DNA of 64,000 bases, from IMG/VR virus record IMGVR_UViG_3300009514_000001, positions 62,001-126,000 of that record; one strand, written 5' to 3'. Positions 1 to 64,000 of the stretch are shown one piece after another. The translations under genes and the position numbers were made by a program. How positions within the stretch are numbered: the first letter of the stretch is position 1; the number at the start of each line of letters is the position of its first letter. The notes under the pieces were generated by a model. The model made no database searches and had not been told where the DNA came from. It saw only the letters and a program-made list of their open reading frames with translations.

Positions 1-462
1 CCAGTAATGGGCGATGCCGATACTGAACTCGTCCACAGAAACCCAGCTCTTGGGGTCTCGGCTGAACTTGCCCCCCGGCCTCCATCCGCTGACCAAACGG
101 AACATGGCGTCGTGCCACCTACCGTGTGAGGTGAAGGACTCCCAAGCTGGGGCCCTGATGGGATACCTGAGGTCTCCGGGTTCTTGGGCATGGTCGTACC
201 CCCAGCGAGGGACGAAGATGGGCATGGGATGGAGGGTGAGCATCTCCTCGGAGAACGGTCCGTACCGGTGAACCAGCTCCTCTTGAGTGCCCGGTCCAAG
301 CATCCCGTCAACGGTCAGCCTGAGGGCCTTCTGTTGCATCTCCACCCAGGCGACGCCGGCGAGAGTCGTCGGGTCAACCATGACACCGGTGGACTGGCAG
401 AGGAAAGGACCGGGAGCGCGCTTGCGGTTGTAGGCAATGGCCTTGTCGACATTGACAGCCAT
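1..462 (-). CDS. Partial ORF running off the window edge; peptidoglycan-binding-domain protein, possible endolysin
   Basis: Not in the ORF track because it has no stop in the window. Hand translation from ATG 462 (preceded by AGGAGG) stays open to base 1: MAVNVDKAIAYNRK...QQKALRLTVDGMLGPGTQEEL...SIGIAHYW. The Q...L.VDG..GP.T motif resembles PG_binding_1. Confidence 0.65.
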   Translation of the reverse strand, partial: MAVNVDKAIAYNRKRAPGPFLCQSTGVMVDPTTLAGVAWVEMQQKALRLTVDGMLGPGTQEELVHRYGPFSEEMLTLHPMPIFVPRWGYDHAQEPGDLRYPIRAPAWESFTSHGRWHDAMFRLVSGWRPGGKFSRDPKSWVSVDEFSIGIAHYW

Positions 463-526
463 GGAGACCTCCTGTGGTGAAGTGTCTTCACCACAGGCGA
501 TTTCATAGGCTGGCTAGTGTCTCAGT

Positions 527-909
527 TCAGTCTCCAAAGAGGTCGAGTATGCCGCCCTCGGAGGGCGCTGTAGTCCGTTCATTCAACACGAAGAGCCGGT
601 CCAGCACTCCGTCCTCGAAATTCTGGTCGTGTTCGGTGTAGGGCGGGACGTCTAGGTCACCCCACCCGTAGGCTTTGAGGACCTCTCGGTCCATCTCTTC
701 GTGAAGCTGTTGGAGTTCGGGCAGCTCACCGGCCTTGATGGTGTTGTACAACTTCGTCAGGCCTTTCTGGTTCGAGGCCATCCACTTGGCCCGGGCCGCA
801 TAGAGACGCTGAGAACGGTGGAGCCCTGATGAATTGACCCTTCGTTGGCCTCTAGGGGCAAGGGGTCCGGACGCTCAGGACCTCGACGTAGACGGGAGTT
901 CAACGTCAT
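527..909 (-). pseudogene. Internally deleted, frameshifted paralogue of the MmeI-type TRD gene at 34551-35525
   Basis: ATG 909 reads MTLNSRLRRGPERPDPLPLEANEGSIHQGSTVL, matching the paralogue N-terminus. It then joins out of frame to QRLYAARAKWMASNQKGLTKLYN...GGILDLFGD, matching the paralogue C-terminus. Confidence 0.85.
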
Positions 910-1199
910 GCTGCGTTCCTCTCCGTGTGATGTCCGCCTCGTGGCCAGACCTTGGTCACAGGCTTCCTGCGCTGTCGAGTGTACCTCACCGTCGACCAGG
1001 TGTCAGGCGGGTGGACGACGATGAAGAACCCCAGTTCTCTGGCGATGCTGTGGGCCTGCTCGTCGGCCCCGACACAATCTCCATGGTGGAAGACGGGCTG
1101 TGTGTTGCAGCGCTCTACGATGCGTCTGAGGAGCTTGTAGAGGGTCTGTCGCTGGAGGTCCGTCAGACCATCCCGTGTGCCAGTGAACCCTACGTGCAT
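906..1199 (-). CDS. SLOG/YspA-like protein, probably internally shortened
   Basis: VGFTGTR, HHGDCVGADEQAH and TWSTVRY motifs; HPP runs straight into DTWSTVRY. Confidence 0.6.
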   Translation of the reverse strand: MHVGFTGTRDGLTDLQRQTLYKLLRRIVERCNTQPVFHHGDCVGADEQAHSIARELGFFIVVHPPDTWSTVRYTRQRRKPVTKVWPRGGHHTERNAA

Positions 1200-1876
1200 C
1201 GCCTCGGCGGGACCAAAACCTCGAAGGAGTAGTCCTCCACCCCGAGGTGTTCGAGATAGAGGTCACAGACCCGAGTGAACCCCTTGTGGACAAGAACCCG
1301 CAGACGCTTCACGACCTGCCAGGTGGCTGGGTACTTGGACGCCAGTTGGCGGTCGCTCGAAAAGGGAGCCTTGGGCTTGAAGAAGTCCGGGTGGAGCTTG
1401 AGGGCCTTGACGATCTCTGCGCCCAGGAACTTGAGGGCGTCCTGAGTCTGCTTTGTCGCGGCCACCAGCAAGGAACCGTCCGTCAGAAGGGCTCGTTGCT
1501 CGCAGAGTTGAATGGCCTGGAAGAGGAATGGCTCTTCACTAAACTTGAAGTTTAGAATCTTGCCACCGGGGAGAAGGTTCTCCGTCGGCTTCACAACCTG
1601 GAGCCCGTCCGACGGAGATGTAGAGACCCTCAGCTTGACCGTGCCGTAGAGCAACATCTGTTTGACCAGATGCCCCGAGAGCGTGGTGAACTCCTCGTTG
1701 AACCTGGCCAGGCCCCCTGCCACGGACTTGTCCGGGGACTCCGTCCACTGGTAGCGAGGGCGAGTGGCCAGGTTGAGCTGCAAGGTCAGGGCTCGAAGGC
1801 GGTCAACAGCCTGTCCGAGGATTGGATAGGTCTGGAGGGCCTGGTTGATGTGTTCGACTTGGTCCACAGCTCTCAC
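1190..1876 (-). CDS. Hypothetical protein, 228 aa
   Basis: Protein-like ORF co-oriented with and abutting its neighbours. Confidence 0.7.
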   Translation of the reverse strand: MRAVDQVEHINQALQTYPILGQAVDRLRALTLQLNLATRPRYQWTESPDKSVAGGLARFNEEFTTLSGHLVKQMLLYGTVKLRVSTSPSDGLQVVKPTENLLPGGKILNFKFSEEPFLFQAIQLCEQRALLTDGSLLVAATKQTQDALKFLGAEIVKALKLHPDFFKPKAPFSSDRQLASKYPATWQVVKRLRVLVHKGFTRVCDLYLEHLGVEDYSFEVLVPPRRCT

Positions 1877-2036
1877 CGGATTTCTTGGGACACCACGACG
1901 GCTTCTCCCCTCCTACCTTAGGGTATTTTCCACCAAAGCGTGCACGTTGCGCTGCGTCCTTGTGTCGGCATTGCCCGAAAGCTCTCTTGTGCTGGCCATT
2001 GAACGATACAAAGAAAGAACACTTTGTGCAGGTCAT
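1803..2036 (-). CDS. Small Cys-rich hypothetical protein
   Basis: CTKC...C...PSWCP pattern and ATGA coupling to the upstream stop, but a 74-nt overlap with the next ORF. Confidence 0.45.
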   Translation of the reverse strand: MTCTKCSFFVSFNGQHKRAFGQCRHKDAAQRARFGGKYPKVGGEKPSWCPKKSGESCGPSRTHQPGPPDLSNPRTGC

Positions 2037-3049
2037 TCCTCTCCTCGCATTCGGTAGGTTCGCCCCTCCACCTTACCCAGGGACTCGTCGCCGCGCTTGT
2101 ACGGCTTGATATATCGGAATTGGTAGCGGGGGTCGTCCCGAGGACCGCACGGAACCCACCGGCCGTGACCTCGGACCCAGTGCTCCCGAAACCCCTTTCC
2201 GGCCTCATGGCGGACGTCGGACAGCTCGCTCTCGATGCCGGGACCCACGTAGGTGATGGTCGTGGGTGGAGGCATCTTGTCCTGGAGACGACTCCTGGCA
2301 GACCGTCCGGGACGCATGCTGGCCATGCGCTTCTGGAGCTTCTGCCGCCGCTTCTGATTCGGTTGGGTGATTTTGAGATCGGGATTGTCGGTCCCGATGT
2401 AAAGCATCATGTTGAACACCGTCCGGATGACCTTGCGACAAGTCCCATCGAGGATCTTGTCAATCTCGGGGTTGGTCTTTTCGAAGGAGACGTAGCCCTT
2501 GTGGACAGGACGATGTCCCGGAGCCCCCAAAATGAGGTCGACAACGGCCTCCAGATTGCCAAGCTCAGAGGCGTTATCCATGTCCATAGTCATCCACAAG
2601 GTGGCGTCGTCCCCCAGGTCTTTGGACCTCTCATTCGGCTCCCCCCAGAACAGGAGATGGAGGACCCGTCGGTCTTCCTCATCGAACCTCTCAGCCATGT
2701 AGACACCACGGACCTTGTGCCACTGACTCCGAGAGCCTCCCCAGAGCAACCACTCGCAATCGGGTAAGGCCACGTAGAAGCCCTGATATGGGATGCTCAG
2801 GGTGTCGACGGGAACCCTGGCAATAGACGTCTGGGAGAACATCTCCTGAAGCTCGGACCCCACACAGAACACCTGGTGGCCGTTTCGACGGTACATCCAG
2901 ATGGCGAAGAGAAGCTCGAATGCCGAACGGTCCTGGCTGTTCGCCTCGATGATTTGCAAGGCATGGTCTGCGGGTAGTGTCTTCAGTGCGTCCAGAGTCG
3001 AGCTGGCCTGGGGCTGAACCCTACGGAACATGTCGTCGTGTGGCTTCAT
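2033..3049 (-). CDS. Phage hypothetical protein, 338 aa
   Basis: Long ORF whose C-terminal HWVRGH.R....G....YIKPYKRGD motif I recognise from uncharacterised phage proteins. Confidence 0.8.
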   Translation of the reverse strand: MKPHDDMFRRVQPQASSTLDALKTLPADHALQIIEANSQDRSAFELLFAIWMYRRNGHQVFCVGSELQEMFSQTSIARVPVDTLSIPYQGFYVALPDCEWLLWGGSRSQWHKVRGVYMAERFDEEDRRVLHLLFWGEPNERSKDLGDDATLWMTMDMDNASELGNLEAVVDLILGAPGHRPVHKGYVSFEKTNPEIDKILDGTCRKVIRTVFNMMLYIGTDNPDLKITQPNQKRRQKLQKRMASMRPGRSARSRLQDKMPPPTTITYVGPGIESELSDVRHEAGKGFREHWVRGHGRWVPCGPRDDPRYQFRYIKPYKRGDESLGKVEGRTYRMRGEE

Positions 3050-3610
3050 GGTTGCCTCTGTGTGCTCTCTGCCGTTACATACGACCCCTGACCAACAATA
3101 GGACCTACCTCACTTGCAAAGACCACCCTCGGAAAGTGAAACGACTGCTGAGAGAGCGATACCGTTCTAAACGGGACAGTTCCTTGGGAGTCGTCCAGCG
3201 GCGCAAGCCGCCTAACGCGCCCCACCGTTGGGCCGGAAGCTTACTACCAGGGTACGACCGCCAGGTCGGACTGGCACAGCTTCAAATTCGATACCTAGCT
3301 TTGCCTAGGTTTTGAAGAACGGTTGGAAGGGGTTGCCCTCAGCCTCACGAAGTCACGTCTGACGGTACTTTTCGAGGCCGAGGACTTGTAAGGGGGGTCG
3401 GCAAACCCTCCGCCAACTAAAAGTCACCCCCTCTGACCCCATGCAGAATTAGTAGGCAAACCCCCTCTAGACCCCCACGGCCTAGTTCGCCTTTGTTTCT
3501 AGAGACTTACAACACAGGAAGATCCGAAAAGTCGTCTCACTAAGTCGAGGTGGCTTCTCCGGGTCGTTTCGGGCATATTGCCTCAAAACCGCCAGGGGCA
3601 AGGGCACACC

Positions 3611-3644
3611 GTTGTGTCAGTCTTCTGACACAAGCTGACACAAC
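3611..3644. repeat. Hairpin plus 10-bp tandem repeat just after the stop at 3644
   Basis: GTTGTGTCAG tctt CTGACACAAG CTGACACAAC: the left arm can pair with either right copy; no U-tract. Confidence 0.55.
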
Positions 3645-3907
3645 TACAGGTCGTCCTTCAGCTCCTTCAGCCCCCTCAGTAACTCCGTCATGTCGTTCTG
3701 GAGGGCTCTCACCCTTGACTGACCCTTCCTCGCTTCATACTCCGAGGCCACCATCACCAGGGCCTTTGCCAGGTCTGGGGGCACGCGCTCCAGGACTACA
3801 CCGGGACGCATGGCGGGGAGAATGTCACACCACCTCTGGTCGTCCTCCTCATAGAAGAACATAATCCAGGGCGGCTCGTGATACTGGGGCTTCGGCCGGT
3901 CGTCCAT
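3644..3907 (-). CDS. Hypothetical protein, 87 aa
   Basis: Protein-like ORF with a coiled-coil-like C-terminus. Confidence 0.7.
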   Translation of the reverse strand: MDDRPKPQYHEPPWIMFFYEEDDQRWCDILPAMRPGVVLERVPPDLAKALVMVASEYEARKGQSRVRALQNDMTELLRGLKELKDDL

Positions 3908-3910
3908 GGG

Positions 3911-4027
3911 TTACCTGAAAGAGAAGCAGTTTCGGCAGAGGGCCTCGTATGCCTCAGAGCCTCCGATGCGAACCTCTGAGCCGGCCTTCTGACCCTTGTA
4001 GTGTGTGGTGTGCTGGAAGTGTACACC
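3911..4027 (-). pseudogene. tdk: Thymidine kinase C-terminal remnant
   Basis: HTTHYKG..GSEVRIGGSEAYEALCRNCF* matches the TK1-type IGG.E.Y...CR.C motif; no in-frame start between it and the upstream stop at 4051. Confidence 0.7.
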
Positions 4028-4050
4028 AGGGAGGGGAGGGGGGGAACCGA

Positions 4051-4773
4051 TCAGTCGCTGAAAGCCTGAGACACCGACTTGAGGATATAGCGGCGGTTCT
4101 TCTCTGTCAGGTGAGGACTGACTCGGAGCCACGCCTGGCTCGTCCTCATGAACAGCTTGAACCCCTTGGTCGGACCGAGCAACCGCAGGAACTTGTCCCA
4201 CTTGTCGCGGTGCCTCTCCAGCTCGTGGATGATTTCCTGGAGGTACGCCCGCACCTCGGTCGGCTGGTTGTAATAGTCCTCCAGGCTCGTCTCGGCCTCA
4301 GAGGGAACGTCGGAGCCTCCACTGGCATAGCCCTCCGCCGGGTCCGCGATGTGGGTCAGCTCGTGCATCAAGACCTTCTCGACCTCTTTCTTGACGAAGT
4401 CGCCAGTGGAGCGGGCGAACCCGCTCCACTGCGAGGGCGACCACGACCCATTCAGAATGACGACCACTACCGGCTGTCCCGTCCTCTTCACGGTGCCGGC
4501 TCCGCCCGACAACACCGGCTCTTTGGACCGAGGTGCGGGAGAGGTCTCCAGACGCACCAGGATGTCGAGAGTGCGACCGTCCGCCGTGTCGATGGTGAAC
4601 GGCATGCCTCGATGCAAGACCTTACGCCCCCAGGGCCTGTCGGAAGCGGGGAGGCGGACCAGGAACTTGTTGATGTCGTCAGACAGGACAGAGATACGCC
4701 TCTTTGGGATTCGGATGGCTCGGGCGCACACCGAGTAAGCAATGGCCACCCGTCTGGCGATGTGGTGTCTCAT
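4051..4773 (-). CDS. Putative zincin-like metallopeptidase
   Basis: LMHELTH (HExxH) and YYNQPTEVRAY; the ATG at 4773 overlaps the upstream TGA (ATGA). Confidence 0.75.
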   Translation of the reverse strand: MRHHIARRVAIAYSVCARAIRIPKRRISVLSDDINKFLVRLPASDRPWGRKVLHRGMPFTIDTADGRTLDILVRLETSPAPRSKEPVLSGGAGTVKRTGQPVVVVILNGSWSPSQWSGFARSTGDFVKKEVEKVLMHELTHIADPAEGYASGGSDVPSEAETSLEDYYNQPTEVRAYLQEIIHELERHRDKWDKFLRLLGPTKGFKLFMRTSQAWLRVSPHLTEKNRRYILKSVSQAFSD

Positions 4774-7019
4774 AGTCCGTAGTCGTCCATCTTGCGATGG
4801 AGGAGGTCGATCTGTCGGTCGGTAGGCCAGTCGCGGCCACCTTCCGTGAGCTGTTTGCCCACACTGGCGACGAACTCCATCGTCCACTGGGCGTCCTTCT
4901 CTCGGCGGGGGTCCTTGGTCGACTCGGACCGCTTCTTGGCAGCCACCCACAGCTTGCGCATGTCCCCCAGGAGAGCCTTTCGGCGCTCCTCCTGGGCCGA
5001 GTCCTTCGCGGGAGCCTGGGGTTCGGGGGCGGGTGCTGCGGGTGCTGCCGGCCCCGCCTCTACCGCGGTATCAACGGTCGCATACAGCTCTTCGAGTTCG
5101 CGGTCGCCACCGCCACTGTCCCGGAACCTCTTGTGAGCCTCTGTGACGGCGGGGACTCGTTCTACCCAATCCGGAAACTCCCCGTCGCGAAGCCAGGTGT
5201 CCCAGACCCGTTTGAACTCCGCACGCTCTCCTTTCCTCCCCCTCTCCTCTGCCTCCTGCTCTTCATTGCGGCGGGGAACACCCCGAAGGGCATCCTGGAC
5301 ACGCCCCTCCATGTCGGTCTTCTCCCGGAGGGTCAGGACGCCGCCCCTCTGGACCTTGTAGTAGTACCTACGGAGGTCGTCGTCGCCATCCCATCCGGGG
5401 ACCTGGTCGATGGCCGTGAGAATGGTCGAGGTGTACTTCTCTTTGTCGGCCCGGGAAGGTCCGATCTCAGCGAGAGCCTCATAGAAGGGCTGGCTGTCGA
5501 GGTAGGTCGACTTGAATGCCTTGGCTGCCTTGAGGAGGGTCGTCCGCCAGTTCTTCGTGCGCTTGAAGTGACTCTTGCCCTGGGCCTTCTTGTTCAGGGT
5601 CCGCCCCGTCAGAAGACTCACCAGACGCATCTGCATCGAGCCCTTGGCGTAGCCCACGGACTTGCCCGACTGGGCCTGACTGGAGCCCACCTCGATGCAG
5701 ACGCCCTTACTCAGGTGGATGCGGTAGACGCCTCGGGTGCCCGGCTTGACGTCCCACTTCTTGCCGACGGCGCGTGTGGCGTCGGCTACCCAGTCTTCGA
5801 ACTCCTCGCGGCTGATGTCAACGTAGGTCGTTGCCGCGTCTCGCCACTGGGAACCTTCGTCCCAGAGTTGCTCCAGGGTCTTGGCGGACTTTTTAACCGT
5901 TCGCCACCCCTTGAGTAGGGCATTTTGGACTTCCTTGAGATCGAGACCAGGATTCAAGTTGGACTGCCTGACCCAGACACCGCTATAGGCACTTTGGAGC
6001 CATCTCTTGAGGTCCTGCTCTGTCCACCCTTTCCGCTTGGCCTGTCCACCGACGGCGTAGGCCACGTCTTCCGAAGTCCTGGCCGGGTCGGAGGAACGAA
6101 ACATTGAGAAGGCTTGGACCGCCACTTGGGTCAACCACTTCTCGTCCGGAGCACTCTTGGGCAGGCTGCCCTTCTTCCCCAACACAATTTCTTGAAGAAG
6201 ACCAAACCAGGGCGCATACCTGGACTTCAACTCAGATGGATTCAGGAACAGGGCGGCAAAAGCGTCGGCGAAAGCCTCCTCCGCATTGAACTGGCCGTAT
6301 GGAAGGGACGGTGTGTCCCAAACGTCGATGCCATACTCCGGGGCCTTCGCGGTGTATTTGCGATATCCGTACTCGGAGAGAAAGTAATGGCCGATCTCAT
6401 GAGCCATAACCCAGGTCTGCGCCTCAAAGTCGAGGTCCCAGAACTTAGGGTAAATCTTGATGGAGCGTCCTTGTTGACGCGCCTCGGGATGACTTCCACC
6501 ACCGCCACTCACTTCTCGGATGTCCTTGGGAGCAAATTTGCGAAGGCGGCTGTTCCGGCGAAAGAACTCCTTCAGAAAGGAGTCCAGACGATTGCTAGAG
6601 GCTTCGACCTTCCTGTCGACCACAACAGAACCTTCCACAACAACCTCCTCTGAGAAAGGGAGCGAGCCCCTCGACCAGTAATCCCTCGCGAGGGACTCAA
6701 TCGACTCCCAGTCACCTTTTCGAGCACGCTCCACGGCCATCGTATAGTACTCTGGGTTGGCTACATGTGTCTTCCCCCTCACAGACACCTCGAACACACC
6801 CCCCGGAGCAAACAGACTATCATCAGGACGACAAAAACCCTCTGATTTGCGACACACGAACCGAGCGCCGAGACGAGAGGGTTTTGAAGGATATTGCTCT
6901 CGTCGAACAGCCTCGAACACCTCGTCAACTTTGGCTTGAATACCCGTCGGAGACCAACCCGGCACCCGGAACCCTGGTCTTACGGGGTCTGTCTTTGAGG
7001 CTCTCCAGAAATACCTCAT
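4770..7019 (-). CDS. Multidomain protein, 749 aa: N-terminal DUF2441/ADP-ribosyltransferase-like domain, HExxH metallopeptidase and unknown domains
   Basis: EVFEAVRREQYPSKPSRL..F and YW.....SEEVVVEG; MAHEIGH...NAEEAFADAFA. Confidence 0.7.
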   Translation of the reverse strand: MRYFWRASKTDPVRPGFRVPGWSPTGIQAKVDEVFEAVRREQYPSKPSRLGARFVCRKSEGFCRPDDSLFAPGGVFEVSVRGKTHVANPEYYTMAVERARKGDWESIESLARDYWSRGSLPFSEEVVVEGSVVVDRKVEASSNRLDSFLKEFFRRNSRLRKFAPKDIREVSGGGGSHPEARQQGRSIKIYPKFWDLDFEAQTWVMAHEIGHYFLSEYGYRKYTAKAPEYGIDVWDTPSLPYGQFNAEEAFADAFAALFLNPSELKSRYAPWFGLLQEIVLGKKGSLPKSAPDEKWLTQVAVQAFSMFRSSDPARTSEDVAYAVGGQAKRKGWTEQDLKRWLQSAYSGVWVRQSNLNPGLDLKEVQNALLKGWRTVKKSAKTLEQLWDEGSQWRDAATTYVDISREEFEDWVADATRAVGKKWDVKPGTRGVYRIHLSKGVCIEVGSSQAQSGKSVGYAKGSMQMRLVSLLTGRTLNKKAQGKSHFKRTKNWRTTLLKAAKAFKSTYLDSQPFYEALAEIGPSRADKEKYTSTILTAIDQVPGWDGDDDLRRYYYKVQRGGVLTLREKTDMEGRVQDALRGVPRRNEEQEAEERGRKGERAEFKRVWDTWLRDGEFPDWVERVPAVTEAHKRFRDSGGGDRELEELYATVDTAVEAGPAAPAAPAPEPQAPAKDSAQEERRKALLGDMRKLWVAAKKRSESTKDPRREKDAQWTMEFVASVGKQLTEGGRDWPTDRQIDLLHRKMDDYGL

Positions 7020-7126
7020 GACCCACTCCAGGTCGACGTGACAGCCATCTCCTGGCCGTCAAACGTCGTTGTTGTCGGAGGGGCCGCCCCCAGCCTCCAT
7101 GCCTCATTGCAGTGTTCGCAGGTCAC
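7016..7126 (-). CDS. 36-aa CxxC micro-protein
   Basis: GTG at 7126 overlaps the helicase TGA, and its own TGA overlaps the ATG at 7019; reads MTCEHCNEAWRLG... Confidence 0.6.
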   Translation of the reverse strand: MTCEHCNEAWRLGAAPPTTTTFDGQEMAVTSTWSGS

Positions 7127-10100
7127 ATGTCCTCCGGGAGGAACTCGCCCCACTTGGCCCTCAGTTCCTCGGGACCATTTTGGCGTGAGGAGAAGCGACT
7201 CAGGATGTCCTCTGAGGGCCACTCGACGTCTGGTAGGTCTTGGGCCAGGAGCTGGTCCGCCTCGACGTCAGAAAGCCACGAGGACGTCCTCTCGGTGAAG
7301 TCTTCGCTGGGGATGCAACCCTCGGTGACGAACCGACTGGGCTTGCTCCTAATCGTAACCCCCTTCTTGGTGGTACCCAAAACGTCGGGCCGGACAATGG
7401 TCACCGAATCCTCGCCGCGGGTTACGGCCACGTAGGCCAGGCGGCGCTCGGACGCGATGTCTTCCTCAGACTCCGAATTCGGGTGTGGGAAGCCGCCGTG
7501 CCCAGGACCACCCCCCTCCCACATGGGGACGAACAGATGGGGAGCCTCCAGGCCCTTCCATCCGTGGACGGTGTCGAGCTGAACGGCATTGACCGCAGCG
7601 TCGAAATCGGGGTCATTCGGGTTGTCAGACTTCTGGAGCTTGGCGTTGGCTCGCTCCAGTTCCGACATGTAGGACGCGAACTCGTCGATACTGGGGTATG
7701 ACGAAGCGGCTGTCTTCAGGATGGTCAGAGGGCCTAGAGCATAGTCCTCAATGGCCTGCTCCAGGGTGACATCCTCAGTCCCCTTGAGTGCGCTGGCCGA
7801 GACATCCTCCATCGCCTTAGCGTCGTTCTTGACCCGCTCGACGAGGTTGTCGGTGATGCTCTTGTCGTCCTGACCACCCTTGCGGTCAAGGATGTAGTTG
7901 AGCAGCCCCTGGGTGTCGAGAGGAGTGTCTCGATCTTTGCTGCTGAGGAGAGTAATCTCCTGGAGATAGTCGGCGAAGGGCTTGACGTACTCCCGGTTGC
8001 GTCGCCGTGCACGGCCGACGTAGACCTCATCCCAACCGCCACCGAGGAGCCAGGCCAGGAGGTTCTTACCTCTCGCCTTGGAAGCCGCCTTCTTGAAGGT
8101 GTTGATTGAGATGCCCCAGTTCAAAGACCTGAGGGCATCCAGGACCAGGGGGTCGACCCTCTTGGCCGGCTCCGTGAGAGCCGAAGCCCCCATATTGGAG
8201 AGTTGCATCAGACTCAGGACGGACTTGGCCGGGCCCTTGAAGAAGTTGTACTTGGACCGGAACGGGATGCCGAGCTGAATCATGGCAACCCCGTACTCGT
8301 AGGCCTCGCGGTTGGTCCTCACGGCAATGCCGAAGTCCCGGGCCTTGAGAGAAGCATCGTCACCCTGAACCTGGTCGGCGATGGCCTGAGCAACGTAGGG
8401 ACCGAGGGCCTCCCGGGACGGAACCGTGACCTCTCGGATGCTGCCCTCACCCTTGCGTTCGACGTTCGCCTGGCAGACCATCTTGATCTGCTTCTCGTTG
8501 TGGGCAATCATCTGGTTCGCCGCGTCGACGATGGCCGAGCCGGACCGATAGTTCATCCGCAGAATCTTCGTCTCGAACCCTTCGCCGCCGGGAGTCAGGT
8601 CCGACTTCTCGATGAAGAGGTCGGGGTCAGCTCCGCGGAAGCTGTAAATAGAGTTGTGTGAGAGGATGCCGTTGGCGAAGAAGTTGGAGGCGTCTTCAAC
8701 ATCCAGGTCGACGAACTTGGTGTCCTCCGTCCGATTTACGGCGACCACCTTCTCTTGGACGATGGTGTACTGGGCACCTTCCGGAAGGTTGGGTCCGCTG
8801 ATGGCCCTCCCCTTGAACATGGGGACCAACACCGGAACTGTCATACCGGGCTTGACCGCGGACGCCGTCACCAACCTCATCGGTCCCTCAGGGGTGCTCA
8901 AGCGCCGGGACAGCATTGCCCCGGTCCGTTGCACGACGTCCTGGGCAAATGCGAGCGCGTCGCGATAGTTGGCGAACCACCGGCGAAGACGGTTGCGTCC
9001 TTGGGCGGTCCTCACAAACCGCACCCCCTCCAGGCAGTCGTCCAGGTCGTAGCCGGTCCACTCCATCGCTACCTGAGTGTTCGCTCCAGAGTGGGCAATC
9101 ATGTTGAGGGTACGACGCTTTCGTCCGTGTTTTGTGTAGCTCCGTGACATCCAGTTGGGCAGGTCGAAGCTCAGGTTGCGTGCTTCTAGTAGCCTCCCGC
9201 CGTTCCTTCCGAACTCCCGGAACAAGGTCTCGATACGGTCCTGGTTGAGACCCCTATGCACTCCGTTGAACACTGCGGTGGGGATTCCGTAACGGAGACT
9301 GTACTGAGTCTCTTTCAGGAGGGCCTTTTCGCGGTCCTCACAGACATCGATGACCCAGAGCTTCTCGGCCTTCTCCAGAAAAGCTCTCCCACCGAAATGG
9401 TTGAGGTACTGGGTGTCCTTACCTTTGTTGGTGACACCTACCCGGAACCCCATATCCCGGCGCCACATCAGATAGACGATGTGCTGGCCGCCCTCAGTGA
9501 TGATGTCTCCGACCCACAGCTTATGGTTGGGTGACATCAGGAGGTGCTGTCCACCCTCGGTGATGACATCCAACCCCCAGGTCCACGACGATTTCACAGC
9601 ATGACGTACCTTCTGGGGGACGACTTTGCCGTTGCGGTAGGAAAGGACCACGTCCCCCGGCTGAATAGCCGAGGCGTGCTTGCTGTTTCCTCCTGGTGTT
9701 GCAATGACCGAGTTGGCGGCCACGCACTGCTTGTCGTCTCCAATCAACGCCAGGGTGTCGGCTGTCATGTCTCCGTCTTCCCGTGGCTCCTGTGTTTCAG
9801 GGTCGTAATACCCAGCAACCAGGCCGACAAATAGGTGTTGGCTGTTGTGCGAGAGGATGTCTCCTCCGAAGAAATTGGACGCTCTCTCGACCTCAATATC
9901 GAAGAACTCACCTCCATCGACGAGGGCAACCTCCTCAATTATCTCCAGCTCCACAGAGGATTCGCGCAGAGGAGGCAACGGGTCCTCGGCCCTTCTAAGC
10001 TGCTCTTTCCGCATTAGAGTGTGAAATTTTTCTCTCGCCCCCTTACCCATCCCCGAGCAGTCAATGCCGAGACGAGAGGCCAGTCTTCGGTACTCGGACA

Positions 10101-13100
10101 AGGGGAGGAGTTCGGAATACCTAACATCTACCAACCCGCCAGTCTTCACTACCGGAACGGCCATGCCAGGGAACAGAGAGGAGGCTGTGGTAAGGGGGAG
10201 TTTTTCTCCTCCAATCCTTAGGTTGTCCAGAAGAAAGGAACCGTTTGTCTCAGCGACTTTCTCTGCCAGCTTACGAGCTTCGACATAGGAAGGAACCAAC
10301 TTGTTAAAGGTACGACGACCCCCTTTGACCACATAGGTTGCTAGCCCGCAGCTATCTACGTCGTCTCCAGACCATGACATCGAGACCCTAGAACCGACTT
10401 GATACCGGACAGACCGATGAGCATTGAGAGAAACGACCCTTCGAACCTCCTTGCCCCTAGTACTCGTCTGATTGACCCAATGAGGGTAGTCAAAGTAGAG
10501 ATCATGGGCCTCCAGTATCCGTCGTCCGTTATGTCCGAACTCCAAGAACACCCCGTTGATACGCTCCTGGTTACACCCCCGAACAGAGCCCCGAACAGAG
10601 CCCTCGTAGAGGTAGGTCGGAACCTGGTAGCGAAGGGAGTAGAGCTGTTCCTTGAGGAGAATGTCCTCCTCTTCACCCACTTCCAAGAGCCAAGCGCGAT
10701 CTGCCCTTTCTGAACCAGCCCTACTTGAGGAGCCTCCCGCACTTCGAGAAAAAGGACGAGTCGAGGCACCGATACGAAAACCGAGGTCCTCCCGGTACAT
10801 GAGGTAAAGACCCATTTGACCCTCGGGAAGGAGGCCTCGGAAAGGGGTCGCATAGATGCGGTGGTTGGGGGACATCACCAGCTCACGTCCAGAGGAGGTG
10901 GTGATACGATATCCCCTCGACCAGTTGCTCTTTTTCTTGGCCAACACCCTGTTGTAGACCACCTTTCCATTCTCGAACGAGAGGACTGAGCCGCCCACCT
11001 GGACATCACGGATGGCCTTCTCCCCTTCCGGAGTGTAGACGAGGGTCGACCCTAGGACGCAAGCATTCAAATCCTGAGCTTCGTCGACGACGACCATTTT
11101 GAACCGACGTTGGATGCGAGTCCGCACGTTGCGGTTCTCAATCATCATCTTCGAGGCGCCGATGAGCATGTCATCGAAGTCGCCCTGGCCCTCGTACTCG
11201 CTGGCGTTTCCCTTGAGCCACTCGTAGGCCCCGTAGACTGCCGCATAGATGGAGGCGTTAGACTGGCTGAGTGCCCCGTCTCTGGCCCCATCCTGAACAG
11301 CCTTGCCGTGTTCCTCGTGAGCCGCCTTGCCAGGGGCCAGAAGCTGGCCCTTGGTCTTTGAGACGTAGAGGGCGAAACGACCAATGGGGATGGCCGACTT
11401 GGAGTCGCCGGACCCTTCATGGAAGTCATCGTCCCAGGAGGCCCCCAAGTTGAACCACTGGTTCGCCGGCTGCTCTCCCCAGATGGGATTCTTGCTCTTG
11501 ACCCGACCTGACCACGGGGGCTCGTCGGTTTCATCACGGGCGGTCCTTAGGACCGAACTTGTAGTCGCCACAGAAGCGAGCTTGTAGTGGCCCCACCCCC
11601 GACGTTGGAGGGCTCGACGGGTACCTCCGCGCTCATTCTGGTCGGAGGTGACGGCATAGCCCAAGGCACGGTTGATGAAGTCCTTCTGCTTCTGAGTCAT
11701 CTTGGTGGGGTCGACAGGACTCGACTTCCACTTCTGAATGATGGATTGGGACTGGCGGTTCCACCTACTTGGACCGTACTTGCCTTCGTTCCATTTCAGG
11801 AAGTCCATGACGGCAAGAAACACTGAAGAAAGCTCGTCGATTCGCTCTTGGGACTCGTCGACATCGCCCTGCACCTTGGGGAAGAAGGTGGCTTCCGCGT
11901 CGGGCTGGGGCCAGGAGTCCTGCGAGGGCATCATGAGAACCTGGAGGATGGACAGACGAACCAGCTCGGCCTGGTCATATCCTGAGATGATCTTGCCACC
12001 TCTCCTCTTGCCGTAGGTCATACCCATCTTCAGAGCGACGCTGTGGGTCGTCCCGAAGCCTGACTTGCCCTGGCGGTCGGCGTCGATATCGCCGCCGTAG
12101 TTCTTGACGCGCTCAATAAGCTCGGCGCTCGACTTCTTCGTGAAGGAGCAGGCCAGAATCTGGTTGGCCGTCAGACCCACCTCGTTCATATGGTAGACGA
12201 TCTTGCCCGCCAGAACTCTCGTGTTGTGAGAGACAACACCGTTCGCAAGGAAGCTGTGCGTTGTCGGGACCGTGAAGTCATAGACCCGGTGGGTACCCTC
12301 CACACGACGCACCGACACCACCTCGTCAAGGCACATGTCGGAGAGCTTATGGAGAATAGCCGCCTCTGGTCCTTCTGCACCTTTCACGAGACGTTTGAGT
12401 TGCGCCCTTGACGGAGTTCGGTTGCCGAGCAAGTAGTGCTTGACCTGGACCCATCGGTCATCCATCAACAGCGACTGAGACTTCCCGTGCCATCTACCGG
12501 CTTGCTTCCACCACTCTCGGACACCTTTGAGAAGGTCTCCTACATGGGGTACTCCGATGTTGGGGTTGCAGTCCTTTGCGCACAGACTATTCAGGTCATC
12601 GGCCTTCTTGAAGTCGTATCGGAACCCAACGACCTCCCGGAACCCCCGGAGCTGGTCACCGCTGATGAGGATGCGCCAGTACGTGTGGTCGTACCCCTCA
12701 ACATGCTTGGGCTTGAGCATTCCTACAACGCCGAGGCCCAGGAGCATCTGGTGTACCTGACGGGCAAGCGTCTCTGAGGCTGACAACCACTCGAAAGAAC
12801 GGTCTCCAGTAGCCGTGCCGTCTGTATCAAACAGACCCTGCAAAAACCTGATCCTCTCCGCGTCGGAAGAGGACAGGAGCCACGCTGGGACTATCTTGTC
12901 TCGCGCGGAGGAGAAGAACATTCCCTGCTGACGGAGACGCTCCTGAAGTGAGGCACTCCAAAACGTGTGAGTAACGCTCTTCATGTCCTCTTTGGTTGTC
13001 TCTTTGGTTGTCTCTTTGGGTTGCTCGCCCCAGAATTTCTGGGCTAGGCGATAGAAGTGAGAAGGAAGGAAGTCGCCCCCACGAGACCAACAAACTCTGG

Positions 13101-14358
13101 TCTTCTTCGAATCACACCAACCATCACCCATGAACATGCCCAGGAGGTATGCCTCTTCCGGGTCGACGTTCTCCTTTCCCGTGTCAAGAGCATACCCAGG
13201 CTTGAGGACTACGAACTGCCCCTCTTTCATGACATCGAGACGCGTCCACACGGATTGCCCGTCCCAAGTCAGGAGAGGGTGCTCTGGAGTCCCTCGTAGG
13301 CGGATGCCTGAACGAGTTTGGACTTCGATGACCTTGCTCTCCCCCATGTCGAGCCAGGTGGCCTTCTCCAGAGTTGTGTCCAGGGTTTCCGGATTGACCG
13401 ACTTGACCCAGTCCTTTCCACTACACTGATCTAGGCGGAAGGTACCACCCTCAAGTGCCACAAGGGCATCTCCCGTCAGGCATTTGCCCGATCCCGCCCC
13501 GGCTGCAATGACAGCCCGGCCCCGAACCAGCATCGCATCCTCCTGCTCCGGAGAGAGGTTGATGTGTTTGCCAGTCTGTGTCCTGAATTCCTGGGCGGGG
13601 GGGATGGACTTCGAGGCCGCCACAGCCGCTACTGAGGTAGGAGCTTGGCTCGTCTCGACGACCTCTTCGATGCGAGCGTTCAGGGCCGCTTTTCGCTCCT
13701 TGAGAGCTACGGAGCGAGCTTCTGTGGGGTCTGTGGAGGAGATGGCCTGCTTGACGTCTGCGACCTTCTCAGCCAGTATCGCAACCGTCTCGGCGTCCGA
13801 CTGGGCCTCTTCGGTCTCGCTCAGTCCGGCGCCGAGGTTCTGTGCCGCGACCTTGACCCAGTTGCGTGGCTTGACGATGCCACTGACGGCCGGGATGGCT
13901 GCCAAGGCCCTCAGGACGGCCGCCGGGTCTTCCAGCTTCGAGGCATGGAGAACGCCCTTGACGGCGGCTCGGGAGCGACCCGTGAACACACTGCGTAGGA
14001 CGTCTGCCTTGTTGACCAAACGACTGAGAGCTGTGGTCAGGAAGTCTACCTGAGCGAAGACGACGACGTCGGCGCGACCTTTGGCCCGCTTCGCCTTGTT
14101 CATCTTGCCCTTGACGCCACCAATGCGTCCCTCCTCGACCAAGGGATACATGTGCTTCTTTAGGTTGGCCTCCATCTCCTTGCGATAGAGACGGGCGATC
14201 TCAAAGCCCCGCTTGAGATGGTCGTCGCGACCGCGGGCTTCCATACCTCGGGCGTAAGCCCCGAACCCAACCCAGAAGACACTGAGGTCCACCAGGCGGT
14301 CTGGTGTAGTCACATGGTCGCTGCCTTTCTTCTTCGCCGCTGCTTCGCGAGTAGTCAT
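7123..14358 (-). CDS. uvrD: UvrD/PcrA-family SF1 helicase with three inteins and a long N-terminal extension
   Basis: After removing the inteins: AGAGSGK|T, FTKKSS, VDEAQD, GDDKQ|SIYSFRGA, NYRS, TVHGWKGLE, ERRLAYVAVTR. Confidence 0.95.
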   Translation of the reverse strand: MTTREAAAKKKGSDHVTTPDRLVDLSVFWVGFGAYARGMEARGRDDHLKRGFEIARLYRKEMEANLKKHMYPLVEEGRIGGVKGKMNKAKRAKGRADVVVFAQVDFLTTALSRLVNKADVLRSVFTGRSRAAVKGVLHASKLEDPAAVLRALAAIPAVSGIVKPRNWVKVAAQNLGAGLSETEEAQSDAETVAILAEKVADVKQAISSTDPTEARSVALKERKAALNARIEEVVETSQAPTSVAAVAASKSIPPAQEFRTQTGKHINLSPEQEDAMLVRGRAVIAAGAGSGKCLTGDALVALEGGTFRLDQCSGKDWVKSVNPETLDTTLEKATWLDMGESKVIEVQTRSGIRLRGTPEHPLLTWDGQSVWTRLDVMKEGQFVVLKPGYALDTGKENVDPEEAYLLGMFMGDGWCDSKKTRVCWSRGGDFLPSHFYRLAQKFWGEQPKETTKETTKEDMKSVTHTFWSASLQERLRQQGMFFSSARDKIVPAWLLSSSDAERIRFLQGLFDTDGTATGDRSFEWLSASETLARQVHQMLLGLGVVGMLKPKHVEGYDHTYWRILISGDQLRGFREVVGFRYDFKKADDLNSLCAKDCNPNIGVPHVGDLLKGVREWWKQAGRWHGKSQSLLMDDRWVQVKHYLLGNRTPSRAQLKRLVKGAEGPEAAILHKLSDMCLDEVVSVRRVEGTHRVYDFTVPTTHSFLANGVVSHNTRVLAGKIVYHMNEVGLTANQILACSFTKKSSAELIERVKNYGGDIDADRQGKSGFGTTHSVALKMGMTYGKRRGGKIISGYDQAELVRLSILQVLMMPSQDSWPQPDAEATFFPKVQGDVDESQERIDELSSVFLAVMDFLKWNEGKYGPSRWNRQSQSIIQKWKSSPVDPTKMTQKQKDFINRALGYAVTSDQNERGGTRRALQRRGWGHYKLASVATTSSVLRTARDETDEPPWSGRVKSKNPIWGEQPANQWFNLGASWDDDFHEGSGDSKSAIPIGRFALYVSKTKGQLLAPGKAAHEEHGKAVQDGARDGALSQSNASIYAAVYGAYEWLKGNASEYEGQGDFDDMLIGASKMMIENRNVRTRIQRRFKMVVVDEAQDLNACVLGSTLVYTPEGEKAIRDVQVGGSVLSFENGKVVYNRVLAKKKSNWSRGYRITTSSGRELVMSPNHRIYATPFRGLLPEGQMGLYLMYREDLGFRIGASTRPFSRSAGGSSSRAGSERADRAWLLEVGEEEDILLKEQLYSLRYQVPTYLYEGSVRGSVRGCNQERINGVFLEFGHNGRRILEAHDLYFDYPHWVNQTSTRGKEVRRVVSLNAHRSVRYQVGSRVSMSWSGDDVDSCGLATYVVKGGRRTFNKLVPSYVEARKLAEKVAETNGSFLLDNLRIGGEKLPLTTASSLFPGMAVPVVKTGGLVDVRYSELLPLSEYRRLASRLGIDCSGMGKGAREKFHTLMRKEQLRRAEDPLPPLRESSVELEIIEEVALVDGGEFFDIEVERASNFFGGDILSHNSQHLFVGLVAGYYDPETQEPREDGDMTADTLALIGDDKQCVAANSVIATPGGNSKHASAIQPGDVVLSYRNGKVVPQKVRHAVKSSWTWGLDVITEGGQHLLMSPNHKLWVGDIITEGGQHIVYLMWRRDMGFRVGVTNKGKDTQYLNHFGGRAFLEKAEKLWVIDVCEDREKALLKETQYSLRYGIPTAVFNGVHRGLNQDRIETLFREFGRNGGRLLEARNLSFDLPNWMSRSYTKHGRKRRTLNMIAHSGANTQVAMEWTGYDLDDCLEGVRFVRTAQGRNRLRRWFANYRDALAFAQDVVQRTGAMLSRRLSTPEGPMRLVTASAVKPGMTVPVLVPMFKGRAISGPNLPEGAQYTIVQEKVVAVNRTEDTKFVDLDVEDASNFFANGILSHNSIYSFRGADPDLFIEKSDLTPGGEGFETKILRMNYRSGSAIVDAANQMIAHNEKQIKMVCQANVERKGEGSIREVTVPSREALGPYVAQAIADQVQGDDASLKARDFGIAVRTNREAYEYGVAMIQLGIPFRSKYNFFKGPAKSVLSLMQLSNMGASALTEPAKRVDPLVLDALRSLNWGISINTFKKAASKARGKNLLAWLLGGGWDEVYVGRARRRNREYVKPFADYLQEITLLSSKDRDTPLDTQGLLNYILDRKGGQDDKSITDNLVERVKNDAKAMEDVSASALKGTEDVTLEQAIEDYALGPLTILKTAASSYPSIDEFASYMSELERANAKLQKSDNPNDPDFDAAVNAVQLDTVHGWKGLEAPHLFVPMWEGGGPGHGGFPHPNSESEEDIASERRLAYVAVTRGEDSVTIVRPDVLGTTKKGVTIRSKPSRFVTEGCIPSEDFTERTSSWLSDVEADQLLAQDLPDVEWPSEDILSRFSSRQNGPEELRAKWGEFLPEDM
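8653..9726 (-). mobile_element. Intein UvrD-3, 358 aa, sister of UvrD-2
   Basis: Starts CVAAN after GDDKQ and ends SHN|S; internal IVYLMWRRDMGFRVG. Confidence 0.92.
9844..11061 (-). mobile_element. Intein UvrD-2, 406 aa, non-LAGLIDADG (GIY-YIG-like) insert
   Basis: Starts CVLGS after DEAQDLNA and ends SHN|S; internal GLYLMYREDLGFRIG. Confidence 0.92.
12223..13482 (-). mobile_element. Intein UvrD-1, 420 aa, LAGLIDADG type
   Basis: Starts CLTGD after the Walker A lysine and ends SHN|T; LLGMFMGDG and FLQGLFDTDG motifs. Confidence 0.95.
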
Positions 14359-14461
14359 CCGCTGGCCTCAATCAAGGTCAAACCGTACGAGGAGGTCTCT
14401 CTCTCTTACAAGATATCGACTTTCTATCGACCCACTAGATCACACAAAGGCGCAGGGGTCT

Positions 14462-15055
14462 TTAGTCGGGCATCTCCAGGACGCTCTCAGCCTTGGCCTG
14501 GACAACTTGTCTCTGGCTGTCTTTCCGGGCCAGCTTCTCAGAGCGTCGCATATGCTCGAAAACACGTTGGGTGCTCCCTTTGAGATGCCGGTTCCCCTCT
14601 CGGGTCGTGAGCCCCACCGCGCCGGTCTTGATGTCCTTAACCAGGGAGGGCTCCATGTTCTGGATAGTGATGGTCCACTCGAAGGGCATCACGTCGCCGG
14701 CCCCAATCCAGAGAGCCCCTCCGTCCCCGCCGCGGACGACCTCAGTCTTCTTGAAAAGGAGACGTCCCGGCTTCTTGATAGGGTCATCGGTGCGTAGTCG
14801 CAGCTCCAGGTCGAAGAAGGTGACCGGGATGCGAATCGCAGGAGAGGAGAAGGTCAGGGTGAATCGGAGCTTGAGGTTGGCGTCGCCCTTGATGATCTCG
14901 TCGAAGGAGTTGACCACGCCCCACCCAACGACATGGATGACCATGGCATCCTTGTCGACCAGGCGATCGAGGACCTCCTGTTCATCCTCCGACATCGGGG
15001 CGTAGAGGAAGTTAGGGTTCCCACCACCAAACATGTTGCCGTCAGCCATCGCCAC
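14462..15055 (-). CDS. Hypothetical protein, about 197 aa
   Basis: Protein-like co-oriented ORF. Confidence 0.75.
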   Translation of the reverse strand: MAMADGNMFGGGNPNFLYAPMSEDEQEVLDRLVDKDAMVIHVVGWGVVNSFDEIIKGDANLKLRFTLTFSSPAIRIPVTFFDLELRLRTDDPIKKPGRLLFKKTEVVRGGDGGALWIGAGDVMPFEWTITIQNMEPSLVKDIKTGAVGLTTREGNRHLKGSTQRVFEHMRRSEKLARKDSQRQVVQAKAESVLEMPD

Positions 15056-15494
15056 CTCGATTGAGAATCCGTACGTGACAAGCCCGGGGATTGCCGTCTC
15101 TCAGACCAGGGTAGAACTCTACCTCGTCGCCGGGCTTCGGAACATGATTCTCTCGGACTTCACTTCGATGGAGGAAGAGCGATTGGTCCCCACTCTGGAT
15201 GAACCCGTACCCTCTGACAGTGTCAAACTTCTCGACACGACCCCGCACGGGGGTTGTGTCAGATAGTCTGATGACACGGTCCGCCCGGGGGGCCTTGCGG
15301 CCTGACCCGAGGTCGAAGTCTACATGAACCTCGACATGCTCACCAGCGATAGGCGGTGGTGGGTCATCTCCCCCACCTGGACCGTGTTCGAAACACGCCA
15401 GGTGGAAGAAGGCCTCCCTGCCTTCCTCGTCGCGGAGGAATCCGTACATTTTCGCGACGAGATATCTGTGGATGTGCATGCGTACCGTGGCCAC
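15042..15494 (-). CDS. Tandem cold-shock-domain protein
   Basis: Two RNP1/RNP2-like pairs: MYGFL...AFFH and GYGFI...LFLHRSEV, the second followed by GDEVEF. Confidence 0.85.
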   Translation of the reverse strand: MATVRMHIHRYLVAKMYGFLRDEEGREAFFHLACFEHGPGGGDDPPPPIAGEHVEVHVDFDLGSGRKAPRADRVIRLSDTTPVRGRVEKFDTVRGYGFIQSGDQSLFLHRSEVRENHVPKPGDEVEFYPGLRDGNPRACHVRILNRGGDG

Positions 15495-15501
15495 ACGAGC
15501 C

Positions 15502-15717
15502 TCACTCCGGAGCTTGGTTCAACGCGTCCAGAATCTCGGCTTTGGTGTTCCGACTGGTTACGTCCAGGCCGCGCTCCTGTGCAGCCTGTAGAAGCTCGGC
15601 CTTGGTGTTGCTCATGGAGAGCACCTCGGGTTCCGAGACGGGTTCTGGCACCGGGGCCGGGGACTCGGGGAACTTCCGAGCCCTTCTCTTCATAAATGGG
15701 GGTGTCCACTGACTCAT
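15502..15717 (-). CDS. Small protein with a Rho-N/HeH-like domain
   Basis: TKAELLQAAQERGLDVTSRNTKAEILDAL; ATG 15717 follows GAGGAG. Confidence 0.65.
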   Translation of the reverse strand: MSQWTPPFMKRRARKFPESPAPVPEPVSEPEVLSMSNTKAELLQAAQERGLDVTSRNTKAEILDALNQAPE

Positions 15718-15832
15718 GGATGTCATCTCCTCAAGGACGAGTATCTGGCTGGGGGGCACTTTGCCAAGCGCGCCCTCTTCTTAGAGTACCTGGGTTTGGT
15801 CAAGTTCGCGAACAGCACCCGAGACCAGGGCC

Positions 15833-16228
15833 CTACTGGCTTTCCTCAGGACCATCCTTCCCCCTCAAGCTCGTGGCGACCCCGAGACTGGCATTGATTT
15901 TGGCAATTCGGACAAATTTGTCGAGGGAGGCCTGACCCAGAATTGTGCCCGTTTGGACAAACCCGCTGACGATGATGATCCCCATCATCAGGCCCCATGC
16001 AAGGACAGAAAGATCCCGCCCATACACGAACAGCATGGCAGCCAGAATGGCCTTCCACCCCGCCTCTGCGATAAGGTAGGCAATGAACTTTTTGCTACTC
16101 AGAGGGGACTTCTCAAAGTTGTGGCCCTGTTCGTCCTCGGACTCTGGCCCGGGCTCCACCTCGTCGACGACGATATCGATGTCGTCGGGGTCCACCATCT
16201 CTGGGTCCATCGGTTCGTGGTCTGACAT
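15833..16228 (-). CDS. Two-transmembrane membrane protein, holin-like
   Basis: Acidic N-terminus, KKF, then two hydrophobic segments; TGATG coupling to the upstream gene. Confidence 0.6.
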   Translation of the reverse strand: MSDHEPMDPEMVDPDDIDIVVDEVEPGPESEDEQGHNFEKSPLSSKKFIAYLIAEAGWKAILAAMLFVYGRDLSVLAWGLMMGIIIVSGFVQTGTILGQASLDKFVRIAKINASLGVATSLRGKDGPEESQ

Positions 16229-16680
16229 CAGGGTCCTCCGAAGTATCCACCGCGAGGACCAGTGGTGCGGATGCCAACCGTGTTGAACTTGCGCATGAGG
16301 TCGTCCGCTTCGTCGCGGGTGTCCTTGGCAGGTGTGAACACGAACGGACAGCGGGTGCGCAGATTGTTGAGTCTGTCCTGCTCTTGAGGCAGGAGACTGG
16401 GGAGAACCTTCTCGAAGTCCTCCCGGGCCTTTGCAATGGTCCGGAGTGCATGGAGGATGAACCCATCCTCCAGGTGCATGGGGTTGGCAGGGTCGCCGGG
16501 GTTGCCGGAATTGTCGACCCAGGGGGTCGCTTCCTGACCCCACGTCAGGGCGTAACGCTGAGCCTCGAACTCGGCCCGGAACACAGTCCCGTCAGTTACT
16601 GTCCACTGCGGTGCCCCTCTGAGCGTGTTCTGCCCAGAGTCGTTCACCCACCAAATTCTCGCCAAATCGTCCGCCAGCAT
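16228..16680 (-). CDS. Hypothetical protein, 150 aa
   Basis: GAGGAGG ribosome-binding site before the ATG. Confidence 0.75.
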   Translation of the reverse strand: MLADDLARIWWVNDSGQNTLRGAPQWTVTDGTVFRAEFEAQRYALTWGQEATPWVDNSGNPGDPANPMHLEDGFILHALRTIAKAREDFEKVLPSLLPQEQDRLNNLRTRCPFVFTPAKDTRDEADDLMRKFNTVGIRTTGPRGGYFGGP

Positions 16681-16711
16681 ACCCCCTCCTCGGGCTCATA
16701 CACTGACGGAC

Positions 16712-16741
16712 AATATAGAAAGAACCGCAGACCGAGGTCAG
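16712..16741 (-). promoter_or_regulatory. Candidate sigma70-like promoter
   Basis: CTGACC-N18-TATATT on the minus strand, upstream of the gene starting at 16680. Confidence 0.3.
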
Positions 16742-17784
16742 TCCTCAATAAGAGCGTCGAACTCCGCCTCAGACAACCCAGCGTCTTCCAGGGCCTGGTT
16801 GGGGTCGATCTTGTCGGCGGTGTCGAGCATCTTGCCCATAAACCCCCCCGTCGTCCTCGGGATGACCTGCTTGACCTGCTTCGGCGGAGGAGATTCTTCC
16901 ACGTCCTCTTCCAAACCCTCGAAAAACTCCTCTCCAAGATCATCGTCTTGGCTGTCCGTGTCCAGCCCGTCCAGGAGACCTTTGGGGGCCCTCTTGATGC
17001 CGTTGGTCCCGGACGTCTTGGGTTTGGGCTTGGATGTCTTCACAATGGCCTTCCCGTTGGGTTTGGGCTCCTCGGCCTCGGCCTTCTTGGGTTCCTCGGC
17101 CTCGGCCTTCTTGGGCTCCTCGGCCTTCTTGGGTTCCTCGGCCTTCTTGGGTTCCTCGGCCTTCTTGGGTTCCTCGGCCTTCTTGGGTTCCTCGGCCTCG
17201 GCCTTCTTGGGCTCCTCGGCCTTCTTGGGCTCCTCGGCCTTCTTGGGCTCCTCGGCCTTCTTGGGCTCCTCGGCCTTCTTGGGCTCCTTGGTCGCTTCCT
17301 GACGAGCCGCCTCCGCGACGAGGAACGCCTGAATCTCTGTTCGTACCCGGCCCATGTGACTGATGTCCACTCCCAATTGCCGGGCCCACTGACGAAGAGG
17401 CTCCATAAACATCGTCTTGTGGGTATAGGCCCTCTTGGCCGGGGGGTCGACCAGTGGAGACCTACCATCTTCCTGTGCGGGAACGGAAACGGCGACACCC
17501 TCAAGGATAACCCACAACAAACCATCCGCGTCAACTCGGATGTTTGTGCCTCCTTCGCTCTCCGCCGCCATCTTGGTGAAGGGATTGTTGGGAAGACCGC
17601 GAGTCGCTTCCTTGACCGCCTCTTCGAGTTGTCTCCGACACCGAACCAGGTTGGACCATATAGTGTGGGAGGTCGCCGGGTCGGGGTGGTAGGCCTTGCT
17701 CGGCGCACTCAAGAGATGTTGGGCCAACTTTTGAGGCAAGGGGCGGCGGTTGCCACCATCGCGGTCATCGTCATCATCGCTCAT
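16738..17784 (-). CDS. Hypothetical protein with EEPKKA repeat linker
   Basis: ATG 17784 follows GAGGGGG; acidic and low-complexity tracts. Confidence 0.8.
   Translation of the reverse strand: MSDDDDDRDGGNRRPLPQKLAQHLLSAPSKAYHPDPATSHTIWSNLVRCRRQLEEAVKEATRGLPNNPFTKMAAESEGGTNIRVDADGLLWVILEGVAVSVPAQEDGRSPLVDPPAKRAYTHKTMFMEPLRQWARQLGVDISHMGRVRTEIQAFLVAEAARQEATKEPKKAEEPKKAEEPKKAEEPKKAEEPKKAEAEEPKKAEEPKKAEEPKKAEEPKKAEEPKKAEAEEPKKAEAEEPKPNGKAIVKTSKPKPKTSGTNGIKRAPKGLLDGLDTDSQDDDLGEEFFEGLEEDVEESPPPKQVKQVIPRTTGGFMGKMLDTADKIDPNQALEDAGLSEAEFDALIED
17065..17290 (-). repeat. Coding tandem repeat with 18/24-bp units, (E)EPKKA(EA) x11
   Basis: Direct repeats of GG(C/T)TCCTCGGCCTTCTTG on the plus strand. 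Confidence 0.95.
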
Positions 17785-17788
17785 GACA

Positions 17789-18274
17789 TCAACCCCCCTC
17801 AAGCTCGAAAGACACCCTCTCCAACTCGACGAACTCCCCTTCGACGAAGGACACGCGCCCACTGACGTTCATCCGGAAGGGACGGGACTTCTTGAACTGC
17901 TCGATGAGGCGGGTGTCCGTCAGCCGGAACCCTCCGCGCCAACCGAGAAGACTGGCATACAGGAAATCCAAGGCGGTAGGCTCGGAAATCTCGGCCACAT
18001 GACAGACTAGAAGGGGAACGTCCTTGACGTCGGCCCCTCGCTCAGGAACCTCGATCTTGCCCTCCGAGGCCTTCAGGCGTGACCTAGCTTCCAGGTAGTC
18101 GGCCTGGAAGCGGAGACTCTCCTGTTCCCCCTTCGAGAGTCCAGTCCCCTGCGCAATCTTGTCGACGTACAGGGTCTCAATCCGCATGTCCGGGTAGGAC
18201 TCCAGCGCCCACGCCAGGCGGGGGTTGTCCGAAGCCCAGGATTCGTACGCCTCAGTTTTCTTCATGTCACTCAA
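17789..18274 (-). CDS. Hypothetical protein, 161 aa
   Basis: TTG start 5 nt after AAGGAGG. Confidence 0.75.
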   Translation of the reverse strand: MSDMKKTEAYESWASDNPRLAWALESYPDMRIETLYVDKIAQGTGLSKGEQESLRFQADYLEARSRLKASEGKIEVPERGADVKDVPLLVCHVAEISEPTALDFLYASLLGWRGGFRLTDTRLIEQFKKSRPFRMNVSGRVSFVEGEFVELERVSFELEGG

Positions 18275-18337
18275 GGTCGCCTCCTTTCGACGGTTCTCTA
18301 GCCTTTCATACGACCGGCGAGACCAGAGTGGACCCCC

Positions 18338-19144
18338 CTAGTCTCCGAACAGGTCCAGAATTCCGAAGGAGTCCTCCGGACGAGTCCGCGTCGACGGCAC
18401 ATGGGGAGCACGTCTCCCATAGGCGGTTAGGGCGTCTTTTTCGACGTCGAATCCGATGAATCTGCGCCCCAGACCCTCCGCAGCGACCAGGGTGGTCCCG
18501 CTGCCGGCAAAGGGGTCGACGACGATATCACCGGGATGACTCGCCTGTCGAATCATGACCTCCATCAGCTCAACCGGCTTCTGGGTCGGATAGAGATCGT
18601 CGCCTCGGGGGGCCTTGAAAGGGAGGACATCCCGCACACCTCTGTCCTCCGCCATAGGACGCTTGCCTTTCTCGGCGAAGAGAATCATCTCGTAGGACCC
18701 CCGGTACGGGTACCCCATGCCCATTGAGCCTTCGGAAAGGACGGCCCCTCCCATTGAACCACAGACAGAGCACTCGGTACCGCTCATCCTCCCAACCTTC
18801 TGCCAGATGAGAGGCTTGCGCAGCTCGAATCCCACCTCCAGAACCATCGGGACCATGGCCAAGAAGGCCTGGTACTCGCACATGATGTACAGGTGCGTCT
18901 TGTTCTTGAGGACCCGATAACACTCCCGAAGCACCTCTTCCAGGTACTCGGCCGGGACCACCGGGAACCACTTGTTCGAGCTTCCCTTCGACTCCTTCAG
19001 TCGGGTCGTCGTGCCCAGGGCCCGCCACTTCTCCATCGAGTCGTAGGCCGGGTCCATGAGGATGAGATCGACCACCCCGTCGTCCAGGGAGCGGAGACCC
19101 TCCAGGGCTCCTATGAGGTGCATTCGGTCCAGTTTGAGACTCAT
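18338..19144 (-). CDS. Beta-class N4-C/N6-A DNA methyltransferase
   Basis: Motif IV DPAY near the N-terminus; YPTQKPVEL; motif I DPFAGSGTT near the C-terminus; ends GILDLFGD. Confidence 0.9.
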   Translation of the reverse strand: MSLKLDRMHLIGALEGLRSLDDGVVDLILMDPAYDSMEKWRALGTTTRLKESKGSSNKWFPVVPAEYLEEVLRECYRVLKNKTHLYIMCEYQAFLAMVPMVLEVGFELRKPLIWQKVGRMSGTECSVCGSMGGAVLSEGSMGMGYPYRGSYEMILFAEKGKRPMAEDRGVRDVLPFKAPRGDDLYPTQKPVELMEVMIRQASHPGDIVVDPFAGSGTTLVAAEGLGRRFIGFDVEKDALTAYGRRAPHVPSTRTRPEDSFGILDLFGD

Positions 19145-19647
19145 GAGGACCTCTCGGGACAGGTGGACTTGTCAGCGGCGGCCTTCCGGATTCTCATCGC
19201 GGCTTCGAGCTGGTGTACGTTCCAGTCGTCGAGGCCACAGGTATTCTCCGTGCCGGGATTGTAGAAGAAGCACTGAGGACACTGCGCCGTCCTCCAGGCC
19301 GTCGCTCCCATCGCTCCCATAATACGCATCCTCTCCTCCTTGAGTTGGTCCGTCTCCGGCTGTCCATACACTTGGACCAAACACCCACGATTCGTCAAGA
19401 GGCCCTCAAGACGAGCCGTCTGAGCGGCCGTGAGAACTACCTTCCAAAGGGTGAACCCGCCGTCATGGACCAGGGGAGGCCCGTTGGATACCTCCAAGGC
19501 CGTGGGCTCGCCTCCCGCGACCTGAAAGGTCCATAGACGCTGGCGCTGCTCCCCGTCGGCCATCACCGGCAAACCAGTGAAGGGGTCGGTCACGAACTTG
19601 TTGTCGTTAGACGTCACTAACCACACCGGTGGAGGGATGCCGACCAC
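19141..19647 (-). CDS. Hypothetical protein with Cys cluster
   Basis: CPQC...C...C; ATGA coupling to the methyltransferase. Confidence 0.7.
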   Translation of the reverse strand: MVGIPPPVWLVTSNDNKFVTDPFTGLPVMADGEQRQRLWTFQVAGGEPTALEVSNGPPLVHDGGFTLWKVVLTAAQTARLEGLLTNRGCLVQVYGQPETDQLKEERMRIMGAMGATAWRTAQCPQCFFYNPGTENTCGLDDWNVHQLEAAMRIRKAAADKSTCPERSS

Positions 19648-20720
19648 CCGACCTGGCGGTCCGAGTATCTATCCACCGTTCCTAGGCGAAGGACCACCGA
19701 CCCTGTGGCCTCCGGAAGACCCTGAACCAGGTTGGTGTGGAGGGCCGAGATGGCGGTACCCAGGGGGGAGAACTTGGACTGAATCTTCCGGGAAACGATG
19801 GTCATCGTCCACTCGGCTGACGAGACCACCGCATCACCCTGAGCGGCCCCGGAGACCACCTTGACACCACTCGCCAGGAGACGGTCCGTCAGGTGTTTGC
19901 GTAGAGCTGGGAGGCTGCTGCGGCGACCTTGGGTCGTCCCTACTGCCGCGAAGGCAAACTTCTCGCTCTCCCCCTCCGACAAGCTCGCCAGAGCACTCCC
20001 CGTCGAAGACTCGACTCGGCGAAGGGCCGGCAAACGACCTCTCTCATACCCCTGGGGGTCCGTCGCCGGATTCTCCCTGACAGTCATCTTCCCTGGAGGA
20101 GACTTCACCAGGTTGCCGAACCTGTCGACCTCTGGAGCCTCCTCGATTTGGGCCGCCTGGGACACTTCCTGCTCTAGGGCGTGCTGGATCTCGTCGGAGG
20201 CTGTGCTGAGCATCGAGCCGATGGCTACTGGGTTCAGAGCATCCGTCTCCACAGGGACGGCTGGTGTCGCCTGTCGAGGCATGGGGCCGTGACGAAGCTC
20301 CGGGGCGTCCCCGTCGAACTGGAGCCTCTCCATCATCCTGGCCATGTACATGGGATGGCCTTGAGGGAGACGCTCCGGGTTAGGCTGGAACAGGACAGAG
20401 CTAGGGTCTTGCAGGTCCGGCGGGGCCGAGGGCGCGGCAAGGTTGTGTCCCGTCGGTCTCGGACCGACGAAGTCCGCCTCGGACAACATATCCGTCACCT
20501 CCGGGCAGAGGGCGAGCTGGGCCAGCTCCATCATCGCGTCGCGCATGTTCAGCTCACCGGACTGGATGCGCTCCGCAATGGGCTTGGTCTTGTCTGCCAG
20601 GACCTTGAGATTCGGGTTGGCCTCGACGGCCTTCTCAAGGGCCTCGACATAGGTTCCGAGGTCGGCGTCCTCCATAAGAAGCTGCTGAAGGGCGAGTTCT
20701 GGTCGTTCGATGTCAGTCAT
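19617..20720 (-). CDS. Hypothetical protein, 367 aa
   Basis: Long protein-like ORF. Confidence 0.8.
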   Translation of the reverse strand: MTDIERPELALQQLLMEDADLGTYVEALEKAVEANPNLKVLADKTKPIAERIQSGELNMRDAMMELAQLALCPEVTDMLSEADFVGPRPTGHNLAAPSAPPDLQDPSSVLFQPNPERLPQGHPMYMARMMERLQFDGDAPELRHGPMPRQATPAVPVETDALNPVAIGSMLSTASDEIQHALEQEVSQAAQIEEAPEVDRFGNLVKSPPGKMTVRENPATDPQGYERGRLPALRRVESSTGSALASLSEGESEKFAFAAVGTTQGRRSSLPALRKHLTDRLLASGVKVVSGAAQGDAVVSSAEWTMTIVSRKIQSKFSPLGTAISALHTNLVQGLPEATGSVVLRLGTVDRYSDRQVGWSASLHRCG

Positions 20721-21678
20721 CTTTCTTCCCCACTGTGATACGGACCCCAGACTCTACCTTGCGGACCGCGTTCTTCGGACTCCAAGGGTCTCCGCTCGGG
20801 AGAAGGCTCCGGGCAGGACCTCCGTCGACCATCTGGCCACCAGGATGAACCGGAACGTTCTGGAGACGTGGTGGCTGGCGTGGTTCCGAAGGACTGGGAG
20901 GTGTCTGTGGTGACGGGGACCTCTCGGGCTCCGATTCCTGGGATGGCTTCGGAGGTGCCGGAGCGTAGAACGGGTCGCCCAGGTCCTTCACCTGGTCCTG
21001 GAACTGCGCCTGACGGGTAAGGATACGCTCAGCCCACGAAAGGTGCTTGCACTTGCGGTCGTACTTCCCGGCATTGCAGGTACAGGCGACGGCCTTGCCG
21101 TCGTCGTCGAGGCTGACCTCGTAGATGGTCCCAGGATTGGACTCGGACTCGACCTCGATGACCCGATACTCCGGACCCTCGTCGTCCTCGACGGGGACGG
21201 GAACAGGAGCCTCGCCTTCGGTCTCCTCGTCGTGGCTGGGACCCGAGCCGTCCCCCCACTCCTTCCGGAGGGCTTTGACGGCGTCCTCGACAATACTCCG
21301 GTCCTCGACGGACTCCTCGTCCATGGGGAGGTGGTCGACGAGCATATCGAGGCCCTCGTCCTCGCCTGGAACCATCCAGTCGCCACGACGGTCGGCAACC
21401 TCCAGACGGATGGCCTCCCGAATCAGGGAGGGGAAGTCGATAGCACGCATGTGTTTCCAGCGGGGATCGTCCAGGGAGGCAGTCTGTCTCAGGGGACCGA
21501 ACATGCGGTCGACCTGGGTCCGCATGCGCTGTTCCCATTCGAGGTTCGCCAGCTTCGCGTAGTCACAGGTGTGGTTGCGGCAGGCCTGGCAGAAGGTCTG
21601 CCGAAGCTCCATCTCTGAGACCTTCTTCCCAGCCTGTTTGCTGAGGTCCTCAAGACACCCTGATGTCAGGTCCGGCAT
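20713..21678 (-). CDS. SWIM zinc-finger protein
   Basis: YEVSL...ACTCNAGKYDRKCKHL; N-terminal CQAC...C. Confidence 0.75.
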   Translation of the reverse strand: MPDLTSGCLEDLSKQAGKKVSEMELRQTFCQACRNHTCDYAKLANLEWEQRMRTQVDRMFGPLRQTASLDDPRWKHMRAIDFPSLIREAIRLEVADRRGDWMVPGEDEGLDMLVDHLPMDEESVEDRSIVEDAVKALRKEWGDGSGPSHDEETEGEAPVPVPVEDDEGPEYRVIEVESESNPGTIYEVSLDDDGKAVACTCNAGKYDRKCKHLSWAERILTRQAQFQDQVKDLGDPFYAPAPPKPSQESEPERSPSPQTPPSPSEPRQPPRLQNVPVHPGGQMVDGGPARSLLPSGDPWSPKNAVRKVESGVRITVGKKDD

Positions 21679-21927
21679 CGTCTTCTCTCGTCTTGTCTAT
21701 CTTCTCATCGAGAACGCGCAGGTGTCTCTCTTGCCTGGCAAGGGACTTCTCCTGGGCCCTGAGGGCACCATTGTGCACCTTACCGAGGGTGGCGCGGATT
21801 CGTTCCACGCGCCTCTCGACGAGACGAGCCCCTCCCTGCACTCAGCGAGGTCACCTGGACACTCGGACGAAGGTCCAATACCCAGAGCGGCCTCCAAGAC
21901 AGCTAGGCGTCTTTGGGTGTCATCCAT
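21650..21927 (-). pseudogene. Small coiled-coil gene frameshifted by a 5-bp duplication
   Basis: ACGAG is doubled at 21819-21828; removing one copy fuses the two overlapping ORFs into a 90-aa ORF, MDDTQRRL...CREGLVERRVERIR... Confidence 0.6.
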
Positions 21928-24900
21928 CCATCAACTCGACGAAACGACCGCGGTCGACCAGGACCGGCTCGGGGAACCATCCGTCAAGGGGTACCCCATC
22001 GGGGGCGAACAGCTCCAACCGGAACCCTTCGGGGTCGTGGGACCCTACGATGGCCTGGGCGATTCTCTCCCCCTCCTCCTCGTCTACCTTCGAGAGTCGG
22101 TACGGGATGACTCGGCTTTCCAGAGAATCCTCCGCGGGTCCCTTTGGGACTCCCTGGGAACCCGAATGGAACATGTCCCAGGCCCTCGCCAGAGCCGCTT
22201 TCTCCTCCTCTGTCAGAGGGTTCTCGCGGTCGTGTCTGCCGCTCTCGAAGTAAGGTTCGAGGGTCGGTGGCCACCTGATGTCCTCGAAGGACCCAAACTT
22301 CCCTTTGACGTCCTCAGAGTTTCCGTAGAACCCACGGACACGACGTAGGAGGGCCCAAATCTGGTCGTCGTCGAGCCCTGGCTGCTGAAGCTCTCTGCGC
22401 AGGCCGACAGCATACCGGAAGGCCGTCATGTTGTGTTTGACCGTCCAGTTCGGACCAAGCTCGACGTCCACAGTAAGGGGGACCGCCCAATTTCTGCCTA
22501 GGATGATCGGGTTGGATACCATCAACCCGGAGAACAAGTCGCAGGCTTCCTCAAGGATGTCATTGCGGATCTCAAACACCAGCTCATCGTGCATGGTGAT
22601 GATCATCCGAACCTTGTCCTGCCACTTTCTCCTGCGGACCTCCTTGTAAATGAGACCCATCGCCAGTTTGGTGATGTCAGCGCTCGACCCCTGAATCGGG
22701 CTGTTCACTGCGTTGCGTTCCGCCTTGGCCCGGATGAACCTCTCTTCGTGCTTGATATCGGGGAGCGGGAACTTGCGCTGGAACGCCGTGATGACGTAGC
22801 CGTGGTCCTTGGCGAACTTACGGGTTCTCTTCCACCACTCTTGGAGGGAGGTATATGCCTTCTTGAACTGGTTGGCGATGCGGTAGGCCTCGTTCTCACC
22901 ACACCCGGTGTTGCGGTGGATGGCCTTCGGCCCACCCCCATACGAGAGGGCGAAGTTGGCGCTGTTGTGGACCACCAGGCCATTGGTCCAGTAGACGTTG
23001 GGTTCCGCAACATGAAGGTCGACGACGTTCGACGTGCCAGCAGGCAGGATGACCCTGACCTTATTTGCCCCTGTCGCGGACTTGTATTCCTTGGCCTCGC
23101 GGAGACGACTCCGCTTCATCGGGTGGCGAAGATAGGCGTAGAGCCCCCAGGCCTGTGAGGCCCGAATGTGTGTCCGCACATACCACCTCTGATAGGTCTT
23201 GTTGAACGTCGGTTCCACACACGGAGTCATACCAAGGGCGTGACACACTGCGACCAACTGACCCGAGAACACGAAGTCCTTGGAGGTCCATGACATGCGG
23301 CCGTCCTCTCCGACCGTCCCATCCGTGTCGACCAGACCGCCGAGGAAAGACCACAAGGCTGTGGGTCCGCGACCCAGAACCCAGTCCGGAATCCGAAGGC
23401 ATCTCTTACCCTCGACTCCTTCGACGAGCCCAAGAGCAGACAGGAAGCGCATCGTGTGACGACTGCCCAAGTAGACCAGCTGGTCCTTTCGAGTCGGCAG
23501 GAATCCCACCTTCTCGCAGGACTCGACGATAATGTCCTGCCAGGTCTTGTAGGGCAGTCCGAGCTGGTCGACCTTGTCGACGTGGCCATGAGTGATTGAC
23601 ACGGAAGTCGACCCCTGCTTCGCCCCGTCGCCAGAGAACATGCCGGCGAAATAGGCCATGTCGGGGGACAATGACACCCCCATCTCAGGCAGGTTCTTGT
23701 AGGGTCGATACCCGACTCTACGCCAGGGTTTCGTCTCCACATAGGGAGTTCCAACGGGTTCTGCGAGGACATCGCCTGTGTCGAGGCCCTGTTCGATAGA
23801 CTTGAACGTCCCATCGGCCAGGAGAAAACGATGCTGAGCGGTACAGGTCAAGAGGCCTCGACGGGAGACCACATGGTAGACCTCTTGCTCCCCTCCCTGG
23901 TAGGTCTCCAAAAGACGCAGCTCATCCTCTTCGCCGTCCTGGCCGGTAAACACCGTCCCAGGATACTTGAGGAACGTGTCGGGCTCCTCCGCGAACTTCA
24001 AGGAGCCGATGCGCCGGAGAGCCCCGCTCATACCGAGGATGCTGTCAGGGTGGACGCACTTGCCCTGTTTCCTCTTTTCTTTCCAGTCCTTACGCCTCTG
24101 AGCGGACTCCCCGAAAATCTGAATGGCGGTCAGAGTGTGGATGTCCCCGATCTTGTCCTCGCCGCATTGGGGGCAGAAGAGGGGAGGGGCTGGGGGTGTG
24201 GTCTTGCCGTCTCCCCGGTCGAACTCCAGGTCACATGCACTGCACCGGAAAAACGCGTCAATCCACTTCTTCTCGCCGGAGAGATTGGCGGCCAAACGCA
24301 ACTCGACGCCACCGAAATCGATAGCGACCATGGTCCACCCAGTGGGAGCCACGATACACTCACGAATCCTCAGCAGTGCCGGAGGCCTATTGGTGTCGTA
24401 GGTCGCAGGCATTGACTGGAGGTTGAACCGGGTCCCCCCTGTCTTCGCCGGCTCCCTCTCTCCCTTCGAGCTGAAACGTCCTGTCGCTGTAGCGAACTGG
24501 CGGAACCCGATCTTGAGAGTGTTGTCGTGGCGGTAGGTGTCCTCGAAGATGGCGTAGAGCTTACCGAGGGCGTTCTGGTTGCCGCGCATCCACTTGATGC
24601 GATTGACGAATGGGTAGTCGTGGATTGAGTTCTCGATGACCTCTTCCAGGACTTCCTTGCCGGTAGCCACCTGGCCACTGGGGGTCTTCTTCAGACCTGG
24701 AACAGCCAGGTCCCACATGAGCGTCCCGAGCTGGGCCGGCGCAAGGACGTCGTAGCTGTCCTTCAGTTCGACGCCCTTGCGCGGGGGTGGTGCTTCCCGA
24801 GCAATCAGCTCGCCGAACTTCGGTGCGTCCAGGACGATGCGGAGACCTCCCTTTCCTGAGTGGTTGGCGACGGACACTTGGCCCGTCTGACACATCTTCA

Positions 24901-26017
24901 GGACGCCGAGGTCCTGTCGCTGGAACCGCTTTTGGAACTTCTTGGCCTCCCCCCGAAACCGGTCGACCATAGCCTGGAAGGTCTCTCCAGTGTCGTCCGT
25001 GACTGCCATCTCTGGGTTGGTCACCTCGATGTACAGGGACATGAGGTAGAACGACAGAGGCGTGATGTCGCGCTCCAGGATGTCGGAGGCCCCTCGATAC
25101 ACCTCCTTAACGGCCTTGTAGAGGTCCCCCTGGCCGAGCTGAATCAACTCAGCCACCTTGGCCAGGTCGATGTGGAGGCGATTGCGCTCCATCCAGCGGA
25201 CACTAGGGAGGCAGAGCTTCTCGACCTTGTGGATGAACCCCTGGCTATGGGGTCGATTTGTGCTCTCGTTCTTGCTTGTCAGAGCAAGGGCCTTCTTCTT
25301 GAGCTTCTCATAGAGCTGGAGAGTGCAGATGGCGTCGGCCGCAGCGTACTCCAAGATGCCTGGGTCGGTGGGGTCCAACTCAGCGAAGTTCAGGTCCTTC
25401 GTCTTGGGCGGGAACAGCTCCTTCAGCTCGATTTGCTTCTTCCCCAGGAGGGCGTCTGACATCACCTTGAGGGTCTTCGCTCGACGGGTGCTGTCATCGA
25501 GGTAGGCCAGGATGAGGACGTCTTCCCAGGAGTCTGGGTTGTCCCACGTGCCGTACGGGAGACCCCCGTTGTAGGTCATCAACTCGCCCTCGAACTTGCA
25601 GTTGAAGACGAGGGGGACTGACCTGTCCTTGCCCTTGCGCTTCATGCCCTCCATCAGTCGACGGACCTCGGCATCGAACTCGTGGAAAGGGACGTTGTGC
25701 TCTGACGGCTCGTCGTTGGGGCAGTGACGGACTGGGATGTAGTAGCCGGTCTTGGTGTTCGGGGACAGACAAAGACCGACGATGTCGCAGTTGGTCTTGT
25801 ACTGCGTCCCTTCTGGAGTCTCCCGAGGGAACACGCGGGTGTCGAGGCCTGTGGTCTCCAGGTCGAGGGCGTAGTAGGGCTTCGACAGACACTCGTCGAT
25901 GACCTCGCGCAGCCTGGCGCCGGTCGTAACCAGCTCCATGCGGACCTTCTTCATCCACGGATGGAGGGCGACCTCAATCTTGGGCTTGTCCAGGAACCCG
26001 GCATCAAACAACGACAT
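21920..26017 (-). CDS. polA: Family A DNA polymerase with 3'-5' exonuclease domain and one intein
   Basis: DLETTG, YAAAD, TATGRFSS, motif A DFGGVELR, motif B K|SANFALSYG, motif C MHDEL. ATG 26017 follows AAGGGG (the ORF track starts at GTG 26023). Confidence 0.95.
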   Translation of the reverse strand: MSLFDAGFLDKPKIEVALHPWMKKVRMELVTTGARLREVIDECLSKPYYALDLETTGLDTRVFPRETPEGTQYKTNCDIVGLCLSPNTKTGYYIPVRHCPNDEPSEHNVPFHEFDAEVRRLMEGMKRKGKDRSVPLVFNCKFEGELMTYNGGLPYGTWDNPDSWEDVLILAYLDDSTRRAKTLKVMSDALLGKKQIELKELFPPKTKDLNFAELDPTDPGILEYAAADAICTLQLYEKLKKKALALTSKNESTNRPHSQGFIHKVEKLCLPSVRWMERNRLHIDLAKVAELIQLGQGDLYKAVKEVYRGASDILERDITPLSFYLMSLYIEVTNPEMAVTDDTGETFQAMVDRFRGEAKKFQKRFQRQDLGVLKMCQTGQVSVANHSGKGGLRIVLDAPKFGELIAREAPPPRKGVELKDSYDVLAPAQLGTLMWDLAVPGLKKTPSGQVATGKEVLEEVIENSIHDYPFVNRIKWMRGNQNALGKLYAIFEDTYRHDNTLKIGFRQFATATGRFSSKGEREPAKTGGTRFNLQSMPATYDTNRPPALLRIRECIVAPTGWTMVAIDFGGVELRLAANLSGEKKWIDAFFRCSACDLEFDRGDGKTTPPAPPLFCPQCGEDKIGDIHTLTAIQIFGESAQRRKDWKEKRKQGKCVHPDSILGMSGALRRIGSLKFAEEPDTFLKYPGTVFTGQDGEEDELRLLETYQGGEQEVYHVVSRRGLLTCTAQHRFLLADGTFKSIEQGLDTGDVLAEPVGTPYVETKPWRRVGYRPYKNLPEMGVSLSPDMAYFAGMFSGDGAKQGSTSVSITHGHVDKVDQLGLPYKTWQDIIVESCEKVGFLPTRKDQLVYLGSRHTMRFLSALGLVEGVEGKRCLRIPDWVLGRGPTALWSFLGGLVDTDGTVGEDGRMSWTSKDFVFSGQLVAVCHALGMTPCVEPTFNKTYQRWYVRTHIRASQAWGLYAYLRHPMKRSRLREAKEYKSATGANKVRVILPAGTSNVVDLHVAEPNVYWTNGLVVHNSANFALSYGGGPKAIHRNTGCGENEAYRIANQFKKAYTSLQEWWKRTRKFAKDHGYVITAFQRKFPLPDIKHEERFIRAKAERNAVNSPIQGSSADITKLAMGLIYKEVRRRKWQDKVRMIITMHDELVFEIRNDILEEACDLFSGLMVSNPIILGRNWAVPLTVDVELGPNWTVKHNMTAFRYAVGLRRELQQPGLDDDQIWALLRRVRGFYGNSEDVKGKFGSFEDIRWPPTLEPYFESGRHDRENPLTEEEKAALARAWDMFHSGSQGVPKGPAEDSLESRVIPYRLSKVDEEEGERIAQAIVGSHDPEGFRLELFAPDGVPLDGWFPEPVLVDRGRFVELMDG
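22964..24058 (-). mobile_element. Intein in polymerase motif B, 365 aa, LAGLIDADG type
   Basis: CVHPD...VVHN|S; FAGMFSGDG and FLGGLVDTDG. Confidence 0.95.
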
Positions 26018-26026
26018 ACACACCCC

Positions 26027-26461
26027 TTACTCTTCCGTATCTTCCTCGAACACGATGACGTAACACCCATCCCGCCAAGCGAGTACGACCAACGTCGCTG
26101 CCCAGGACACCTTCCGGGAACCCGGAGCCTCGTAGCAGTCGAGGAGATTCCTCCCAGGCCGACACGAGGGCTTTCGCATCGCACAGGACTTGTCCTGGAG
26201 GAGGCGACACGCACCCTCCGAGTGCGGAACTCGTCGAGCCAACTCCTCCGGAGGGAGGCCCAACTCGCGCTCCAGAGGCATAGTATGCCCCCGCAGAGCA
26301 TGCTGGAGCAACTCCTCAGACACATCAGGGATGAGATCACCCCAGGGAGTGCCCCTCAGAGGAGCCAGAACGCCCCAGGAGTCCCCGTCGCGAGGGAGGG
26401 GGCGGGCGATGGTCTGGAACCCCCAGGGAAGGTCCAGAGAGAGTCTACTAAGACCCTTCAT
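26027..26461 (-). CDS. Hypothetical protein, 144 aa
   Basis: ATGA overlap at 26458-26461; Cys cluster. Confidence 0.7.
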   Translation of the reverse strand: MKGLSRLSLDLPWGFQTIARPLPRDGDSWGVLAPLRGTPWGDLIPDVSEELLQHALRGHTMPLERELGLPPEELARRVPHSEGACRLLQDKSCAMRKPSCRPGRNLLDCYEAPGSRKVSWAATLVVLAWRDGCYVIVFEEDTEE

Positions 26462-27054
26462 GCAGCCGAAGCCGCTAGGCTGATGACCTGTTCCCTCATC
26501 TCCGCGAGGCGTTGTCGCCCTTCCTTCTCCGACCAAGTCTCTTGACGGACTTCCCAGTTGATGTGGTCGAACCTCTCCCACAAGGAGAGCATTTTCGACA
26601 GGGAGAGATCCTTGCCCTTGGTCTGACTCAGGAGAAGTTTCTCGGTCCGCTTACGGTCCTCCTTGAAAGACCCCTCCTCGGGCACGGCGATGACTGATCT
26701 AGGGTCCTTGGGCTCAGGACGAGGACGGTAGGTTGTCTTCCACCGCGGAAGGTCGTAGCGCTCTTCCAGAATGCCACAGGCCTTCCAGAACTCGACTCCC
26801 TCCTTAGCCTTGACCGTTTCGATGGCGTCACGCTGCTCTCCGCAACCGAAGCAGTAGAAGTGGTTGCTGTCGGGATAGACACGAGCCGAAGGCTTGTTGT
26901 CCATGCCGCTACCATGAAGGTCGCAGCGGAACTGCTGAGGGACGTCGTAGTCCTGCACCTCGTACCCATAGTCGATGAGTACCTGGAGGATGGACACCTT
27001 CTCGTTGATGCGGTCGGCCCTCTCTCGGGCAGCGTTATGGTCGTCGTCACTCAT
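26458..27054 (-). CDS. Stand-alone CHC2 zinc-finger protein (primase zinc-binding domain)
   Basis: CDLH...DNKPS...YCFGCG...DAI; no TOPRIM domain. Confidence 0.85.
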   Translation of the reverse strand: MSDDDHNAARERADRINEKVSILQVLIDYGYEVQDYDVPQQFRCDLHGSGMDNKPSARVYPDSNHFYCFGCGEQRDAIETVKAKEGVEFWKACGILEERYDLPRWKTTYRPRPEPKDPRSVIAVPEEGSFKEDRKRTEKLLLSQTKGKDLSLSKMLSLWERFDHINWEVRQETWSEKEGRQRLAEMREQVISLAASAA

Positions 27055-27679
27055 GGAATAGCTCGTTGTAGCGTTTCAGGAGACGCCCCTTGGCCTCCTT
27101 CCAGGGAAGCGGGACAATGTAGTCCGAGAACCACCCTGTGTGAATGTTGGTGGCGAACAAGCGCCCGTTGACGGGCCGAGGAAGAGGTTGTCCCCCCACT
27201 TCCTCGGGGAGGTCCCACGACTTCACCGGGTCCCTATCCCCGAAGAAGCTGTGAATCTCCAGAACCAAAGCCGCCAGGTCTGCCCACCGTACACTGGGAG
27301 GCATCTCCGGGACATCCGGGTCGAAGGGAATGCCCAGGGCGCTCCATATGGTCTGGGTGGTCTCCCACTCCACGTCGTCGAACCAAGTGATTCCGTCCTG
27401 TCTCATCCTGTGCTTGATGGGCTCTCCGAGGTCCCCCAGGTAGGCCTCGGCGAAGTCATGGGTGAGTCCTTTCCTGGCGTCCTCGGGGGCGCATAGCTGA
27501 CTCACCATGATACTGTGCTGGGCCACGGAGAAAGGCTCCGGGGTATGGCCGTTGTAGCGAGGCTGGGCGGACAGCGAGTGCACGATATCGAGGATGTGAA
27601 CGTCCTCTCGGGCGAGACGGTGGGGGTAGAGGAATCGGCGCTGGTAAGCGGTCTTGAGGCGTGGTTCTTTCTTTCTCAT
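27047..27679 (-). CDS. HD-domain nucleotidase, YfbR/YfdR-like
   Basis: RYNGH...FSVAQHS...LTHDFAEAYLGD; TGATG coupling to the DnaB gene. Confidence 0.85.
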   Translation of the reverse strand: MRKKEPRLKTAYQRRFLYPHRLAREDVHILDIVHSLSAQPRYNGHTPEPFSVAQHSIMVSQLCAPEDARKGLTHDFAEAYLGDLGEPIKHRMRQDGITWFDDVEWETTQTIWSALGIPFDPDVPEMPPSVRWADLAALVLEIHSFFGDRDPVKSWDLPEEVGGQPLPRPVNGRLFATNIHTGWFSDYIVPLPWKEAKGRLLKRYNELFHE

Positions 27680-30552
27680 CAGTCGTCGCTGCTCATGAAA
27701 TCGGTGGATAGTTCCTCGGCCTTGCGCACGGTCTCTTCGGCCTTCTCTGCGTTGGCCAGGGCCTCGAAGTCTACCGGGTCCGTGCAGGTCATGACGCGCC
27801 GACAACGCCAGTCAACGGCTGTGTAGAGAGGTTCGAACTTCTCGTCGTCTCTGGTCTTGATGCACTGGACTAGGAGACGATTGGTCTTCCGAAGGACATC
27901 ATTGATGAACCCGGCCGTGATGACGTCGCTGGAGCGTTCGATCTCGTTGGAGTAACTGAGGTCGTAGGCCTCATAGATGCCCACGCGGCCTCCGTTCTTG
28001 CCCATGTTGGCGCGCTTGAACCCCTCGCGGCTGATCTGGAACAGGGCCACGACGGCGATGCCTTCCCCTCGGTTGAAGTTGTTGGACAGAATCTTGAGAT
28101 CACGGACGACCTCATTGGCCCTGGCTGTCGTACTCGGGTTGTACTGCTTGGGGTCAACCAGGAGGACGTGGTCGACCACAATCATGTTGAACGGGCTCTG
28201 GCGATAGAGCAGCTCTGACTTGGACCGAATGTCGCTGACCCGGAAGCTGTCCTCATCCGGGTTGTACCCCACGAAGTGCATCTTGCCGTAGCCGTTGGCC
28301 GGGTCTTTCAGGTCTGGGAGGACGAACTGGGTGAGGAACTCCTCCTCGTTCGGCGGCAGACACCCATCCCGGAGGAAACGGTAACGAAGCCCCAGGTCAA
28401 CCTCTCCCTGTCTCTGGATGGCCAGACGGAGGCGAGCCTCCCGGAACTTCGGGTGCATCGAGTGCATCGCGATAATGATGCGACGACATTGGTCGTAGGA
28501 CATCTCCAGGGTGAAGTAGCAGGAGCTGTACTTGAACCAGATGGCCTGGTTGTAGACCCAGTTGAAGGCGACGCTGCTGTTGTGGACGATGAACCCATCC
28601 GCGACGAAGTTCTCGGGTCCCGGGACGGACAAATCGTAGGTCATCTCCTCCCCGTCGTAGGTGACCTCATCCACCTGGGTCCACCAGACGTCACCGTCGG
28701 CCTGCCGGAGCAGACCATCGTCCTGGGCCGCCTCTGCGAGACGACGAACCGTGTCCCGGTGAACTGACCGGCGCTCTTTCGCCCAACGCGCATATTGCCA
28801 ACCCCCCTTGCGAGTCTGGGTGCGGACGTCATCACCAAGGTGGGCCAGAAGGGCCGTGGGCATCTTGTCGTCTTCGGTGCGGTCAGGGAGGTGTCCGAGA
28901 GCTTCCTCCACAGCATCCTCCACAGCATCCTCCACAGCATCCTCCTTGCCGAAGATAGTAGACCGCGTAAGGAACCGGCGCTTCGACTCCGTGGTCCGAA
29001 CAGAGACGTTCCAAAAGACTCTCCTCTCCCCCTTGTACATAATCTGTACGGGGGAGAGAGTGGTCACTACCCCGACTCGTTGGAGGAGGAGTTGGATATC
29101 CGAGGCCAACTGACGGCTCTTACTCGTGTAGTAGATGTTGACCTGGTGGCGATCTTGCCGACCCTCACGTCGCCGGAACACGGACCCCACGGACCCGTCC
29201 GTCGACCACAAGGCCGAGAGAAACAGCCACGTCTGGTCGTCGGTCATCGACCACAACTCACCCGGGACGAACTTGTCCTCGGAACCCTTATCCCAGAGAC
29301 CAAGATCCTCAGCCAGGACACGAAGGGGGGAAGTCCATGGATGGTACTTACTTCGGCCAGTGGAAGTACTCAAATCAACCCTGTCCGAACGCTCTCGGAA
29401 ATAAGCATATCGAGCCTTCCCTCCCTCCGGGGCACGCCTATACCCCATCCTGCGAAGACGGGCGATGAAGTCGGAGCGGATGCCTGGATTCGATACGGAT
29501 AGTTGCAGACACTCCCTCAGGCAGCCGTCCCCCAGGAGATATCCGAGACACACCACTTGGTCGTCACTCCACTCAGAGTCCTCGGGGGAAGTGGTCATGT
29601 GCTTGGCCAAACCCACCCAAGAGCCCTTCTGAAGACCATCCGCACGCACCCAACCTCCGGGGGTGAGGAACGGATGGTTCTCCGACACACGGATGGTGTG
29701 GCCTGTCTTGGTTCGCACCTTGAGGATGGGCTTGACTCCGTTCTTCGCCACCCTACTCGTGCGGGTCTCCGCCAGCTTGACAGAGCCCTCGTCGAGGGCA
29801 TGGAGCCGCGCGCAACGACGGCTCTTGTAAAGATCACCTATCGTTTTCAATTCTCCTGTGTAAGTGTCGAATATCTTTACGGAATTCGCGACGCATTTTA
29901 AGTGACCTGTAAAGCCAGCATGGGTCCAGAGCTGCTTCTTGCGGGCACCGCCGAGGGCGACGTCAATCTGCTTGATGCCCATGTACTGGCCGATACCGAA
30001 GTTGGGGTCATCGCGCCGTCGTTTGTAATCCTCCCAGTAGTCTTCGGTGTCCTCAGTGACCTCGCCGTCTGTGCGCATCCCACCTGGTGGGCGACCGATG
30101 AGGGAGGCCTCCCGCTGGAAGTAGGAAATGGCGTCACGAGGGCCCTTGAAGATGCGGTCCTTCCCGTCCTTCCCTGGGAGCTTGAGGCCCTGCATATTGA
30201 TGTGGTTGGCGTTTTGGAGACGCTCCTGGAGCTTGGCCTGGAGTCTCTCCTCTGAGCGTTCGTAGAGGCGGGCTCGGAAGTCGCCCCGGAACAGGGGTCG
30301 GAGCTGTTTGAGAATCTCAAGCTGGTCTACGATGTCGCTCTGCTTCTCCCGACGGAAGTGAGAGGTCAGGGTCGTGACGTCGGGGGCATGGTTGTGGGCA
30401 CGGAAGAACTCTCTAACGTACTCCCAGATGGTCTGGTGCTCTGGGATGAGGAACTCAAGGCCCTCGGCCTGGGTGTCCAGGATGTTGGCCAGGAGGAGAT
30501 CAGGGTCATCGGTATGGTCGACCCTGAACATGGACCGCAACAAAATCTTCAT
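27679..30552 (-). CDS. dnaB: DnaB-like replicative helicase with intein
   Basis: GFTGHLK|SS, YFTLEMS, IVVDH, LFQISR, IERSSDVI. Confidence 0.88.
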   Translation of the reverse strand: MKILLRSMFRVDHTDDPDLLLANILDTQAEGLEFLIPEHQTIWEYVREFFRAHNHAPDVTTLTSHFRREKQSDIVDQLEILKQLRPLFRGDFRARLYERSEERLQAKLQERLQNANHINMQGLKLPGKDGKDRIFKGPRDAISYFQREASLIGRPPGGMRTDGEVTEDTEDYWEDYKRRRDDPNFGIGQYMGIKQIDVALGGARKKQLWTHAGFTGHLKCVANSVKIFDTYTGELKTIGDLYKSRRCARLHALDEGSVKLAETRTSRVAKNGVKPILKVRTKTGHTIRVSENHPFLTPGGWVRADGLQKGSWVGLAKHMTTSPEDSEWSDDQVVCLGYLLGDGCLRECLQLSVSNPGIRSDFIARLRRMGYRRAPEGGKARYAYFRERSDRVDLSTSTGRSKYHPWTSPLRVLAEDLGLWDKGSEDKFVPGELWSMTDDQTWLFLSALWSTDGSVGSVFRRREGRQDRHQVNIYYTSKSRQLASDIQLLLQRVGVVTTLSPVQIMYKGERRVFWNVSVRTTESKRRFLTRSTIFGKEDAVEDAVEDAVEEALGHLPDRTEDDKMPTALLAHLGDDVRTQTRKGGWQYARWAKERRSVHRDTVRRLAEAAQDDGLLRQADGDVWWTQVDEVTYDGEEMTYDLSVPGPENFVADGFIVHNSSVAFNWVYNQAIWFKYSSCYFTLEMSYDQCRRIIIAMHSMHPKFREARLRLAIQRQGEVDLGLRYRFLRDGCLPPNEEEFLTQFVLPDLKDPANGYGKMHFVGYNPDEDSFRVSDIRSKSELLYRQSPFNMIVVDHVLLVDPKQYNPSTTARANEVVRDLKILSNNFNRGEGIAVVALFQISREGFKRANMGKNGGRVGIYEAYDLSYSNEIERSSDVITAGFINDVLRKTNRLLVQCIKTRDDEKFEPLYTAVDWRCRRVMTCTDPVDFEALANAEKAEETVRKAEELSTDFMSSDD
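28579..29895 (-). mobile_element. Intein after the DnaB Walker A lysine, 439 aa, LAGLIDADG type
   Basis: CVANS...IVHN|S; LGYLLGDG and FLSALWSTDG. Confidence 0.95.
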
Positions 30553-30567
30553 GAATGAGGCGCTCCG

Positions 30568-31506
30568 TTAGCTTCCTTGCTTCTTGCTCTTCTTCTTGGC
30601 CTTCTTTTTCTTCCACTCCTTCTCTGGGTCCCGATGAACCCGAAGTGAAGACTTCCGACTCTCTTTCACGAGGCCAGTCTTCGAGGGCAACTCCTGGTCG
30701 AACCCGACGGTCCCTGAGGTGACCGGAGACGGCATGTCGGGGTAGTCGGTCTCGCGGTCGTCACCCAGATCGATTCCGACGTACTCCCACATCTCGATGT
30801 GGTCCATCAGGTGGTCGGAGTAGCACAGATGGCCGGGAGCTAGGGGGGTGTGGGGCTGGTCGAAGAGCCAGGTGGGCTTGCCCTCGTGGAACCGGCTGCT
30901 CAGAGCCTCCCCCAACACCCCGGGCATCTCCTTGTTGTTCGCCGCCTTCATCCCCAGATGGATGATGAGCAGCTCTGGAGGAATCACCAGGTCCTGGAGG
31001 GTGTAGAAGGACATGGAGACCGGAGCGGCGTCCGAATCAAAAATCTCGCCACCCCCCAGAGGAACGGTCGCCAACCAGGCGGTTATCAGGTCAGTGTCGC
31101 TAGCGACCTTGAAAAACCACCGGCTCCCTTTGCGAATGGCGACATGACGGAGGTGCTCTCGGAACACCCTCGTCGGCGCCGTCACCCACACGTTCTTGTC
31201 GGTCAGGTCCCGCAAAGGCGAGGACTCGATGTTGGCGGCCCGACTCAGACCACGCCACCCGGCCTCGACGTTGTCGAGGATGTCCCGTGCGGCCATGCAC
31301 TCACAGCGCATCCGTCCTGGGGGAATGGTGGAGTCGTCTTGAACGAACCCGTGACCGAAACATTGGGGGCAGTTGGGGTCCCCGGGACCCGTGTCGTCGA
31401 CCTTCTCCCGATAGTCAGGGTGGTTGAGTCCTGACGTCTCTGCATCGAAAGCCACTCGACGTCTTTTGTAGTTGGAGCCGTAGCCGTCGTGGTCGTCGTC
31501 CTTCAC
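30568..31506 (-). CDS. DnaC/IstB-like helicase-loader homologue with degenerate ATPase motifs
   Basis: N-terminal CPQC...CEC; ELLIIHLG, SRFHEGKPTWL; lies directly upstream of dnaB. Confidence 0.65.
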   Translation of the reverse strand: MKDDDHDGYGSNYKRRRVAFDAETSGLNHPDYREKVDDTGPGDPNCPQCFGHGFVQDDSTIPPGRMRCECMAARDILDNVEAGWRGLSRAANIESSPLRDLTDKNVWVTAPTRVFREHLRHVAIRKGSRWFFKVASDTDLITAWLATVPLGGGEIFDSDAAPVSMSFYTLQDLVIPPELLIIHLGMKAANNKEMPGVLGEALSSRFHEGKPTWLFDQPHTPLAPGHLCYSDHLMDHIEMWEYVGIDLGDDRETDYPDMPSPVTSGTVGFDQELPSKTGLVKESRKSSLRVHRDPEKEWKKKKAKKKSKKQGS

Positions 31507-34500
31507 TTCTTCCTCCTTGATTTCCGCGCGTCCTCCAGAACGCCCTCGTAGATGGCCTTGAGGTCTCCGTCTGCGCTAATAGTGACTGGCTTGGACTCGC
31601 CCTTGATGCGCCGGCCGAGGACAGCTTCCACCAAATCCATCTTCTTGCGCAAGACCTGATTGACACGCATGTCGATGGAGCCGATGCCGCACAGGTGGAT
31701 GGCATAGACCCGGTCGTGCTGACTGCCGATGCGGACCATCCGCCCCAGGAGCTGGAGGTAGTCACCGGCGCTCCAGGGGGTGTCGTAGCAGATGAGGCCC
31801 TTGGCGGCTTGGAGGTTGATGGCGTCCGATCCCGCCGTCGTAATGACGATGACCTTGGTGTCTGAGTTGGGGTCCTGGAAGAGACGCTGCGCCTCTGCGC
31901 GCCTCTTCGGATTGCTGTCGTGCCCCGTGATACTCACCGCGTAGCGGTTCTTCCGCCGCTCGTCAGTGTTGTTGAGCGCGGGCATGATGAGCTTAACCAT
32001 CTCGGCGAACCGGGTGAACACGATGACCTTCTCATCGGCCAGGTCGCCCTCTGACAAGAGGTCCTTGAGGAGGCTGAACTTCTTGGACTTGCCATCCCTC
32101 CCCAACAGCTCTGGGTGGTTGACAATCTGCTGGAGGCGCGTACACGCCGTGAGGTGGTCGACCTCCTTCTGCTCCATCTCCCCCGTCTCTTTGTCCTGGA
32201 CCCAGAGGAGGCCGGAGAGGGCTTCGCTGTACAGACGAGTCTGGTCGCCGTGCATCGAGAACTTGAGCATCCGGAAGGTCACGTTCGGAAGCTCTGTCGC
32301 GACCTCGTGCTTGGGCCGCCCCAGGAAGAACGGGTCTATCACCCGCCGGAACCTCTCGATGTCCTCGTCCCGGTATCCGATGATGACCGGAATCTGTCGG
32401 CCGCTCTTGGGGAGCTTCTGCAAGCGGGTGATGCAGTAGTCCTTCATGAAAGAGGTCTTCGTCCCAAACAGCGGAGGCATGACGACCTTGTAGATGCCAT
32501 AGCCCTCGATGAGGTTGTTCTTGATGAGAGTCGCTGTCAGACCCCAAACCCAGGCAACCCCTTCCTTTTGGGCCAGGGCCTTGCAGACCTGGTGGATACG
32601 GGCTCTCGGATTCTTGAACGCAGTTGCCTCGTCGTAGACGACGACCCTGAAGTCGAGTTCACCGTGGATTTTAGTAAAGTCTGCCCTCGCCAGGGCATAG
32701 TTCATGACGATGACTGCCGGTCCTTTCTCGGCGAGAAACTCAGCGTATTGCTTCTCCCTCTTCTTCGGATTTCCTCCGGTCATCGCTGTGACGTGCACCC
32801 CTGTGGTGAACTTCTGAAACTCGCCGGCCCACTGGGGGACGGCTGACTTCGTCGTCAGGATGAGCGCCTTCTGGTCTGGGTTGGTCCTCCAGAGGACACA
32901 GAGGGAGGCGATGGTACTGAGCGTGTTGTGGTTGACAACCCCATTTCCGACATAGCAATGAGACGGGTCGTCGACTGTGATGTCGTACACCTCGGCCTCT
33001 CCCCTCTCGATATTCCTCACAGGATCGTAGAACCACTCTCTCTGACGAACCCGACTCAACTCTAGGAGGGAGGGGGAGTCTTGTGGCACTCCCACCTCTA
33101 ACGCAACCCCCAACATGGTATCGAGGAACGAATAGGAGACATTACGGCGCCCTGCCCGGACATGTCCAAGGGTGGTATAGAAAGCATTCCCGAATCTCTT
33201 CGAAGTGCCTCCCCCCTTGTACCCCTGACGTCCACAACGAGCGTAAATCTCCTCCCGCAAGGCCTCCACCTCTGGCTTGAGATGGGGGACTACATCGTGG
33301 TTGGTGTTCTCCTTGTGCTGTGTCAGGGGAAGGATGGCGTCCCGCTTGCGTTGAGAGATGAGACCCACGTGCTCCATGAACACTCGGGCGTCCTCCCCCA
33401 GGATTGTCAGCCTCCAGTAGGTGTGGTCTCGCCCCTTAACCGCCTTCGGAGACCTACGGGACACAACCCCAAACCCCAGAAGGACAATCTGGAGCTGTTT
33501 GGCCAATTTCTCCGAGGCAGAACTGAACTCGATACCGTTCTTGGTAACGTGGCTCTCCGCATCCACTAAAGCCCGTACAAACTGACGCACGCACTCCCGG
33601 TCTGCCCGAAGGACCGACCACGGGATACACTTGTCTTTGGCGACTCCTTTGGGGACACCTATCGCCTCCAGCCACCGAATCAGATAGGTGCTGGCTATGG
33701 GATAATCGTTCCCATGTTTTCGTACGGGATATTTGAACAGAGTGTCAATGAGGTATTCGATGTCCGCACTGGTCTCAGGATTACTAAGGGAGCACTGGCT
33801 GATAGTAAAAAACCTTCCATCCTTGTGGTTAAACCACCCCTCTCCATCCTTGTGGTTAAACCACCCCTCTGCGATCAGATACCCCAGGAACCTGGCCAGC
33901 TCTGGAACCATCTTGAACTGGGTGGGGTACGTTTTCTCCCCATTCCGAGCGACCTCAGAGGGGAGGGACACGGGGACCCTTCCAAACTTGTAAGGGCTCC
34001 GATCAATGCAAAGGTAGTCCCCCTCACGAACCTCTGCGAGCTTAACCCAGACCTCACCTCCGCCACGACGAACCCGGACCGGGTGGACGAGAGACCCTTC
34101 GATCTCAAAGCCGTGATGCGTCTGGACTTTCCGGGTAGGCTTCACACCTCCATGGTAGAACTGTGAGACCTGGAGTTCCTTCCCCCCGACCTGAACGCTC
34201 CAATGATCCACGGGAGCAAAGGTGTCTGGTTTCGTGATCCCTGGGTTGATATCCTCGATAGGGACCAACCCATTCGACCCCGTTCGAATCAGGGTGTCTC
34301 CTCTGGTGCACTTACCTAATCCGGTGTCGTCGCCCAGGATGAACCGCCCCATGGAAGCCATGTGCAGGATGCCGATGACCTGGTAGTCCCGAATCTTGAG
34401 GGGGCGCTCCACCCCATCGAACCCGACGAAGGTCTCCCGGAGGTTCGGCGGCTTCCTCTTGATGGCCAGGCCCTTCTTCTTCCGAATGGCCGAGAGGCGC

Positions 34501-34544
34501 TTGTACCTCTTCTCGGTCGTCGGGTTCATCTTGTACTTGCTCAT
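31503..34544 (-). CDS. SNF2-family helicase with intein
   Basis: DDTGLGK|T, YDEAT, LTATLIKNN, AGSDAINLQAA, WS...Y.Q..GR..RIG. Confidence 0.93.
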   Translation of the reverse strand: MSKYKMNPTTEKRYKRLSAIRKKKGLAIKRKPPNLRETFVGFDGVERPLKIRDYQVIGILHMASMGRFILGDDTGLGKCTRGDTLIRTGSNGLVPIEDINPGITKPDTFAPVDHWSVQVGGKELQVSQFYHGGVKPTRKVQTHHGFEIEGSLVHPVRVRRGGGEVWVKLAEVREGDYLCIDRSPYKFGRVPVSLPSEVARNGEKTYPTQFKMVPELARFLGYLIAEGWFNHKDGEGWFNHKDGRFFTISQCSLSNPETSADIEYLIDTLFKYPVRKHGNDYPIASTYLIRWLEAIGVPKGVAKDKCIPWSVLRADRECVRQFVRALVDAESHVTKNGIEFSSASEKLAKQLQIVLLGFGVVSRRSPKAVKGRDHTYWRLTILGEDARVFMEHVGLISQRKRDAILPLTQHKENTNHDVVPHLKPEVEALREEIYARCGRQGYKGGGTSKRFGNAFYTTLGHVRAGRRNVSYSFLDTMLGVALEVGVPQDSPSLLELSRVRQREWFYDPVRNIERGEAEVYDITVDDPSHCYVGNGVVNHNTLSTIASLCVLWRTNPDQKALILTTKSAVPQWAGEFQKFTTGVHVTAMTGGNPKKREKQYAEFLAEKGPAVIVMNYALARADFTKIHGELDFRVVVYDEATAFKNPRARIHQVCKALAQKEGVAWVWGLTATLIKNNLIEGYGIYKVVMPPLFGTKTSFMKDYCITRLQKLPKSGRQIPVIIGYRDEDIERFRRVIDPFFLGRPKHEVATELPNVTFRMLKFSMHGDQTRLYSEALSGLLWVQDKETGEMEQKEVDHLTACTRLQQIVNHPELLGRDGKSKKFSLLKDLLSEGDLADEKVIVFTRFAEMVKLIMPALNNTDERRKNRYAVSITGHDSNPKRRAEAQRLFQDPNSDTKVIVITTAGSDAINLQAAKGLICYDTPWSAGDYLQLLGRMVRIGSQHDRVYAIHLCGIGSIDMRVNQVLRKKMDLVEAVLGRRIKGESKPVTISADGDLKAIYEGVLEDARKSRRKK
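32925..34310 (-). mobile_element. Intein after the SNF2 motif I lysine, 462 aa, LAGLIDADG type
   Basis: CTRGD...VNHN|T; FLGYLIAEG and FVRALVDAES. Confidence 0.95.
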
Positions 34545-34550
34545 CGTCTT

Positions 34551-35525
34551 CTAGTCTCCAAAGAGGTCGAGGATACCGCCCTCAGAGGGCGCTGTGGAGC
34601 GCTCTTCGTTCAAGACGAACAACCGGTCGAGGAGTTCGTCCTCGAAGTCCTGGTCGTGTCCAGCATAGTTCGGGACGTCAAGGTCGCTCCATCCGTAGCT
34701 TCTGAGGACCTCTCGGTCCATCTCTTCGTGGAGCTGTTGAAGTTCGGGTAGCTCACCGGCCTTGATAGCGTTGTAGAGCTTCGTCAGGCCTTTCTGGTTC
34801 TCGGTCATCCACTCGGCTCGGGCGGCATAGAGCCGCTGTCCGATGCCTTCCAGAGAGAGGACGACCTCTTTGGGGTCCTTTTGGGGAAAGGGGAACGTCT
34901 CAAAACACGTCTCCGCCGTATAGCGGGAAGTTCCTTGAAGAGAAGAGCCCATGATGCGAGCCCAGTACTCGTGAACTCTAGACTGGAGAACTGAAAACGC
35001 AGTCCAGGACTCCAGAGGGAACACGTAGAGTGCTTCAGAGAACACTCGTCCCGTCGGCTGGAAGGAGAACATCACATGCTTCGACACCCGACCCGTCACC
35101 AAACAACGATGGAAGGGGGCGAGGGAACGATAGAGCCCGGGACGTGGGTCTGAGTACTGCCACCAACGCTTGCAGCGAGCGTTTGTCCTCTCCCTTTCTG
35201 GTTTGACCAGCCTGCGAACCCTCTCAAGCAGGTCGGGCCACTGTTCGGCATCCTCCAATGACATCTGGTCGAAATTGATGACGTATCGGTAGAAATCTTG
35301 GGTAGGAGAGGAGTTGACCTCCTTCCCGCCGATGTAGGGGAAAATCCTTTCTCCGTTCTTCGGGTCCTTGTCGATGAGGGCATTTCGCTCCCTTGGGGTC
35401 AATGTGAACCCGTCCACATTCAGGACGAAGGAGCCGTTGAAACTCAGACCCTCATTGGCCTTGAGAGGCAACGGGTCTGGACGCTCCGGACGCTGACGTA
35501 GACGAGAGTTCAGGCCCGGGCTCAT
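34551..35525 (-). CDS. Stand-alone MmeI/Type IIL-like target-recognition and C-terminal domain protein
   Basis: PYIGGKEVNSSP...RYVINF...WWQY...VSKH..F...LQSRVHE.WA...SS....RYT...CFETFPFP...GLTKLYN; no methyltransferase or nuclease motifs. Confidence 0.85.
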   Translation of the reverse strand: MSPGLNSRLRQRPERPDPLPLKANEGLSFNGSFVLNVDGFTLTPRERNALIDKDPKNGERIFPYIGGKEVNSSPTQDFYRYVINFDQMSLEDAEQWPDLLERVRRLVKPERERTNARCKRWWQYSDPRPGLYRSLAPFHRCLVTGRVSKHVMFSFQPTGRVFSEALYVFPLESWTAFSVLQSRVHEYWARIMGSSLQGTSRYTAETCFETFPFPQKDPKEVVLSLEGIGQRLYAARAEWMTENQKGLTKLYNAIKAGELPELQQLHEEMDREVLRSYGWSDLDVPNYAGHDQDFEDELLDRLFVLNEERSTAPSEGGILDLFGD

Positions 35526-36070
35526 TCAGGCGGCTCCTCGTAGAACGGACACTCTTCCCCGCCGGCACAGTCTCCCGTCGTGTCCCCACAGTAGAGACAG
35601 ACCCCCGGGTCCGGGTCTTCCGCCCTGGGCTTTGGAGTCCGGTCCCCCGAGGAAGCGACGAACACCCCCTCCGAGAGCATCCTCTTGAGTTTGGCGAGAG
35701 TGAGGTCCTGCATCGCGGCCAAGCTGTCCGCCTGTTCCTGGGTGATGTACTTGTCCTTGACGTACAGCTCCAGGCGCTGATGGACCGTCGCCGCCTCCTC
35801 GGGAGACACGACGACCTCCCCACCATCCTCGACACTTTCCTCGGCCTCCTCGGGCGAGAGGGTGTACTGGACCACAATCATCACCTCTGGTTGACCCTCG
35901 AAAGAGAAGTGAACCACGTCGCGGACCATCCAGAAGCGTTCCCTCAAAGAGACCTTCTCCCCAATGCGGGGCACTGGTGGCTGCTCTCCAAAGAGGAACG
36001 CTTTGGACTCGAACCAGTCGCCAGCGTCGGCTCCGTGGTAGAAGTTGTAGTGGATTCGTCGCTTAGCCAT
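35522..36070 (-). CDS. Hypothetical protein, 182 aa
   Basis: Coupled ORF with C-terminal CLYC...C....C. Confidence 0.7.
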   Translation of the reverse strand: MAKRRIHYNFYHGADAGDWFESKAFLFGEQPPVPRIGEKVSLRERFWMVRDVVHFSFEGQPEVMIVVQYTLSPEEAEESVEDGGEVVVSPEEAATVHQRLELYVKDKYITQEQADSLAAMQDLTLAKLKRMLSEGVFVASSGDRTPKPRAEDPDPGVCLYCGDTTGDCAGGEECPFYEEPPE

Positions 36071-36890
36071 CGATATCTCCCCCGACATCGACTACGACGC
36101 GTCCCGGGCCATCGATGACCAGTCCGACCCCGTGAGGGGTGCCCAAGGTCTTGACACCTCCGTGGGCTTCGATGGAGACCTGGCGACCTGGTATAACCAC
36201 GTGACCATGGACCCTGCTCAGACGGCGAGGAACCCCCGTAGAGTACTCTGAGAGTGCCTCTGCAATCTGCTCCAGCGTCATCCCCTTGAGACCTGCCTCC
36301 TGGACAGCAGCGGCCGTCCTGGGGCCGATGTAGCCGTCAACGGGACCAGGGTTGCGGCCGATCCTGTGGAGCTGGGCCTGGACGAACCTCTCCAGAGATC
36401 GGGTCCCCTCCCACTTGCCGACGTCAGCCTGGGCCGCAGCGACCACTGAGAGTTTGGCGACCTCTCCCCTCCCCTCTGCGATGAGACGCTCGTAGAGGAC
36501 CTGCCAGGGGCCGTAGTAATAGAACACGGTCTGGAAGGGAGATGGAAGCGGGTCCCGGTCGTGGGGAACGAAGTTCAGGGGAACGACCACTGACCAGAGG
36601 AGGCCGAGCTTGCGGACGTCAACCACCTCCTCCTCGAACACTGACTCGAACCGGACCTGTCGACCGGCCCGCAACATCGAGAGGTGGGTGGGAAAGGGGT
36701 CCTCGTCCGGGGCTGAGATGTCGATCTTGAATCCCAGGTCCTTCGTCGCTTCGATGACCCGGTCCAGGGCTTGGGCAGTGTCCCTGGTCACGACCAAGCG
36801 GCCGTACCTAATGAGTGTCTCGCGTTGCACAGAGTCCTCCAGGGTCGTCAGATAGAGATACGACACGGGACCAGAAACTGGACCCCCCAA
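36063..36890 (-). CDS. Peptidoglycan-binding protein with a possible degenerate M15 peptidase domain
   Basis: FVQAQLHRIGRNPGPVDGYIGPRTAAAV resembles PG_binding_1; exact start uncertain. Confidence 0.7.
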   Translation of the reverse strand: MGGPVSGPVSYLYLTTLEDSVQRETLIRYGRLVVTRDTAQALDRVIEATKDLGFKIDISAPDEDPFPTHLSMLRAGRQVRFESVFEEEVVDVRKLGLLWSVVVPLNFVPHDRDPLPSPFQTVFYYYGPWQVLYERLIAEGRGEVAKLSVVAAAQADVGKWEGTRSLERFVQAQLHRIGRNPGPVDGYIGPRTAAAVQEAGLKGMTLEQIAEALSEYSTGVPRRLSRVHGHVVIPGRQVSIEAHGGVKTLGTPHGVGLVIDGPGRVVVDVGGDIDG

Positions 36891-36895
36891 ACGCG

Positions 36896-36920
36896 AAGAA
36901 CCCGCCGGAGCGGGTTCTTT
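36896..36920 (-). terminator. Intrinsic terminator, possibly bidirectional
   Basis: Perfect 10-bp stem AAGAACCCGC-CGGA-GCGGGTTCTT just after the stop at 36939. Confidence 0.75.
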
Positions 36921-36938
36921 GAGTGCGTCGGAGTTCGG

Positions 36939-37118
36939 CTAACTTCTGGCCTCTCGTATCTGCTCATCGATGCGCTCGATACGCTCCAAGACAGCTTCTC
37001 TCTGCTCGGCGGAGAGCGCTGGGTCGAAGAGTTGTTGGCGCAGTTGCCGACGCCTCTTTGTGAGGTGAGGAAGCCGAGTGGATCCCGGAATCTCACTCCG
37101 ATGGATGAAGTACGCCAT
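36939..37118 (-). CDS. Small hypothetical protein
   Basis: Fills the gap between the structural gene and the terminator; helical, charged sequence. Confidence 0.6.
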   Translation of the reverse strand: MAYFIHRSEIPGSTRLPHLTKRRRQLRQQLFDPALSAEQREAVLERIERIDEQIREARS

Positions 37119-37138
37119 CACAGGTCCAAGGTCAAACC

Positions 37139-40100
37139 TTACGGGTCGTTGCCGGGGAATACGGCCAGGGTCACCGAAGACGGGTCAGGAGTAGCTCGAC
37201 TGAAGCCCGTGAACATCGGCTTGCCTTCACAGCGGTACCGGTCCGCCGCCGCGTACCCTTCACCATACCCCGTCGGTCCGATGACGCCATCGAGCTGGAT
37301 GCCGTTGGTCTGACCCAGGCCATCTCCGAGGATGCCGTAGGTCAGGACAACCATCTGAATCTCGTCCCCGTGGCTCGTCGTGTTGACGGTCGCGAAGGCC
37401 TCCTCCTTGTAGTTGCGTACAAGCATGGCCTTGCAAGCCAGGATGCCTCCCTTGAGGACAGGGAGAACTGACGCCGGGAAGGACTCGCTGACCCAGTCGA
37501 TGGGGCCACCAGGGTTCTGTCCAGAGAGGACGAAAGACGAGCCGCCGCCTCGGTACAAGCGGAACCGCTTGGTTCCCGTCGGGGCCGTGGATGCGTTGAA
37601 CGCCTCATAGCGAAGGATGGCACCGTCGCTCATCGCGACGAGCTGCCCCGGGTCGCCCATGAACCGGTCGAAGCTGTCGCCGCCAGTAGTCAGAGGGAGG
37701 ACCGTCTGCACCGGCCTGAGGCGAGGAGTCGCTGTCGCGAACGCGCTGGCCTGGTCGTTGAGGGGGTTCTCCCCGATGAAGTCCGAGTCCTGGAGCAGGA
37801 TGCCCAGGGGCAGACGCTCCGTCATACCCGTGAGCTGGAGCTGGCTGGTGCCGTCTCCGGCATTGTTGACCAGGTCCCTGCCCCCCGCGAAATTGGCTCG
37901 GGTGACCCGTGAGTTCTTCGGCTCGTTGAAGGGACCGACGTTGTCGAACGGAACCGCCAACGTGAGGGAGCGGTCGCTTCCTGTCCCCGGCGTCCACGAG
38001 ACCTCAATGCCGTTGCCCCGGCTGCCATCCACCAGGGAAGTGAGGATGACGTTGTTGCCCTCCGCGTTGGCGTTCAGGGTGAAGCGAAGGTCAGGGTGGG
38101 CGCTAAGGACGGCAGCCAGATCTGCTGTCGTCGCCTCTCGATCTGCCGGAATCTCTCGGAACTCGGTGATGGTCGCAGGAGTCGTAGACACCCCCGTGAA
38201 TGTAACGACGGTGCCGTCCAACTTGTGGATGGTGATTGTCGCTCCGATGAGGGAGAGATCCTCGCCGCCTTGGAGGGTGGCCCCCGAGACCACGAGCTGG
38301 GCTGTCGAACTCACCAGGGTCACCGCATTGCCGACAGCTCCAGGGGCAAAGGCCGTTAGGATGACGACATCCCCGTTTCTCGTTGCGGTCACGGTTCCCG
38401 TGAATGAATTGGCTCCGTCGTTGAGGGCGGCCACGATGTCGGCCGCCGCGGTTGCCCCGCCGCCCGTCACATCGAAATCATCAGAACCCGGAGTCCTGGA
38501 GCCGGCAACGCCGGTCAGGGGGACACCACCAATCGTGAGGATGTCGCCGGGAAGAGGCGCCAGAACCTGGACGGTACCGGTCGCCTTGATGTCACCAGGC
38601 GAGGCCACTGCGAGGGCCAGACCACCCCGGTCTACGCCCTCCTTCTGCCCCTCAGTGAAAGTCCTGGTCAGGACCCTGTTACTGGGGGTCGTCTGGCTCG
38701 GCGGGAGGCGGGAGGACGCGCTGACAGTGTCCTCCGTGTAGCCGGCGTCGAGAGGCGTTCCGGGGAACAGCTCGCCACCGACCTTGCCAGTGCCCAAGGT
38801 CGTGAAGAAGTCGATACTCGCCAGAACTTCGAAGGCCCTGGGGTTCGGGGTCTCGACCTGGAGGTCGCCGTTGGAGTCGAACTGCTCGATGGGCTCGTTC
38901 AGGAAGAACGCATCAGAGGTGGCGACCTGTCCGTAACGGGCCTCATAGTCCGAGGTCGTCCTCGTTGAACCCTCGCGGGACATGAAGGGGTCACCCTGGT
39001 ACGGCGTCCGGTTGAACCCGGCGTACCAGCGGTCGTTGAGCTGTGCCGCCGAGGGGACGGTCATCTGAATCAGCTCCAGCTCGGGGTTGGAACCGTCCAG
39101 GACCAGAGCACCCGTGCCCGTGTGGCGTCGAGCGATGACGTAGTTGTTCTCGTTGATGAACCCCTGGGCGAACCCGAACACGGCCGCCTCGACCACGTAC
39201 TCGAAGTCCGTGAACTGGTCCTTCGAGCCCGAGACGAAGTTGGGGCTCAGGGAGACATCAAGGGCCTCCTGAGGGATGATGTAGGTGTGGTCACCGTCCG
39301 TCAGGGTGAGGTCCTTGGCGCCGTCCTGGAGCACGAACAGCGTCTGCTGCTCCGCGTCCGTCTTGAGGAGGTTTGTCGGCGGGTCCGCCACTGCCGTCAC
39401 ACGGTCAGCCCCGAAGGTCAGACCGCCCTTGGCGATGAAGTCGTCGCGGTCGTAAACCCCGTAGAGACGGGCAATGCCAAGGTATGGCGGAAGCTGGATA
39501 CCAACGAGACCCGCACCAAGGTCCGAAGACTGAACTGAGGCCAGACGGGCCGTGATATCCGCCGCCTCCGAGGTCAGGGTGCCGACAGTGGTAGTCAGAC
39601 GAGCCTGGTAGGCCGCCGTGCCCGGACCGACGATGGTCCCGTAGACGGAGTAGGCGTGTCCACTGGTCGTTCCCGTCTGGAGGTAGAGAGGAAGGACCAG
39701 GTTGCCGGCACTGGTGTTGTCCTGACCACCGATGGCGCTGAACACCGGCAACGTCGGGTCGACGGCGTCAGTGAACAGGTGGTTGATGCCGTTGAGGAAC
39801 GTGCCCGAGCCGACGCCGGTGATGTCGACATGGAAGGGGATGTCCTGGCGGCCGAACCGGGGCATATACTCCGAAGGCACCGGGAAGCCCATCTTGAGGC
39901 CGGTGGTGAGGATGCCCGCACCGTCCTTAGGGATGGCGCCCGGATAGGTCGTGCTGCCCAAGAGACTCGGGTCGGCCTCCGTGGTGATGGCTTTGAGGGT
40001 CATCGACTGGTCCTGGAACGGACGAATGACCAGGGTCTTCGACCCCTTGTCGACGAAGACCTCGTGCTCGCGGTCCTGCTCGCTGAAGGCTACGACGTTG

Positions 40101-42967
40101 CCGCCAAAGTCCGTCGCCTTGGGGGAGCTGTTCTCCCCCAGGCCGAGAGACGGGAGGCGGTTCCAGAGACCGACAGGAGCCGTGTCGAAGAACGTCTCCT
40201 GATCCGGGATGCCCGACTCCGAGGGGAACGAGGTGTCGACCGTGCCGATGGCCTGGCGCAGGTAGGTGTTGCCGCCCTGGACCAGGCTGACCCTCCAGAG
40301 GTCATCTGGGATGCGGGCCATGCCTCCGCGGCCGGGATGGTAGAGCAAAGCGCAGGATATTTGCAGCTTGCTCGCAATCTGGCTCGGGATGCTGTGGTCG
40401 AACCCAGTTCCGGCACCGAGGTTGGTGGAGTTCCATGGGTTCGCCGTATCCAGCACCGAACCCTGGATGTCCGTGAGGACAACGGCCAGGGCTGGGTCGG
40501 AGGCAGCGAAGCCGGAACCGTCTTCGGCGTTCGTGATCTGGCTTCGGAATTCAGCCGTGAGCGTCTCGCCCGCAGCGATGGTGAAGTCCGTCACACCCGC
40601 ACTCAGGGGCTCTACAACGACGCTGGTGGCGTTCGAGGCATCCTGAGTCGTGTATCCCGCTGTACCCGCTCCGACGACCTTGAAGCAGCCGTTGTTCTCC
40701 CTGAAGGCCGTGTCTCCATAGAGGACGATGTAGACCTCGGAGCTGCGCCCCGTGTTGTCCCGCCCGCCGTTGGTGAGCATGTCGAACAGGGTTCTCTGAT
40801 TTCGCAGGAGAGCCGTGGTGACGGCCGTGGGGTCGTTGGCGAAGTTGCCAGAGCCGTCCAGAGTGTAGAACCCTCCCAGGACATCGAAATCGATGCCCAG
40901 GTCAATCTCCGGACCGGCGACAAGGCCAGGGGACGCACTGCCGACAGAGTCGGAGTCCAGACCCGCAATCTTGAGTGAGGAGTCCAACAGGCCGCCAAGC
41001 ACGATGAATGGCCGTTCGAAGTTGGTCTCTCGTAGGGGGTAGAACGGCCCCGGGTGCTTCGCATCCGCCGCCGGGTCTGCGGTCAGCTCGCCAGGCGCCA
41101 GGGGGTGTTGGGCGTACTGGTCGAGGGCCCTGATGGACACCGGGTGCTGGAGGCCGGTACCGTCATCGGGGAAGCTCGTCTTCCAGTACTCTGCCGGGGC
41201 CACGAAACGGACAGCGCGCTCACTGCCATCTCGGAACGTCGCTCGGGCACCCTGGGTGCCGTTGTCGCCTCCGATATGAAGGAAGAACACCGAGCCGTCG
41301 CCGAAGCTGCCGGTAGCGCCGAGGTTGTTTACGAAGCCTGAAGGCTTGAAGTCGGCTCCGACGTCCCAAGAGACTGTGCTGTCGAACTGGTCCGTCGTAA
41401 ACCCGCCAGTGAGGGCAGCGTCGTTGTCGCAGAGGACGGTGACGTCCGTCTGCAAAGAGGCGCTGTCAGAGAACACCGTGCGAATGCCGTCAGGGCCATC
41501 CACGGGTTCGGTCTGGTTGAGGGCTGCCGTAGTTCCATCAGCATGGAGAAGGTCGACCTCGACCACACTCGGTCCCTGGGTGTCGCCCACTGCACTCTTC
41601 TTCCAAGAGGAGCGGAGGCGGTTCTCAGCGAGAGCAGCGATGTTGTGGAGGAGAATGCGCTGGTAGTCCCACTCGCCCGGAGTTACCGAGCGACGCAGGT
41701 CATGGATGTCCCGCCCCCCAACCTCGTCGGCGAACAGGCCGTCGGGACGGGCGCTGAAGAACTCAATGATGGCACCCGCCTCGTGGCGGGTTGCCCGAGT
41801 AGCCCCTCGACCGCGGCCACCTGACGGGATGGTGATGGTTCCTGGAGTAGGGGCGGAGTCGACCGACGAGACGCCGATGATTTCGCCGTCGATGACCATG
41901 AAGACGTTGGACAGGATATGCTTCGGGTCGTCGAAGCCGCTGTCGACCAGGTTGTCCACCTGGATGACGCCCGTAGCCGTCGGACTCAGGGCATTCGTCA
42001 GAGTTGCCGTCGCCAGGGTCTTGGCGCCCTCTCTCGGGTCCGTCAGGAAGCTCGCCGAGGGGTTGCGGTTGAACGCGCCGTTCTGGTTCGGGTTGCCAGC
42101 GAGGTTGGCCGCCGTGAACGTGCTGGTGTTGCGTCGGAACACAACGCACAGAGGGATGGCGTAGACGTAGCCGTCAGCCGTACCCAGGGCACTGTTCGAG
42201 TTGCCGTCGCCGGCACGCCAGAGGCTGGGGTCTCCCAACTCGTCTCGCATGTTGGAGAAGGCGAACCCAGTGACTGGAGAGGTCGACGTCCCCTGTCCGA
42301 GCACGTTGGGATCTCCGAGGCCATCCGGGTAGACATCCAGAGCCACACTGGAGCCCAGACCTTCTCCCGAGCCGAAGACACGAAGGCGGTACTGAAGCTG
42401 AACTCGACGGGTCGTCTCGAACCCGATGGCCGGATCTTGGAGATCGTCATCGAGATTCGCTTGACCAAATTCGACGTTGCCAAACTTCCAAATCTTGTCC
42501 GCAGCGGGCTTGTTGGTCGTCGCGGGGTTGGGTTGGATCAGAGCGAGCCAGGCCTCCAAGAACACGAAGTCAGTGCGGCTGTCGGACGACGGAGGGGGGC
42601 TGAGGCGGATGCGATTACTGACGTCACCAGTGGTAGAAAGCTGGGTGCCTCCGACTGGAATGAGCCATCCATTGATGTTGGCCCACAGCACTGGAGTGGT
42701 CTCCTCCGCAGCCGGGTTACCGACCTTGAAGAAGTTCGACCAGCTCTTGTCGGTCAGGAAGTCCTGACTGGCCAGGGTCGGGTCGATAAGCCATCCAGAG
42801 GGCATCACCCGACGAACGTAGTTCGAGAGGGACTCGAACTGGACCTGTTGGGCCAGGTTGAATTCGTGGTCGAGGGGTGGCTTACCCCTCTGGGCGACCA
42901 CAGTGATGAACTGTCGCTGCTCTGGGGTCAGCGTCCGTGCAACGCCGTTGCCAAGATTGATGCTCAT
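37139..42967 (-). CDS. Putative tail/baseplate structural protein, 1942 aa, paralogue of 58376-62062
   Basis: N-terminal VVAQRGKPPLDHEFN; G/T/A/D-rich; shares RTDFVFLE.WLAL, RVQLQYR and DGYVYAIP..VFRRN blocks with the paralogue. Confidence 0.75.
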   Translation of the reverse strand: MSINLGNGVARTLTPEQRQFITVVAQRGKPPLDHEFNLAQQVQFESLSNYVRRVMPSGWLIDPTLASQDFLTDKSWSNFFKVGNPAAEETTPVLWANINGWLIPVGGTQLSTTGDVSNRIRLSPPPSSDSRTDFVFLEAWLALIQPNPATTNKPAADKIWKFGNVEFGQANLDDDLQDPAIGFETTRRVQLQYRLRVFGSGEGLGSSVALDVYPDGLGDPNVLGQGTSTSPVTGFAFSNMRDELGDPSLWRAGDGNSNSALGTADGYVYAIPLCVVFRRNTSTFTAANLAGNPNQNGAFNRNPSASFLTDPREGAKTLATATLTNALSPTATGVIQVDNLVDSGFDDPKHILSNVFMVIDGEIIGVSSVDSAPTPGTITIPSGGRGRGATRATRHEAGAIIEFFSARPDGLFADEVGGRDIHDLRRSVTPGEWDYQRILLHNIAALAENRLRSSWKKSAVGDTQGPSVVEVDLLHADGTTAALNQTEPVDGPDGIRTVFSDSASLQTDVTVLCDNDAALTGGFTTDQFDSTVSWDVGADFKPSGFVNNLGATGSFGDGSVFFLHIGGDNGTQGARATFRDGSERAVRFVAPAEYWKTSFPDDGTGLQHPVSIRALDQYAQHPLAPGELTADPAADAKHPGPFYPLRETNFERPFIVLGGLLDSSLKIAGLDSDSVGSASPGLVAGPEIDLGIDFDVLGGFYTLDGSGNFANDPTAVTTALLRNQRTLFDMLTNGGRDNTGRSSEVYIVLYGDTAFRENNGCFKVVGAGTAGYTTQDASNATSVVVEPLSAGVTDFTIAAGETLTAEFRSQITNAEDGSGFAASDPALAVVLTDIQGSVLDTANPWNSTNLGAGTGFDHSIPSQIASKLQISCALLYHPGRGGMARIPDDLWRVSLVQGGNTYLRQAIGTVDTSFPSESGIPDQETFFDTAPVGLWNRLPSLGLGENSSPKATDFGGNVVAFSEQDREHEVFVDKGSKTLVIRPFQDQSMTLKAITTEADPSLLGSTTYPGAIPKDGAGILTTGLKMGFPVPSEYMPRFGRQDIPFHVDITGVGSGTFLNGINHLFTDAVDPTLPVFSAIGGQDNTSAGNLVLPLYLQTGTTSGHAYSVYGTIVGPGTAAYQARLTTTVGTLTSEAADITARLASVQSSDLGAGLVGIQLPPYLGIARLYGVYDRDDFIAKGGLTFGADRVTAVADPPTNLLKTDAEQQTLFVLQDGAKDLTLTDGDHTYIIPQEALDVSLSPNFVSGSKDQFTDFEYVVEAAVFGFAQGFINENNYVIARRHTGTGALVLDGSNPELELIQMTVPSAAQLNDRWYAGFNRTPYQGDPFMSREGSTRTTSDYEARYGQVATSDAFFLNEPIEQFDSNGDLQVETPNPRAFEVLASIDFFTTLGTGKVGGELFPGTPLDAGYTEDTVSASSRLPPSQTTPSNRVLTRTFTEGQKEGVDRGGLALAVASPGDIKATGTVQVLAPLPGDILTIGGVPLTGVAGSRTPGSDDFDVTGGGATAAADIVAALNDGANSFTGTVTATRNGDVVILTAFAPGAVGNAVTLVSSTAQLVVSGATLQGGEDLSLIGATITIHKLDGTVVTFTGVSTTPATITEFREIPADREATTADLAAVLSAHPDLRFTLNANAEGNNVILTSLVDGSRGNGIEVSWTPGTGSDRSLTLAVPFDNVGPFNEPKNSRVTRANFAGGRDLVNNAGDGTSQLQLTGMTERLPLGILLQDSDFIGENPLNDQASAFATATPRLRPVQTVLPLTTGGDSFDRFMGDPGQLVAMSDGAILRYEAFNASTAPTGTKRFRLYRGGGSSFVLSGQNPGGPIDWVSESFPASVLPVLKGGILACKAMLVRNYKEEAFATVNTTSHGDEIQMVVLTYGILGDGLGQTNGIQLDGVIGPTGYGEGYAAADRYRCEGKPMFTGFSRATPDPSSVTLAVFPGNDP

Positions 42968-43025
42968 CGATACGTCCTCAGCGCTCTGTCAGCAGATGTC
43001 CGTCGGTCAGGTTCGGAGCACTCTC

Positions 43026-43065
43026 CTAGCCTCAACCATAGACAGGCTAGCGACAACCATACAGC
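43026..43065 (-). promoter_or_regulatory. Intergenic direct repeat with 21-bp period
   Basis: CTAGCnnCAACCATA occurs at 43026 and 43047, upstream of the 1942-aa gene. Confidence 0.35.
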
Positions 43066-43067
43066 GC

Positions 43068-43850
43068 TCAGAACAGGACAGCATAGGCCCCCAGGTAGAC
43101 CTTGTCCGAACCTGTGTTGGTGAAGGCCAGACGCAACTCTGTACTGGGGGCACAGTTGGTGAGAGGTTCCAGGAAGCCTACAGGCATGAAGGAGGCTCCG
43201 TCATCGAGACTCAGAGCCACCACAATCTCCGGGGCCTCCTGGTCGATCTCTTCGATAGACCTTACCGCGGGCTGGTTGATTCCGTTGAACACTCCGAACG
43301 ACGACATGATGTCCTGGCTGGTCGAGTACCTGTAGACCTTCCAGTAGACCATGAACTCGGTAGCCCCCGAAGGAGCTATGGCCGAGATATCGATGGTGTC
43401 CGTGATGATAAGCCCAGGCCTCGGAGGGGTCGTCTGGTTGTTCGGTGCCAGGACGGCAGTCGAACCAGGGGTCAACCCTGTCTGGGGACCCGAACCCCTC
43501 CCGGTCTGGAATCGAGGAGAGAAGGACCCCGTGAACGGTGCCGCAATGACCTGGTTGGTCGTGTTGTCGAGCACCGCCGACGGGTCGAGGTCTGCCGCGT
43601 CGCCCGCCTCCAAGAGGGGATTGAACACGATGTTCTCGAACATCGGGAACCGGGCCAGAAGCTCCTGCATCGCCAAGCTGGTGAAGTCGCCTCCATCTAC
43701 AGGGAGGACGTAAGAGGAGCTGTCCACGGTGATAGACCCCGCCGGTGCCTCGATGGGGTACTTCCCATTGATCTGGGTGAAGTCTCCCACAGCCGGAGAG
43801 CGCTCCACCTGGAGGATTTCATTCGTTGGTAGGTCTACCAGGACTCTCAT
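43068..43850 (-). CDS. Putative structural protein, 260 aa
   Basis: Lies inside the structural operon; composition similar to its neighbours. Confidence 0.7.
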   Translation of the reverse strand: MRVLVDLPTNEILQVERSPAVGDFTQINGKYPIEAPAGSITVDSSSYVLPVDGGDFTSLAMQELLARFPMFENIVFNPLLEAGDAADLDPSAVLDNTTNQVIAAPFTGSFSPRFQTGRGSGPQTGLTPGSTAVLAPNNQTTPPRPGLIITDTIDISAIAPSGATEFMVYWKVYRYSTSQDIMSSFGVFNGINQPAVRSIEEIDQEAPEIVVALSLDDGASFMPVGFLEPLTNCAPSTELRLAFTNTGSDKVYLGAYAVLF

Positions 43851-43853
43851 CTA

Positions 43854-46800
43854 TCAGCTCCCGTCGTCACCCAGGACATTCACGTTGTTGCTGTAGGCTG
43901 TGCCATCAGCAGTTTCGACATCGAACCCGACCTTTACAGCACCCACCCAACACCCGCTGGCGCTCGGGTCATCTTCCGCCGTACCCGCTGTCGGTTCCGG
44001 CTTCGCAGCGGGACCCGGCCCCACCGTCACCTCCAACCATACCCGGGCACCAGGCGGAAGCATCGAGCCCGAAGGCGTTGCGATACCGTATTTGTCCAGG
44101 ATGTTGTCAAGCCAGTTACCGACCTTGAACGGACGGGCCTCAGGCTGCTTGTTGTAGGGACGAGTCGTCTCCAGCGTCCTTCCGTGGGTCGCCAGGGTCA
44201 GGCTTCCAGACGTCGGGGGTGTGGCCGGGTCTACTGCCACCCGGTTGCCACCGCCGTCCTTGGGCGTGTCGAAGAAGTCGCCGACCGGGGTCAGCGCCAT
44301 CGTGAACGCGTGACTGCAAGTGCGTCCGCCGTAGGCCTCGGGGTTGCCGGCCACCGCACGGAACGAACCCGCGGTGCCCGACTGAGGCGCAGGGTACTGG
44401 GCCGAGTGAGTGACCGTGATGCCGGTCATCGTGGCCGCAGACAGAGAATCCGGAGCTGCTCGTCGGAACACCTCACCGTCCGCCACGAGACCGGAAGTGA
44501 ACGCCGAGCGAACACCGCCGGAGACTCTTGAGTCACGGGGGTGGGGGGACGCAAGGACTCGACTGAATCCAGGAGCCGTGAACGGACCTCCATTACCCGC
44601 GGTTGCGGTGTCGATACCACCCCACAAGACGGGCGTAGGCGGGTTGGCAAACAAACCAACGTCCTGATGGGAGTCTTGCGGGTTGCCGGCATCGCTACCT
44701 ACACCGAAGCCGTACTCTGGGTCACCGAGGACCCAGTCTGCGGCAGGGTTGCTGCCTGCACCAGAGTCAGAGTTGTAGCGAGGCTCCGGGCCACCGGTGA
44801 TGAACCGCTCCATGACGTTCGGCATCAGGTCGCCGGCTTCTCGGTTAACGTACAGAGGTACGACCACCGTGCCTCCCGGCCAGATGTCATCCCCGGAGTT
44901 GTCCGGGTGGGTGTAACTCGCCGTGGGAGCGCGGTCTCCGAAAGGAAGACCGGAAGTGCCAGAGGCCTGGGAGCGGACGAGGGAGAACAGACCCGTTCGT
45001 CGGACCTGAGACCCCGGTATCTCCACGACCAGGTTGAAGCACATGTAGAATTCGTCCAGGATATCGTTGACTGTCCCGCCCGTATTGTAGCCGGGGAGGT
45101 CGTCCTGGTTGCGGCTCGGGACGTCGTTGCCCCAGACGCCGAAGTTGACCCAGAGACGGGTCAGGCGAGCCCCCTTCGGAGCCTTGCCCGGGAACGGACT
45201 GTTGATACCACCACCAGGCTGCATGGCCTGGGTGAAAGCCTCCGACAGGTCGATGCGCAGCGTAGGCGGCGGCACCGAGGCATCGTAAATCCAGGAGTCG
45301 CGGACGGCCTTGGGCCAGTAGAGCTGCCACCACTCACCAGCTGGCGTCCAGCTGTAGGTGCTGTCCGCCAAAGTGGCCGGGAACGTGGAGGGTGCCAGGC
45401 TGTTGGCGTTGTGCAGCTCGGTGTGAGAACCGTAGTCGTTGCCGGCGCCGAACTGGTCCGCAAACCAGCCGTTCGCTATGAGACGAAGGTCTCCGACACG
45501 GCTCCTCGTTGCCCGGTGTCGGTCCATAAGGACCCAAGGCTCTGCGATGCCCAGAGGAGTCGACTCACGGGAGTCGACGACACCGACGGAGTCGACCATG
45601 GACACGGCCTTACCCATGCCGTCAGGACCGATGCCACTCGGGTTGTCGCTTGAGTGGCCGAGGATGACCGAGGACTTGGCGTGGCGGGGAGACACCGTGA
45701 CGATGCGCTCGCGCCCAATCGGCTGCAAGGCATACTGAGGAGGACGATTGTTCGCCCCCGTACTTGGAAGGTCCCCAGTGACGGTGTCTTGCCAGCTTCC
45801 CAGGACTCCCAGCGGGGAGTAGAGAATGACCTTCTCGGACAGGAGGGTCGCCCCTCCATCGACAGGACTCTGGTTGGGGAAGAAAATCTCGCAGTCGCCG
45901 CCGAGCACAATGTGGCCCGTGTTGGGACAGCGATTGATGCGGTAGAGATCGGTTTTGAGGGTCTCCACATCACCGCTTCTCGGCCAGCCCGAGGTCCACG
46001 CCTGGGTGTTTGGCAGAGTGCCTCCAAACCCGGAGTCGTCCTGGCTGCTGAGCTGGACACCGAACCGATGTAGGGCGGGCTTGATCAGGTGCAGGTACGA
46101 CCCGACGTTCTCCTCCAGCAGGGGGGCGCTGAAGACCCAACGAATACCCCGAGCTGCGGAGTACGCCTCGTAGTCGCCACCACTGTTCGGGTTGTTGGGG
46201 GCCGGAGAGCTGATGAACGCGGCGTTGTTTCGGTCGCCCGCACCGCGGTCAATCTGGGAGTTGTGTCCCTTGTAGCTGTAGAACCCAATGGAGAGAGCCG
46301 TGTCCTGGGTGCTGTGGTCGCGTCCGGCCCCGAGGTTGGCATCCATCGTCAGGAACTGAATGCGTAGTGTAGCGTCCTCTCCGGTGACCTCGGCCTGCTG
46401 AGTAGCGTCCAAGAGGGAGAGGTCATAGGTGACCTCCAGAGAGACACCCAGGGGGTGCATGGGGTTCGTGATTGCCGTCCAGACAATCCACCCCGCAACC
46501 GGACCACCCGTCAGACTGACGTTGTTACCGTTGAGGCGCACGTCACCGTTTGCGAACGTCGCGAGGGCGTCGCAGTCCGTGATGGTGGCCCCGTCAATCT
46601 CAGCGGCTGTGACAACCACGCTGAGAATGTTGGTTCCATCACTCTTCGTGACTTCCATGGTCAGGTCAGAGACCGAACCCGTCACGTTATCCCAGAGGGG
46701 AGCGGCACCATTGCTTGCTTCCGAGGCGTCGTTCCACTGGGTGTCTGCTACCGCGCGAATCAGAGGTGATCTCTCTACCAGAGGGAGGGCTCCGTCGAAC

Positions 46801-49800
46801 GTCGCAGAGTCGCGGAGGGCACCACTGGAATCACGGCGCCACTTGCGGAGGACAGCGACATCGCGTTGGACCGTGCTGTTGCCCTCGGACAGGACCTTGT
46901 TGGCCAGGACATCGATGATGTACCACCACCCCGTGTAACGGTAGTTGTGCGTACCACAGATGTAGATGAACCGGCCGATGTCGGTGACGTTGAAGTTGTA
47001 GCTCGTGGCCCCGATAGAGTAGAAGATGGCGTCGGCGTCGGGGATAAGGTTGTCCGAGTTGTCCCGCGGCGGAAGAAGACCACCGTCGACACCGCGAGGA
47101 CCGAGCACCGGAACGAACTCAACGTTCGGGGTGATACGGATTCGGTGTCCCGAGAGCGGCCGACGAACATCCCCATTGTCCACGCGGTCCCCAAACCCGT
47201 TGGAGATAGTCGTCGTCGGGTCAACCAGGGGGTCCGTGTGTTGGTTGAGGTCGTAAAAGATTTCCTGCTCCCTGGGGGAGCCTGCGTTGTTGAGGTTGCT
47301 GGCCGGGGAGAGGCTGAACGCAGCACCGTTCGAGGTCGACCAGGAGATAGTATCCGCGGACCCACGCCACCCGATCTTGCGAGCGATGACGTTTACGACA
47401 GCACCCGGAGCCGGGAGGTTGGCCGCAATGACGCGAGGGACGTTGGCGTTGATGACCGGGGCCAGGTTGGCCGCCGTGGTGGCGACCGCGCCACCGATGC
47501 CGAACTCCGTCCCCAGAGTAGGCACGGCCCGGGCCGTAAGAACCACGCCGTCGATGGTGACCGTGTCTCCGTCGCCTGGGAGGAGGGAGACCGTGATGGT
47601 TCCGTCCTGGTGCCGACCGCCACTGACTGAAATCGTCCCGTTTGTGGAACTACGGAACCCGTCGCCGGGCTGTCCAAGTCCAGTGGCTGTATTGGCGTCA
47701 GTAGAGCCGGAGTCCTGGAACGTTTTCCAGCGACCGACATCGCCGACTGTGTAGAAGGTGCCGTTGTCGACATCCTCGATGACCATGCCAGGGAGCAGCC
47801 TCATCTGTTCTTCGACATCGAAAAAGATGTCGGAGAAGTTCCCGTCATATCCGTAAGTCAGGCCGTTCTCCTGACTCAAGGCATGGCGGTAGGAGACTGA
47901 GACATTGCCCGGGACGCCCAGATGGCGACCATCTCCCGCCGCCGGAGAAGCCCCTACAGGGTCTGTGTTGAATACTGGCGTCGGGTCAATAGGGAAGAAG
48001 GGGGAGAGGTGAGTACGTCCTCTCGGCCCATTCGAGAACTCATACATCGGGACGTCCAGGGGCGTCCTTCCCGTACTCGAAGATCCGAAGTCGGCCGTCC
48101 CACTACCCTTGAGGGTGGGCGGGCCCTTCGGGAGGAGCATGACCTCTCCGAAAGCCGGAACCTCCATGCCCTTGATGCCGCCTTTGGCCGGCCGCCCTCG
48201 GAACGAGGAGAGAGCCGCATTGCCGCCCGTCGCATCCAGGGGGCGGAAGGGGCGCTCGTACACCAACGAACCCGGGGTACCCATCCTGAGACCAGAGGTC
48301 CCGAAGGGGAACAAGGCGTCGTTCGGGTTCAGGGTGAGGGCCGAAGACTGGGGTGCGTCGAGGTCCTGGCGGTGATCCGCCAGGATGGCCGGGGAAGCCC
48401 AGCTCTGAGCCGCTGCCACATTCTCACGGAGCCTGAACAGAGGTCCGTGGGAGGCCCTAGAGTCCTCGAAAGTGAGTGTCGCGTTGGGGGACACCACCGT
48501 GATGTCGTCGTGGAACTCGGAGCGGTTGAACGTCGAGACGACATCGACCCCGGGCTTGTCTACCAGGTCCTTCTGGAAGTTCGGAAGAGGGTCTGCGGCG
48601 CCATGGCCCCAGACCGTCAGAGAACCGAGGGTGTCTGTGACGATACTCCTCGGATTCGCACGAAAAGCAGTTGCCTGAACAGTGCCCAGACCCCCGTCAA
48701 TCAGGACACCCTGACTCAACCGAGCAGGGTGGCCGACGAAGGTCACACGACCCGCATCGTCCCGCTGGAACTCTCCCCTTGTGTGGGCCAAGGAGACTTC
48801 GTCGAGGCGGTCCGCACGTTCAGCCGAGTAGATGACCAGGCGGGCATAGGCTTTCGGGAGGAGGTCCGTGGTCGGCGTCCCCGCCGCGTCCATGGCGAAA
48901 TACGCCACGGAAGTGTACCTGCCCTTGGAGTCGGCATTCTCGTGGATGCCCAGGAGGCGTCCGCGGCCCGTGAACTTGAACTGGGCTGTCGGGTCAGAGT
49001 TGGTGAACACCGACACGAGGTCCATGGGCAAGGATCCTCGACCGGAACCGATGGCCGCCGGATTGATGCTCAGACCTCGCAGAGAAGTCGGAGAACCCGT
49101 CGGAGAGCCCCCAGGATCCACTACGTCGGCGACGTAGATGGGGCGTGTTGCGCTCTCGTCGTAGTAGATAGTCCACGGGTGGCCGTCATCGTCTTCCGTA
49201 ATCTGCTGCTCGAAGAACAGATTCGGGAGACGGGCGAACTTCTCAACCCGGAGCTGGAGGTAGCCGACGATGGTTGCCGCAGGGGCATGTCCAGCCACGT
49301 CCGTGCCCGAGGCTACGAAGTCAACATTGAGACCGTCACCAACTGTCGGGTTGAGTGGCGTGTGGGGGAAGAATTCGCTGGGGGTGACGCTCGACGGGTT
49401 GACGAAGCTGTCCACCACCGACTGGGTCAGCAGAGGAGCGCCGACGATGCGCCAGACACCTTCGTTCGCAGCGTCGTTCGGGCCTGGGCTGGCAAAGTTG
49501 GCCGTACCCAGCTCGATGTAGCACCCCTTGAGGAACGGGACGAACATCGGAAGCGAACCGGCGCGAGCCGACTGGGCCATCCGGAAGGATGCGGTACCCG
49601 GGTCTGTCGTGCTGAACACGTCGTCGCCGACGCCATCTCCGGGCCACTCGATGTTTCCGACCGCCGACTGGAACGCCACCCAGTCCGACTGGGTGAGGGC
49701 AACAGAGACGACGGCCTCCATCTGAACGTCATCGGCAAGGACACGAGCTGGGTGGAACGCACCAGCCTGGGGAGAGTGCCCAGAACCAGGGCCTTCATCC

Positions 49801-52800
49801 AGACGATTCGTCGGGTCAGTCCTGCGGATGACGGCCGTCGTGAGATCTGTTCCCAGGAGGCGGAGGTTGGAAATCCAAACCTGTGTGTCGCCCGAAACGC
49901 GGAGGCCGGCGACACCGCCAGCCTGATGGCCGCCGTACTGCCCCTGTTTGTCGGTGTCGCTGAAACGGAAAGCGTCGAAGATTCCCGCGTCCTGCAAACC
50001 AGTCCCGAACCCCTGGCTGCCCAGGGAGGCGGAGGTGGTGAATACACCGGATTCGACGAAAGTGGTGTGGAACCTGATGTCCGGGGAACCGCCGGGATCA
50101 ACGGAACCCATGACGGGGGAGCTGAAGGAGATGCCTGCCGCCGAATGTGGCCCCAAAGGTGAGAACAGCCCCATCCGACCGCCGGAAGAGACCATGGTGC
50201 TGCCTTGCAGCTCCAAGGCAGTGGAGGCACCTCCATCGAGACCGGAGCTGTCGTCCGGACCAAAGGCAGCGAACGTCGAGGGACCCCTCAGGTTGGTCGC
50301 CAGGTGTTCCAGGGCCGAGGCCATCGTCACCACATTAGGATTGGCGATAATGGACACGGGATACGTTGTGTTCGACGAGACACCGGTGACAGGACTAGGG
50401 GCACCGCCAATGAGCGAGGGCTGGAAAAACTTGGACTGAATGTGGTCGGTAGCGACGGTGAAGCTCCTGGAAGGCAGGAGCATCGCCGTCATATTGACGT
50501 CTGAGAGAGTTGACCCGCCTCCGACGCCAATCGCCAGCGGACTCTCATTGAGAATCACACCCTCGAAGGTCAGTTCCAATCCCGTCCTAGAACCAAAGTC
50601 CAGATTACCGAGGATAAGATCACCCTTGGCAATGCTTCCGGGAGCCACGACTGGCGCATCCGCCGAGTTGTTCTGGGCCGCTCCGTAAATGAGGAAAGAG
50701 TCGTAGCCCCTGTTGGGGACCTCCGTCAGGAACGACGTGAACCTGGTCTCGTCGTATGGCTGGATGCCATAGCCCACCCAGATATGAGCCAGCCCCGCGG
50801 CGCCCGCAGAGAAAATGAGCACGGCCTGTGTGTCGGACTGGACGTAGGTTCGCCTTCCCAGGAATGGGAAACTGCGCTGCTGTACGGACGACCGGTACGG
50901 CTCCTGCTGGGCGAGAGTCTCGGCACTGACCTCGTAAGTGGTCGCAATGGTCTGGTCGCCAGAGAAATAGGGAGTCCGTCCTCTGGGGATGTCGACACGG
51001 AGGATTGTCGTGTCCGCGTTGTCCGTAGCGCTGACGATGGGATAGGAGCCGATGGGGACAACCGGACGGAGGCCGTCGCGGAAGAACCCCAGCTCTTCAT
51101 TGGCGTTCGCCTCGGAGACGTCCCCAGGGAAGTCCGTCGTCGCCGGGTTGGTGAACCCGCCTTCGTTCTTCTCTGTCGCGTAGTCTCCAAAGAAGAGACC
51201 GCACCTGGACTGAGAGGTGAACTCCCCGCCCAAGAGGTCACGCACATCGTTGGCGGTGTTGAGGTCATGGACCTCGATCAGCACATTGAAGAAGTCCCGG
51301 ACATTGGGAATGGCGTCCGTTGTACTTGACCCCCAACCACCACAGAGGAGAGCGACCGTAGTGCTTCCCGTCGGGTGGCGTGGGTCGTTCGGGCCCACGA
51401 AAAGGAACTGGCGTTCGCCAGAGCCGTTACCCGCCAGGTCAGGGTTTGGGGATACTTCGACACCCGTGCTCACCTTATAGAAGCCGGCGTCGTCGAGAAG
51501 GCCGTCGACCGGGTCCGGGTGGGCATTGGTTCCATAAAGGGCGTCGTTCAGGAACTCGGCAATGACGTTGGCGTCCGAAGACGGACCGAAGGGCCCACCT
51601 TTGGTGACCTCGACGTTAAGAGTAATCCAGCGATTGCGTGTCGCCGTGGTCGGGTCGGCCGAATAGACCGTAATGGTGATGAACGAGGCGTCCGGGAACG
51701 TGATGCCACCGCTGACATCCGCCGACTCCAAGTAGGGCTTGGAGGGTAGGATGTCGATTTGGCGCTCAGTCAGGAAGACACGACCAGTCGTGCCGTTGTC
51801 CGTCTCGGCCGGGACGGCCGACTGAACAAGGTCGGCACTGAGACGAGAGTTGATGCCCGCAACGATGGTCGCCGGGGTGTCAGCCCCTCCGCCGGTGGCC
51901 GTGTAGGTGACCCAGTTGACCGGGTTGGTCGGGCCTTCGTCGGACAGAAGGAGGTCCTTGCCTCTCGCATTACGGTTCGAACGGTCGGCAAACTCCTTGA
52001 TGTTGACCACGAACCGAACGTCGGCAGCCGATAGATCACCACCCCCAGAGTTCCACTGGGAACGCTCCGCGGTCATGACCGTATGGCCCTCGACAGTGGC
52101 ACAGAGGCCGCCGTCCTGGGCTTCTGTCACGGGAGCGATGGGCATCACGCCCGAAGGCAAGAGACCAGTCACCTGGCCCTTGTCGATGGTGATGTCCCAC
52201 TGGTTGGGAGGAGTTCCCGCTCCCGTCGGTCCGGAGACTACCGGTGCGAGGCGGTAAGCCCTGTTCCAGTAGACCTGGAACTCGAAATCATTCTCGTCCA
52301 GTTCGAGGGACGTCGCTGTCGAGACCTTGCCTCGGACCACCTCCAGACCAACCTCGTGAGCACCCGAAGCGAGATACGGGGGAGATGAGGCCGTCCACTT
52401 CTGGGTGGTCGGGTCGAGATAGAACCGACCCACGTCGCCGGCCGTGCCGTCCGGCTGGATGCCCAAGGGGAACGGAGAACGAAGCTCTTCGGCCGGTCCT
52501 CCAGCTCCCTGAGGAGTAACCGTGACGCTGCCGTCAGCGTTCTGTCGGAAGCTCGCGAAGGAGAACCTCAGAGCACCCGTCCTAGAGGCCGAGCCGTATG
52601 TCGTATCCAGGTCGAAGTCCGTCTCGGGCTCGCGCCTCAGGACGATTTGTGCGTCAGTCGTTGCGACTGGGAATGCCGTCGAACTGTAGATACCCGTCAG
52701 CCGGGTCGCCGAGGTGAGGGTAACACCGCCGGAGAGAGTTGCTCCCGAAAGGGTCCAACCGGCTCCAATGGCTGTCAGCGTGACCGCATCGCCGTCAGTA

Positions 52801-55223
52801 CCTACAGGAACTGCCGTCAGAAGGACCGTCGCCAGGTTGATTCCGGACTTGGCGGCCGTGATGATACCAGTGAAGCTGTTGAGGGGATCACTGAGAGCGG
52901 CAGCTAGCTCTGTGGCAGCAGGGTCTCCTGCGAGAGCCTGGAAGTCGTCGGCACCCGGAGTCCTCGCACCGGCGACGGCGGTCAGGGGAACACCACCGAT
53001 GGTGATGCTGTCACCAACACCGATGATACCCGAGGTTACCGTAGCCGTGGCCGCGGTACCTGTCCTGGGATAGAGGGCCTTGCCGGTGTACCCAAAGGTA
53101 CCGAGGGCAGGCGCCGCAAAGATGTCCGTGGGGTCGTCGACGATCTCGACAAAACCGGTCGGAGGAAGGACACCCTCTGTATCCTCGGCATCGAGGTCGA
53201 TGACCGGATTGATCGCCGTGATGCTGTGACCGTCGAAGATGGCCAGGGAGACGCGCCGACTGTAGGCATCGACTTGACCGGCAGCATCCGGGTTGCCCGA
53301 GTCTGCGCCACGGAGGTCGCCACCGGTAACTCTCAGACCACCAAGCTGCCCCTTTTCCTGGGAGAAGGGGACACATGCCGCGAAGAGAACCACCTCTCCA
53401 CGAGGGTTGGTCGTCCCGCCCGTGATGACACCTGCCGGGGCGATGTCGCCGCCGGACGCCGGTTCGTGGGACAGACACACAACACCGGACGAGTAGTCGA
53501 TGTCGATGAACTGCTCCCCGGTGACTGAGGGGTCGATGACCGCGCTCTGGGAGGCAATCGGCCGGTCGAAGTCGGGGATAGGGTCACCGCCGCCGTCGTC
53601 CTTGGCTGGGAACAGGACCATCCTGAACCCGAGGTCAAGGAGGCTGCCCGGGTCGGCATTCGTGCCGGAAGCACCAGCCCCGCTGCTGGAAGTGTCGAAG
53701 ATGGCGCGGTCAGCTCGGGCCGAGGTGGCGCCGGAGACGAACCCACGAGTCTTCGTAGTGCGCTCGACCCACGAAGGGTCGATGAGGTTCGTCAGCCTGG
53801 TCGCCTCAACCTTGTCGAAGTCGAGGGAGTCGCTCAGGTAGAGATCGGAGACGGAGTCGTGAACTGTGAACTCGACGTCGATGGGACCACCAGCCGTGGC
53901 CAGCTGAAACGGTCCCGGACCGAAGAAGACAGCGCCCGTAGCCGGGTCGACTTCTGGTATGCGCATCAAAAGAAGGGCTTCGCCGAACGAAGCCGTTCTT
54001 GACAGAACCTGGAACCAACCTGTAACGCGCCTCAACTCCGCATTGGACTCCAAGTTCTCGGAGACCGACCCAGAGCGAGATACCCTGGTCACGTGAATGA
54101 CCTTACCGTCCAGACCGATAACCAAGTCTCCGATATTGTGGAGACGCCAGACACCAGCGTCAGAGTTCGGAGGTGAATCCGCGTCCGGCTCAAGCTCTCC
54201 TGTCAAAAGGTCGTCGCCGTTGATGGTCCGGACGGGGATGGGAATAGGAAGGTTGAACTCGCCTCCGTAAGCGACCGTCTCACCTGGTGTCCCGGTAGGC
54301 TCGAAACCCCCATTGAGCCACGACCCAACCCCGTCAAAGGGAGGGTAGAGATCACTATTCGCAGACTGCTCCGGAGGAACCGTCACAAACAGGGTCTCTT
54401 TCCCGGCCCCCGAGGAGGACGGAAGGGCGACGAGACGAGCCACATGAGGCTTGATGAGGGTCAGACCCCTCAGAACAGGGGTGCCCGGGATGCTGAAGTA
54501 GGTGGCAAGCCGCTTACCTGGGTCCAGCGTAAGGGTCTGTCCGGCAATGCCCACAACACGAAAGACCTCGAACTTCGCAAGGTCCACGTACGGAGCAGTC
54601 TCCGAGATGGCGGCCCGACCACCTGTCGTGTTGACTTCCCCATCTCCGGCCGTGCCCGTCTGAGACACAAAGAGGTATAGCCCCCCGTCCGGGACGGAGC
54701 CGAGGTTGTAGAGATCAACAATGTTGAGGGCGATGGCAGACCCGTCGACATTGATGTCAACGGTCAGGGTATCGCCCACTCCAGGCGACCCGCTATTGTC
54801 GGCAACTGCCCACTGCCAGGTGACAAAGGGACTCTTGAGGGTGGGGCCAACGACGGAGAATGAAATCGGGTGGCCGATGAGGCTTGCGCCTCGGTTCCCG
54901 CCCCGATTGGTTCGGAAGTCGTACGGAGGAAAGTTGATTTCTGGAAGACCGGGCTGACCGAGACGGTAGTTGCCCTGCTTCTTGGGCGTCGGGAGGGACG
55001 CGTCTCCGGGACCCTCACCAGATTTGATGATGGGGTCGTAATTGAACGTGGATGCCCAGGAGCCCGAAAACCCCTGAATGACCTCCGCGGCCTGGACCGC
55101 CTTAGCCGAAGCAACACTCTGGTTACGCTCCAGGAATTCCTGCCAAGGCTGGCGGGAGTCGCTGGTGGCGACCTTCTTCTGCTGGGCTTTGCGGAGCTTC
55201 TTGGTGTCGTCTTGGTTGGCCAT
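43854..55223 (-). CDS. Giant putative virion structural protein (tail/fibre), 3789 aa
   Basis: Uninterrupted 11.4-kb ORF, G/D/T/P-rich, containing the repeated roughly 110-aa module. Confidence 0.75.
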   Translation of the reverse strand: MANQDDTKKLRKAQQKKVATSDSRQPWQEFLERNQSVASAKAVQAAEVIQGFSGSWASTFNYDPIIKSGEGPGDASLPTPKKQGNYRLGQPGLPEINFPPYDFRTNRGGNRGASLIGHPISFSVVGPTLKSPFVTWQWAVADNSGSPGVGDTLTVDINVDGSAIALNIVDLYNLGSVPDGGLYLFVSQTGTAGDGEVNTTGGRAAISETAPYVDLAKFEVFRVVGIAGQTLTLDPGKRLATYFSIPGTPVLRGLTLIKPHVARLVALPSSSGAGKETLFVTVPPEQSANSDLYPPFDGVGSWLNGGFEPTGTPGETVAYGGEFNLPIPIPVRTINGDDLLTGELEPDADSPPNSDAGVWRLHNIGDLVIGLDGKVIHVTRVSRSGSVSENLESNAELRRVTGWFQVLSRTASFGEALLLMRIPEVDPATGAVFFGPGPFQLATAGGPIDVEFTVHDSVSDLYLSDSLDFDKVEATRLTNLIDPSWVERTTKTRGFVSGATSARADRAIFDTSSSGAGASGTNADPGSLLDLGFRMVLFPAKDDGGGDPIPDFDRPIASQSAVIDPSVTGEQFIDIDYSSGVVCLSHEPASGGDIAPAGVITGGTTNPRGEVVLFAACVPFSQEKGQLGGLRVTGGDLRGADSGNPDAAGQVDAYSRRVSLAIFDGHSITAINPVIDLDAEDTEGVLPPTGFVEIVDDPTDIFAAPALGTFGYTGKALYPRTGTAATATVTSGIIGVGDSITIGGVPLTAVAGARTPGADDFQALAGDPAATELAAALSDPLNSFTGIITAAKSGINLATVLLTAVPVGTDGDAVTLTAIGAGWTLSGATLSGGVTLTSATRLTGIYSSTAFPVATTDAQIVLRREPETDFDLDTTYGSASRTGALRFSFASFRQNADGSVTVTPQGAGGPAEELRSPFPLGIQPDGTAGDVGRFYLDPTTQKWTASSPPYLASGAHEVGLEVVRGKVSTATSLELDENDFEFQVYWNRAYRLAPVVSGPTGAGTPPNQWDITIDKGQVTGLLPSGVMPIAPVTEAQDGGLCATVEGHTVMTAERSQWNSGGGDLSAADVRFVVNIKEFADRSNRNARGKDLLLSDEGPTNPVNWVTYTATGGGADTPATIVAGINSRLSADLVQSAVPAETDNGTTGRVFLTERQIDILPSKPYLESADVSGGITFPDASFITITVYSADPTTATRNRWITLNVEVTKGGPFGPSSDANVIAEFLNDALYGTNAHPDPVDGLLDDAGFYKVSTGVEVSPNPDLAGNGSGERQFLFVGPNDPRHPTGSTTVALLCGGWGSSTTDAIPNVRDFFNVLIEVHDLNTANDVRDLLGGEFTSQSRCGLFFGDYATEKNEGGFTNPATTDFPGDVSEANANEELGFFRDGLRPVVPIGSYPIVSATDNADTTILRVDIPRGRTPYFSGDQTIATTYEVSAETLAQQEPYRSSVQQRSFPFLGRRTYVQSDTQAVLIFSAGAAGLAHIWVGYGIQPYDETRFTSFLTEVPNRGYDSFLIYGAAQNNSADAPVVAPGSIAKGDLILGNLDFGSRTGLELTFEGVILNESPLAIGVGGGSTLSDVNMTAMLLPSRSFTVATDHIQSKFFQPSLIGGAPSPVTGVSSNTTYPVSIIANPNVVTMASALEHLATNLRGPSTFAAFGPDDSSGLDGGASTALELQGSTMVSSGGRMGLFSPLGPHSAAGISFSSPVMGSVDPGGSPDIRFHTTFVESGVFTTSASLGSQGFGTGLQDAGIFDAFRFSDTDKQGQYGGHQAGGVAGLRVSGDTQVWISNLRLLGTDLTTAVIRRTDPTNRLDEGPGSGHSPQAGAFHPARVLADDVQMEAVVSVALTQSDWVAFQSAVGNIEWPGDGVGDDVFSTTDPGTASFRMAQSARAGSLPMFVPFLKGCYIELGTANFASPGPNDAANEGVWRIVGAPLLTQSVVDSFVNPSSVTPSEFFPHTPLNPTVGDGLNVDFVASGTDVAGHAPAATIVGYLQLRVEKFARLPNLFFEQQITEDDDGHPWTIYYDESATRPIYVADVVDPGGSPTGSPTSLRGLSINPAAIGSGRGSLPMDLVSVFTNSDPTAQFKFTGRGRLLGIHENADSKGRYTSVAYFAMDAAGTPTTDLLPKAYARLVIYSAERADRLDEVSLAHTRGEFQRDDAGRVTFVGHPARLSQGVLIDGGLGTVQATAFRANPRSIVTDTLGSLTVWGHGAADPLPNFQKDLVDKPGVDVVSTFNRSEFHDDITVVSPNATLTFEDSRASHGPLFRLRENVAAAQSWASPAILADHRQDLDAPQSSALTLNPNDALFPFGTSGLRMGTPGSLVYERPFRPLDATGGNAALSSFRGRPAKGGIKGMEVPAFGEVMLLPKGPPTLKGSGTADFGSSSTGRTPLDVPMYEFSNGPRGRTHLSPFFPIDPTPVFNTDPVGASPAAGDGRHLGVPGNVSVSYRHALSQENGLTYGYDGNFSDIFFDVEEQMRLLPGMVIEDVDNGTFYTVGDVGRWKTFQDSGSTDANTATGLGQPGDGFRSSTNGTISVSGGRHQDGTITVSLLPGDGDTVTIDGVVLTARAVPTLGTEFGIGGAVATTAANLAPVINANVPRVIAANLPAPGAVVNVIARKIGWRGSADTISWSTSNGAAFSLSPASNLNNAGSPREQEIFYDLNQHTDPLVDPTTTISNGFGDRVDNGDVRRPLSGHRIRITPNVEFVPVLGPRGVDGGLLPPRDNSDNLIPDADAIFYSIGATSYNFNVTDIGRFIYICGTHNYRYTGWWYIIDVLANKVLSEGNSTVQRDVAVLRKWRRDSSGALRDSATFDGALPLVERSPLIRAVADTQWNDASEASNGAAPLWDNVTGSVSDLTMEVTKSDGTNILSVVVTAAEIDGATITDCDALATFANGDVRLNGNNVSLTGGPVAGWIVWTAITNPMHPLGVSLEVTYDLSLLDATQQAEVTGEDATLRIQFLTMDANLGAGRDHSTQDTALSIGFYSYKGHNSQIDRGAGDRNNAAFISSPAPNNPNSGGDYEAYSAARGIRWVFSAPLLEENVGSYLHLIKPALHRFGVQLSSQDDSGFGGTLPNTQAWTSGWPRSGDVETLKTDLYRINRCPNTGHIVLGGDCEIFFPNQSPVDGGATLLSEKVILYSPLGVLGSWQDTVTGDLPSTGANNRPPQYALQPIGRERIVTVSPRHAKSSVILGHSSDNPSGIGPDGMGKAVSMVDSVGVVDSRESTPLGIAEPWVLMDRHRATRSRVGDLRLIANGWFADQFGAGNDYGSHTELHNANSLAPSTFPATLADSTYSWTPAGEWWQLYWPKAVRDSWIYDASVPPPTLRIDLSEAFTQAMQPGGGINSPFPGKAPKGARLTRLWVNFGVWGNDVPSRNQDDLPGYNTGGTVNDILDEFYMCFNLVVEIPGSQVRRTGLFSLVRSQASGTSGLPFGDRAPTASYTHPDNSGDDIWPGGTVVVPLYVNREAGDLMPNVMERFITGGPEPRYNSDSGAGSNPAADWVLGDPEYGFGVGSDAGNPQDSHQDVGLFANPPTPVLWGGIDTATAGNGGPFTAPGFSRVLASPHPRDSRVSGGVRSAFTSGLVADGEVFRRAAPDSLSAATMTGITVTHSAQYPAPQSGTAGSFRAVAGNPEAYGGRTCSHAFTMALTPVGDFFDTPKDGGGNRVAVDPATPPTSGSLTLATHGRTLETTRPYNKQPEARPFKVGNWLDNILDKYGIATPSGSMLPPGARVWLEVTVGPGPAAKPEPTAGTAEDDPSASGCWVGAVKVGFDVETADGTAYSNNVNVLGDDGS

Positions 55224-55286
55224 TGAACACAGTCCCTCAGTCGCTGCCTACAACGTCCGAGCTATAAGGTCGTCACCGCGGCGGAC

Positions 55287-58200
55287 TTACGGCCGGATGA
55301 TTTCGAGACCAAGGAGGCCTCGAAGGCTGCCGGGGTCACCTGTGGCTGACACCTGAGTGAAATCCAAAGCCTTCGCGCCAGCCGTGTCTTTCAGGATCAC
55401 CTTGATCAGGACGGGAACCTCACTGTTGGCGCTCTTGAACAAGTTCACCGTCGGGCCCACATTGACGCGGACTTGACTATAGACGATACCCCCGTCAGTG
55501 ACCGTACCGTCCAGAGTCAACGGGTCACCAACCAGCTTGCATCCAGCACCGTCGAGGAAGTTGTCTTGCTTGCTCGGCCCGTCGCCGTCCGCCCGGCCGG
55601 CGTCCATCCAGGTCGTCATGCCTGGGACCTTGACCATGATGGCGATGTCCGCTGTTCCTGGTCCGGGGGCCGCATAGGCAAAGTCGGCCAACTGGAGCCC
55701 GTAGACGCGCAGGGTGAAGAACGGTTGGCCTTCGGCAACAACCACCGTGGCAGAGCGGCTGAAGGCCACGTCGAATGTCCGGACGTAGTTCACGATGCCC
55801 GTGACCGCGGAGTAGTCCTTCTGGGCATTCGACAGGTCACCCGGGAATGCAGGACGGAACCCCGTAGAGTAGTCCGTCTTGGGGTACAGCAGGATGCCCC
55901 GGGAGGGGAACGGGGACGTCGCCGGGAAGTTGAAATCGGTCGCCCTCTCGGGGAGACCGGCTACCTGAGAGTTGGCCCCAATGATGCCGGTGACCGAGAT
56001 GTCCTTGATGAAGTCCCTCTCCTGGAACCAGCTGACGGAGTCGTAGGGAGCCACCGCCAGGGCAGCCTGGACAGGAACCTCGATGGGAGACACCGGATGG
56101 CCCTGGAAGCCAGGACCGAGGAGCCTGAGGGCGTCGCTGGCCGGGACAAATCCATTCCAGTTCTCGCGGTAGCGGTAGGACTCGTCGAGAAACCGCTCCT
56201 CAACGTCCTTGGCCGCACTCTGGAGACCGGCCACGGGGACGGCGGAGCCGATTGCCGTCTCGATGTTCCCGTACTTGGCGGCCGCTGTACCCCGCGTGCT
56301 GTGGAGCAGGATGTTGTCGCCACTGATTTCGGCAAGAGCCGTCGAGGGGAACGGTAGGAAAGTCGTACCGACCACATCGTGCCCCAGGGGACGACGGAGG
56401 AACATCCGCATCCGGGCGTCCGTGGAGAACGCCGGACTGTCGATGTCGCCGTCCAGGAAAATCTGGTCCGGGGACAAAGCGATAGCGATGGTGTCCGCAG
56501 GAAGGGGGCCATCCGCCGCTGTGTAAGAACCCATCTCCTGGTAAGTGAACTCGATGCGTTGTCGGCGTACCTTGCCGGCGTCTTGGACGAACGCCAAGGG
56601 CACGGTCATCGTAGGCGAGCCTGCATCCAGGTCATAGGAGAACGGGGCCAGGTTGAGCACCGCCGGGTTCATGTTGCCCAGGTAGGTGTCTCCTGTGATG
56701 CCCTCTTCGGATGTCCGATAGGTGTTGTCGAAGTAGTCAGTGGCATCGAACTGGATTTCGTCGATGGACAGCGTGAGGCCAAGGGTGTCGATAGGCAGGA
56801 AATAGGCGATACCGGAGACGAACATCGACCGGTTAGCGAGGGCCGCGAGAGTGTAGTCCGCCGTCGTTGGGGTCGGGCCCGTCGTGCCGTCCGGGTCTTC
56901 GAAGATAGCCGCCCGAATGACGTGATAGCCGCTGGCGATGGGGAAGTCGTTGGCCGAGTCGTCCGCCGCGATGTTGGTTGGGTTCTCCGGGTCCGTCCAA
57001 TCCACCAGGTTGGCACTGTACAAATCACTGTCTGCCGGCGCCGTACCGTCCCTCACCAGAGCCTCGAACGCAGCCTCCGTCTTGAAATGGAGGAGCATGT
57101 AGGCGCCGTCCTCGCGAGGAGTCCCCGGAGGCAGACCCGTGTTGTCCATCGTGAACCGATGGCGGTAGCGAGCGAGCTGGTAGGTCCAGTAGTCCTTGGT
57201 GAACCCCGTGCCGTAATCTCCGGCCTCCGTCAGGTCCGTTCCCGCATCAAGAGCGAGGGTCGGCTTCAGGAAGTACCTCGGTGCCTCCGCTGTCGGCGTG
57301 AACTGGAGGGAGGTGTAGTCCGAGAGGTACGGCAGGCGGTAGCGGAAGAAGTTGTCGTCGTCGCCACCACCCGTGGCAACACTTCCAGCTCCCAGGATAG
57401 GAATGCCGCCCACGACGGGGGTCTCCCCCGCATTGGGGTCGGTGCCCAGGCGGACCTGGCCAGCCGTCGTGTCGGCGACGATTGGAAGGGCCGAAGCGTC
57501 GATGGTCGACAGAGCCGTGTGCAGCTCTCGCAGGTCATACTGGCCCGTGGCCTGGCCTGGGAACGCAAACGGGTCGAATTCGCTGCCGCTCAGGCCAGAC
57601 TCGAAGACGCCGCCGGGGAGACCGTCGCACTGACTTCCAACACCCCCACCCATGAGGATGGCGGCAGGACAGCGAGTAGTCAGGGCTTGGGCGAGGAATG
57701 CCGTGGTGTCACCACCTGCGGGCCAGCAGACGAGAGCAAGGACTCCCCGGTCAGCCGGATAGGTCGCACCAGAGGCCACAACACCCTGGCCACCGCCAGA
57801 GTCCGGAATGATGCGGTGAGACTGCGTGATGGGGTTGGGGCCACCGACGTCCCTGGTAAAGGCTCCTGCATAAGCGGAACCCTCACCGCCTCCTGTGTAG
57901 GTGCCGTCGACAACGTTGAACGTGAGGTCCGTTGCCGGGTCCGCTCCCAGAGGGCTGAAGGGTGGGTTGTCGTCTGCGGGCTCCGGGGCTCGGTAGTAGT
58001 AGCCGTAAGCCTCGGTCATGTCGATGGGCTCGGCTGTCGCTCCCGGACGCAGGTCGATCTGGCTGTCGTTGAGCTTCAGGACACCCCAGTCCGTGATACC
58101 ACTGACCTGAGTGACCACCGTCGAGAACTTCCCCAAGCCTGGGGGCTTGGGAGGAACCAGGGCCGCCAGGGCATCCAGGGCGTCCTCTACGTTCGTCGCG

Positions 58201-58376
58201 CCGATGACATCGGGGGTGAGGTCCACGCTGATGGAAGCGGCCGTGTGAGCCCCCTGGGTGGAGCCTACATGGCTCGTCAGACCAGGACTTGTCCCGCCGA
58301 TGTCCGTCGACTCCTTCTCCGCCGAGTCGAAGCCTGGGCCAGTGTTGAGTGTACCTGGGTCAAGTGGACGAGGCAT
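55287..58376 (-). CDS. Putative structural protein, 1029 aa
   Basis: N-terminal AHTAASIS...TNVEDALDAL motif of the kind seen in tail proteins. Confidence 0.7.
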   Translation of the reverse strand: MPRPLDPGTLNTGPGFDSAEKESTDIGGTSPGLTSHVGSTQGAHTAASISVDLTPDVIGATNVEDALDALAALVPPKPPGLGKFSTVVTQVSGITDWGVLKLNDSQIDLRPGATAEPIDMTEAYGYYYRAPEPADDNPPFSPLGADPATDLTFNVVDGTYTGGGEGSAYAGAFTRDVGGPNPITQSHRIIPDSGGGQGVVASGATYPADRGVLALVCWPAGGDTTAFLAQALTTRCPAAILMGGGVGSQCDGLPGGVFESGLSGSEFDPFAFPGQATGQYDLRELHTALSTIDASALPIVADTTAGQVRLGTDPNAGETPVVGGIPILGAGSVATGGGDDDNFFRYRLPYLSDYTSLQFTPTAEAPRYFLKPTLALDAGTDLTEAGDYGTGFTKDYWTYQLARYRHRFTMDNTGLPPGTPREDGAYMLLHFKTEAAFEALVRDGTAPADSDLYSANLVDWTDPENPTNIAADDSANDFPIASGYHVIRAAIFEDPDGTTGPTPTTADYTLAALANRSMFVSGIAYFLPIDTLGLTLSIDEIQFDATDYFDNTYRTSEEGITGDTYLGNMNPAVLNLAPFSYDLDAGSPTMTVPLAFVQDAGKVRRQRIEFTYQEMGSYTAADGPLPADTIAIALSPDQIFLDGDIDSPAFSTDARMRMFLRRPLGHDVVGTTFLPFPSTALAEISGDNILLHSTRGTAAAKYGNIETAIGSAVPVAGLQSAAKDVEERFLDESYRYRENWNGFVPASDALRLLGPGFQGHPVSPIEVPVQAALAVAPYDSVSWFQERDFIKDISVTGIIGANSQVAGLPERATDFNFPATSPFPSRGILLYPKTDYSTGFRPAFPGDLSNAQKDYSAVTGIVNYVRTFDVAFSRSATVVVAEGQPFFTLRVYGLQLADFAYAAPGPGTADIAIMVKVPGMTTWMDAGRADGDGPSKQDNFLDGAGCKLVGDPLTLDGTVTDGGIVYSQVRVNVGPTVNLFKSANSEVPVLIKVILKDTAGAKALDFTQVSATGDPGSLRGLLGLEIIRP

Positions 58377-61300
58377 CAGACCCCCCCAATAGTCAACAGC
58401 ATGTTCCGGGTCCTGTAAAGGGCCACACAGGTCCGGTTGTCTGTGTCGGTGAACCGCACTGTGTTGTCCGCGTCCAGTTCCGCGAACCGAGTCAGAACCA
58501 GGAGAAGCATCTCGTTCTCTCGGAACAAACGAGTCTCCTGAGTGGCTCGGGCGAGGAACGGCACAAACACCTTGTGGCGAACGGCTCCACTCAGCTCTTG
58601 CGACATGAGCGTTGGACGGTAGGCCGCGGTGTCGGCGAAGTCATAGAAGGCTCGGAACTCCAGGTCCACCTGAGGCGGGTTGGAGCCGTCACCGAAGCTG
58701 AAGGTCTCGGTCTCGTCCGCCGGCACCAGAGTATGCAGGTTGAGCATGCCCGTCTCGGCGTTGAAGTCGGCGATTGACACCTGGGCCGAAGCGCAAAAGA
58801 ACCACTCACCGGGGAACGCCGAGGTCCCTCCATCGTTGACCGGAATTTGATCCATCGGCACCGAGTAGGGGAATGGCAGGTCGATGGAGCCCACACCCGT
58901 CTGGGCCGTCCACATGTTGTCGCCCATGAGGAGGGGCTCCACGAGGAGGTTCGTCGGCAAGCCTCCGGGAACGCCGTGAATGGCTCCGGCCTGAACACCC
59001 GCCGTCTGCGGCGAGTTGGTTCGGTAGTAGACAGTGACCTGGTAGCCGCCGCCGACCGCCCCGTAGTTGGGGATGGAGTCCTGGGCGAAGTAGGTCACCG
59101 TCGAGAGGGTCTGACCACCTCCGGAGAGGGCTCCCGCTAGCTTGAGAAGGCGAGAGCTGCTGCCATACTCCGTCGTCGTCGTGTCGACAGCCACCGGGGT
59201 CGAGATGACCGCGTCGGTCACGCCCGCCACCAGAGTGCCGGAGCCGAAGAGGCGGCGCAGAAATACGATGTCCGTCGCATTGCGGCTGACGAACTGCTCC
59301 GTCGTAATACCCCCGATGGGGGACCCCCCGCCATTCTCACTGGCAACATACTCGACGGTCGCCTCACGGAACCCATTGCGGAACCGAGGAGCCAAGGGGT
59401 CCTCCATATCCGCTGGGCGCTGGCTTGGGTCGTTCTGGAGCATCGGTCCGAAGCTGTAGTTCGTCGAGTCCGGAACCACCTCCAGGTCAGGAGTGTCCGT
59501 GAGGCCCGCACCCTTCGGGTAGGTGACCTCGATCTCAACGAACACGCGACGAGGAGAGCCGACGTCGCCGGCCCCCGTGTCACCCGCCATCGGATAGGTC
59601 GGGTTGCCGTCGACACCACCAACCAGGGCGCCGCCGGAGAGGGTGAAGCTCACCACATCTGAGGTCGCCAGGGTCACCGCGTTGCCAAGGACTCCAACAG
59701 GAACGGCCGTCAGGATAATCGTACTGCTCACAGGCGAGGCCGTCACAATGCCGGTGAAGCTATTGGCGCCGTCGTTGAGAGCCGCCGCGATGTCCGTTGC
59801 GATGGCACTGGTGGGGCCGGTGACGTCGAAGTCATCGGCGCCCGGAGTTCTTGCTCCGGCAACACCAGTCAGAGGAACCCCTCCGATGGTGATGGTCACA
59901 CCAGGGGCGGGAACACCCGCCACGATGATGGAGCCGGTGGCCTGGATGGCACTGAGGTTGAGACCACCGGAGACCACCGTTGGGTTGTTGTCCAGGGTGA
60001 TCTCGACGTGGCCCGTTCCCAGACCAATGATGGACGTCGCCTGGAGGTCCTGGGTCACTGCGGAATCGTAGTGGCCGTCGTCGTGAAACACGCTCAGGAC
60101 ATCCGTGATGACCGTCCCCGGAGGGGCGAAGTCGAGCACGTTCTCCAGGATAGTTGCCAGGCTGGCGGTGGCCGGGTCGAAGGTACCATCCGTCGAGGCG
60201 TTCAGAGCCGTCAGGTCGACGTGGATGACATCGCCGTCGTGCCACCCGACATCCGTACCAACACCCCCCGCCCGGACGACATAGAGGCCCGGGTTGACGA
60301 TGCCTGGCGCCGGGGCTGGCCCCGTCTGTCGGTCCTGGGGCTGGAGACCGAACACTGCCCGCTCGACCACCGGTTGGGCGCCGAAGCGGCGAGCGACATG
60401 GTCGAAGTTGCGGACGGTGACACCACGTCCGGTGTCGCCCGAGGTGGCGTTGTTGCCTCCCGAGGAGCTGTCACGGCCGATCTCGTTGGCCACCAAAGGT
60501 CGGGTCGACACATCCCCGGAGCCGGAGCCCAGGGTCTGTTTGTCGGCCATGTCGATGGCCCACGTCTGGAAGTTGCCATCGAGCAGGCTCTTCATCTGGA
60601 AGGCCAGTTCACTCTGGAGGTCGTGGCCGATGGCGGACGTGTGGCGTCGAAGGTCCAAAACGTCCGTGTCGGCGATGGCGTCGAAGAACAGGTCATCCGG
60701 CCTGTCGCTGGTGTCAACCGCAATGGTTCCTACAGCTGGATTCACGAAGAGAGCGTGAGTCGCAGGAAGAGCACCATTGGTGTTGTTGACCGGGTCGAAC
60801 CCGGCACCGGCACCGGCCAGATAGGCGTCATTGCGCCGGAACACGAAGCAGATGGGGATGGCGTAGACGAACCCGTCGAGGGTGTCGAGGGCCCCTGCGG
60901 CCGTCGAGGAGCCGTCTCCGGCAATCCAGAGGCCTGGGTCGGACAGTCCGTATGCGGTCGAGTCGCTCGAAGACATCGAACTGGCGTTGTCCGCTGGGAC
61001 GAAGGGGTAGCCAGCGACCGGAGACGACTGAGCGCCCTGGGCCAAAAGGACCGAGTTACTGAACCCGTCCGGCGAGGTCTTGAAGTTCACCGCCTCTGTC
61101 TGACCCGTGACTCGAATGCGGTACTGGAGCTGCACCCGCTGGGCTGTCTCGGAAATGATGACCGGGTCCGCGAGGTCGTCGGCGAGATTCACCGAGGAGT
61201 CCGCCAAGACGTTGCCGTGGCGGTAGAGGGTGTCTTGAGTCGGCTTGTTCGGACGGTCTGCACCACCAGAGAGGGTAGCTCCACTTATGACAAGGACGCC

Positions 61301-62062
61301 AGGCACTGAGCTGACCAAAGTGACGGCATTGCCGGCAGTTCCTGCCGCTTGAGCGGTCAGGGTGACCAGGTCGACGCCATCGTCGCTCGCAGCGACGTCG
61401 GTATCGAACGAGTTGGTGCCCAGGTTGATAGCCGCACGGAGGTTGGCCGCCGTGGCGGCGATAGAGCCGCCAATCTGAAACTCGTCAACGGCGGGGGCTC
61501 CGGCCACTGCCGTGAGCACGTTACCGTTGATGGTGACCGTGTCCAGAGCGGAGGGCTGGGAGGCTACCTGAATAGTGCCTTGGGCGCGGGGGCTCGGAGC
61601 AACCAGCGCCAGCCATGTCTCCAGGAACACGAAGTCCGTCCTCTTGACGTCCGGGGCCGGCCCGCCGAGGACCGGAGCGGAGTCGAGCTGGACGATGTTG
61701 TCACCAACCGTCGAGGAGTTGGTGTACTCGATGACGAGGGGGTACCCGGCGACACAAGCAATCTGCTTGGCCAGGTGGAGCTGGTCGACAGCGAAGCTCG
61801 GGTCTCCGGGGGCGTCGAAGCTATAGTCGGCGTAGCCGTCCTTGCGGGACTGCCCCTTGATGAACCCGGAAGGCATCGTGCGCTGGCGAACCAACTCCCG
61901 CAGACGCTGCTGGATGTCCTGCTCCAGGTTGAACTCGCAATCCAAGGCGGGCTTGCCGCTCTGGGCGACGACCCCAACGAAGGAGCGCTCATCAGGCGTC
62001 TTGTCCGCAGACACCGTGTTCGGTGTCGCCTGGCTGCTGTAATGCTTGTCGTGGATTGGCAT
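58376..62062 (-). CDS. Putative tail/baseplate structural protein, 1228 aa
   Basis: VVAQSGKPALDCEFN; two copies of the repeated module. Confidence 0.75.
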   Translation of the reverse strand: MPIHDKHYSSQATPNTVSADKTPDERSFVGVVAQSGKPALDCEFNLEQDIQQRLRELVRQRTMPSGFIKGQSRKDGYADYSFDAPGDPSFAVDQLHLAKQIACVAGYPLVIEYTNSSTVGDNIVQLDSAPVLGGPAPDVKRTDFVFLETWLALVAPSPRAQGTIQVASQPSALDTVTINGNVLTAVAGAPAVDEFQIGGSIAATAANLRAAINLGTNSFDTDVAASDDGVDLVTLTAQAAGTAGNAVTLVSSVPGVLVISGATLSGGADRPNKPTQDTLYRHGNVLADSSVNLADDLADPVIISETAQRVQLQYRIRVTGQTEAVNFKTSPDGFSNSVLLAQGAQSSPVAGYPFVPADNASSMSSSDSTAYGLSDPGLWIAGDGSSTAAGALDTLDGFVYAIPICFVFRRNDAYLAGAGAGFDPVNNTNGALPATHALFVNPAVGTIAVDTSDRPDDLFFDAIADTDVLDLRRHTSAIGHDLQSELAFQMKSLLDGNFQTWAIDMADKQTLGSGSGDVSTRPLVANEIGRDSSSGGNNATSGDTGRGVTVRNFDHVARRFGAQPVVERAVFGLQPQDRQTGPAPAPGIVNPGLYVVRAGGVGTDVGWHDGDVIHVDLTALNASTDGTFDPATASLATILENVLDFAPPGTVITDVLSVFHDDGHYDSAVTQDLQATSIIGLGTGHVEITLDNNPTVVSGGLNLSAIQATGSIIVAGVPAPGVTITIGGVPLTGVAGARTPGADDFDVTGPTSAIATDIAAALNDGANSFTGIVTASPVSSTIILTAVPVGVLGNAVTLATSDVVSFTLSGGALVGGVDGNPTYPMAGDTGAGDVGSPRRVFVEIEVTYPKGAGLTDTPDLEVVPDSTNYSFGPMLQNDPSQRPADMEDPLAPRFRNGFREATVEYVASENGGGSPIGGITTEQFVSRNATDIVFLRRLFGSGTLVAGVTDAVISTPVAVDTTTTEYGSSSRLLKLAGALSGGGQTLSTVTYFAQDSIPNYGAVGGGYQVTVYYRTNSPQTAGVQAGAIHGVPGGLPTNLLVEPLLMGDNMWTAQTGVGSIDLPFPYSVPMDQIPVNDGGTSAFPGEWFFCASAQVSIADFNAETGMLNLHTLVPADETETFSFGDGSNPPQVDLEFRAFYDFADTAAYRPTLMSQELSGAVRHKVFVPFLARATQETRLFRENEMLLLVLTRFAELDADNTVRFTDTDNRTCVALYRTRNMLLTIGGV

Positions 62063-63153
62063 CAGCTATCCCTACCAAACAGGCCTGGGTGGGTCTTGAG
62101 GTTCCTACGCGGAAGTTCCCAGAGGTCGATGATTTCCGAGTATACCCTCTCTATCACCTTCCACAGGGAGTCGTGCTGCGTGAGGACAAACACCTTGTCG
62201 CCTGTCAGCTCCTCGAACTCTTTGATCTTGTCGTCCGCGTCACCAGGCAGAGACCCGTCCGCGTGTTTCCACCCCTTCAACTCTACCCACCCGGAAGGAA
62301 TATGGTGGAGGAAAGGGTCGTACAGTTTGAATTCGGGGGTGTAGTGTCTACCTGAAGGGAGCCTGAATAGAGTCGGCTCATGCTCGTAGGGGATGCCCTC
62401 GTGAGTCAGGATGCGAGCGAAGTTCGCCTCAAGAGTCGACCGACAGTAGTGGTCAAGACCCTTGCGGAACCCGCAGATACCTCGACCCGAGCCTTGGGGT
62501 GGGAAATTTCCGTTACTGATTCTGGTATCGAATCCTTTCTGCCACGTCTCGGGGTTCTGGAACCCAATTAGCTCACCCGACTTAGCAGCCTCTCGATAGC
62601 GCCTCTTTGTGCCTTGAGAGAGAGCTTCGCGGAACTCCGGAGTGTTTCGAACCCTCTCCAACGCCAGGCGACCGGCTCGTCCTCGCCGTTTCCGCTCCTC
62701 TTCGGATAGGTTGTGAGACACCCCCTTACCGCCCTCAGAAATGGCCTTACGGTGCTCTGGGGAAAAGGTCTTGCCCTTCCAGGGCGCCGCCTCTTTCAGT
62801 CTCTCAGACTGTTTCCGACGCTCCTCTTTCGAAGACCACCGACGTCGGGCGGCCTCTGCCTGCTTGCGGCGAGCCTCCGGAGAGCGGGTCCGAGTACCTG
62901 GGACTTCAACCTCCGCCCCGGAATGCGCCTTTCGATAGGCCTCAACATCCATGTCGTGAGCTGTCTTCAGATGTCTCTGAAGACGTTTGCGAACAATCCC
63001 ACACACCTCACAGCGTACCTTCCCCTCTACGGGCTTTTGGTGGCGCTTGTGTTTGGTGGGAGTCGTACGACAGGAGTCGCACTTCACGTTCCCTGCCTTC
63101 GGCGAATACCCCTCGACCTTTATGCTACACGACACGCAAGTCTTCACAGCCAT
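62062..63153 (-). mobile_element. Free-standing putative homing endonuclease: Ros/MucR-like Zn finger, NUMOD3 and PD-(D/E)xK domain
   Basis: CEVCG...RHLKTAH; WKGKTFSPEHRKAIS; RSTLEANFA...YEHE...YTPEF...VELKG. ATG 63153 follows GGGAGG; lower GC than the flanks. Confidence 0.8.
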
Positions 63154-63195
63154 GACACTTGCCTCCCTGAAGTGAGGTTCAACTACGTCATGTTC

Positions 63196-63224
63196 ACTGT
63201 AGTGAGTTGCTGTGAGACCTGCAA
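63196..63224 (-). promoter_or_regulatory. Sigma70-type promoter of the endonuclease gene
   Basis: TTGCAG-N17-TACAGT on the minus strand, 42 nt upstream of the ATG. Confidence 0.55.
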
Positions 63225-63230
63225 GGACCA

Positions 63231-63872
63231 TCAAAAAGTCAGCCTCCACGTGATGGTTAGCCGACTTGCGCTCGGTTTCGCAACGACCGCAAATGGCAAA
63301 TAGTTCAGAAGGATGTCGTACTGCGAGACGTCGACCGTGACGTCCCGAGTAGGGAACGTATCCGGGTTTGGATTGGTCGTCGACGGGTTCGCACTGATGG
63401 GGCTGATGATGCCCATCTCGTTGAGCGGACCAGCGGCCTCCCCCTCGATAAACTGAGTCGTGAAGTCGACGATGTTCGTCGGGATGGCGGAGGCCACGCC
63501 CAGGGTGTCCCGGAAGGTCGTGCTGGCGAAGGTCTTGCGCTCAATTTCGGCGTTGAGCTTGCGCTGCCGAGGGTCAGGTGAGTTGGGCGACAGAAGCGCA
63601 CCCGAGGCGCCCGTCCCCACCGCCAGCATGTAGGCGCCGAAATTGGGCTCGGCGTTGTCCTTGAACAACCTCGCCGCGTGGATGCCAGCATCCAACACGA
63701 TGAGGTTCGTCTTCTTGAAGTAGTGAAGCTGGTTGCCGTCGAGATCGCGCAGGTCGAAGATGAACTCGCCCTTGGCCTTCAACATGCCAAAATCGTCGGC
63801 GTACCTCATCCCCATACTGATTGCCACGGCCTCTCCAGGCTGAGTCATTTTATCGTCGAAGCGCATACCCAT
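63231..63872 (-). CDS. Putative baseplate/tail-fibre attachment protein
   Basis: NLIV...MLAVGTG...Q.KL..E..RK...F.T.F..GEA.G.LNEMG pattern resembling tail-collar/fibre N-terminal proteins. Confidence 0.65.
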   Translation of the reverse strand: MGMRFDDKMTQPGEAVAISMGMRYADDFGMLKAKGEFIFDLRDLDGNQLHYFKKTNLIVLDAGIHAARLFKDNAEPNFGAYMLAVGTGASGALLSPNSPDPRQRKLNAEIERKTFASTTFRDTLGVASAIPTNIVDFTTQFIEGEAAGPLNEMGIISPISANPSTTNPNPDTFPTRDVTVDVSQYDILLNYLPFAVVAKPSASRLTITWRLTF

Positions 63873-63928
63873 CTCTCGCCGACTGAACTCCTATTCTCTG
63901 GTCACCATAGGACGCCTAACGGCTCCCA

Positions 63929-64000
63929 TCAGTTGGCGGCCTCGACAGGAATGACAGTAACTGTTGGGCCTGGAAGGGCGGTTCCACCCGACCATGTGAA
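63929..64000 (-). CDS. C-terminal fragment of an upstream gene, partial
   Basis: FTWSGGTALPGPTVTVIPVEAAN* runs off the window edge. Confidence 0.45.
   Translation of the reverse strand, partial: FTWSGGTALPGPTVTVIPVEAAN

Follow-up and report, generated by a model that had tools for sequence, protein, structure and literature searches.

Why would a huge phage place the same eight-residue peptide at the carboxyl terminus of its DNA methyltransferase (MTase) and of fragments of a defence-system methyltransferase? The peptide, GILDLFGD, resembles a docking motif for the sliding clamp, which would couple DNA methylation to replication, although clamp binding is inferred from sequence alone. The locus lies in a window of 64,000 nucleotides, positions 62001-126000 of the 222,005-bp contig IMGVR_UViG_3300009514_000001, for which no public sequencing run was listed. 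Megablast of 20 kb against GenBank phages returned no match. All features described below are on the minus strand of the window.

The first step is to ask whether the shared tail is real. A preliminary description, made from the sequence alone, reported three genes ending in GILDLFGD-stop, and this observation is confirmed. A six-frame search finds the octapeptide exactly three times in the window, each time followed directly by a stop: at 18341-18364 (stop 18338-18340), 34554-34577 (stop 34551-34553), and 530-553 (stop 527-529). A fourth, decayed copy, frameshifted and followed by 14 further residues, lies about 2.4 kb upstream of the window on the same contig. The preliminary description also held that the MTase is otherwise unrelated to the other two proteins and encodes the tag with synonymous codon differences. 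Both claims hold: BLASTP of the MTase against the second protein aligns only the eight tail residues, and five of the eight codons differ, at third positions, between the two genes.

The first protein (18338..19144, 268 aa) is a beta-class N6/N4 DNA methyltransferase of the CcrM/MboIIA type. Pfam assigns residues 25-239 to N6_N4_Mtase (PF01555, profile positions 1-216 of 221, E 2e-35), and the family profile hits CcrM (6pbd, E 1e-24) and MboIIA (1g60), the match covering nearly the whole length of the protein. The catalytic domain is complete, with D31, the D-P-F-x-G-S-G block, and other invariant columns of the family alignment. The second protein (34551..35525, 324 aa) is a stand-alone target-recognition module (TRD) plus C-terminal domain of a DrmMI/MmeI-type methyltransferase, without a catalytic domain. 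Residues 31-215 match MmeI_TRD (PF20466, E 7e-16); the PADLOC model for the DISARM methyltransferase DrmMI (PDLC02643) matches at E 8e-90 over profile positions 997-1315 of 1347; and the family profile hits MmeI (5hr4) residues 651-883. The protein is 50-58% identical to the C-terminal third of these enzymes. The third ORF (527..781; 84 aa from the first ATG, or 115 aa stop to stop, reaching 874) is 84% identical to residues 230-324 of the TRD protein. It is preceded by a 50-aa out-of-frame ORF (757..909, MTLNSRLRRGPERP...) that encodes a TRD N-terminus: tblastn with residues 12-42 of the TRDs from another phage contig, L046, matches 903-811 in a different frame from the C-terminal piece. The earlier label of a deleted paralogue is therefore correct.

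The genomic setting of the MTase gene is a replication module (19141..27054), which the MTase gene follows directly. This module encodes a primase Zn-ribbon protein (26458-27054), a 184-aa protein, an intein-containing PolA (21920-26023), and proteins of 321, 367, and 168 aa; Pfam identified the recognizable members, and synteny and tblastn established conservation of the module with related huge phages. A DnaB-type helicase with an intein follows in coordinate order at 27679..30552 (Pfam DnaB, DnaB_C, Intein_splicing, and LAGLIDADG_3). The TRD gene, in contrast, lies 16 kb from the MTase gene. Its start codon is overlapped by 4 nt (ATGA) by the stop of a gene (35522..36088) for a 188-aa protein without Pfam, PHROG, or PADLOC match. 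An intein-containing SNF2-family helicase (31503..34544; SNF2-rel_dom, Helicase_C, LAGLIDADG_3, and Intein_splicing) starts 6 nt after the TRD stop; its best PADLOC models are DpdE/ZorD rather than DrmD. The DISARM genes drmA, drmB (MZB/DUF1998), and drmC/drmD, present next to cellular homologues at two loci (L050 and L053), are absent here.

Is the tail conserved in related phages, and is it free of the folded domain? Both points had been named beforehand as ways to overturn the docking idea. Of the 85 closest MTase homologues, 65 carry [IV][LF][DS][LMF][FL] in their last 16 residues, with consensus GGILDLFGD, after a linker that varies in length and sequence; one homologue has exactly GGILDLFGD. 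Among 68 tailed homologues, position 1 is I (52), V (13), or L (3). Family counts at the following positions are L41/F20 at position 2, D53/S11 at position 3, L31/M15/F15 at position 4, and F49/L16 at position 5, and 0-3 residues follow the core in most. The two genomic contexts examined (L027, and L029 on a 618,736-bp contig) are syntenic huge-phage replication modules that share the order primase, PolA, MTase with the window. In AlphaFold2 models of both proteins the folded domains have pLDDT mostly above 90, and each tail follows a low-confidence stretch beyond the last helix, so it is not modelled as part of the fold. In the MTase model (mean pLDDT 87.5), the linker (residues 246-260, 18365..18409) has pLDDT of about 51-79 by block, falling below 50 at residues 250-256, and precedes a tail of about 78. 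From these confidence scores, without coordinates, docking of the tail back onto its own domain cannot be excluded. In the TRD model (mean pLDDT 90.6), the last helix (292-311) and a short linker of five residues (34578-34592) precede the tail; pLDDT averages 68 over residues 311-320 and 52 over the last four. Both tails show a short helix.

What, then, does the tail resemble? Positions 2-5 (L-D-L-F) match the bacterial beta-clamp-binding consensus QL[SD]LF (QLxLxL in another form), found in Pol II, Pol IV, UmuC, Hda, and the phage Mu proteins MuC and Mor: short hydrophobic-acidic peptides at a terminus on a flexible linker, carried by unrelated DNA-acting proteins. The tail differs in having Ile or Val instead of the canonical Gln at position 1, as the preliminary description recognized, and in its conserved Gly-Gly prefix and Gly-Asp suffix. 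However, MuC and Mor are reported to use QHDLF, QPDLF, or only DLF to bind DnaN, functional motifs with only DLF being reported for Mor (PMC12867686). Moreover, more distant relatives of the same MTase family carry canonical motifs at the same position (QASLF, QRSLF, QLRLF): among 150 representatives, 14 have Qxx[LM]F or QLxLx[LFM] starting in the last 12 residues, against 0.86 expected from the internal rate. The two checked sit on short, phage-like contigs (8.3 and 19.7 kb) with small genes, a PDDEXK nuclease, AAA_24 and HNH proteins, and no polymerase in the stretch shown.

The TRD homologues point the same way. Of 119 DrmMI-type homologues, 21 end in Qxx[LM]F after a Lys/Arg-rich linker, against 0.16 expected; the ending in cellular homologues is QGxLF, and one protein ends GQGGLFGDEG. 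Two that were checked lie in DISARM class-1 loci. None of the 119 has the GILDLFGD tail; only this phage has swapped the Lys-rich linker and QGxLF ending for a five-residue linker and the phage MTase tail.

A second precedent is provided by phage T4. The C-termini of gp43 (...EKASLDFLFG), gp55 (...SPSLDFLYEAND), and gp33 are interchangeable hydrophobic-acidic peptides on divergent linkers that bind the gp45 clamp (PMC2988020, PMC6212786). Here too, several unrelated proteins of one phage share a near-identical C-terminal peptide, and the LD..LF[G/D] flavour is similar. The T4 core LDFLF (...SLDFLFG in gp43, ...SLDFLYEAND in gp55, EGLDFLFD in a ligase loop) is one residue longer than LDLF but of the same character. 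T4 encodes its own clamp and clamp loader; none was recognized in the 92 kb of the 222-kb contig examined. The T4 clients are polymerase and transcription factors, whereas those described here are modification proteins. In eukaryotes, the maintenance methyltransferase DNMT1 is brought to replication forks through a clamp-binding peptide; that peptide is a PIP box at the N-terminus of an unrelated C5-MTase, so the analogy is one of logic only. No report of DNA methyltransferases as clamp clients in bacteria or phages was found within the body of literature searched.

These observations suggest a model, somewhat more likely than not, in which GILDLFGD is a C-terminal short linear docking motif held on a flexible linker, native to a family of phage orphan beta-class MTases. 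In this view it tethers the MTase to a sliding clamp left on replicating DNA, more likely the DnaN of an as yet unidentified host than a still unrecognized phage clamp, so that new phage DNA would be methylated as it is made. The DrmMI-derived proteins, having acquired the same tail, would go to the same hub. The analysis itself establishes the identity, conservation, position, and modelled flexibility of the tail, the family assignments, and the canonical clamp-type motifs at the same position in relatives. Binding to a clamp, methylation coupled to replication, and any role of the TRD proteins are inferences; those proteins could be a specificity subunit for an MmeI-type catalytic half encoded elsewhere, or could interfere with DISARM. 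Against the model stand the missing Gln and the replisome, a T7-like PolA/DnaB/primase type that does not normally use a clamp. It also counts against the model that no clamp gene of the DnaN or gp45 type was recognized in the window or in contig positions 41.8-134 kb, where Pfam, PHROGs, or precomputed Pfam assignments covered essentially all genes. PDB sequence searches and ESM Atlas, applied to the conserved 367-, 321-, and 374-aa proteins, were negative, as was a homologue profile of the 367-aa protein against PDB.

The preliminary description had gone further, proposing a clamp-tethered split modification system, and its interpretation is only partly supported: the evidence favours a selected docking peptide rather than a DNA-level copy, but not a partnership between the beta-class MTase and the TRD protein. 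If the tail does bind a clamp, phage and defence-system methyltransferases would be coupled to the replication fork, a prokaryotic counterpart of DNMT1-PCNA. This would help explain how phage DNA is fully protected before restriction enzymes see it and how DISARM marks self DNA, and would provide a simple sequence signature for such enzymes along with a handle (LF-to-AA) for testing them. A broader and more tentative possibility, less likely than not, is that clamp tethering is a widespread, unreported feature of prokaryotic DNA methyltransferases. Phage orphan beta-class MTases (with Q-type tails on short phage-like contigs and the GGILDLFGD variant in a huge-phage clade) and DrmMI (with its Lys-rich linker and QGxLF) would all ride the clamp to methylate DNA as it is replicated. 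This phage would then have retargeted a captured DrmMI recognition module to the same hub, possibly to interfere with DISARM; the grafted tail points to a possible counter-defence strategy.

Of the alternatives, the one that survives best, though it is unlikely, is that the tail docks on a hub other than a sliding clamp: for example the PolA, the DnaB helicase, an SSB, or one of the conserved unknown proteins of the replication module. The failure to recognize a clamp gene in the sequence examined is consistent with this, as is the T7-like replisome, since in T7 acidic C-terminal tails of partner proteins bind the polymerase itself. The phage-type tail is also confined to the huge-phage subfamily, as expected for a clade-specific partner. 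PolA orthologues keep a hydrophobic-acidic N-terminus (MSLFDAGFLD, MNFLEELE, MNFLDELE); PolA of this phage does begin (V-C-)MSLFDAGFLD, the weaker look-alike noted in the preliminary description. However, positions 2-5 follow the beta-clamp consensus closely, including the D/S preference at position 3, and relatives carry the Q-type motifs at the same position. Furthermore, T7- and SSB-type tails end in Phe, which is not required to be the last residue here.

A sorting or turnover signal is very unlikely. Such a tail could be a capsid-packaging peptide, by which DNA-protecting proteins are injected with the genome, or a protease degron. Some phages package anti-restriction proteins, for example the P1 Dar system; encapsulin cargo peptides are likewise short C-terminal Gly/hydrophobic peptides on flexible linkers; and all carriers found here are DNA-modification-related proteins. 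No similarity to a known packaging or degron motif supports this reading, which also does not explain the canonical Qxx[LM]F motifs at the same position in relatives on short phage-like contigs and in chromosomal DISARM DrmMI.

Also very unlikely is the split enzyme of the preliminary description, in which the beta-class MTase and the free TRD are two halves brought together on a common hub. Both carry the identical tail in the same genome, and split MmeI-type systems with free TRD subunits do exist in other phage contigs: L046, with one catalytic gene plus three tandem TRD genes, and L051. Their stand-alone TRDs, of about 330 aa, start at the same ...NSRL... junction as the protein here, which begins at the MTase-TRD junction. 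However, MmeI-type TRDs pair with gamma-class MmeI/DrmMI catalytic domains, and in those loci the partner is a gamma-class MmeI_Mtase encoded directly upstream, not a PF01555 enzyme, and the TRDs lack the tail; here the upstream gene encodes the unrelated 188-aa protein. Also against the split enzyme, the MTase matches CcrM and MboIIA over nearly its whole length, and the two genes lie 16 kb apart. No such catalytic gene was found by tblastn with three MmeI_Mtase halves in contig positions 41.8-134 kb, and a pattern scan of the viral contig collection did not return this contig. In the two related phage loci examined, L027 and L029, no TRD gene lies within about 10 kb of the MTase orthologue. 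Coincidence, or a recent DNA copy without function, is effectively refuted by the identical octapeptide at three C-termini, with five of eight codons different between the MTase and TRD genes, and by its conservation across the MTase family, and has nothing in its favour beyond the short length of the peptide.

A relaxed tail search in the window proteins found four carriers against 0.86 expected; the fourth (EILDALNQAPE) lies in a SAP/Rho_N-like helix and is probably chance. No Q-type motif was found at the termini of other window proteins. In IMG/VR, the exact tag sits at a true C-terminus only on this contig: one match (contig L007) is antisense to a tape-measure gene, and in two others (L013 and L021) it lies 12 residues from the end of a 290-aa protein that looks by eye like a PAPS-reductase-family protein. 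GTDB genomes yielded only antisense or spurious ORFs. Among all matches inspected in these collections and in JGI metagenomes, those other than MTase orthologues and one family of small proteins were internal, antisense, or in very short ORFs. The small proteins, from JGI metagenomes, where MTase orthologues were also matched, end in NGILDFFGD. They could not be shown to be gp33 homologues, and cyanophage S-RSM4 gp55 has no such tail. They lie on four contigs, and the only one whose neighbours were inspected (L036) carries gp46- and gp47-like genes.

A six-frame search of the window finds GILDLFGD three times, always on the minus strand and always followed by a stop codon: at 18341-18364, 34554-34577, and 530-553. 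The first protein (18338-19144, 268 aa) is a complete beta-class N6/N4 DNA methyltransferase (MTase; PF01555, residues 25-239, E 2e-35). The second (34551-35525, 324 aa) carries an MmeI target-recognition domain (TRD; PF20466, residues 31-215). The third (527-781) is 84% identical to residues 230-324 of the second, and is preceded by a short out-of-frame ORF (757-909) that encodes a TRD N-terminus; it is therefore an internally deleted paralogue. BLASTP of the MTase against the TRD protein aligns only the eight tail residues, and five of the eight tail codons differ at the third position. The preliminary description, of one C-terminal peptide shared by an MTase, a stand-alone TRD protein, and its deleted paralogue, is accurate.

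The window is positions 62001-126000 of a 222,005-bp IMG/VR contig, and a fourth, frameshifted copy of the TRD C-terminus with the tail lies about 2.4 kb upstream of it. Just upstream of the window (contig about 59,660-60,730; positions 9786-10852 of locus L002), a TRD copy has its central part (residues about 38-253) on the plus strand (10001-10648), whereas its N-terminal piece (10724-10644) and its C-terminal piece (9949-9786, with the tail) are on the minus strand. This is an in-place inversion of the TRD core, which could represent a programmed inversion, a decayed copy, or an assembly artefact. Three 66-nt tandem repeats that encode the TRD N-terminus lie at 10667-10852.

All genes in the window run on the minus strand, and G+C is 61%. 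The tagged genes sit in or next to a T7-like replication module: a primase Zn-ribbon protein; PolA (21920-26023); DnaB (27679-30552); an SNF2 helicase (31503-34544); and a UvrD-like helicase (7123-14358, 2411 aa). The last four carry inteins with LAGLIDADG homing endonuclease domains, and the UvrD-like helicase has three matches to the intein splicing domain. Giant ORFs of 1942, 3789, 1029, and 1228 aa follow. Further upstream, the contig encodes the type I-C CRISPR-Cas proteins Cas8c/Csd1 (cut by the end of the locus examined) and Cas7 (contig positions about 41,809-43,613; locus L048, 1-1805). Megablast finds no relative in GenBank phages. This is an uncultivated huge phage, and no public sequencing runs were listed.

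The tail is native to the MTase family. Of the 85 closest homologues (E below about 1e-59, mostly 260-310 aa), 65 have [IV][LF][DS][LMF][FL] within their last 16 residues. The consensus is (T)GG-I-L-D-L-F-G-D, and in most 0-3 residues follow the core; one homologue, P0150, ends in exactly GGILDLFGD. The stretch between the catalytic domain and the tail varies in length and sequence. Two genomic contexts were examined, L027/L028 and L029, the latter on a 618,736-bp contig. Both share the gene order of the window: primase, a small protein, PolA, proteins of about 340 and 360 aa, and then (after three to six small genes) the MTase. The proteins match by tblastn. Absence of the tail from homologues in related phages, which the preliminary description had set out as a refutation of its own interpretation, is therefore not observed. 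Both related huge phages also encode a peptide-chain release factor (PCRF/RF-1 domains) near the MTase (L027, 12757-13287; L029, 14472-15125). The AlphaFold2 model of the MTase has a confident core (pLDDT above 90), a linker of about 51-79 (below 50 at residues 250-256), and a short helical tail at about 78. The closest solved relatives are CcrM (6pbd) and MboIIA (1g60), both matched over nearly the whole protein.

More distant relatives carry canonical clamp motifs at the same position. An exhaustive HMMER search over 50%-identity representatives returned 150 best hits, among which the phage-type tail is confined to the nearest clusters. However, 14 of the 150 end in Qxx[LM]F or QLxLx[LFM] starting in the last 12 residues, whereas only 0.86 would be expected from the rate of the same patterns inside these proteins. 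Examples are PQASLF, AQRSLF(G), GQLRLFGA, PQLGLTL, and QQMEMFA. Two of the 14 were checked for context. Both lie on short contigs (8.3 and 19.7 kb) among small genes with a PDDEXK nuclease, an AAA_24 protein, and HNH endonucleases, and no polymerase gene appears in the stretch inspected. This gene content is what would be expected of a small phage or prophage that depends on the host replisome. These are textbook beta-clamp-binding motifs (consensus QL[SD]LF; PMC12867686). The huge-phage tail ILDLF differs from the consensus QLDLF only at position 1, and the preference of the family for D or S at position 3, L or M at position 4, and F or L at position 5 mirrors the consensus. Phage Mu Mor is reported to work with only the DLF part of the motif (PMC12867686), so the missing Gln is not disqualifying.

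The TRD protein is a captured piece of the DISARM methyltransferase. PADLOC assigns it to DrmMI at E 8e-90, covering profile positions 997-1315 of 1347, and a family profile hits MmeI (5hr4) residues 651-883. Homologues at 50-58% identity are abundant. The two cellular contexts that were checked (loci L050 and L053) are class-1 DISARM loci, with a DrmD SNF2 helicase, the MmeI-type MTase, a PLD protein, a DrmA helicase, and DrmB/MZB. These cellular proteins (among them P0004-P0120 of our set) usually continue past the last conserved helix (...DRLFxLN...) into a Lys/Arg-rich stretch of 25-150 residues. Of 119 homologues, 21 then end in Qxx[LM]F, nearly always QGxLF-stop, against 0.16 expected; others have QSELF, QLDFL, QLSF, or QLEL-type endings near the C-terminus, and one ends GQGGLFGDEG, close to the GILDLFGD of the phage. 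We found no report of this clamp-binding-like ending. None of the 119 has the phage-type tail. So this phage replaced the DrmMI linker and Q-type ending with a five-residue linker and the tail of its own MTase. In the AlphaFold2 model, pLDDT is mostly above 90 up to the last helix (292-311), and then falls to 68 for residues 311-320 and 52 for the last four. The tail is not modelled as part of the fold.

Stand-alone TRD proteins of this type do occur in other phage-like contigs, where the gene directly upstream encodes the gamma-class MmeI-type catalytic half. For example, L046, a 327,776-bp metagenome contig, has one 300-aa catalytic gene followed by three overlapping TRD genes (332, 332, and 330 aa; 8125-11979), which looks like a split, multi-specificity methyltransferase. 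A second contig, L051, has a 225-aa catalytic gene followed by one TRD gene. In the present phage, the upstream gene instead encodes an unrelated 188-aa protein whose stop overlaps the TRD start, and the downstream gene, 6 nt away, is the SNF2 helicase. A tblastn search with three catalytic halves finds nothing in contig positions 41.8-134 kb, and a pattern scan of the viral contig collection with a catalytic-domain alignment did not return this contig. Moreover, the beta-class MTase matches complete beta-class enzymes end to end, and in the two related phage loci examined no TRD gene lies within about 10 kb of its orthologue. Nothing suggests that it borrows an MmeI-type TRD. The TRD proteins could provide a specificity subunit for a catalytic half encoded in the 130 kb of the contig outside the stretch read, or could act as a sequence-specific DNA binder or DISARM decoy, although this second option is inference only.

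The closest functional precedent is the T4 family, in which gp43, gp55, and gp33 share highly similar, interchangeable hydrophobic-acidic C-termini on divergent linkers, and the DNA ligase carries the same motif in an internal loop. All bind the gp45 clamp (PMC2988020, PMC6212786). In the T4 record, gp43 ends ...EKASLDFLFG and gp55 ends ...SPSLDFLYEAND. A family of acidic proteins of about 113 aa ending NGILDFFGD-stop was found in four metagenome contigs (L036, 1109-1450; L039; L044; and L034). In L036, the only one whose neighbours were inspected, the gene lies downstream of gp47- and gp46-like, peptide deformylase-like, and MazG-like genes. These proteins could not be shown to be gp33 homologues, and remain a lead. 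In the literature library searched, we found no paper that links bacterial or phage DNA methyltransferases, MmeI, or DrmMI to a sliding clamp.

Together, the analysis shows that the shared tail is real, far beyond chance, and conserved in a phage MTase family, and that in this phage it has been grafted onto DISARM-derived recognition modules; that it is a docking peptide bound by a clamp is inferred from sequence and models alone. The clamp reading is the best supported, and on present evidence is somewhat more likely than not. It rests on the motif match and on canonical clamp motifs at the same position in two unrelated MTase families. However, no clamp or clamp-loader gene was recognised in the 92 kb examined, the conserved unknown proteins next to the MTase gave no structural lead, and T7-type replisomes do not normally use clamps. 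A docking peptide for a different hub therefore remains a serious rival, as does, less seriously, a sorting or turnover signal. The interpretation offered in the preliminary description, a clamp-tethered split modification system, is partly supported: its claim that the MTase and the TRD form one split enzyme is not supported.

Three further proteins of this phage end in tail-like peptides: a 660-aa protein (L048, 12957-14939), ...DELMDLLGI; a 246-aa protein (L048, 16410-17150), ...TVETLFGIAG; and a 395-aa protein with a Ros/MucR domain (window 62062-63249), ...THPGLFGRDS. Of these, the first fits the relaxed phage-type pattern. PolA orthologues (window 26017-26023; L027, 2188; L029, 36) keep a hydrophobic-acidic N-terminus (MSLFDAGFLD, MNFLEELE, MNFLDELE), which may be another docking peptide. 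In L027 and L029, the protein after PolA ends ...SILDALADD or ...DLLDALAED. Finally, the 312-aa protein encoded between SNF2 and DnaB (window 30568-31506) ends in a Lys-rich tail (...KKKKAKKKSKKQGS), and DnaB itself (27679-30552) ends in an acidic tail with Phe (...STDFMSSDD), reminiscent of T7 gp4.

What the first reader, a model, noticed from the sequence alone, without database searches (positions are those of the whole stretch)
8653..11061. Two sister inteins with a GIY-YIG-like, non-LAGLIDADG endonuclease, only 39 codons apart
Seen: UvrD-2 and UvrD-3 align through their inserts (GLYLMYREDLGFRIG / IVYLMWRRDMGFRVG; LLKEQLYSLRYQVPT / LLKETQYSLRYGIPT; NQERI..VFLEFG.NG / NQDRI..LFREFG.NG). They sit at different sites, after motif II and in motif III, separated by 117 nt. 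Neither has a LAGLIDADG motif. Known: most intein endonucleases are LAGLIDADG. Inference: the G(L/I)Y-x8-(F)RIG strands, a later Arg and a helical Glu fit GIY-YIG topology, and the pair suggests an intein family colonising a new nearby site.
Basis: partly seen in the sequence, partly recalled or inferred. Interest (0 to 1): 0.65.

Follow-up and report, generated by a model that had tools for sequence, protein, structure and literature searches.

The report
UvrD inteins with GIY-YIG-like nuclease
A jumbo-phage helicase gene carries two related self-splicing inteins whose inserted domain is not the usual LAGLIDADG endonuclease; it looks like a distant GIY-YIG-type nuclease and belongs to a large, unnamed intein family found in phages and bacteria.

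Summary
ORF 7123-14358 (-) encodes a 2411-aa UvrD-like helicase precursor with three inteins. Intein 2 (9844-11061) follows motif II, and intein 3 (8653-9726) splits motif III. They lie 39 codons apart and align end to end (33% identity, E 2e-67). Neither has a LAGLIDADG domain.

Their ~205-aa central domain matches no Pfam, PHROG, NCBIfam or PDB sequence. A profile of it finds 943 protein clusters. All 18 top hits that I scanned are UvrD/PcrA helicases, and the domain nearly always sits inside an intein.

A confident AlphaFold model (pLDDT 94) shows two subdomains. The first has the strand-strand-helix-strand-helix order of GIY-YIG nucleases. Four moderate lines point to that superfamily:
- language-model features name T5orf172, MUG113 and SegE;
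- profile-profile comparison gives P 2e-4 in the expected register;
- weak viral fold hits are enriched in GIY-YIG proteins.

The two inteins are not sisters (AU test p 0.0003). Each groups with same-site inteins of other genomes, and the family occupies at least four helicase sites. Splicing-dead, free-standing copies lie just downstream of intein-less UvrD genes, as free-standing homing endonuclease genes do. Nuclease activity is inferred, not shown.

The parts
7123..14358 (-). ORF for a 2411-aa UvrD-like (SF1) helicase precursor that holds three inteins. About 1227 aa remain after all three are removed.
   Evidence: Pfam UvrD-helicase 1.8e-24 and UvrD_C 1.2e-18.
12223..13482 (-). Intein 1 (420 aa), in the Walker A motif (GSGK|...|T), with an ordinary LAGLIDADG endonuclease domain.
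   Evidence: for the boundaries. Intein_splicing 1.7e-16, LAGLIDADG_3 6.3e-16.
9844..11061 (-). Intein 2 (406 aa), class-1 type (Cys1, S-P-N-H block B, terminal H-N, Ser at +1). It is inserted after DEAQDLNA, the tail of motif II (called site b here).
   Evidence: TIGR01445 intein_Nterm 28.5 bits, above its cut-off. for the site-b clade.
10201..10821 (-). Central non-LAGLIDADG domain of intein 2 (207 aa). Its GIY-YIG-like N-subdomain is roughly 10462-10836.
   Evidence: It keeps the columns that are invariant across the 22 diverse sequences of A6: Y11, R21, G23, R40, E44, E65 and P75.
9727..9843 (-). 39-codon extein spacer between intein 2 and intein 3. It ends in GDDKQ, the first half of motif III.
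8653..9726 (-). Intein 3 (358 aa), class-1 type, inserted inside motif III (GDDKQ|SIYSFRGA, called site a here). This is the commonest site of the family.
   Evidence: Intein_splicing 35.8 bits; TIGR01443 23.3 bits.
9154..9504 (-). N-subdomain of the intein 3 insert (model residues 1-117). Predicted order: strand, strand, short helix, strand, helix. This is the proposed GIY-YIG-like nuclease module.
   Evidence: Model m8d6c08cd9fa5, pLDDT 93.9..
8866..9153 (-). C-subdomain of the intein 3 insert (model residues 118-213). A strand-rich alpha/beta module with no clear relative. A role in DNA binding or as a scaffold is a guess.

Best explanation
Inteins 2 and 3 are class-1 inteins of one large family that specialises in UvrD/PcrA-type helicases. 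After translation each should splice itself out and rejoin helicase motifs II and III.

At the usual endonuclease insertion point of the Hint fold they carry a two-part, ~205-residue domain instead of LAGLIDADG or HNH. The first ~115 residues are a very divergent GIY-YIG-superfamily module, closest in flavour to T5orf172. Its probable active-site residues are Tyr11, Arg21 (in the place of the second Tyr), Arg40, Glu44 and Glu65. The last ~95 residues form an alpha/beta module that may help bind DNA.

The likely function is homing. In a mixed infection the nuclease would cut an intein-less helicase allele near the insertion site, and repair from the intein-bearing copy would copy the intein in.

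The two inteins in this gene were not made by a recent duplication. Each belongs to its own site-specific lineage, and the pair of occupied sites is shared with related phages.

Shown here: the boundaries, the homology, the family size, the site distribution, the predicted fold, the conservation, and the free-standing derivatives. Inferred: splicing, nuclease activity, homing.
For: Boundaries and splicing residues.

Family size: a profile of the two central domains finds 943 clusters at E<=1e-3 and 95 at E<=1e-30 among 1.84 billion representatives. In the top 150 the domain is nearly always followed within 56-135 residues by H-N plus Ser, Cys or Thr. All 18 hits that I scanned carry UvrD-helicase or UvrD_C domains, except one that shows only inteins.

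Distribution: the family occurs in bacterial genomes of at least seven phyla and in 40 cultured phage records, mostly Escherichia phages such as Bas62.

Conservation across 127 domains: Y11, L12, M13, G19, R21, G23, R40, E44, W50, E65 and P75 are nearly invariant.

Fold: pLDDT 93.9, pTM 0.87. The order is strand 8-15, strand 19-24, helix 39-43, strand 48-55, helix 58-72.

GIY-YIG evidence:
- Language-model features of residues 1-120 give T5orf172, MUG113 and SegE_GIY-YIG, score 0.94 with 183 shared features, and all ten best named hits fall in one clan. The C-subdomain gives nothing by the same method.
- hhalign against a 30-sequence PF01541-type profile gives P 1.8e-4, probability 48%. It aligns Y11 to the GIY Tyr, R21-x-G23-x-T25 to Y-x-G-x-T, and E65 to the invariant Glu.
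- None of 150 column-permuted templates reaches that score (27.1; null mean 10.9, SD 2.2, maximum 19.6).
- A replicate with different sequences gives P 1.9e-4.
- As a yardstick, T5orf172 against PF01541 gives P 1.1e-5.
- About ten GIY-YIG or intron-endonuclease proteins appear among the 50 best weak viral fold hits.

Behaviour as a homing endonuclease: free-standing relatives have lost Cys1, the block B His and the terminal H-N but keep the central-domain residues. In four of four cases with enough flanking DNA, each lies 11-48 nt downstream of an intein-less UvrD-like gene.
Against: No curated HMM for GIY-YIG, T5orf172 or any other nuclease matches any member tested, even at E<=10.

hhalign against T5orf172 profiles is not significant (E 0.22 and 0.076).

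The canonical second Tyr is replaced by Arg. The canonical Arg helix just after the second strand is replaced by a variable loop, and R40 was not aligned to the catalytic Arg. I could not fold the N-subdomain alone or inspect coordinates to see whether the candidate residues cluster.

No activity data exist for any member.
Confidence: 0.65

Rival explanations
1. The central domain is a real, conserved domain but not a nuclease. It might bind DNA or protein, or regulate the intein, and the family would persist by vertical descent or by using someone else's endonuclease.
For: No nuclease HMM matches. The canonical second Tyr and the Arg helix are altered. The C-subdomain resembles generic binding folds.
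Against: Polar, catalytic-type residues (Tyr, Arg, Arg, Glu, Glu) are invariant across very divergent members. The family sits at four different sites and shows a patchy spread over phages and many bacterial phyla, which points to mobility. Free-standing, splicing-dead copies are placed like homing endonuclease genes beside the target gene.
Confidence: 0.17
2. The domain is a homing nuclease of a new fold that only mimics the GIY-YIG strand and helix order by convergence.
Against: Three methods that share no machinery all point to the same superfamily, in the same residue register: sequence profiles, language-model features and structure alignment. The permutation control is clean.
Confidence: 0.12
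3. Inteins 2 and 3 are recent sister copies: one intein jumped 117 nt within this phage.
For: They are homologous over their full length and lie close together.
Against: In this domain intein 3 is 70% identical to same-site inteins elsewhere and about 39% to intein 2. They fall in separate supported clades (99 and 96 SH-aLRT). The AU test rejects sisterhood, p 0.0003. Other genomes carry the same two sites occupied.
Confidence: 0.02
4. The real endonuclease is encoded in another frame or on the opposite strand inside the inteins, as reported for some actinophage inteins.
For: ORFs of 92-165 aa overlap both inteins in other frames. The architecture has precedent (bioRxiv 10.1101/2025.01.02.630785).
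Against: None of the six overlapping ORFs hits any Pfam family. At 58-60% G+C such ORFs are expected by chance. The in-frame domain is conserved at the protein level across hundreds of clusters and folds confidently.
Confidence: 0.02

Closest known systems
Class-1 inteins with a nested homing endonuclease (for example PI-SceI/VDE, or DnaB and RecA inteins with LAGLIDADG domains)
   Same: Hint splicing domain with Cys1, block B His, terminal His-Asn and a +1 nucleophile. The extra domain sits at the canonical point between blocks B and F. The host is a conserved motif of a replication or repair ATPase.
   Different: The nested domain is neither LAGLIDADG nor HNH. It matches no curated family and is predicted to have a GIY-YIG-like core plus an extra alpha/beta module.
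GIY-YIG superfamily nucleases (I-TevI, UvrC N-terminal domain, UPF0213/YhbQ, T5orf172, MUG113, SegE)
   Same: The order of strands and helices. Tyr in strand 1, x-[IV]-G-x-[TS] in strand 2, and an invariant Glu in the helix after strand 3. Profile and feature similarity.
   Different: The second Tyr is replaced by Arg (T5orf172 has Lys there). A variable loop stands in place of the first long helix. There are no NUMOD or helix-turn-helix DNA-binding modules. The domain is embedded in-frame in an intein, whereas known GIY-YIG homing enzymes are free-standing or intron-encoded. Dassa et al. 2009 (PMC2677866) state that GIY-YIG was not known inside inteins.
HO endonuclease of yeast, and free-standing seg/mob homing genes of T4-like phages
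   Same: P0002, P0083, P0084 and P0095 are intein-derived proteins without splicing residues, as I recall HO to be. They sit directly beside the gene that their intein relatives invade, as free-standing phage homing genes do.
   Different: The nuclease type differs from HO, which is LAGLIDADG. Activity and target are untested.
Multi-site intein hosts such as haloarchaeal MCM (PMC10643990), and the UvrD inteins counted by Novikova et al. 2016 (PMC4760082)
   Same: Several insertion sites lie close together in one helicase. UvrD is already listed as an intein host (16 cases in that survey).
   Different: Here one intein family, defined by its unusual nested domain, occupies at least four sites. 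The nested domain was not characterised in those surveys.

Membership tests
Intein (class 1) | N-terminal Cys or Ser nucleophile, and a block B Thr/Ser-x-x-His | tested here: met
   Both start with Cys and have S-P-N-H about 64 residues in.
Intein (class 1) | C-terminal His-Asn followed by Ser, Thr or Cys | tested here: met
   Both end in S-H-N and are followed by Ser. TIGR01443 scores 23.3 bits for intein 3, above its cut-off.
Intein (class 1) | Hint-fold profile match | tested here: met
   PF14890 scores 35.8 bits (at the cut-off) for intein 3 and 28.5 (below it) for intein 2. TIGR01445 scores 28.5 for intein 2, above its cut-off.
Intein (class 1) | Removal restores a conserved host motif | tested here: met
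   The junctions read GDDKQ+SIYSFRGA and DEAQDLNA+SQH. These match the uninterrupted consensus of relatives. This was read by eye; the joined sequence was not searched.
Intein (class 1) | Protein splicing activity | not testable with these tools
   Needs expression and a splicing assay.
GIY-YIG nuclease superfamily | Three-stranded sheet with the order strand 1, strand 2, helix, strand 3, helix | tested here: met
   DSSP of the pLDDT 94 model gives E8-15, E19-24, H39-43, E48-55, H58-72.
GIY-YIG nuclease superfamily | Tyr of the GIY motif in strand 1 | tested here: met
   Y11 is present in 125 of 127 domains and aligns to the invariant Tyr of the PF01541-type profile.
GIY-YIG nuclease superfamily | Tyr-x-Gly of the YIG motif in strand 2 | tested here: inconclusive
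   G23 is invariant and T/S25 is conserved, but the Tyr position holds Arg (R21, 126 of 127), preceded by Phe or Tyr. In the phage's own T5orf172 protein this place holds Lys.
GIY-YIG nuclease superfamily | Conserved Arg in the first helix | tested here: inconclusive
   R40 (124 of 127) lies in a short helix before strand 3, but hhalign does not align it to the catalytic Arg.
GIY-YIG nuclease superfamily | Metal-binding Glu in the helix after strand 3 | tested here: met
   E65 (125 of 127) aligns to the invariant Glu of the template profile.
GIY-YIG nuclease superfamily | Match to a curated family model (PF01541, PF10544, PF13455, PF19835) | tested here: not met
   No hit at E<=10 for ten N-subdomains or for the whole domains. 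PF01541 finds nothing in the phage genome.
GIY-YIG nuclease superfamily | Significant profile-profile or structural similarity | tested here: inconclusive
GIY-YIG nuclease superfamily | Endonuclease activity | not testable with these tools
   Needs a cleavage assay.
LAGLIDADG homing endonuclease | LAGLIDADG helices or a family profile match | tested here: not met
   No LAGLIDADG family for inteins 2 and 3, while intein 1 scores 6e-16. Fold matches to meganucleases have probability <=0.10 and rmsd 16-18 A.
HNH homing endonuclease | HNH family profile match | tested here: not met
   No HNH family hit in Pfam, PHROGs or NCBIfam.

The most novel reading that the evidence does not exclude
These inteins represent a large, unnamed class of intein homing endonuclease built on a GIY-YIG-type core. 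It would be the first in-frame GIY-YIG-type endonuclease known in inteins. The class has moved between at least four sites of UvrD-like helicases. It has more than once left the intein altogether and become a free-standing homing gene beside intein-less helicase genes whose +1 residue (Ala) could not support splicing.
Probability: 0.45. Interest if true: 0.75.

Novelty: new variant of a known kind. Interest (0 to 1): 0.62.

Why it matters
The reviews and surveys I could search list LAGLIDADG and HNH as the in-frame endonucleases of inteins. One of them states outright that GIY-YIG is not known inside inteins. A third nested class, present in hundreds of clusters from jumbo phages to bacterial chromosomes, would widen the picture of how inteins acquire mobility.

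It would also give a natural series in which to study three things: site switching (four sites within one helicase core), interference between neighbouring inteins, and the passage from intein to free-standing homing gene.

Close relatives sit in cultured E. coli phages of the BASEL collection, so splicing, cleavage and homing can all be tested with standard phage genetics. A nuclease of this type that acts within an intein scaffold could also interest people who engineer site-specific nucleases.

Tried and rejected
- The first structure job used only three sequences. It gave pLDDT 44 and was useless.
- Pfam, PHROGs, NCBIfam and PDB sequence searches of the central domain found nothing.
- The word-index protein search with the domain alone found only one stand-alone relative, because of its length limits.
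- The first genome-contig scan, with a two-sequence pattern, found nothing. An alignment of 78 rows was too diverse to give patterns. A 12-row alignment worked.
- Foldseek on the PDB and the VIA wide search were dominated by generic matches to the C-subdomain.
- hhalign against the phage's own T5orf172 protein and against a 12-sequence T5orf172 profile was not significant. A word search for relatives of that protein gave only two hits.
- Alternative-frame and antisense ORFs inside the inteins have no family hits.
- The AU test on the full 127-row tree under the mixture model did not finish. It was rerun on 47 rows under LG+G4.
I reran it reading the same data from the locus files.
- The joined, spliced extein was assembled only inside a script, to count its length. 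It was not sent to any search, so the extein was judged from the unspliced ORF and from the junction motifs.
- Reads tools and complex prediction were not used.
Full report
**What is in the window**

The window is bases 62001-126000 of a 222,005-bp viral record with direct terminal repeats, that is, a jumbo phage. Nearly all long ORFs lie on the minus strand.

ORF 7123-14358 (-) is a single 2411-codon frame. Pfam finds UvrD-helicase, UvrD_C, three Intein_splicing stretches and one LAGLIDADG_3 domain in it. Reading the boundaries gives three inteins:
- Intein 1, residues 293-712, in Walker A, with a LAGLIDADG domain.
- Intein 2, residues 1100-1505, window 9844-11061, after DEAQDLNA.
- Intein 3, residues 1545-1902, window 8653-9726, inside GDDKQ|SIYSFRGA.

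Inteins 2 and 3 both begin with Cys, have S-P-N-H in block B, end in H-N and are followed by Ser. Thirty-nine extein codons separate them.

The two inteins align over their full length at 33% identity, E 2e-67.

**The central domain has no name**

The stretch between the N- and C-terminal halves of the Hint domain is 207 aa in intein 2 and 203 aa in intein 3. It hits nothing in Pfam, PHROGs, NCBIfam or PDB sequences. ORFs in other frames or on the opposite strand inside the inteins hit nothing either. That matters because out-of-frame endonucleases have been reported in actinophage inteins (bioRxiv 10.1101/2025.01.02.630785).

**It is a big family**

A profile of the two domains, searched against 1.84 billion cluster representatives, finds 943 proteins at E<=1e-3 and 95 at E<=1e-30. 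In the 150 best, the domain is nearly always followed within 56-135 residues by H-N plus a nucleophile, so it sits inside an intein. Seventeen of the 18 hits that I scanned are UvrD/PcrA-type helicases. One of them has the PcrA/UvrD tudor domain of cellular enzymes.

The domain is encoded in metagenome-assembled bacterial genomes labelled Planctomycetales, Phycisphaerae, Nitrospira, Myxococcota, Fimbriimonas, Chthonomonadaceae, Chloroflexota, Anaerolineae, Pyrinomonadaceae, Solirubrobacterales and Patescibacteria. It also occurs in 40 cultured phage records, mostly Escherichia phages. In Bas62 JohannJBalmer the feature is annotated simply as 'intein'. Predicted-structure libraries give the same picture and add phage ParB-methyltransferase proteins as a second host. 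UvrD is a known intein host (PMC4760082).

**Four sites, and the two inteins are not sisters**

Mapping the intein boundaries in the hits shows the family at four places:
- Site a, in motif III (GDxxQ|SIY). This is the majority site and the site of intein 3.
- Site b, after DExQDxNx. This is the site of intein 2.
- Site c, five residues upstream of b, inside motif II (VDE|CQD).
- Site d, after a conserved A-N-x-L-I-x-H-N further downstream.

Relatives P0003, P0004 and P0006 carry b plus a, like this phage. P0005 and P0008 carry c plus a.

In a maximum-likelihood tree of 127 central domains, intein 2 lies in a clade (SH-aLRT 99) that holds all site-b and site-c inteins. Intein 3 lies in a site-a clade (96) whose members are up to 70% identical to it. 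Forcing the two window inteins together costs 108 log-likelihood units, p-AU 0.0003, on a 47-row subset.

So the family has indeed colonised neighbouring sites, but long ago. Each intein here is closer to same-site inteins in other genomes than to its neighbour. Without an outgroup the direction is not proven. The much greater diversity and host range of site a makes a-to-b/c the more likely direction.

**Fold**

With a 78-row alignment AlphaFold gives pLDDT 93.9 and pTM 0.87. There are two subdomains.

Residues 1-117 run strand (8-15), strand (19-24), variable loop, short helix (39-43), strand (48-55), long helix (58-72), then two more helices. As I recall the family, this is the order of elements in GIY-YIG domains. 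The nearly invariant residues fall where that fold has its active site:
- Y11 in strand 1.
- [F/Y]-R21-[V/I]-G23-x-T25 in strand 2.
- R40 and E44 in the short helix.
- E65 in the long helix.

**Tests of the GIY-YIG reading**

- Curated HMMs: negative.
- Foldseek against the PDB: nothing significant. LAGLIDADG enzymes appear only at probability <=0.10 and rmsd 16-18 A.
- Viral predicted structures: about ten of the fifty best weak hits are named GIY-YIG, intron endonuclease or NUMOD proteins.
- Language-model features of residues 1-120: T5orf172, MUG113 and SegE_GIY-YIG at 0.94 with 183 shared features, and all ten best named hits in one clan. The same method finds nothing for the C-subdomain.
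- Profile-profile: against T5orf172 it is not significant. Against a 30-sequence PF01541-type profile drawn from bacterial genomes it gives P 1.8e-4 and probability 48% over 68 columns. The register is the expected one: Y11 on the GIY Tyr, R21-x-G-x-T on Y-x-G-x-T, E65 on the invariant Glu.
- Controls: none of 150 column-permuted templates comes near (27.1 against 10.9 +/- 2.2, maximum 19.6), and the reversed template scores 9.4. A replicate with 22 different, mostly bacterial, sequences gives P 1.9e-4 in the same register.
- Yardstick: two accepted clan members, T5orf172 and PF01541, score P 1.1e-5 with the same procedure.

Taken together, I put the GIY-YIG-superfamily assignment at roughly three in four. 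The main departures are Arg in place of the second Tyr (T5orf172 has Lys there) and a loop in place of the first long helix.

**Evidence that it acts as a homing endonuclease**

Six hits of 265-366 aa start with Met, lack Cys1, have lost the block B His in most cases and lack the terminal H-N. They keep every conserved residue of the central domain. NCBIfam sees no intein signature in one of them.

For all four with enough flanking DNA, the gene lies 11-48 nt downstream of an intein-less UvrD-like helicase gene of 483-499 aa. That is the classic position of a free-standing homing endonuclease gene next to its target. It parallels, in my recollection, the intein-derived HO endonuclease.

These proteins fall in at least two separate places in the tree, next to site-a inteins. 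In all four neighbouring helicases motif III reads Q-A-I-Y, with Ala where intein-bearing alleles have Ser or Cys. Such an allele could not support splicing at that site, and it might also be a cleavage-resistant variant. This is suggestive only.

**Literature**

- Dassa et al. [quoted passage not shown] It names GIY-YIG once in a general list of intein-associated types, without a specific in-frame case.
- A 2020 review lists GIY-YIG only as a general homing endonuclease family (PMC7765530).
- Searches for UvrD intein phrases, and for intein together with T5orf172, found no description of this domain.
- The library lacks most subscription journals, so an earlier description cannot be excluded.

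**Verdict**

The non-LAGLIDADG and GIY-YIG-like reading is probably right but rests on predictions. 'Sister inteins' is wrong as stated. The site-colonisation idea holds for the family as a whole. The finding is a new variant of a known kind: inteins with a nested endonuclease of an unreported class. It has an unexpected bonus in the free-standing derivatives, and it is directly testable in E. coli phages.

The joined extein was not searched. Extein identity rests on the unspliced ORF and the junction motifs.

Noticed in passing
window 27679-30552 (-), 31503-34544 (-), 21920-26023 (-); also G000:C1:188866-189765 and 203028-203135, outside the window: The phage is rich in inteins. Intein_splicing matches fall in at least six ORFs, about eight inteins in all. 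They include a DnaB-like helicase and an SNF2 helicase (both with LAGLIDADG domains), a weak signal inside the 1367-aa family A DNA polymerase, and two more ORFs outside the window.
   Followed up: partly
L037:4797-5810, L038:4001-5002, L040:1943-2929, L042:3340-4392: Free-standing, splicing-dead relatives of these inteins lie 11-48 nt downstream of intein-less UvrD-like genes. Motif III of those genes reads Q-A-I-Y, with Ala at the place where intein hosts have Ser or Cys.
   Followed up: partly
G000:C1:177954-178181 (-), locus L006:1462-1992 (-), outside the window: The phage encodes its own free-standing T5orf172 (GIY-YIG clan) protein of 176 aa: PF10544, 35.3 bits. It is not detectably similar in sequence to the intein domain.
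   Followed up: yes
Atlas row 8 and BFVD hit A0A8S5TZY8: The same predicted domain (TM 0.53 over 141 residues; Foldseek E 5e-6) occurs in phage proteins with ParB_N and N6_N4 methyltransferase domains. The intein family may therefore have a second kind of host protein.
   Followed up: no
P0135 (1037 aa): This hit shows two Intein_splicing stretches and two partial copies of the N-subdomain, but no recognisable host domain.
   Followed up: no
window 43854-55223 (-), 37139-42967 (-), 55287-58376 (-), 58376-62062 (-), 4770-7019 (-): Very large ORFs (3789, 1942, 1029, 1228 and 749 aa). Four of them have no Pfam match at E<=1e-3. The 3789-aa ORF was not scanned.
   Followed up: no
window 62062-63249 (-): A 395-aa ORF with a ROS/MucR-type transcriptional regulator domain (8.5e-6, 26.3 bits).
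   Followed up: no

What the first reader, a model, noticed from the sequence alone, without database searches (positions are those of the whole stretch)
10577..33870. Perfect in-frame micro-duplications inside four of six inteins
Seen: 12 bp x2 at 10577-10603 (GSVR, absent from the sister intein alignment); 12 bp x2.7 at 12988-13019 (KETT); 12 bp x3.4 at 28904-28945 (DAVE); 27 bp x2 at 33816-33870 (EGWFNHKDG, overlapping the end of the first LAGLIDADG motif). Inteins total 7350 nt, about 11 percent of the window, and I noticed no comparable perfect duplications in the flanking exteins. UvrD-3 also has an older imperfect pair, DVITEGGQH/DIITEGGQH. Inference: slippage or repair of endonuclease-induced breaks is tolerated, or selected, as a way to disable homing endonucleases while preserving splicing.
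Basis: partly seen in the sequence, partly recalled or inferred. Interest (0 to 1): 0.6.

Follow-up and report, generated by a model that had tools for sequence, protein, structure and literature searches.

The report
In-frame micro-duplications in phage inteins
Four of the inteins in this 222-kb phage genome carry short, perfect, in-frame tandem duplications; these look like ordinary slippage mutations in an unusually duplication-prone genome, kept because the non-splicing part of an intein tolerates insertions about as well as non-coding DNA.

Summary
All four duplications are at the stated coordinates, perfect, in frame and far beyond chance. The six intein boundaries sum to exactly 7350 nt.

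- **Derived insertions.** The SNF2 9-residue duplication is absent from 105 homologous inteins. The UvrD-2 GSVR duplication is absent from 13.
- **Enrichment in this genome.** A scan of the 222-kb phage genome finds 18 perfect duplication loci with units of 12 bp or more. Four lie in inteins (0.47/kb), against 0.045/kb in other coding sequence, 0/10.9 kb in exteins and 0.22/kb in intergenic DNA. Nominal P is 0.001 to 0.004, for a hypothesis formed after seeing the data.
- **Not general.** In 59 homologous intein loci from other phages, inteins and flanks are equally poor (0.013 versus 0.011/kb). This genome is about 6 times richer everywhere.
- **Location.** All duplications lie in the endonuclease or inserted domain, never in splicing blocks. 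AlphaFold loops two of them out of otherwise confident folds.

The best reading is genome-wide slippage filtered by selection, with inteins under relaxed constraint apart from frame and splicing. Selection to disable the endonucleases, or break repair as the cause, is not supported. Read support could not be tested.

The parts
7123..14358 (-). UvrD-family helicase precursor gene (2411 aa) carrying three inteins
   Evidence: ORF. Pfam UvrD-helicase, UvrD_C, Intein_splicing x3, LAGLIDADG_3 and Hint.
12223..13482 (-). UvrD-1 intein (420 aa, LAGLIDADG type), inserted after GSGK of the P-loop
   Evidence: Runs from Cys1 to SHN, followed by Thr. LAGLIDADG_3 match. hhalign probability 100% to the SNF2 intein family.
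12988..13019 (-). 12 bp x2.67 perfect repeat (KETT KETT KE) in a variable-length loop of the first endonuclease half
   Evidence: hhalign places it in the loop after helix alpha-2, where the family varies in length.
9844..11061 (-). UvrD-2 intein (406 aa), with a non-LAGLIDADG inserted domain, placed after DEAQDLNA (helicase motif II)
   Evidence: Orthologs in 26 IMG/VR phage contigs and in E. coli phages, where it is annotated 'intein'. AlphaFold pLDDT 83.6, with a Hint fold at Z about 21.
10577..10603 (-). 12 bp x2.25 perfect repeat (GSVR GSVR G) between invariant P148/T149 and G162
   Evidence: It is a 4-residue insertion absent from all 13 homologs. Modelled as a loop with pLDDT below 50 between helices 131-145 and 165-185.
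8653..9726 (-). UvrD-3 intein (358 aa), paralog of UvrD-2 (37-38% identity), inserted before SIYSFRGA; no tandem duplication
9478..9570 (-). Dispersed imperfect repeat DVITEGGQH ... DIITEGGQH (27 nt, 21/27 identical, 66 nt apart) flanking splicing block B
   Evidence: No length gain relative to homologs in A4.
21920..26023 (-). Family A DNA polymerase precursor (1367 aa)
   Evidence: Pfam DNA_pol_A and DNA_pol_A_exo1.
22964..24058 (-). PolA intein (365 aa, LAGLIDADG type); no duplication
27679..30552 (-). DnaB-type helicase precursor (957 aa)
   Evidence: Pfam DnaB, DnaB_C, Intein_splicing and LAGLIDADG_3.
28579..29895 (-). DnaB intein (439 aa, LAGLIDADG type)
   Evidence: Ortholog at 38% identity (tblastn) in LR745208.1.
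28900..28945 (-). 12 bp x3.5 perfect repeat (x3.8 at 97%): EDAV EDAV EDAV EEAL, in the helix that follows the endonuclease core
   Evidence: Mapped by hhalign to model helix 320-331 of the SNF2 intein.
29179..29196 (-). 9 bp x2 perfect repeat (GSV GSV) directly after the second LAGLIDADG motif (STDGSVGSV)
   Evidence: The hairpin is 3 residues longer than in the LR745208.1 ortholog. Period-9 repeats number 14 observed against 1.6 expected.
31503..34544 (-). SNF2-family helicase precursor (1013 aa)
   Evidence: Pfam SNF2-rel_dom, Helicase_C, LAGLIDADG_3 and Intein_splicing. An intein-less relative is L001.
32925..34310 (-). SNF2 intein (462 aa, LAGLIDADG type), inserted after GLGK of the P-loop
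   Evidence: 105 homologous inteins at the same site. AlphaFold pLDDT 94. Foldseek best match is the TliVMA intein 7qss, E=1e-25.
33816..33870 (-). 27 bp x2.04 perfect duplication (EGWFNHKDG x2), starting at the catalytic Glu of LAGLIDADG motif 1
   Evidence: Unique among 106 family members at an otherwise length-invariant position. Modelled as a low-confidence loop (pLDDT 58-74) between helix 136-148 and strand 168-171.

Best explanation
The four repeats, plus a fifth 9-bp one, are recent replication-slippage or strand-misalignment duplications. They arose in a phage genome that makes or keeps such duplications at an unusually high rate everywhere.

Selection then filters them. In ordinary conserved coding sequence, including the helicase and polymerase exteins, they are removed. 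They persist in intergenic DNA, in poorly constrained orphan proteins and linkers, and in the inserted (endonuclease or accessory) domains of inteins.

An intein has to meet only two requirements for its host: keep the reading frame and keep the Hint splicing module working. Frameshifts and stops inside an intein would destroy an essential replication protein. In-frame insertions are therefore the only large lesions that can survive there.

Because a tandem duplication repeats its own context, the protein keeps the native sequence on both sides and extrudes the extra residues as a loop.

- **Shown:** presence, perfection, frame, derived state, location outside the splicing blocks, the density contrast, and the lack of a general intein effect.
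- **Inferred:** slippage as the mutational mechanism, relaxed selection on the endonuclease domains (homing-cycle decay after fixation), and retained splicing.
For: **The repeats are real and in frame.**
- They are perfect and beyond chance.
- Unit lengths in the genome peak at 9, 12, 15, 18, 21, 24 and 27, while periods 7, 8, 10 and 11 are at chance level.
- Every coding-sequence event with a unit of 12 bp or more is a multiple of 3. This is the signature of real mutations passed through a frame filter, not of assembly error.

**Density of perfect units of 12 bp or more.**

| Class | Loci | Per kb |
|---|---|---|
| Inteins | 4 | 0.47 |
| Intergenic | 6 | 0.22 |
| Other coding sequence | 8 | 0.045 |
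| Exteins | 0 (in 10.9 kb) | 0 |

- Inteins against other coding sequence: P=0.0013. Inteins against intergenic DNA: not significant.
- TRF loci scoring 50 or more give the same picture.

**Where the other coding duplications lie.** They fall in proteins with no Pfam family, or outside the only domain found.

**The duplications are derived.**
- The SNF2 duplication is unique among 106 inteins.
- GSVR is unique among 14.

**Structure.**
- AlphaFold keeps confident folds (pLDDT 94 and 83.6), with only the duplicated stretches at low confidence.
- All five events lie in the inserted domain, none in the Hint blocks.

**This genome is duplication-rich overall.** Non-intein DNA has 14 events in 213.6 kb, against 5 in 438 kb around homologous inteins in other phages (P=3e-4).

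**Inteins use less adapted codons.** Their GC3 is 0.61-0.75, against 0.76-0.84 in exteins. This fits weaker selection or foreign origin.

**Literature.** The homing-cycle model predicts loss of selection on the endonuclease after fixation, while splicing stays selected (PMC1654191, PMC8966425).
Against: - The enrichment rests on 4 or 5 events, and the hypothesis was formed after seeing them. The nominal P of 0.001-0.004 overstates the evidence.
- Two duplications (SNF2, UvrD-2) hit positions that never vary in length in the families and lie next to catalytic or invariant residues. Simple tolerance with a still-selected endonuclease would not predict this. It requires the extra assumption that these endonucleases are no longer under selection.
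- The rest of each endonuclease domain looks intact: catalytic Asp or Glu residues are present and there are no other lesions. Long-standing decay is therefore not evident.
- No reads, population data or close relatives were available; the nearest SNF2 intein is 61% identical. Recency, polymorphism and the slippage mechanism are all inferred.
- Why this genome is duplication-prone is unexplained.
Confidence: 0.65

Rival explanations
1. Adaptive inactivation: in-frame duplications next to catalytic motifs were positively selected because they switch off the homing endonucleases without harming splicing.
For: Three of the five events sit right at functional elements:
- The 9-residue duplication starts at the catalytic Glu of LAGLIDADG motif 1 in the SNF2 intein, at a position that is length-invariant in 104 of 105 homologs.
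- GSV x2 follows the catalytic Asp of motif 2 in the DnaB intein.
- GSVR lies between invariant residues of the UvrD-2 inserted domain.
Against: - No benefit of inactivation is evident. The intein disrupts its own target site, so the endonuclease does not cut its carrier.
- Neutral decay predicts the same positions.
- KETT and DAVE lie in variable loop or helix segments.
- AlphaFold places the first copy of EGW at the helix end and loops out the rest. The SNF2 event is therefore effectively a hairpin-loop extension, which may not inactivate at all.
- Homologous inteins elsewhere show no such events.
Confidence: 0.08
2. Homing-associated mutagenesis: each homing event copies the intein by break-repair DNA synthesis. 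This synthesis is error-prone and prone to template switching, so inteins accumulate duplications faster than DNA replicated only normally.
For: - Density in inteins is at least as high as in intergenic DNA, 0.47 against 0.22/kb.
- Lower GC3 in the inteins suggests lateral arrival.
- That repair synthesis is mutagenic is established knowledge from yeast gene conversion, recalled here and not tested.
Against: - The model predicts a general intein enrichment. In 59 homologous intein loci of other phages the densities are equal, 0.013 against 0.011/kb.
- The three inteins without duplications (UvrD-3, PolA, actin-like) would share the same history.
- The intein-to-intergenic difference is not significant (P=0.27).
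Confidence: 0.08
3. Chance clustering: the genome is simply rich in tandem duplications, and four fell in inteins by luck. A reader noticed this only because the pattern happened to be there.
For: - 14 of 18 loci lie outside inteins.
- Counts are small and the hypothesis is post hoc.
- Intein density does not differ from intergenic density.
- An independent set of inteins shows no enrichment.
Against: - Binomial P is 0.004 against the genome and 0.0013 against other coding sequence. With the 9-bp class included it is 0.006-0.009.
- There are zero events in 10.9 kb of exteins of the same genes.
Confidence: 0.14
4. Assembly or sequencing artefact: the duplications do not exist in the phage DNA.
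For: - The record is a metagenome assembly.
- It is the only sequence of its 90% cluster.
- No reads could be examined.
Against: - Units of 12-27 bp, with total spans of 27-55 bp, are shorter than typical reads and k-mers.
- Artefacts would not respect the reading frame. Yet every coding-sequence event with a unit of 12 bp or more is a multiple of 3, and periods 10, 11, 13 and 14 are at chance level.
- All long ORFs are intact.
Confidence: 0.05

Closest known systems
Homing-cycle degeneration of intein homing endonucleases (Gogarten and Hilario 2006, PMC1654191; Beyer et al. 2022, PMC8966425, PhoVMA versus TliVMA inteins)
   Same: After fixation the endonuclease domain is released from selection while splicing stays selected. 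Lesions accumulate in blocks C-E while the Hint fold is preserved.
   Different: The described decay consists of lost catalytic residues and deletions leading to mini-inteins. Here the catalytic residues are intact, and the only visible lesions are very recent in-frame tandem duplications, that is, gains rather than losses.
Repeat-bearing large inteins: the HEN(+)extra Prp8 inteins with linker or repeated motifs (Green et al. 2018, PMC5784728), and the Trichodesmium DnaB intein with large tandem repeats (recalled from memory: Yang, Meng and Liu, Mol Microbiol 2004; not found in the library)
   Same: In-frame repeated sequence is tolerated inside an intein without loss of the host protein.
   Different: Those are long arrays or linkers that add tens to hundreds of residues. 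Here only 3-10 extra residues are added per event, and intein sizes stay ordinary (406-462 aa).
Slipped-strand mispairing tandem duplications in coding sequence (micro/minisatellite-type indels)
   Same: Perfect head-to-tail copies, 0-8 nt of junction microhomology, unit lengths restricted to multiples of 3 in coding DNA, and concentration in loops, linkers and unconstrained proteins.
   Different: Nothing mechanistic differs. The only peculiarities are the host element (inteins) and the high genome-wide rate.
Orthologous intein set of the 485-kb metagenomic phage LR745208.1 (the same record as IMGVR_UViG_3300025030_000038)
   Same: A syntenic replication module with inteins at the same sites in DnaB, SNF2 and UvrD. 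Identities by tblastn are 38%, 36% and 48%.
   Different: Its inteins lack all of the duplications.

Membership tests
Intein (Hint-domain protein-splicing element) | Cys/Ser at position 1, a C-terminal His-Asn, and Cys/Ser/Thr as the first C-extein residue | tested here: met
   All six run from C1 to HN, followed by T or S. 105 of the 107 other SNF2-site inteins located show the same pattern.
Intein (Hint-domain protein-splicing element) | Hint fold or Intein_splicing profile split by an inserted domain | tested here: met
   Pfam PF14890 and PF01079. The AlphaFold models match solved inteins: Foldseek E=1e-25 and VIA Z about 21.
Intein (Hint-domain protein-splicing element) | Insertion in a conserved motif of a host protein that also exists without the insert | tested here: met
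   The SNF2 relative L001 lacks the intein; its match spans 1572 nt and covers query residues 16-1007. The inserts lie in the P-loop (GxGK|C) and in helicase motifs II and III.
Intein (Hint-domain protein-splicing element) | Autocatalytic protein splicing | not testable with these tools
   Inferred only, from intact blocks and the essential nature of the hosts.
LAGLIDADG homing endonuclease (intein-borne) | Two LAGLIDADG helices, each ending in an acidic residue, with the alpha-beta-beta-alpha-beta-beta-alpha core | tested here: met
   PF14528 over its cut-off in UvrD-1, DnaB and SNF2, and just below it in PolA (19.7 against 22.5 bits). The motifs, each with its acidic residue, are visible. 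The SNF2 model matches TliVMA, PI-PfuI and PI-SceI.
LAGLIDADG homing endonuclease (intein-borne) | Site-specific cleavage of the intein-less allele | not testable with these tools
   No assay is possible. The effect of the duplications on activity is unknown.
Slipped-strand tandem duplication | Perfect head-to-tail copies in excess of chance | tested here: met
   Shuffles give 0.08 expected against 8 observed for 12-bp units.
Slipped-strand tandem duplication | Derived insertion relative to homologs | tested here: met
   Met for SNF2 (0 of 105 homologs) and UvrD-2 (0 of 13). For KETT and DAVE the surrounding segment varies in length, so the test is inconclusive there.
Slipped-strand tandem duplication | Copy-number polymorphism in reads or in the population | not testable with these tools
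   No sequencing run was listed. The protein is the only member of its 90% cluster.
Repeat-bearing 'HEN(+)extra' inteins | Extra-large intein with long linker or repeat arrays in addition to the Hint and endonuclease domains | tested here: not met
   The inteins are 406-462 aa. The duplications add only 3-10 residues.
GIY-YIG / T5orf172-like nuclease (inserted domain of the UvrD-2 and UvrD-3 inteins) | Profile or fold match to the GIY-YIG superfamily | tested here: inconclusive
   No Pfam hit at E up to 10. The PDB profile search finds only Hint. The fold searches are dominated by the Hint part. The ESM-atlas feature search gives only weak leads to T5orf172/MUG113, scores 0.75-0.78. The conserved VYLMYRxDxGFRVG motif resembles GIY...YIG by eye.

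The most novel reading that the evidence does not exclude
In this phage lineage the window catches the very first step of homing-endonuclease decay. Frameshifts and stops are forbidden inside an intein of an essential gene. In-frame tandem micro-duplications would then be the dominant lesion class, and they hit the DNA-binding hairpins next to both LAGLIDADG catalytic residues (SNF2 motif 1, DnaB motif 2) and a conserved segment of a second, uncharacterised nuclease-like domain (UvrD-2). Alternatively, these hairpin extensions may remodel target specificity rather than destroy activity.
Probability: 0.15. Interest if true: 0.5.

Novelty: new member of a known kind. Interest (0 to 1): 0.3.

Why it matters
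If the reading is right, the finding illustrates a known principle rather than a new system. Inteins in essential genes behave like non-coding DNA with a frame lock, so in-frame duplications are the lesions that show up first.

It is mildly useful in three ways:
- It cautions that repeats next to catalytic motifs need not be adaptive.
- It identifies a natural set of insertion-tolerant positions in four intein scaffolds.
- It flags a phage genome with an unexplained, roughly six-fold excess of tandem duplications.

It does not open a long-standing question.

Tried and rejected
- **Near-identical DNA.** Megablast against the phage collection found nothing.
- **Close relatives.** The nearest SNF2 intein is 61% identical, and the window's protein is alone in its 90% cluster. 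A polymorphism test was therefore impossible, and I ran no further search on it.
- **Single-protein scans.** The search for related loci on IMG/VR with the DnaB and UvrD-1 inteins found no relatives.
- **PDB sequence searches.** They aligned only the Hint parts and were of no use for placing the duplications.
- **UvrD-2 inserted domain.** Fold searches of the whole model were swamped by Hint matches. GIY-YIG membership remains a lead only.
- **'Duplications are general to inteins'.** Tested and rejected, both on 105 SNF2-intein proteins and on 59 DNA loci.
- **Artefact.** Considered unlikely because of the strict multiple-of-3 pattern.
- **Literature.** The Trichodesmium tandem-repeat intein paper was not in the library and is cited from memory only.
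- **Steps deliberately left out.** I did not build joined (spliced) extein sequences or de-duplicated intein variants. Exteins and inteins were handled only by reference. The large representative-protein search was not used.

Full report
**Context.** The window is bases 62001-126000 of a single 222,005-bp virus record from IMG/VR. Its first 96 bases recur at the end, and its GC content is 60%. The region of the finding is a minus-strand replication module. It holds a UvrD-family helicase (7123-14358), a family A DNA polymerase (21920-26023), a DnaB-type helicase (27679-30552) and an SNF2-family helicase (31503-34544), all with Pfam intein and LAGLIDADG matches.

**Intein boundaries.** Reading the translations gives six inteins with canonical ends: Cys1, then His-Asn, followed by Ser or Thr.

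| Intein | Window coordinates | Length (aa) |
|---|---|---|
| UvrD-1 | 12223-13482 | 420 |
| UvrD-2 | 9844-11061 | 406 |
| UvrD-3 | 8653-9726 | 358 |
| PolA | 22964-24058 | 365 |
| DnaB | 28579-29895 | 439 |
| SNF2 | 32925-34310 | 462 |

Outside the window the genome has one more LAGLIDADG intein, in an actin/MreB-like gene, and two Hint-like mini-domains.

**The observation.** All four repeats exist as described, and each is perfect at the DNA level.
- 12 bp x2.25 at 10577-10603 (GSVR GSVR G)
- 12 bp x2.67 at 12988-13019 (KETT KETT KE)
- 12 bp x3.5 at 28904-28945 (DAVE repeats)
- 27 bp x2.04 at 33816-33870 (EGWFNHKDG twice)

Triplet-preserving shuffles of the genome give 0.08 perfect 12-bp duplications against 8 observed, and none for longer units.

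It is 9 bp x2 at 29179-29196 (GSV GSV), immediately after the second LAGLIDADG motif of the DnaB intein. Period-9 events number 14 against 1.6 expected.

The UvrD-3 'older pair' is real, but it is a dispersed repeat 66 nt apart around splicing block B. It adds no length relative to homologs, so it is a different kind of event.

**Are they derived?**
- *SNF2.* A word search restricted to the SNF2 intein returned 178 proteins, and I could delimit 105 homologous inteins at the same P-loop site. In the alignment every one of them reads ...AEGW.N.. followed directly by the strand ...ISQ. The nine extra residues occur only in the window.
- *UvrD-2.* Its orthologs are UvrD-3, a 485-kb metagenomic phage, E. 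coli phages in which the element is annotated as an intein, and 26 IMG/VR contigs. None of the 13 full-length homologs aligned has the four extra residues.
- *KETT and DAVE.* The nearest homologs are only 31-38% identical by tblastn, and the surrounding segments vary in length. The derived state is plausible but not proven.

**Where they sit.**
- *SNF2 model.* An AlphaFold model built on 88 sequences is confident (pLDDT 94). It matches solved LAGLIDADG inteins, with TliVMA 7qss at E=1e-25. The LAGLIDADG helix spans 136-148 and ends at the catalytic Glu of the first copy. Residues 151-167 form a low-confidence loop (pLDDT 58-74), and the next strand is 168-171. A tandem duplication keeps the native context on both sides, so this event amounts to a nine-residue extension of the first DNA-binding hairpin.
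- *UvrD-2 model.* Built on 14 sequences, it has pLDDT 83.6. The GSVR stretch (155-160, pLDDT below 50) lies in a loop between two helices of the inserted domain.
- *KETT, DAVE and GSV.* Profile alignment to the SNF2 family puts KETT in the variable loop after helix alpha-2. It puts DAVE in the helix that follows the endonuclease core, and GSV in the hairpin after LAGLIDADG helix 2.

No event touches a Hint splicing block, and all catalytic acidic residues are present.

**Enrichment in this genome.** I called genes with a codon-usage model and classified every repeat. Perfect duplications with units of 12 bp or more form 18 loci.

| Class | Size | Loci | Per kb |
|---|---|---|---|
| Intergenic | 26.8 kb | 6 | 0.22 |
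| Other coding sequence | 175.9 kb | 8 | 0.045 |
| Exteins | 10.9 kb | 0 | 0 |
| Inteins | 8.4 kb | 4 | 0.47 |

- Binomial P is 0.004 against the genome, 0.0013 against other coding sequence and 0.036 against exteins. Against intergenic DNA the difference is not significant.
- TRF loci scoring 50 or more give the same ranking.
- The other coding events lie in proteins without any Pfam family, or outside the one domain detected, an NYN domain.
- Unit lengths are almost all multiples of 3, and out-of-frame periods are at chance level. This argues that the events are real mutations filtered by selection rather than assembly errors.

**Independent replication.** If inteins attracted duplications as such, homologous inteins elsewhere should show it.
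- In 105 SNF2-intein proteins, perfect peptide tandems of 4 residues or more number 3 in 47,002 intein residues and 2 in 73,146 other residues. Both are close to chance.
- In 59 non-redundant phage loci (75.3 kb of intein DNA, 438 kb of flanks), perfect duplications of 12 bp or more number 1 and 5, or 0.013 against 0.011/kb (P=0.61).

This genome is therefore the unusual one. Its inteins are about 35 times richer than other inteins, and its remaining DNA is about 6 times richer than the other flanks (P=5e-4 and 3e-4).

**Interpretation.** The simplest account is a genome-wide, slippage-type duplication process with 0-8 nt of junction microhomology, filtered by selection.

Inteins in essential genes cannot accept frameshifts or stops. 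Their inserted domains, however, need not work for the host. This is the situation the homing-cycle model describes after fixation (PMC1654191, PMC8966425). Lower GC3 in the inteins (0.61-0.75 against 0.76-0.84 in exteins) fits weaker selection or foreign origin.

'Selected to disable the endonuclease' and 'repair of endonuclease-induced breaks' are not:
- The endonuclease does not cut its own carrier.
- Other inteins show no excess.
- Most events in this genome are outside inteins.

Two events do hit length-invariant positions next to catalytic or invariant residues. This suggests that those endonuclease domains are no longer under length constraint, but it cannot show selection for inactivation.

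**Limits.**
- Counts are small and the hypothesis is post hoc.
- No reads were available, and no close relative exists in the collections searched.
- Endonuclease activity and splicing cannot be assessed in silico.
- I did not construct spliced host proteins or de-duplicated inteins. All sequences were used by reference, as they stand in the window or in fetched records.

**Known relatives of the phenomenon.** Repeat-bearing extra-large inteins have been described (PMC5784728). So has a Trichodesmium DnaB intein with large tandem repeats, which I cite from memory only. Those involve long arrays. Here the events are minimal and recent.

I therefore rate this as a new member of a known kind, of modest interest.

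Noticed in passing
window 17063-17288 (minus-strand ORF 16738-17862): An 18-bp unit is repeated about 10 times (TRF score 303; also 96 bp x2.2), in a 374-aa protein with no Pfam family. By my reading of the consensus unit it encodes a PKKAEE-type peptide; this translation was not printed by a tool. It is by far the largest tandem array in the window, and it lies outside any intein.
   Followed up: partly
window 9844-11061 and 8653-9726 (UvrD-2 and UvrD-3 inteins); loci L006-L027: Two paralogous inteins at different UvrD motifs carry a conserved inserted domain that is not LAGLIDADG and has no Pfam match. The conserved motif is VYLMYRxDxGFRVG. The same intein type occurs in many huge-phage contigs and in E. 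coli Justusliebigvirus phages. Weak language-model leads point to T5orf172/MUG113 (GIY-YIG clan), but the fold was not resolved.
   Followed up: partly
window 9478-9504 and 9544-9570: In the UvrD-3 intein, two 9-residue segments (DVITEGGQH and DIITEGGQH) flank splicing block B. They differ mostly at synonymous sites and add no length relative to homologs. This looks like a short templated conversion of one site by the other, not a tandem duplication.
   Followed up: partly
genome 188443-190563 (minus), outside the window: An actin/MreB-like protein (706 aa) is interrupted by a 361-aa LAGLIDADG intein (CLAGD...VVHN|C). It has no tandem duplication.
   Followed up: partly
genome 203028-203369 and 204756-205139 (minus), outside the window: Two paralogous Hint-like mini-domains end in AHN|S and SN|S but have no obvious N-terminal Cys. 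They may be atypical or class-3-like inteins, or bacterial-intein-like domains.
   Followed up: no
genome 59000-60750 (just upstream of the window) and 5578-8196: Clusters of larger perfect tandem duplications (45 bp x2, 18 bp x2.2, 54/66 bp x2.2; 39 bp x2, 66 bp x2) lie in intergenic or weakly coding DNA. They may be iteron-like regulatory or origin regions.
   Followed up: no
whole genome: The density of perfect tandem duplications is about 6 times that of 438 kb of comparable phage DNA, and unit lengths are almost all multiples of 3. The cause of this duplication-prone state is unexplained.
   Followed up: partly
window intein and extein segments of the four host genes: Inteins have lower third-position GC (0.61-0.75) than their exteins (0.76-0.84). 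The four inteins with duplications are among the lowest.
   Followed up: partly
LR745208.1 294.7-304.2 kb (loci L002, L003, L118): A 485-kb metagenomic phage has the same DnaB, SNF2 and UvrD module, with inteins at the same sites (36-48% identity by tblastn). This intein set is old and shared among distantly related huge phages.
   Followed up: partly
window 30157-30174: A 9-bp x2 perfect repeat lies in the N-extein of DnaB, upstream of the intein. By my reading it encodes GKD GKD. It is the only extein event found.
   Followed up: no
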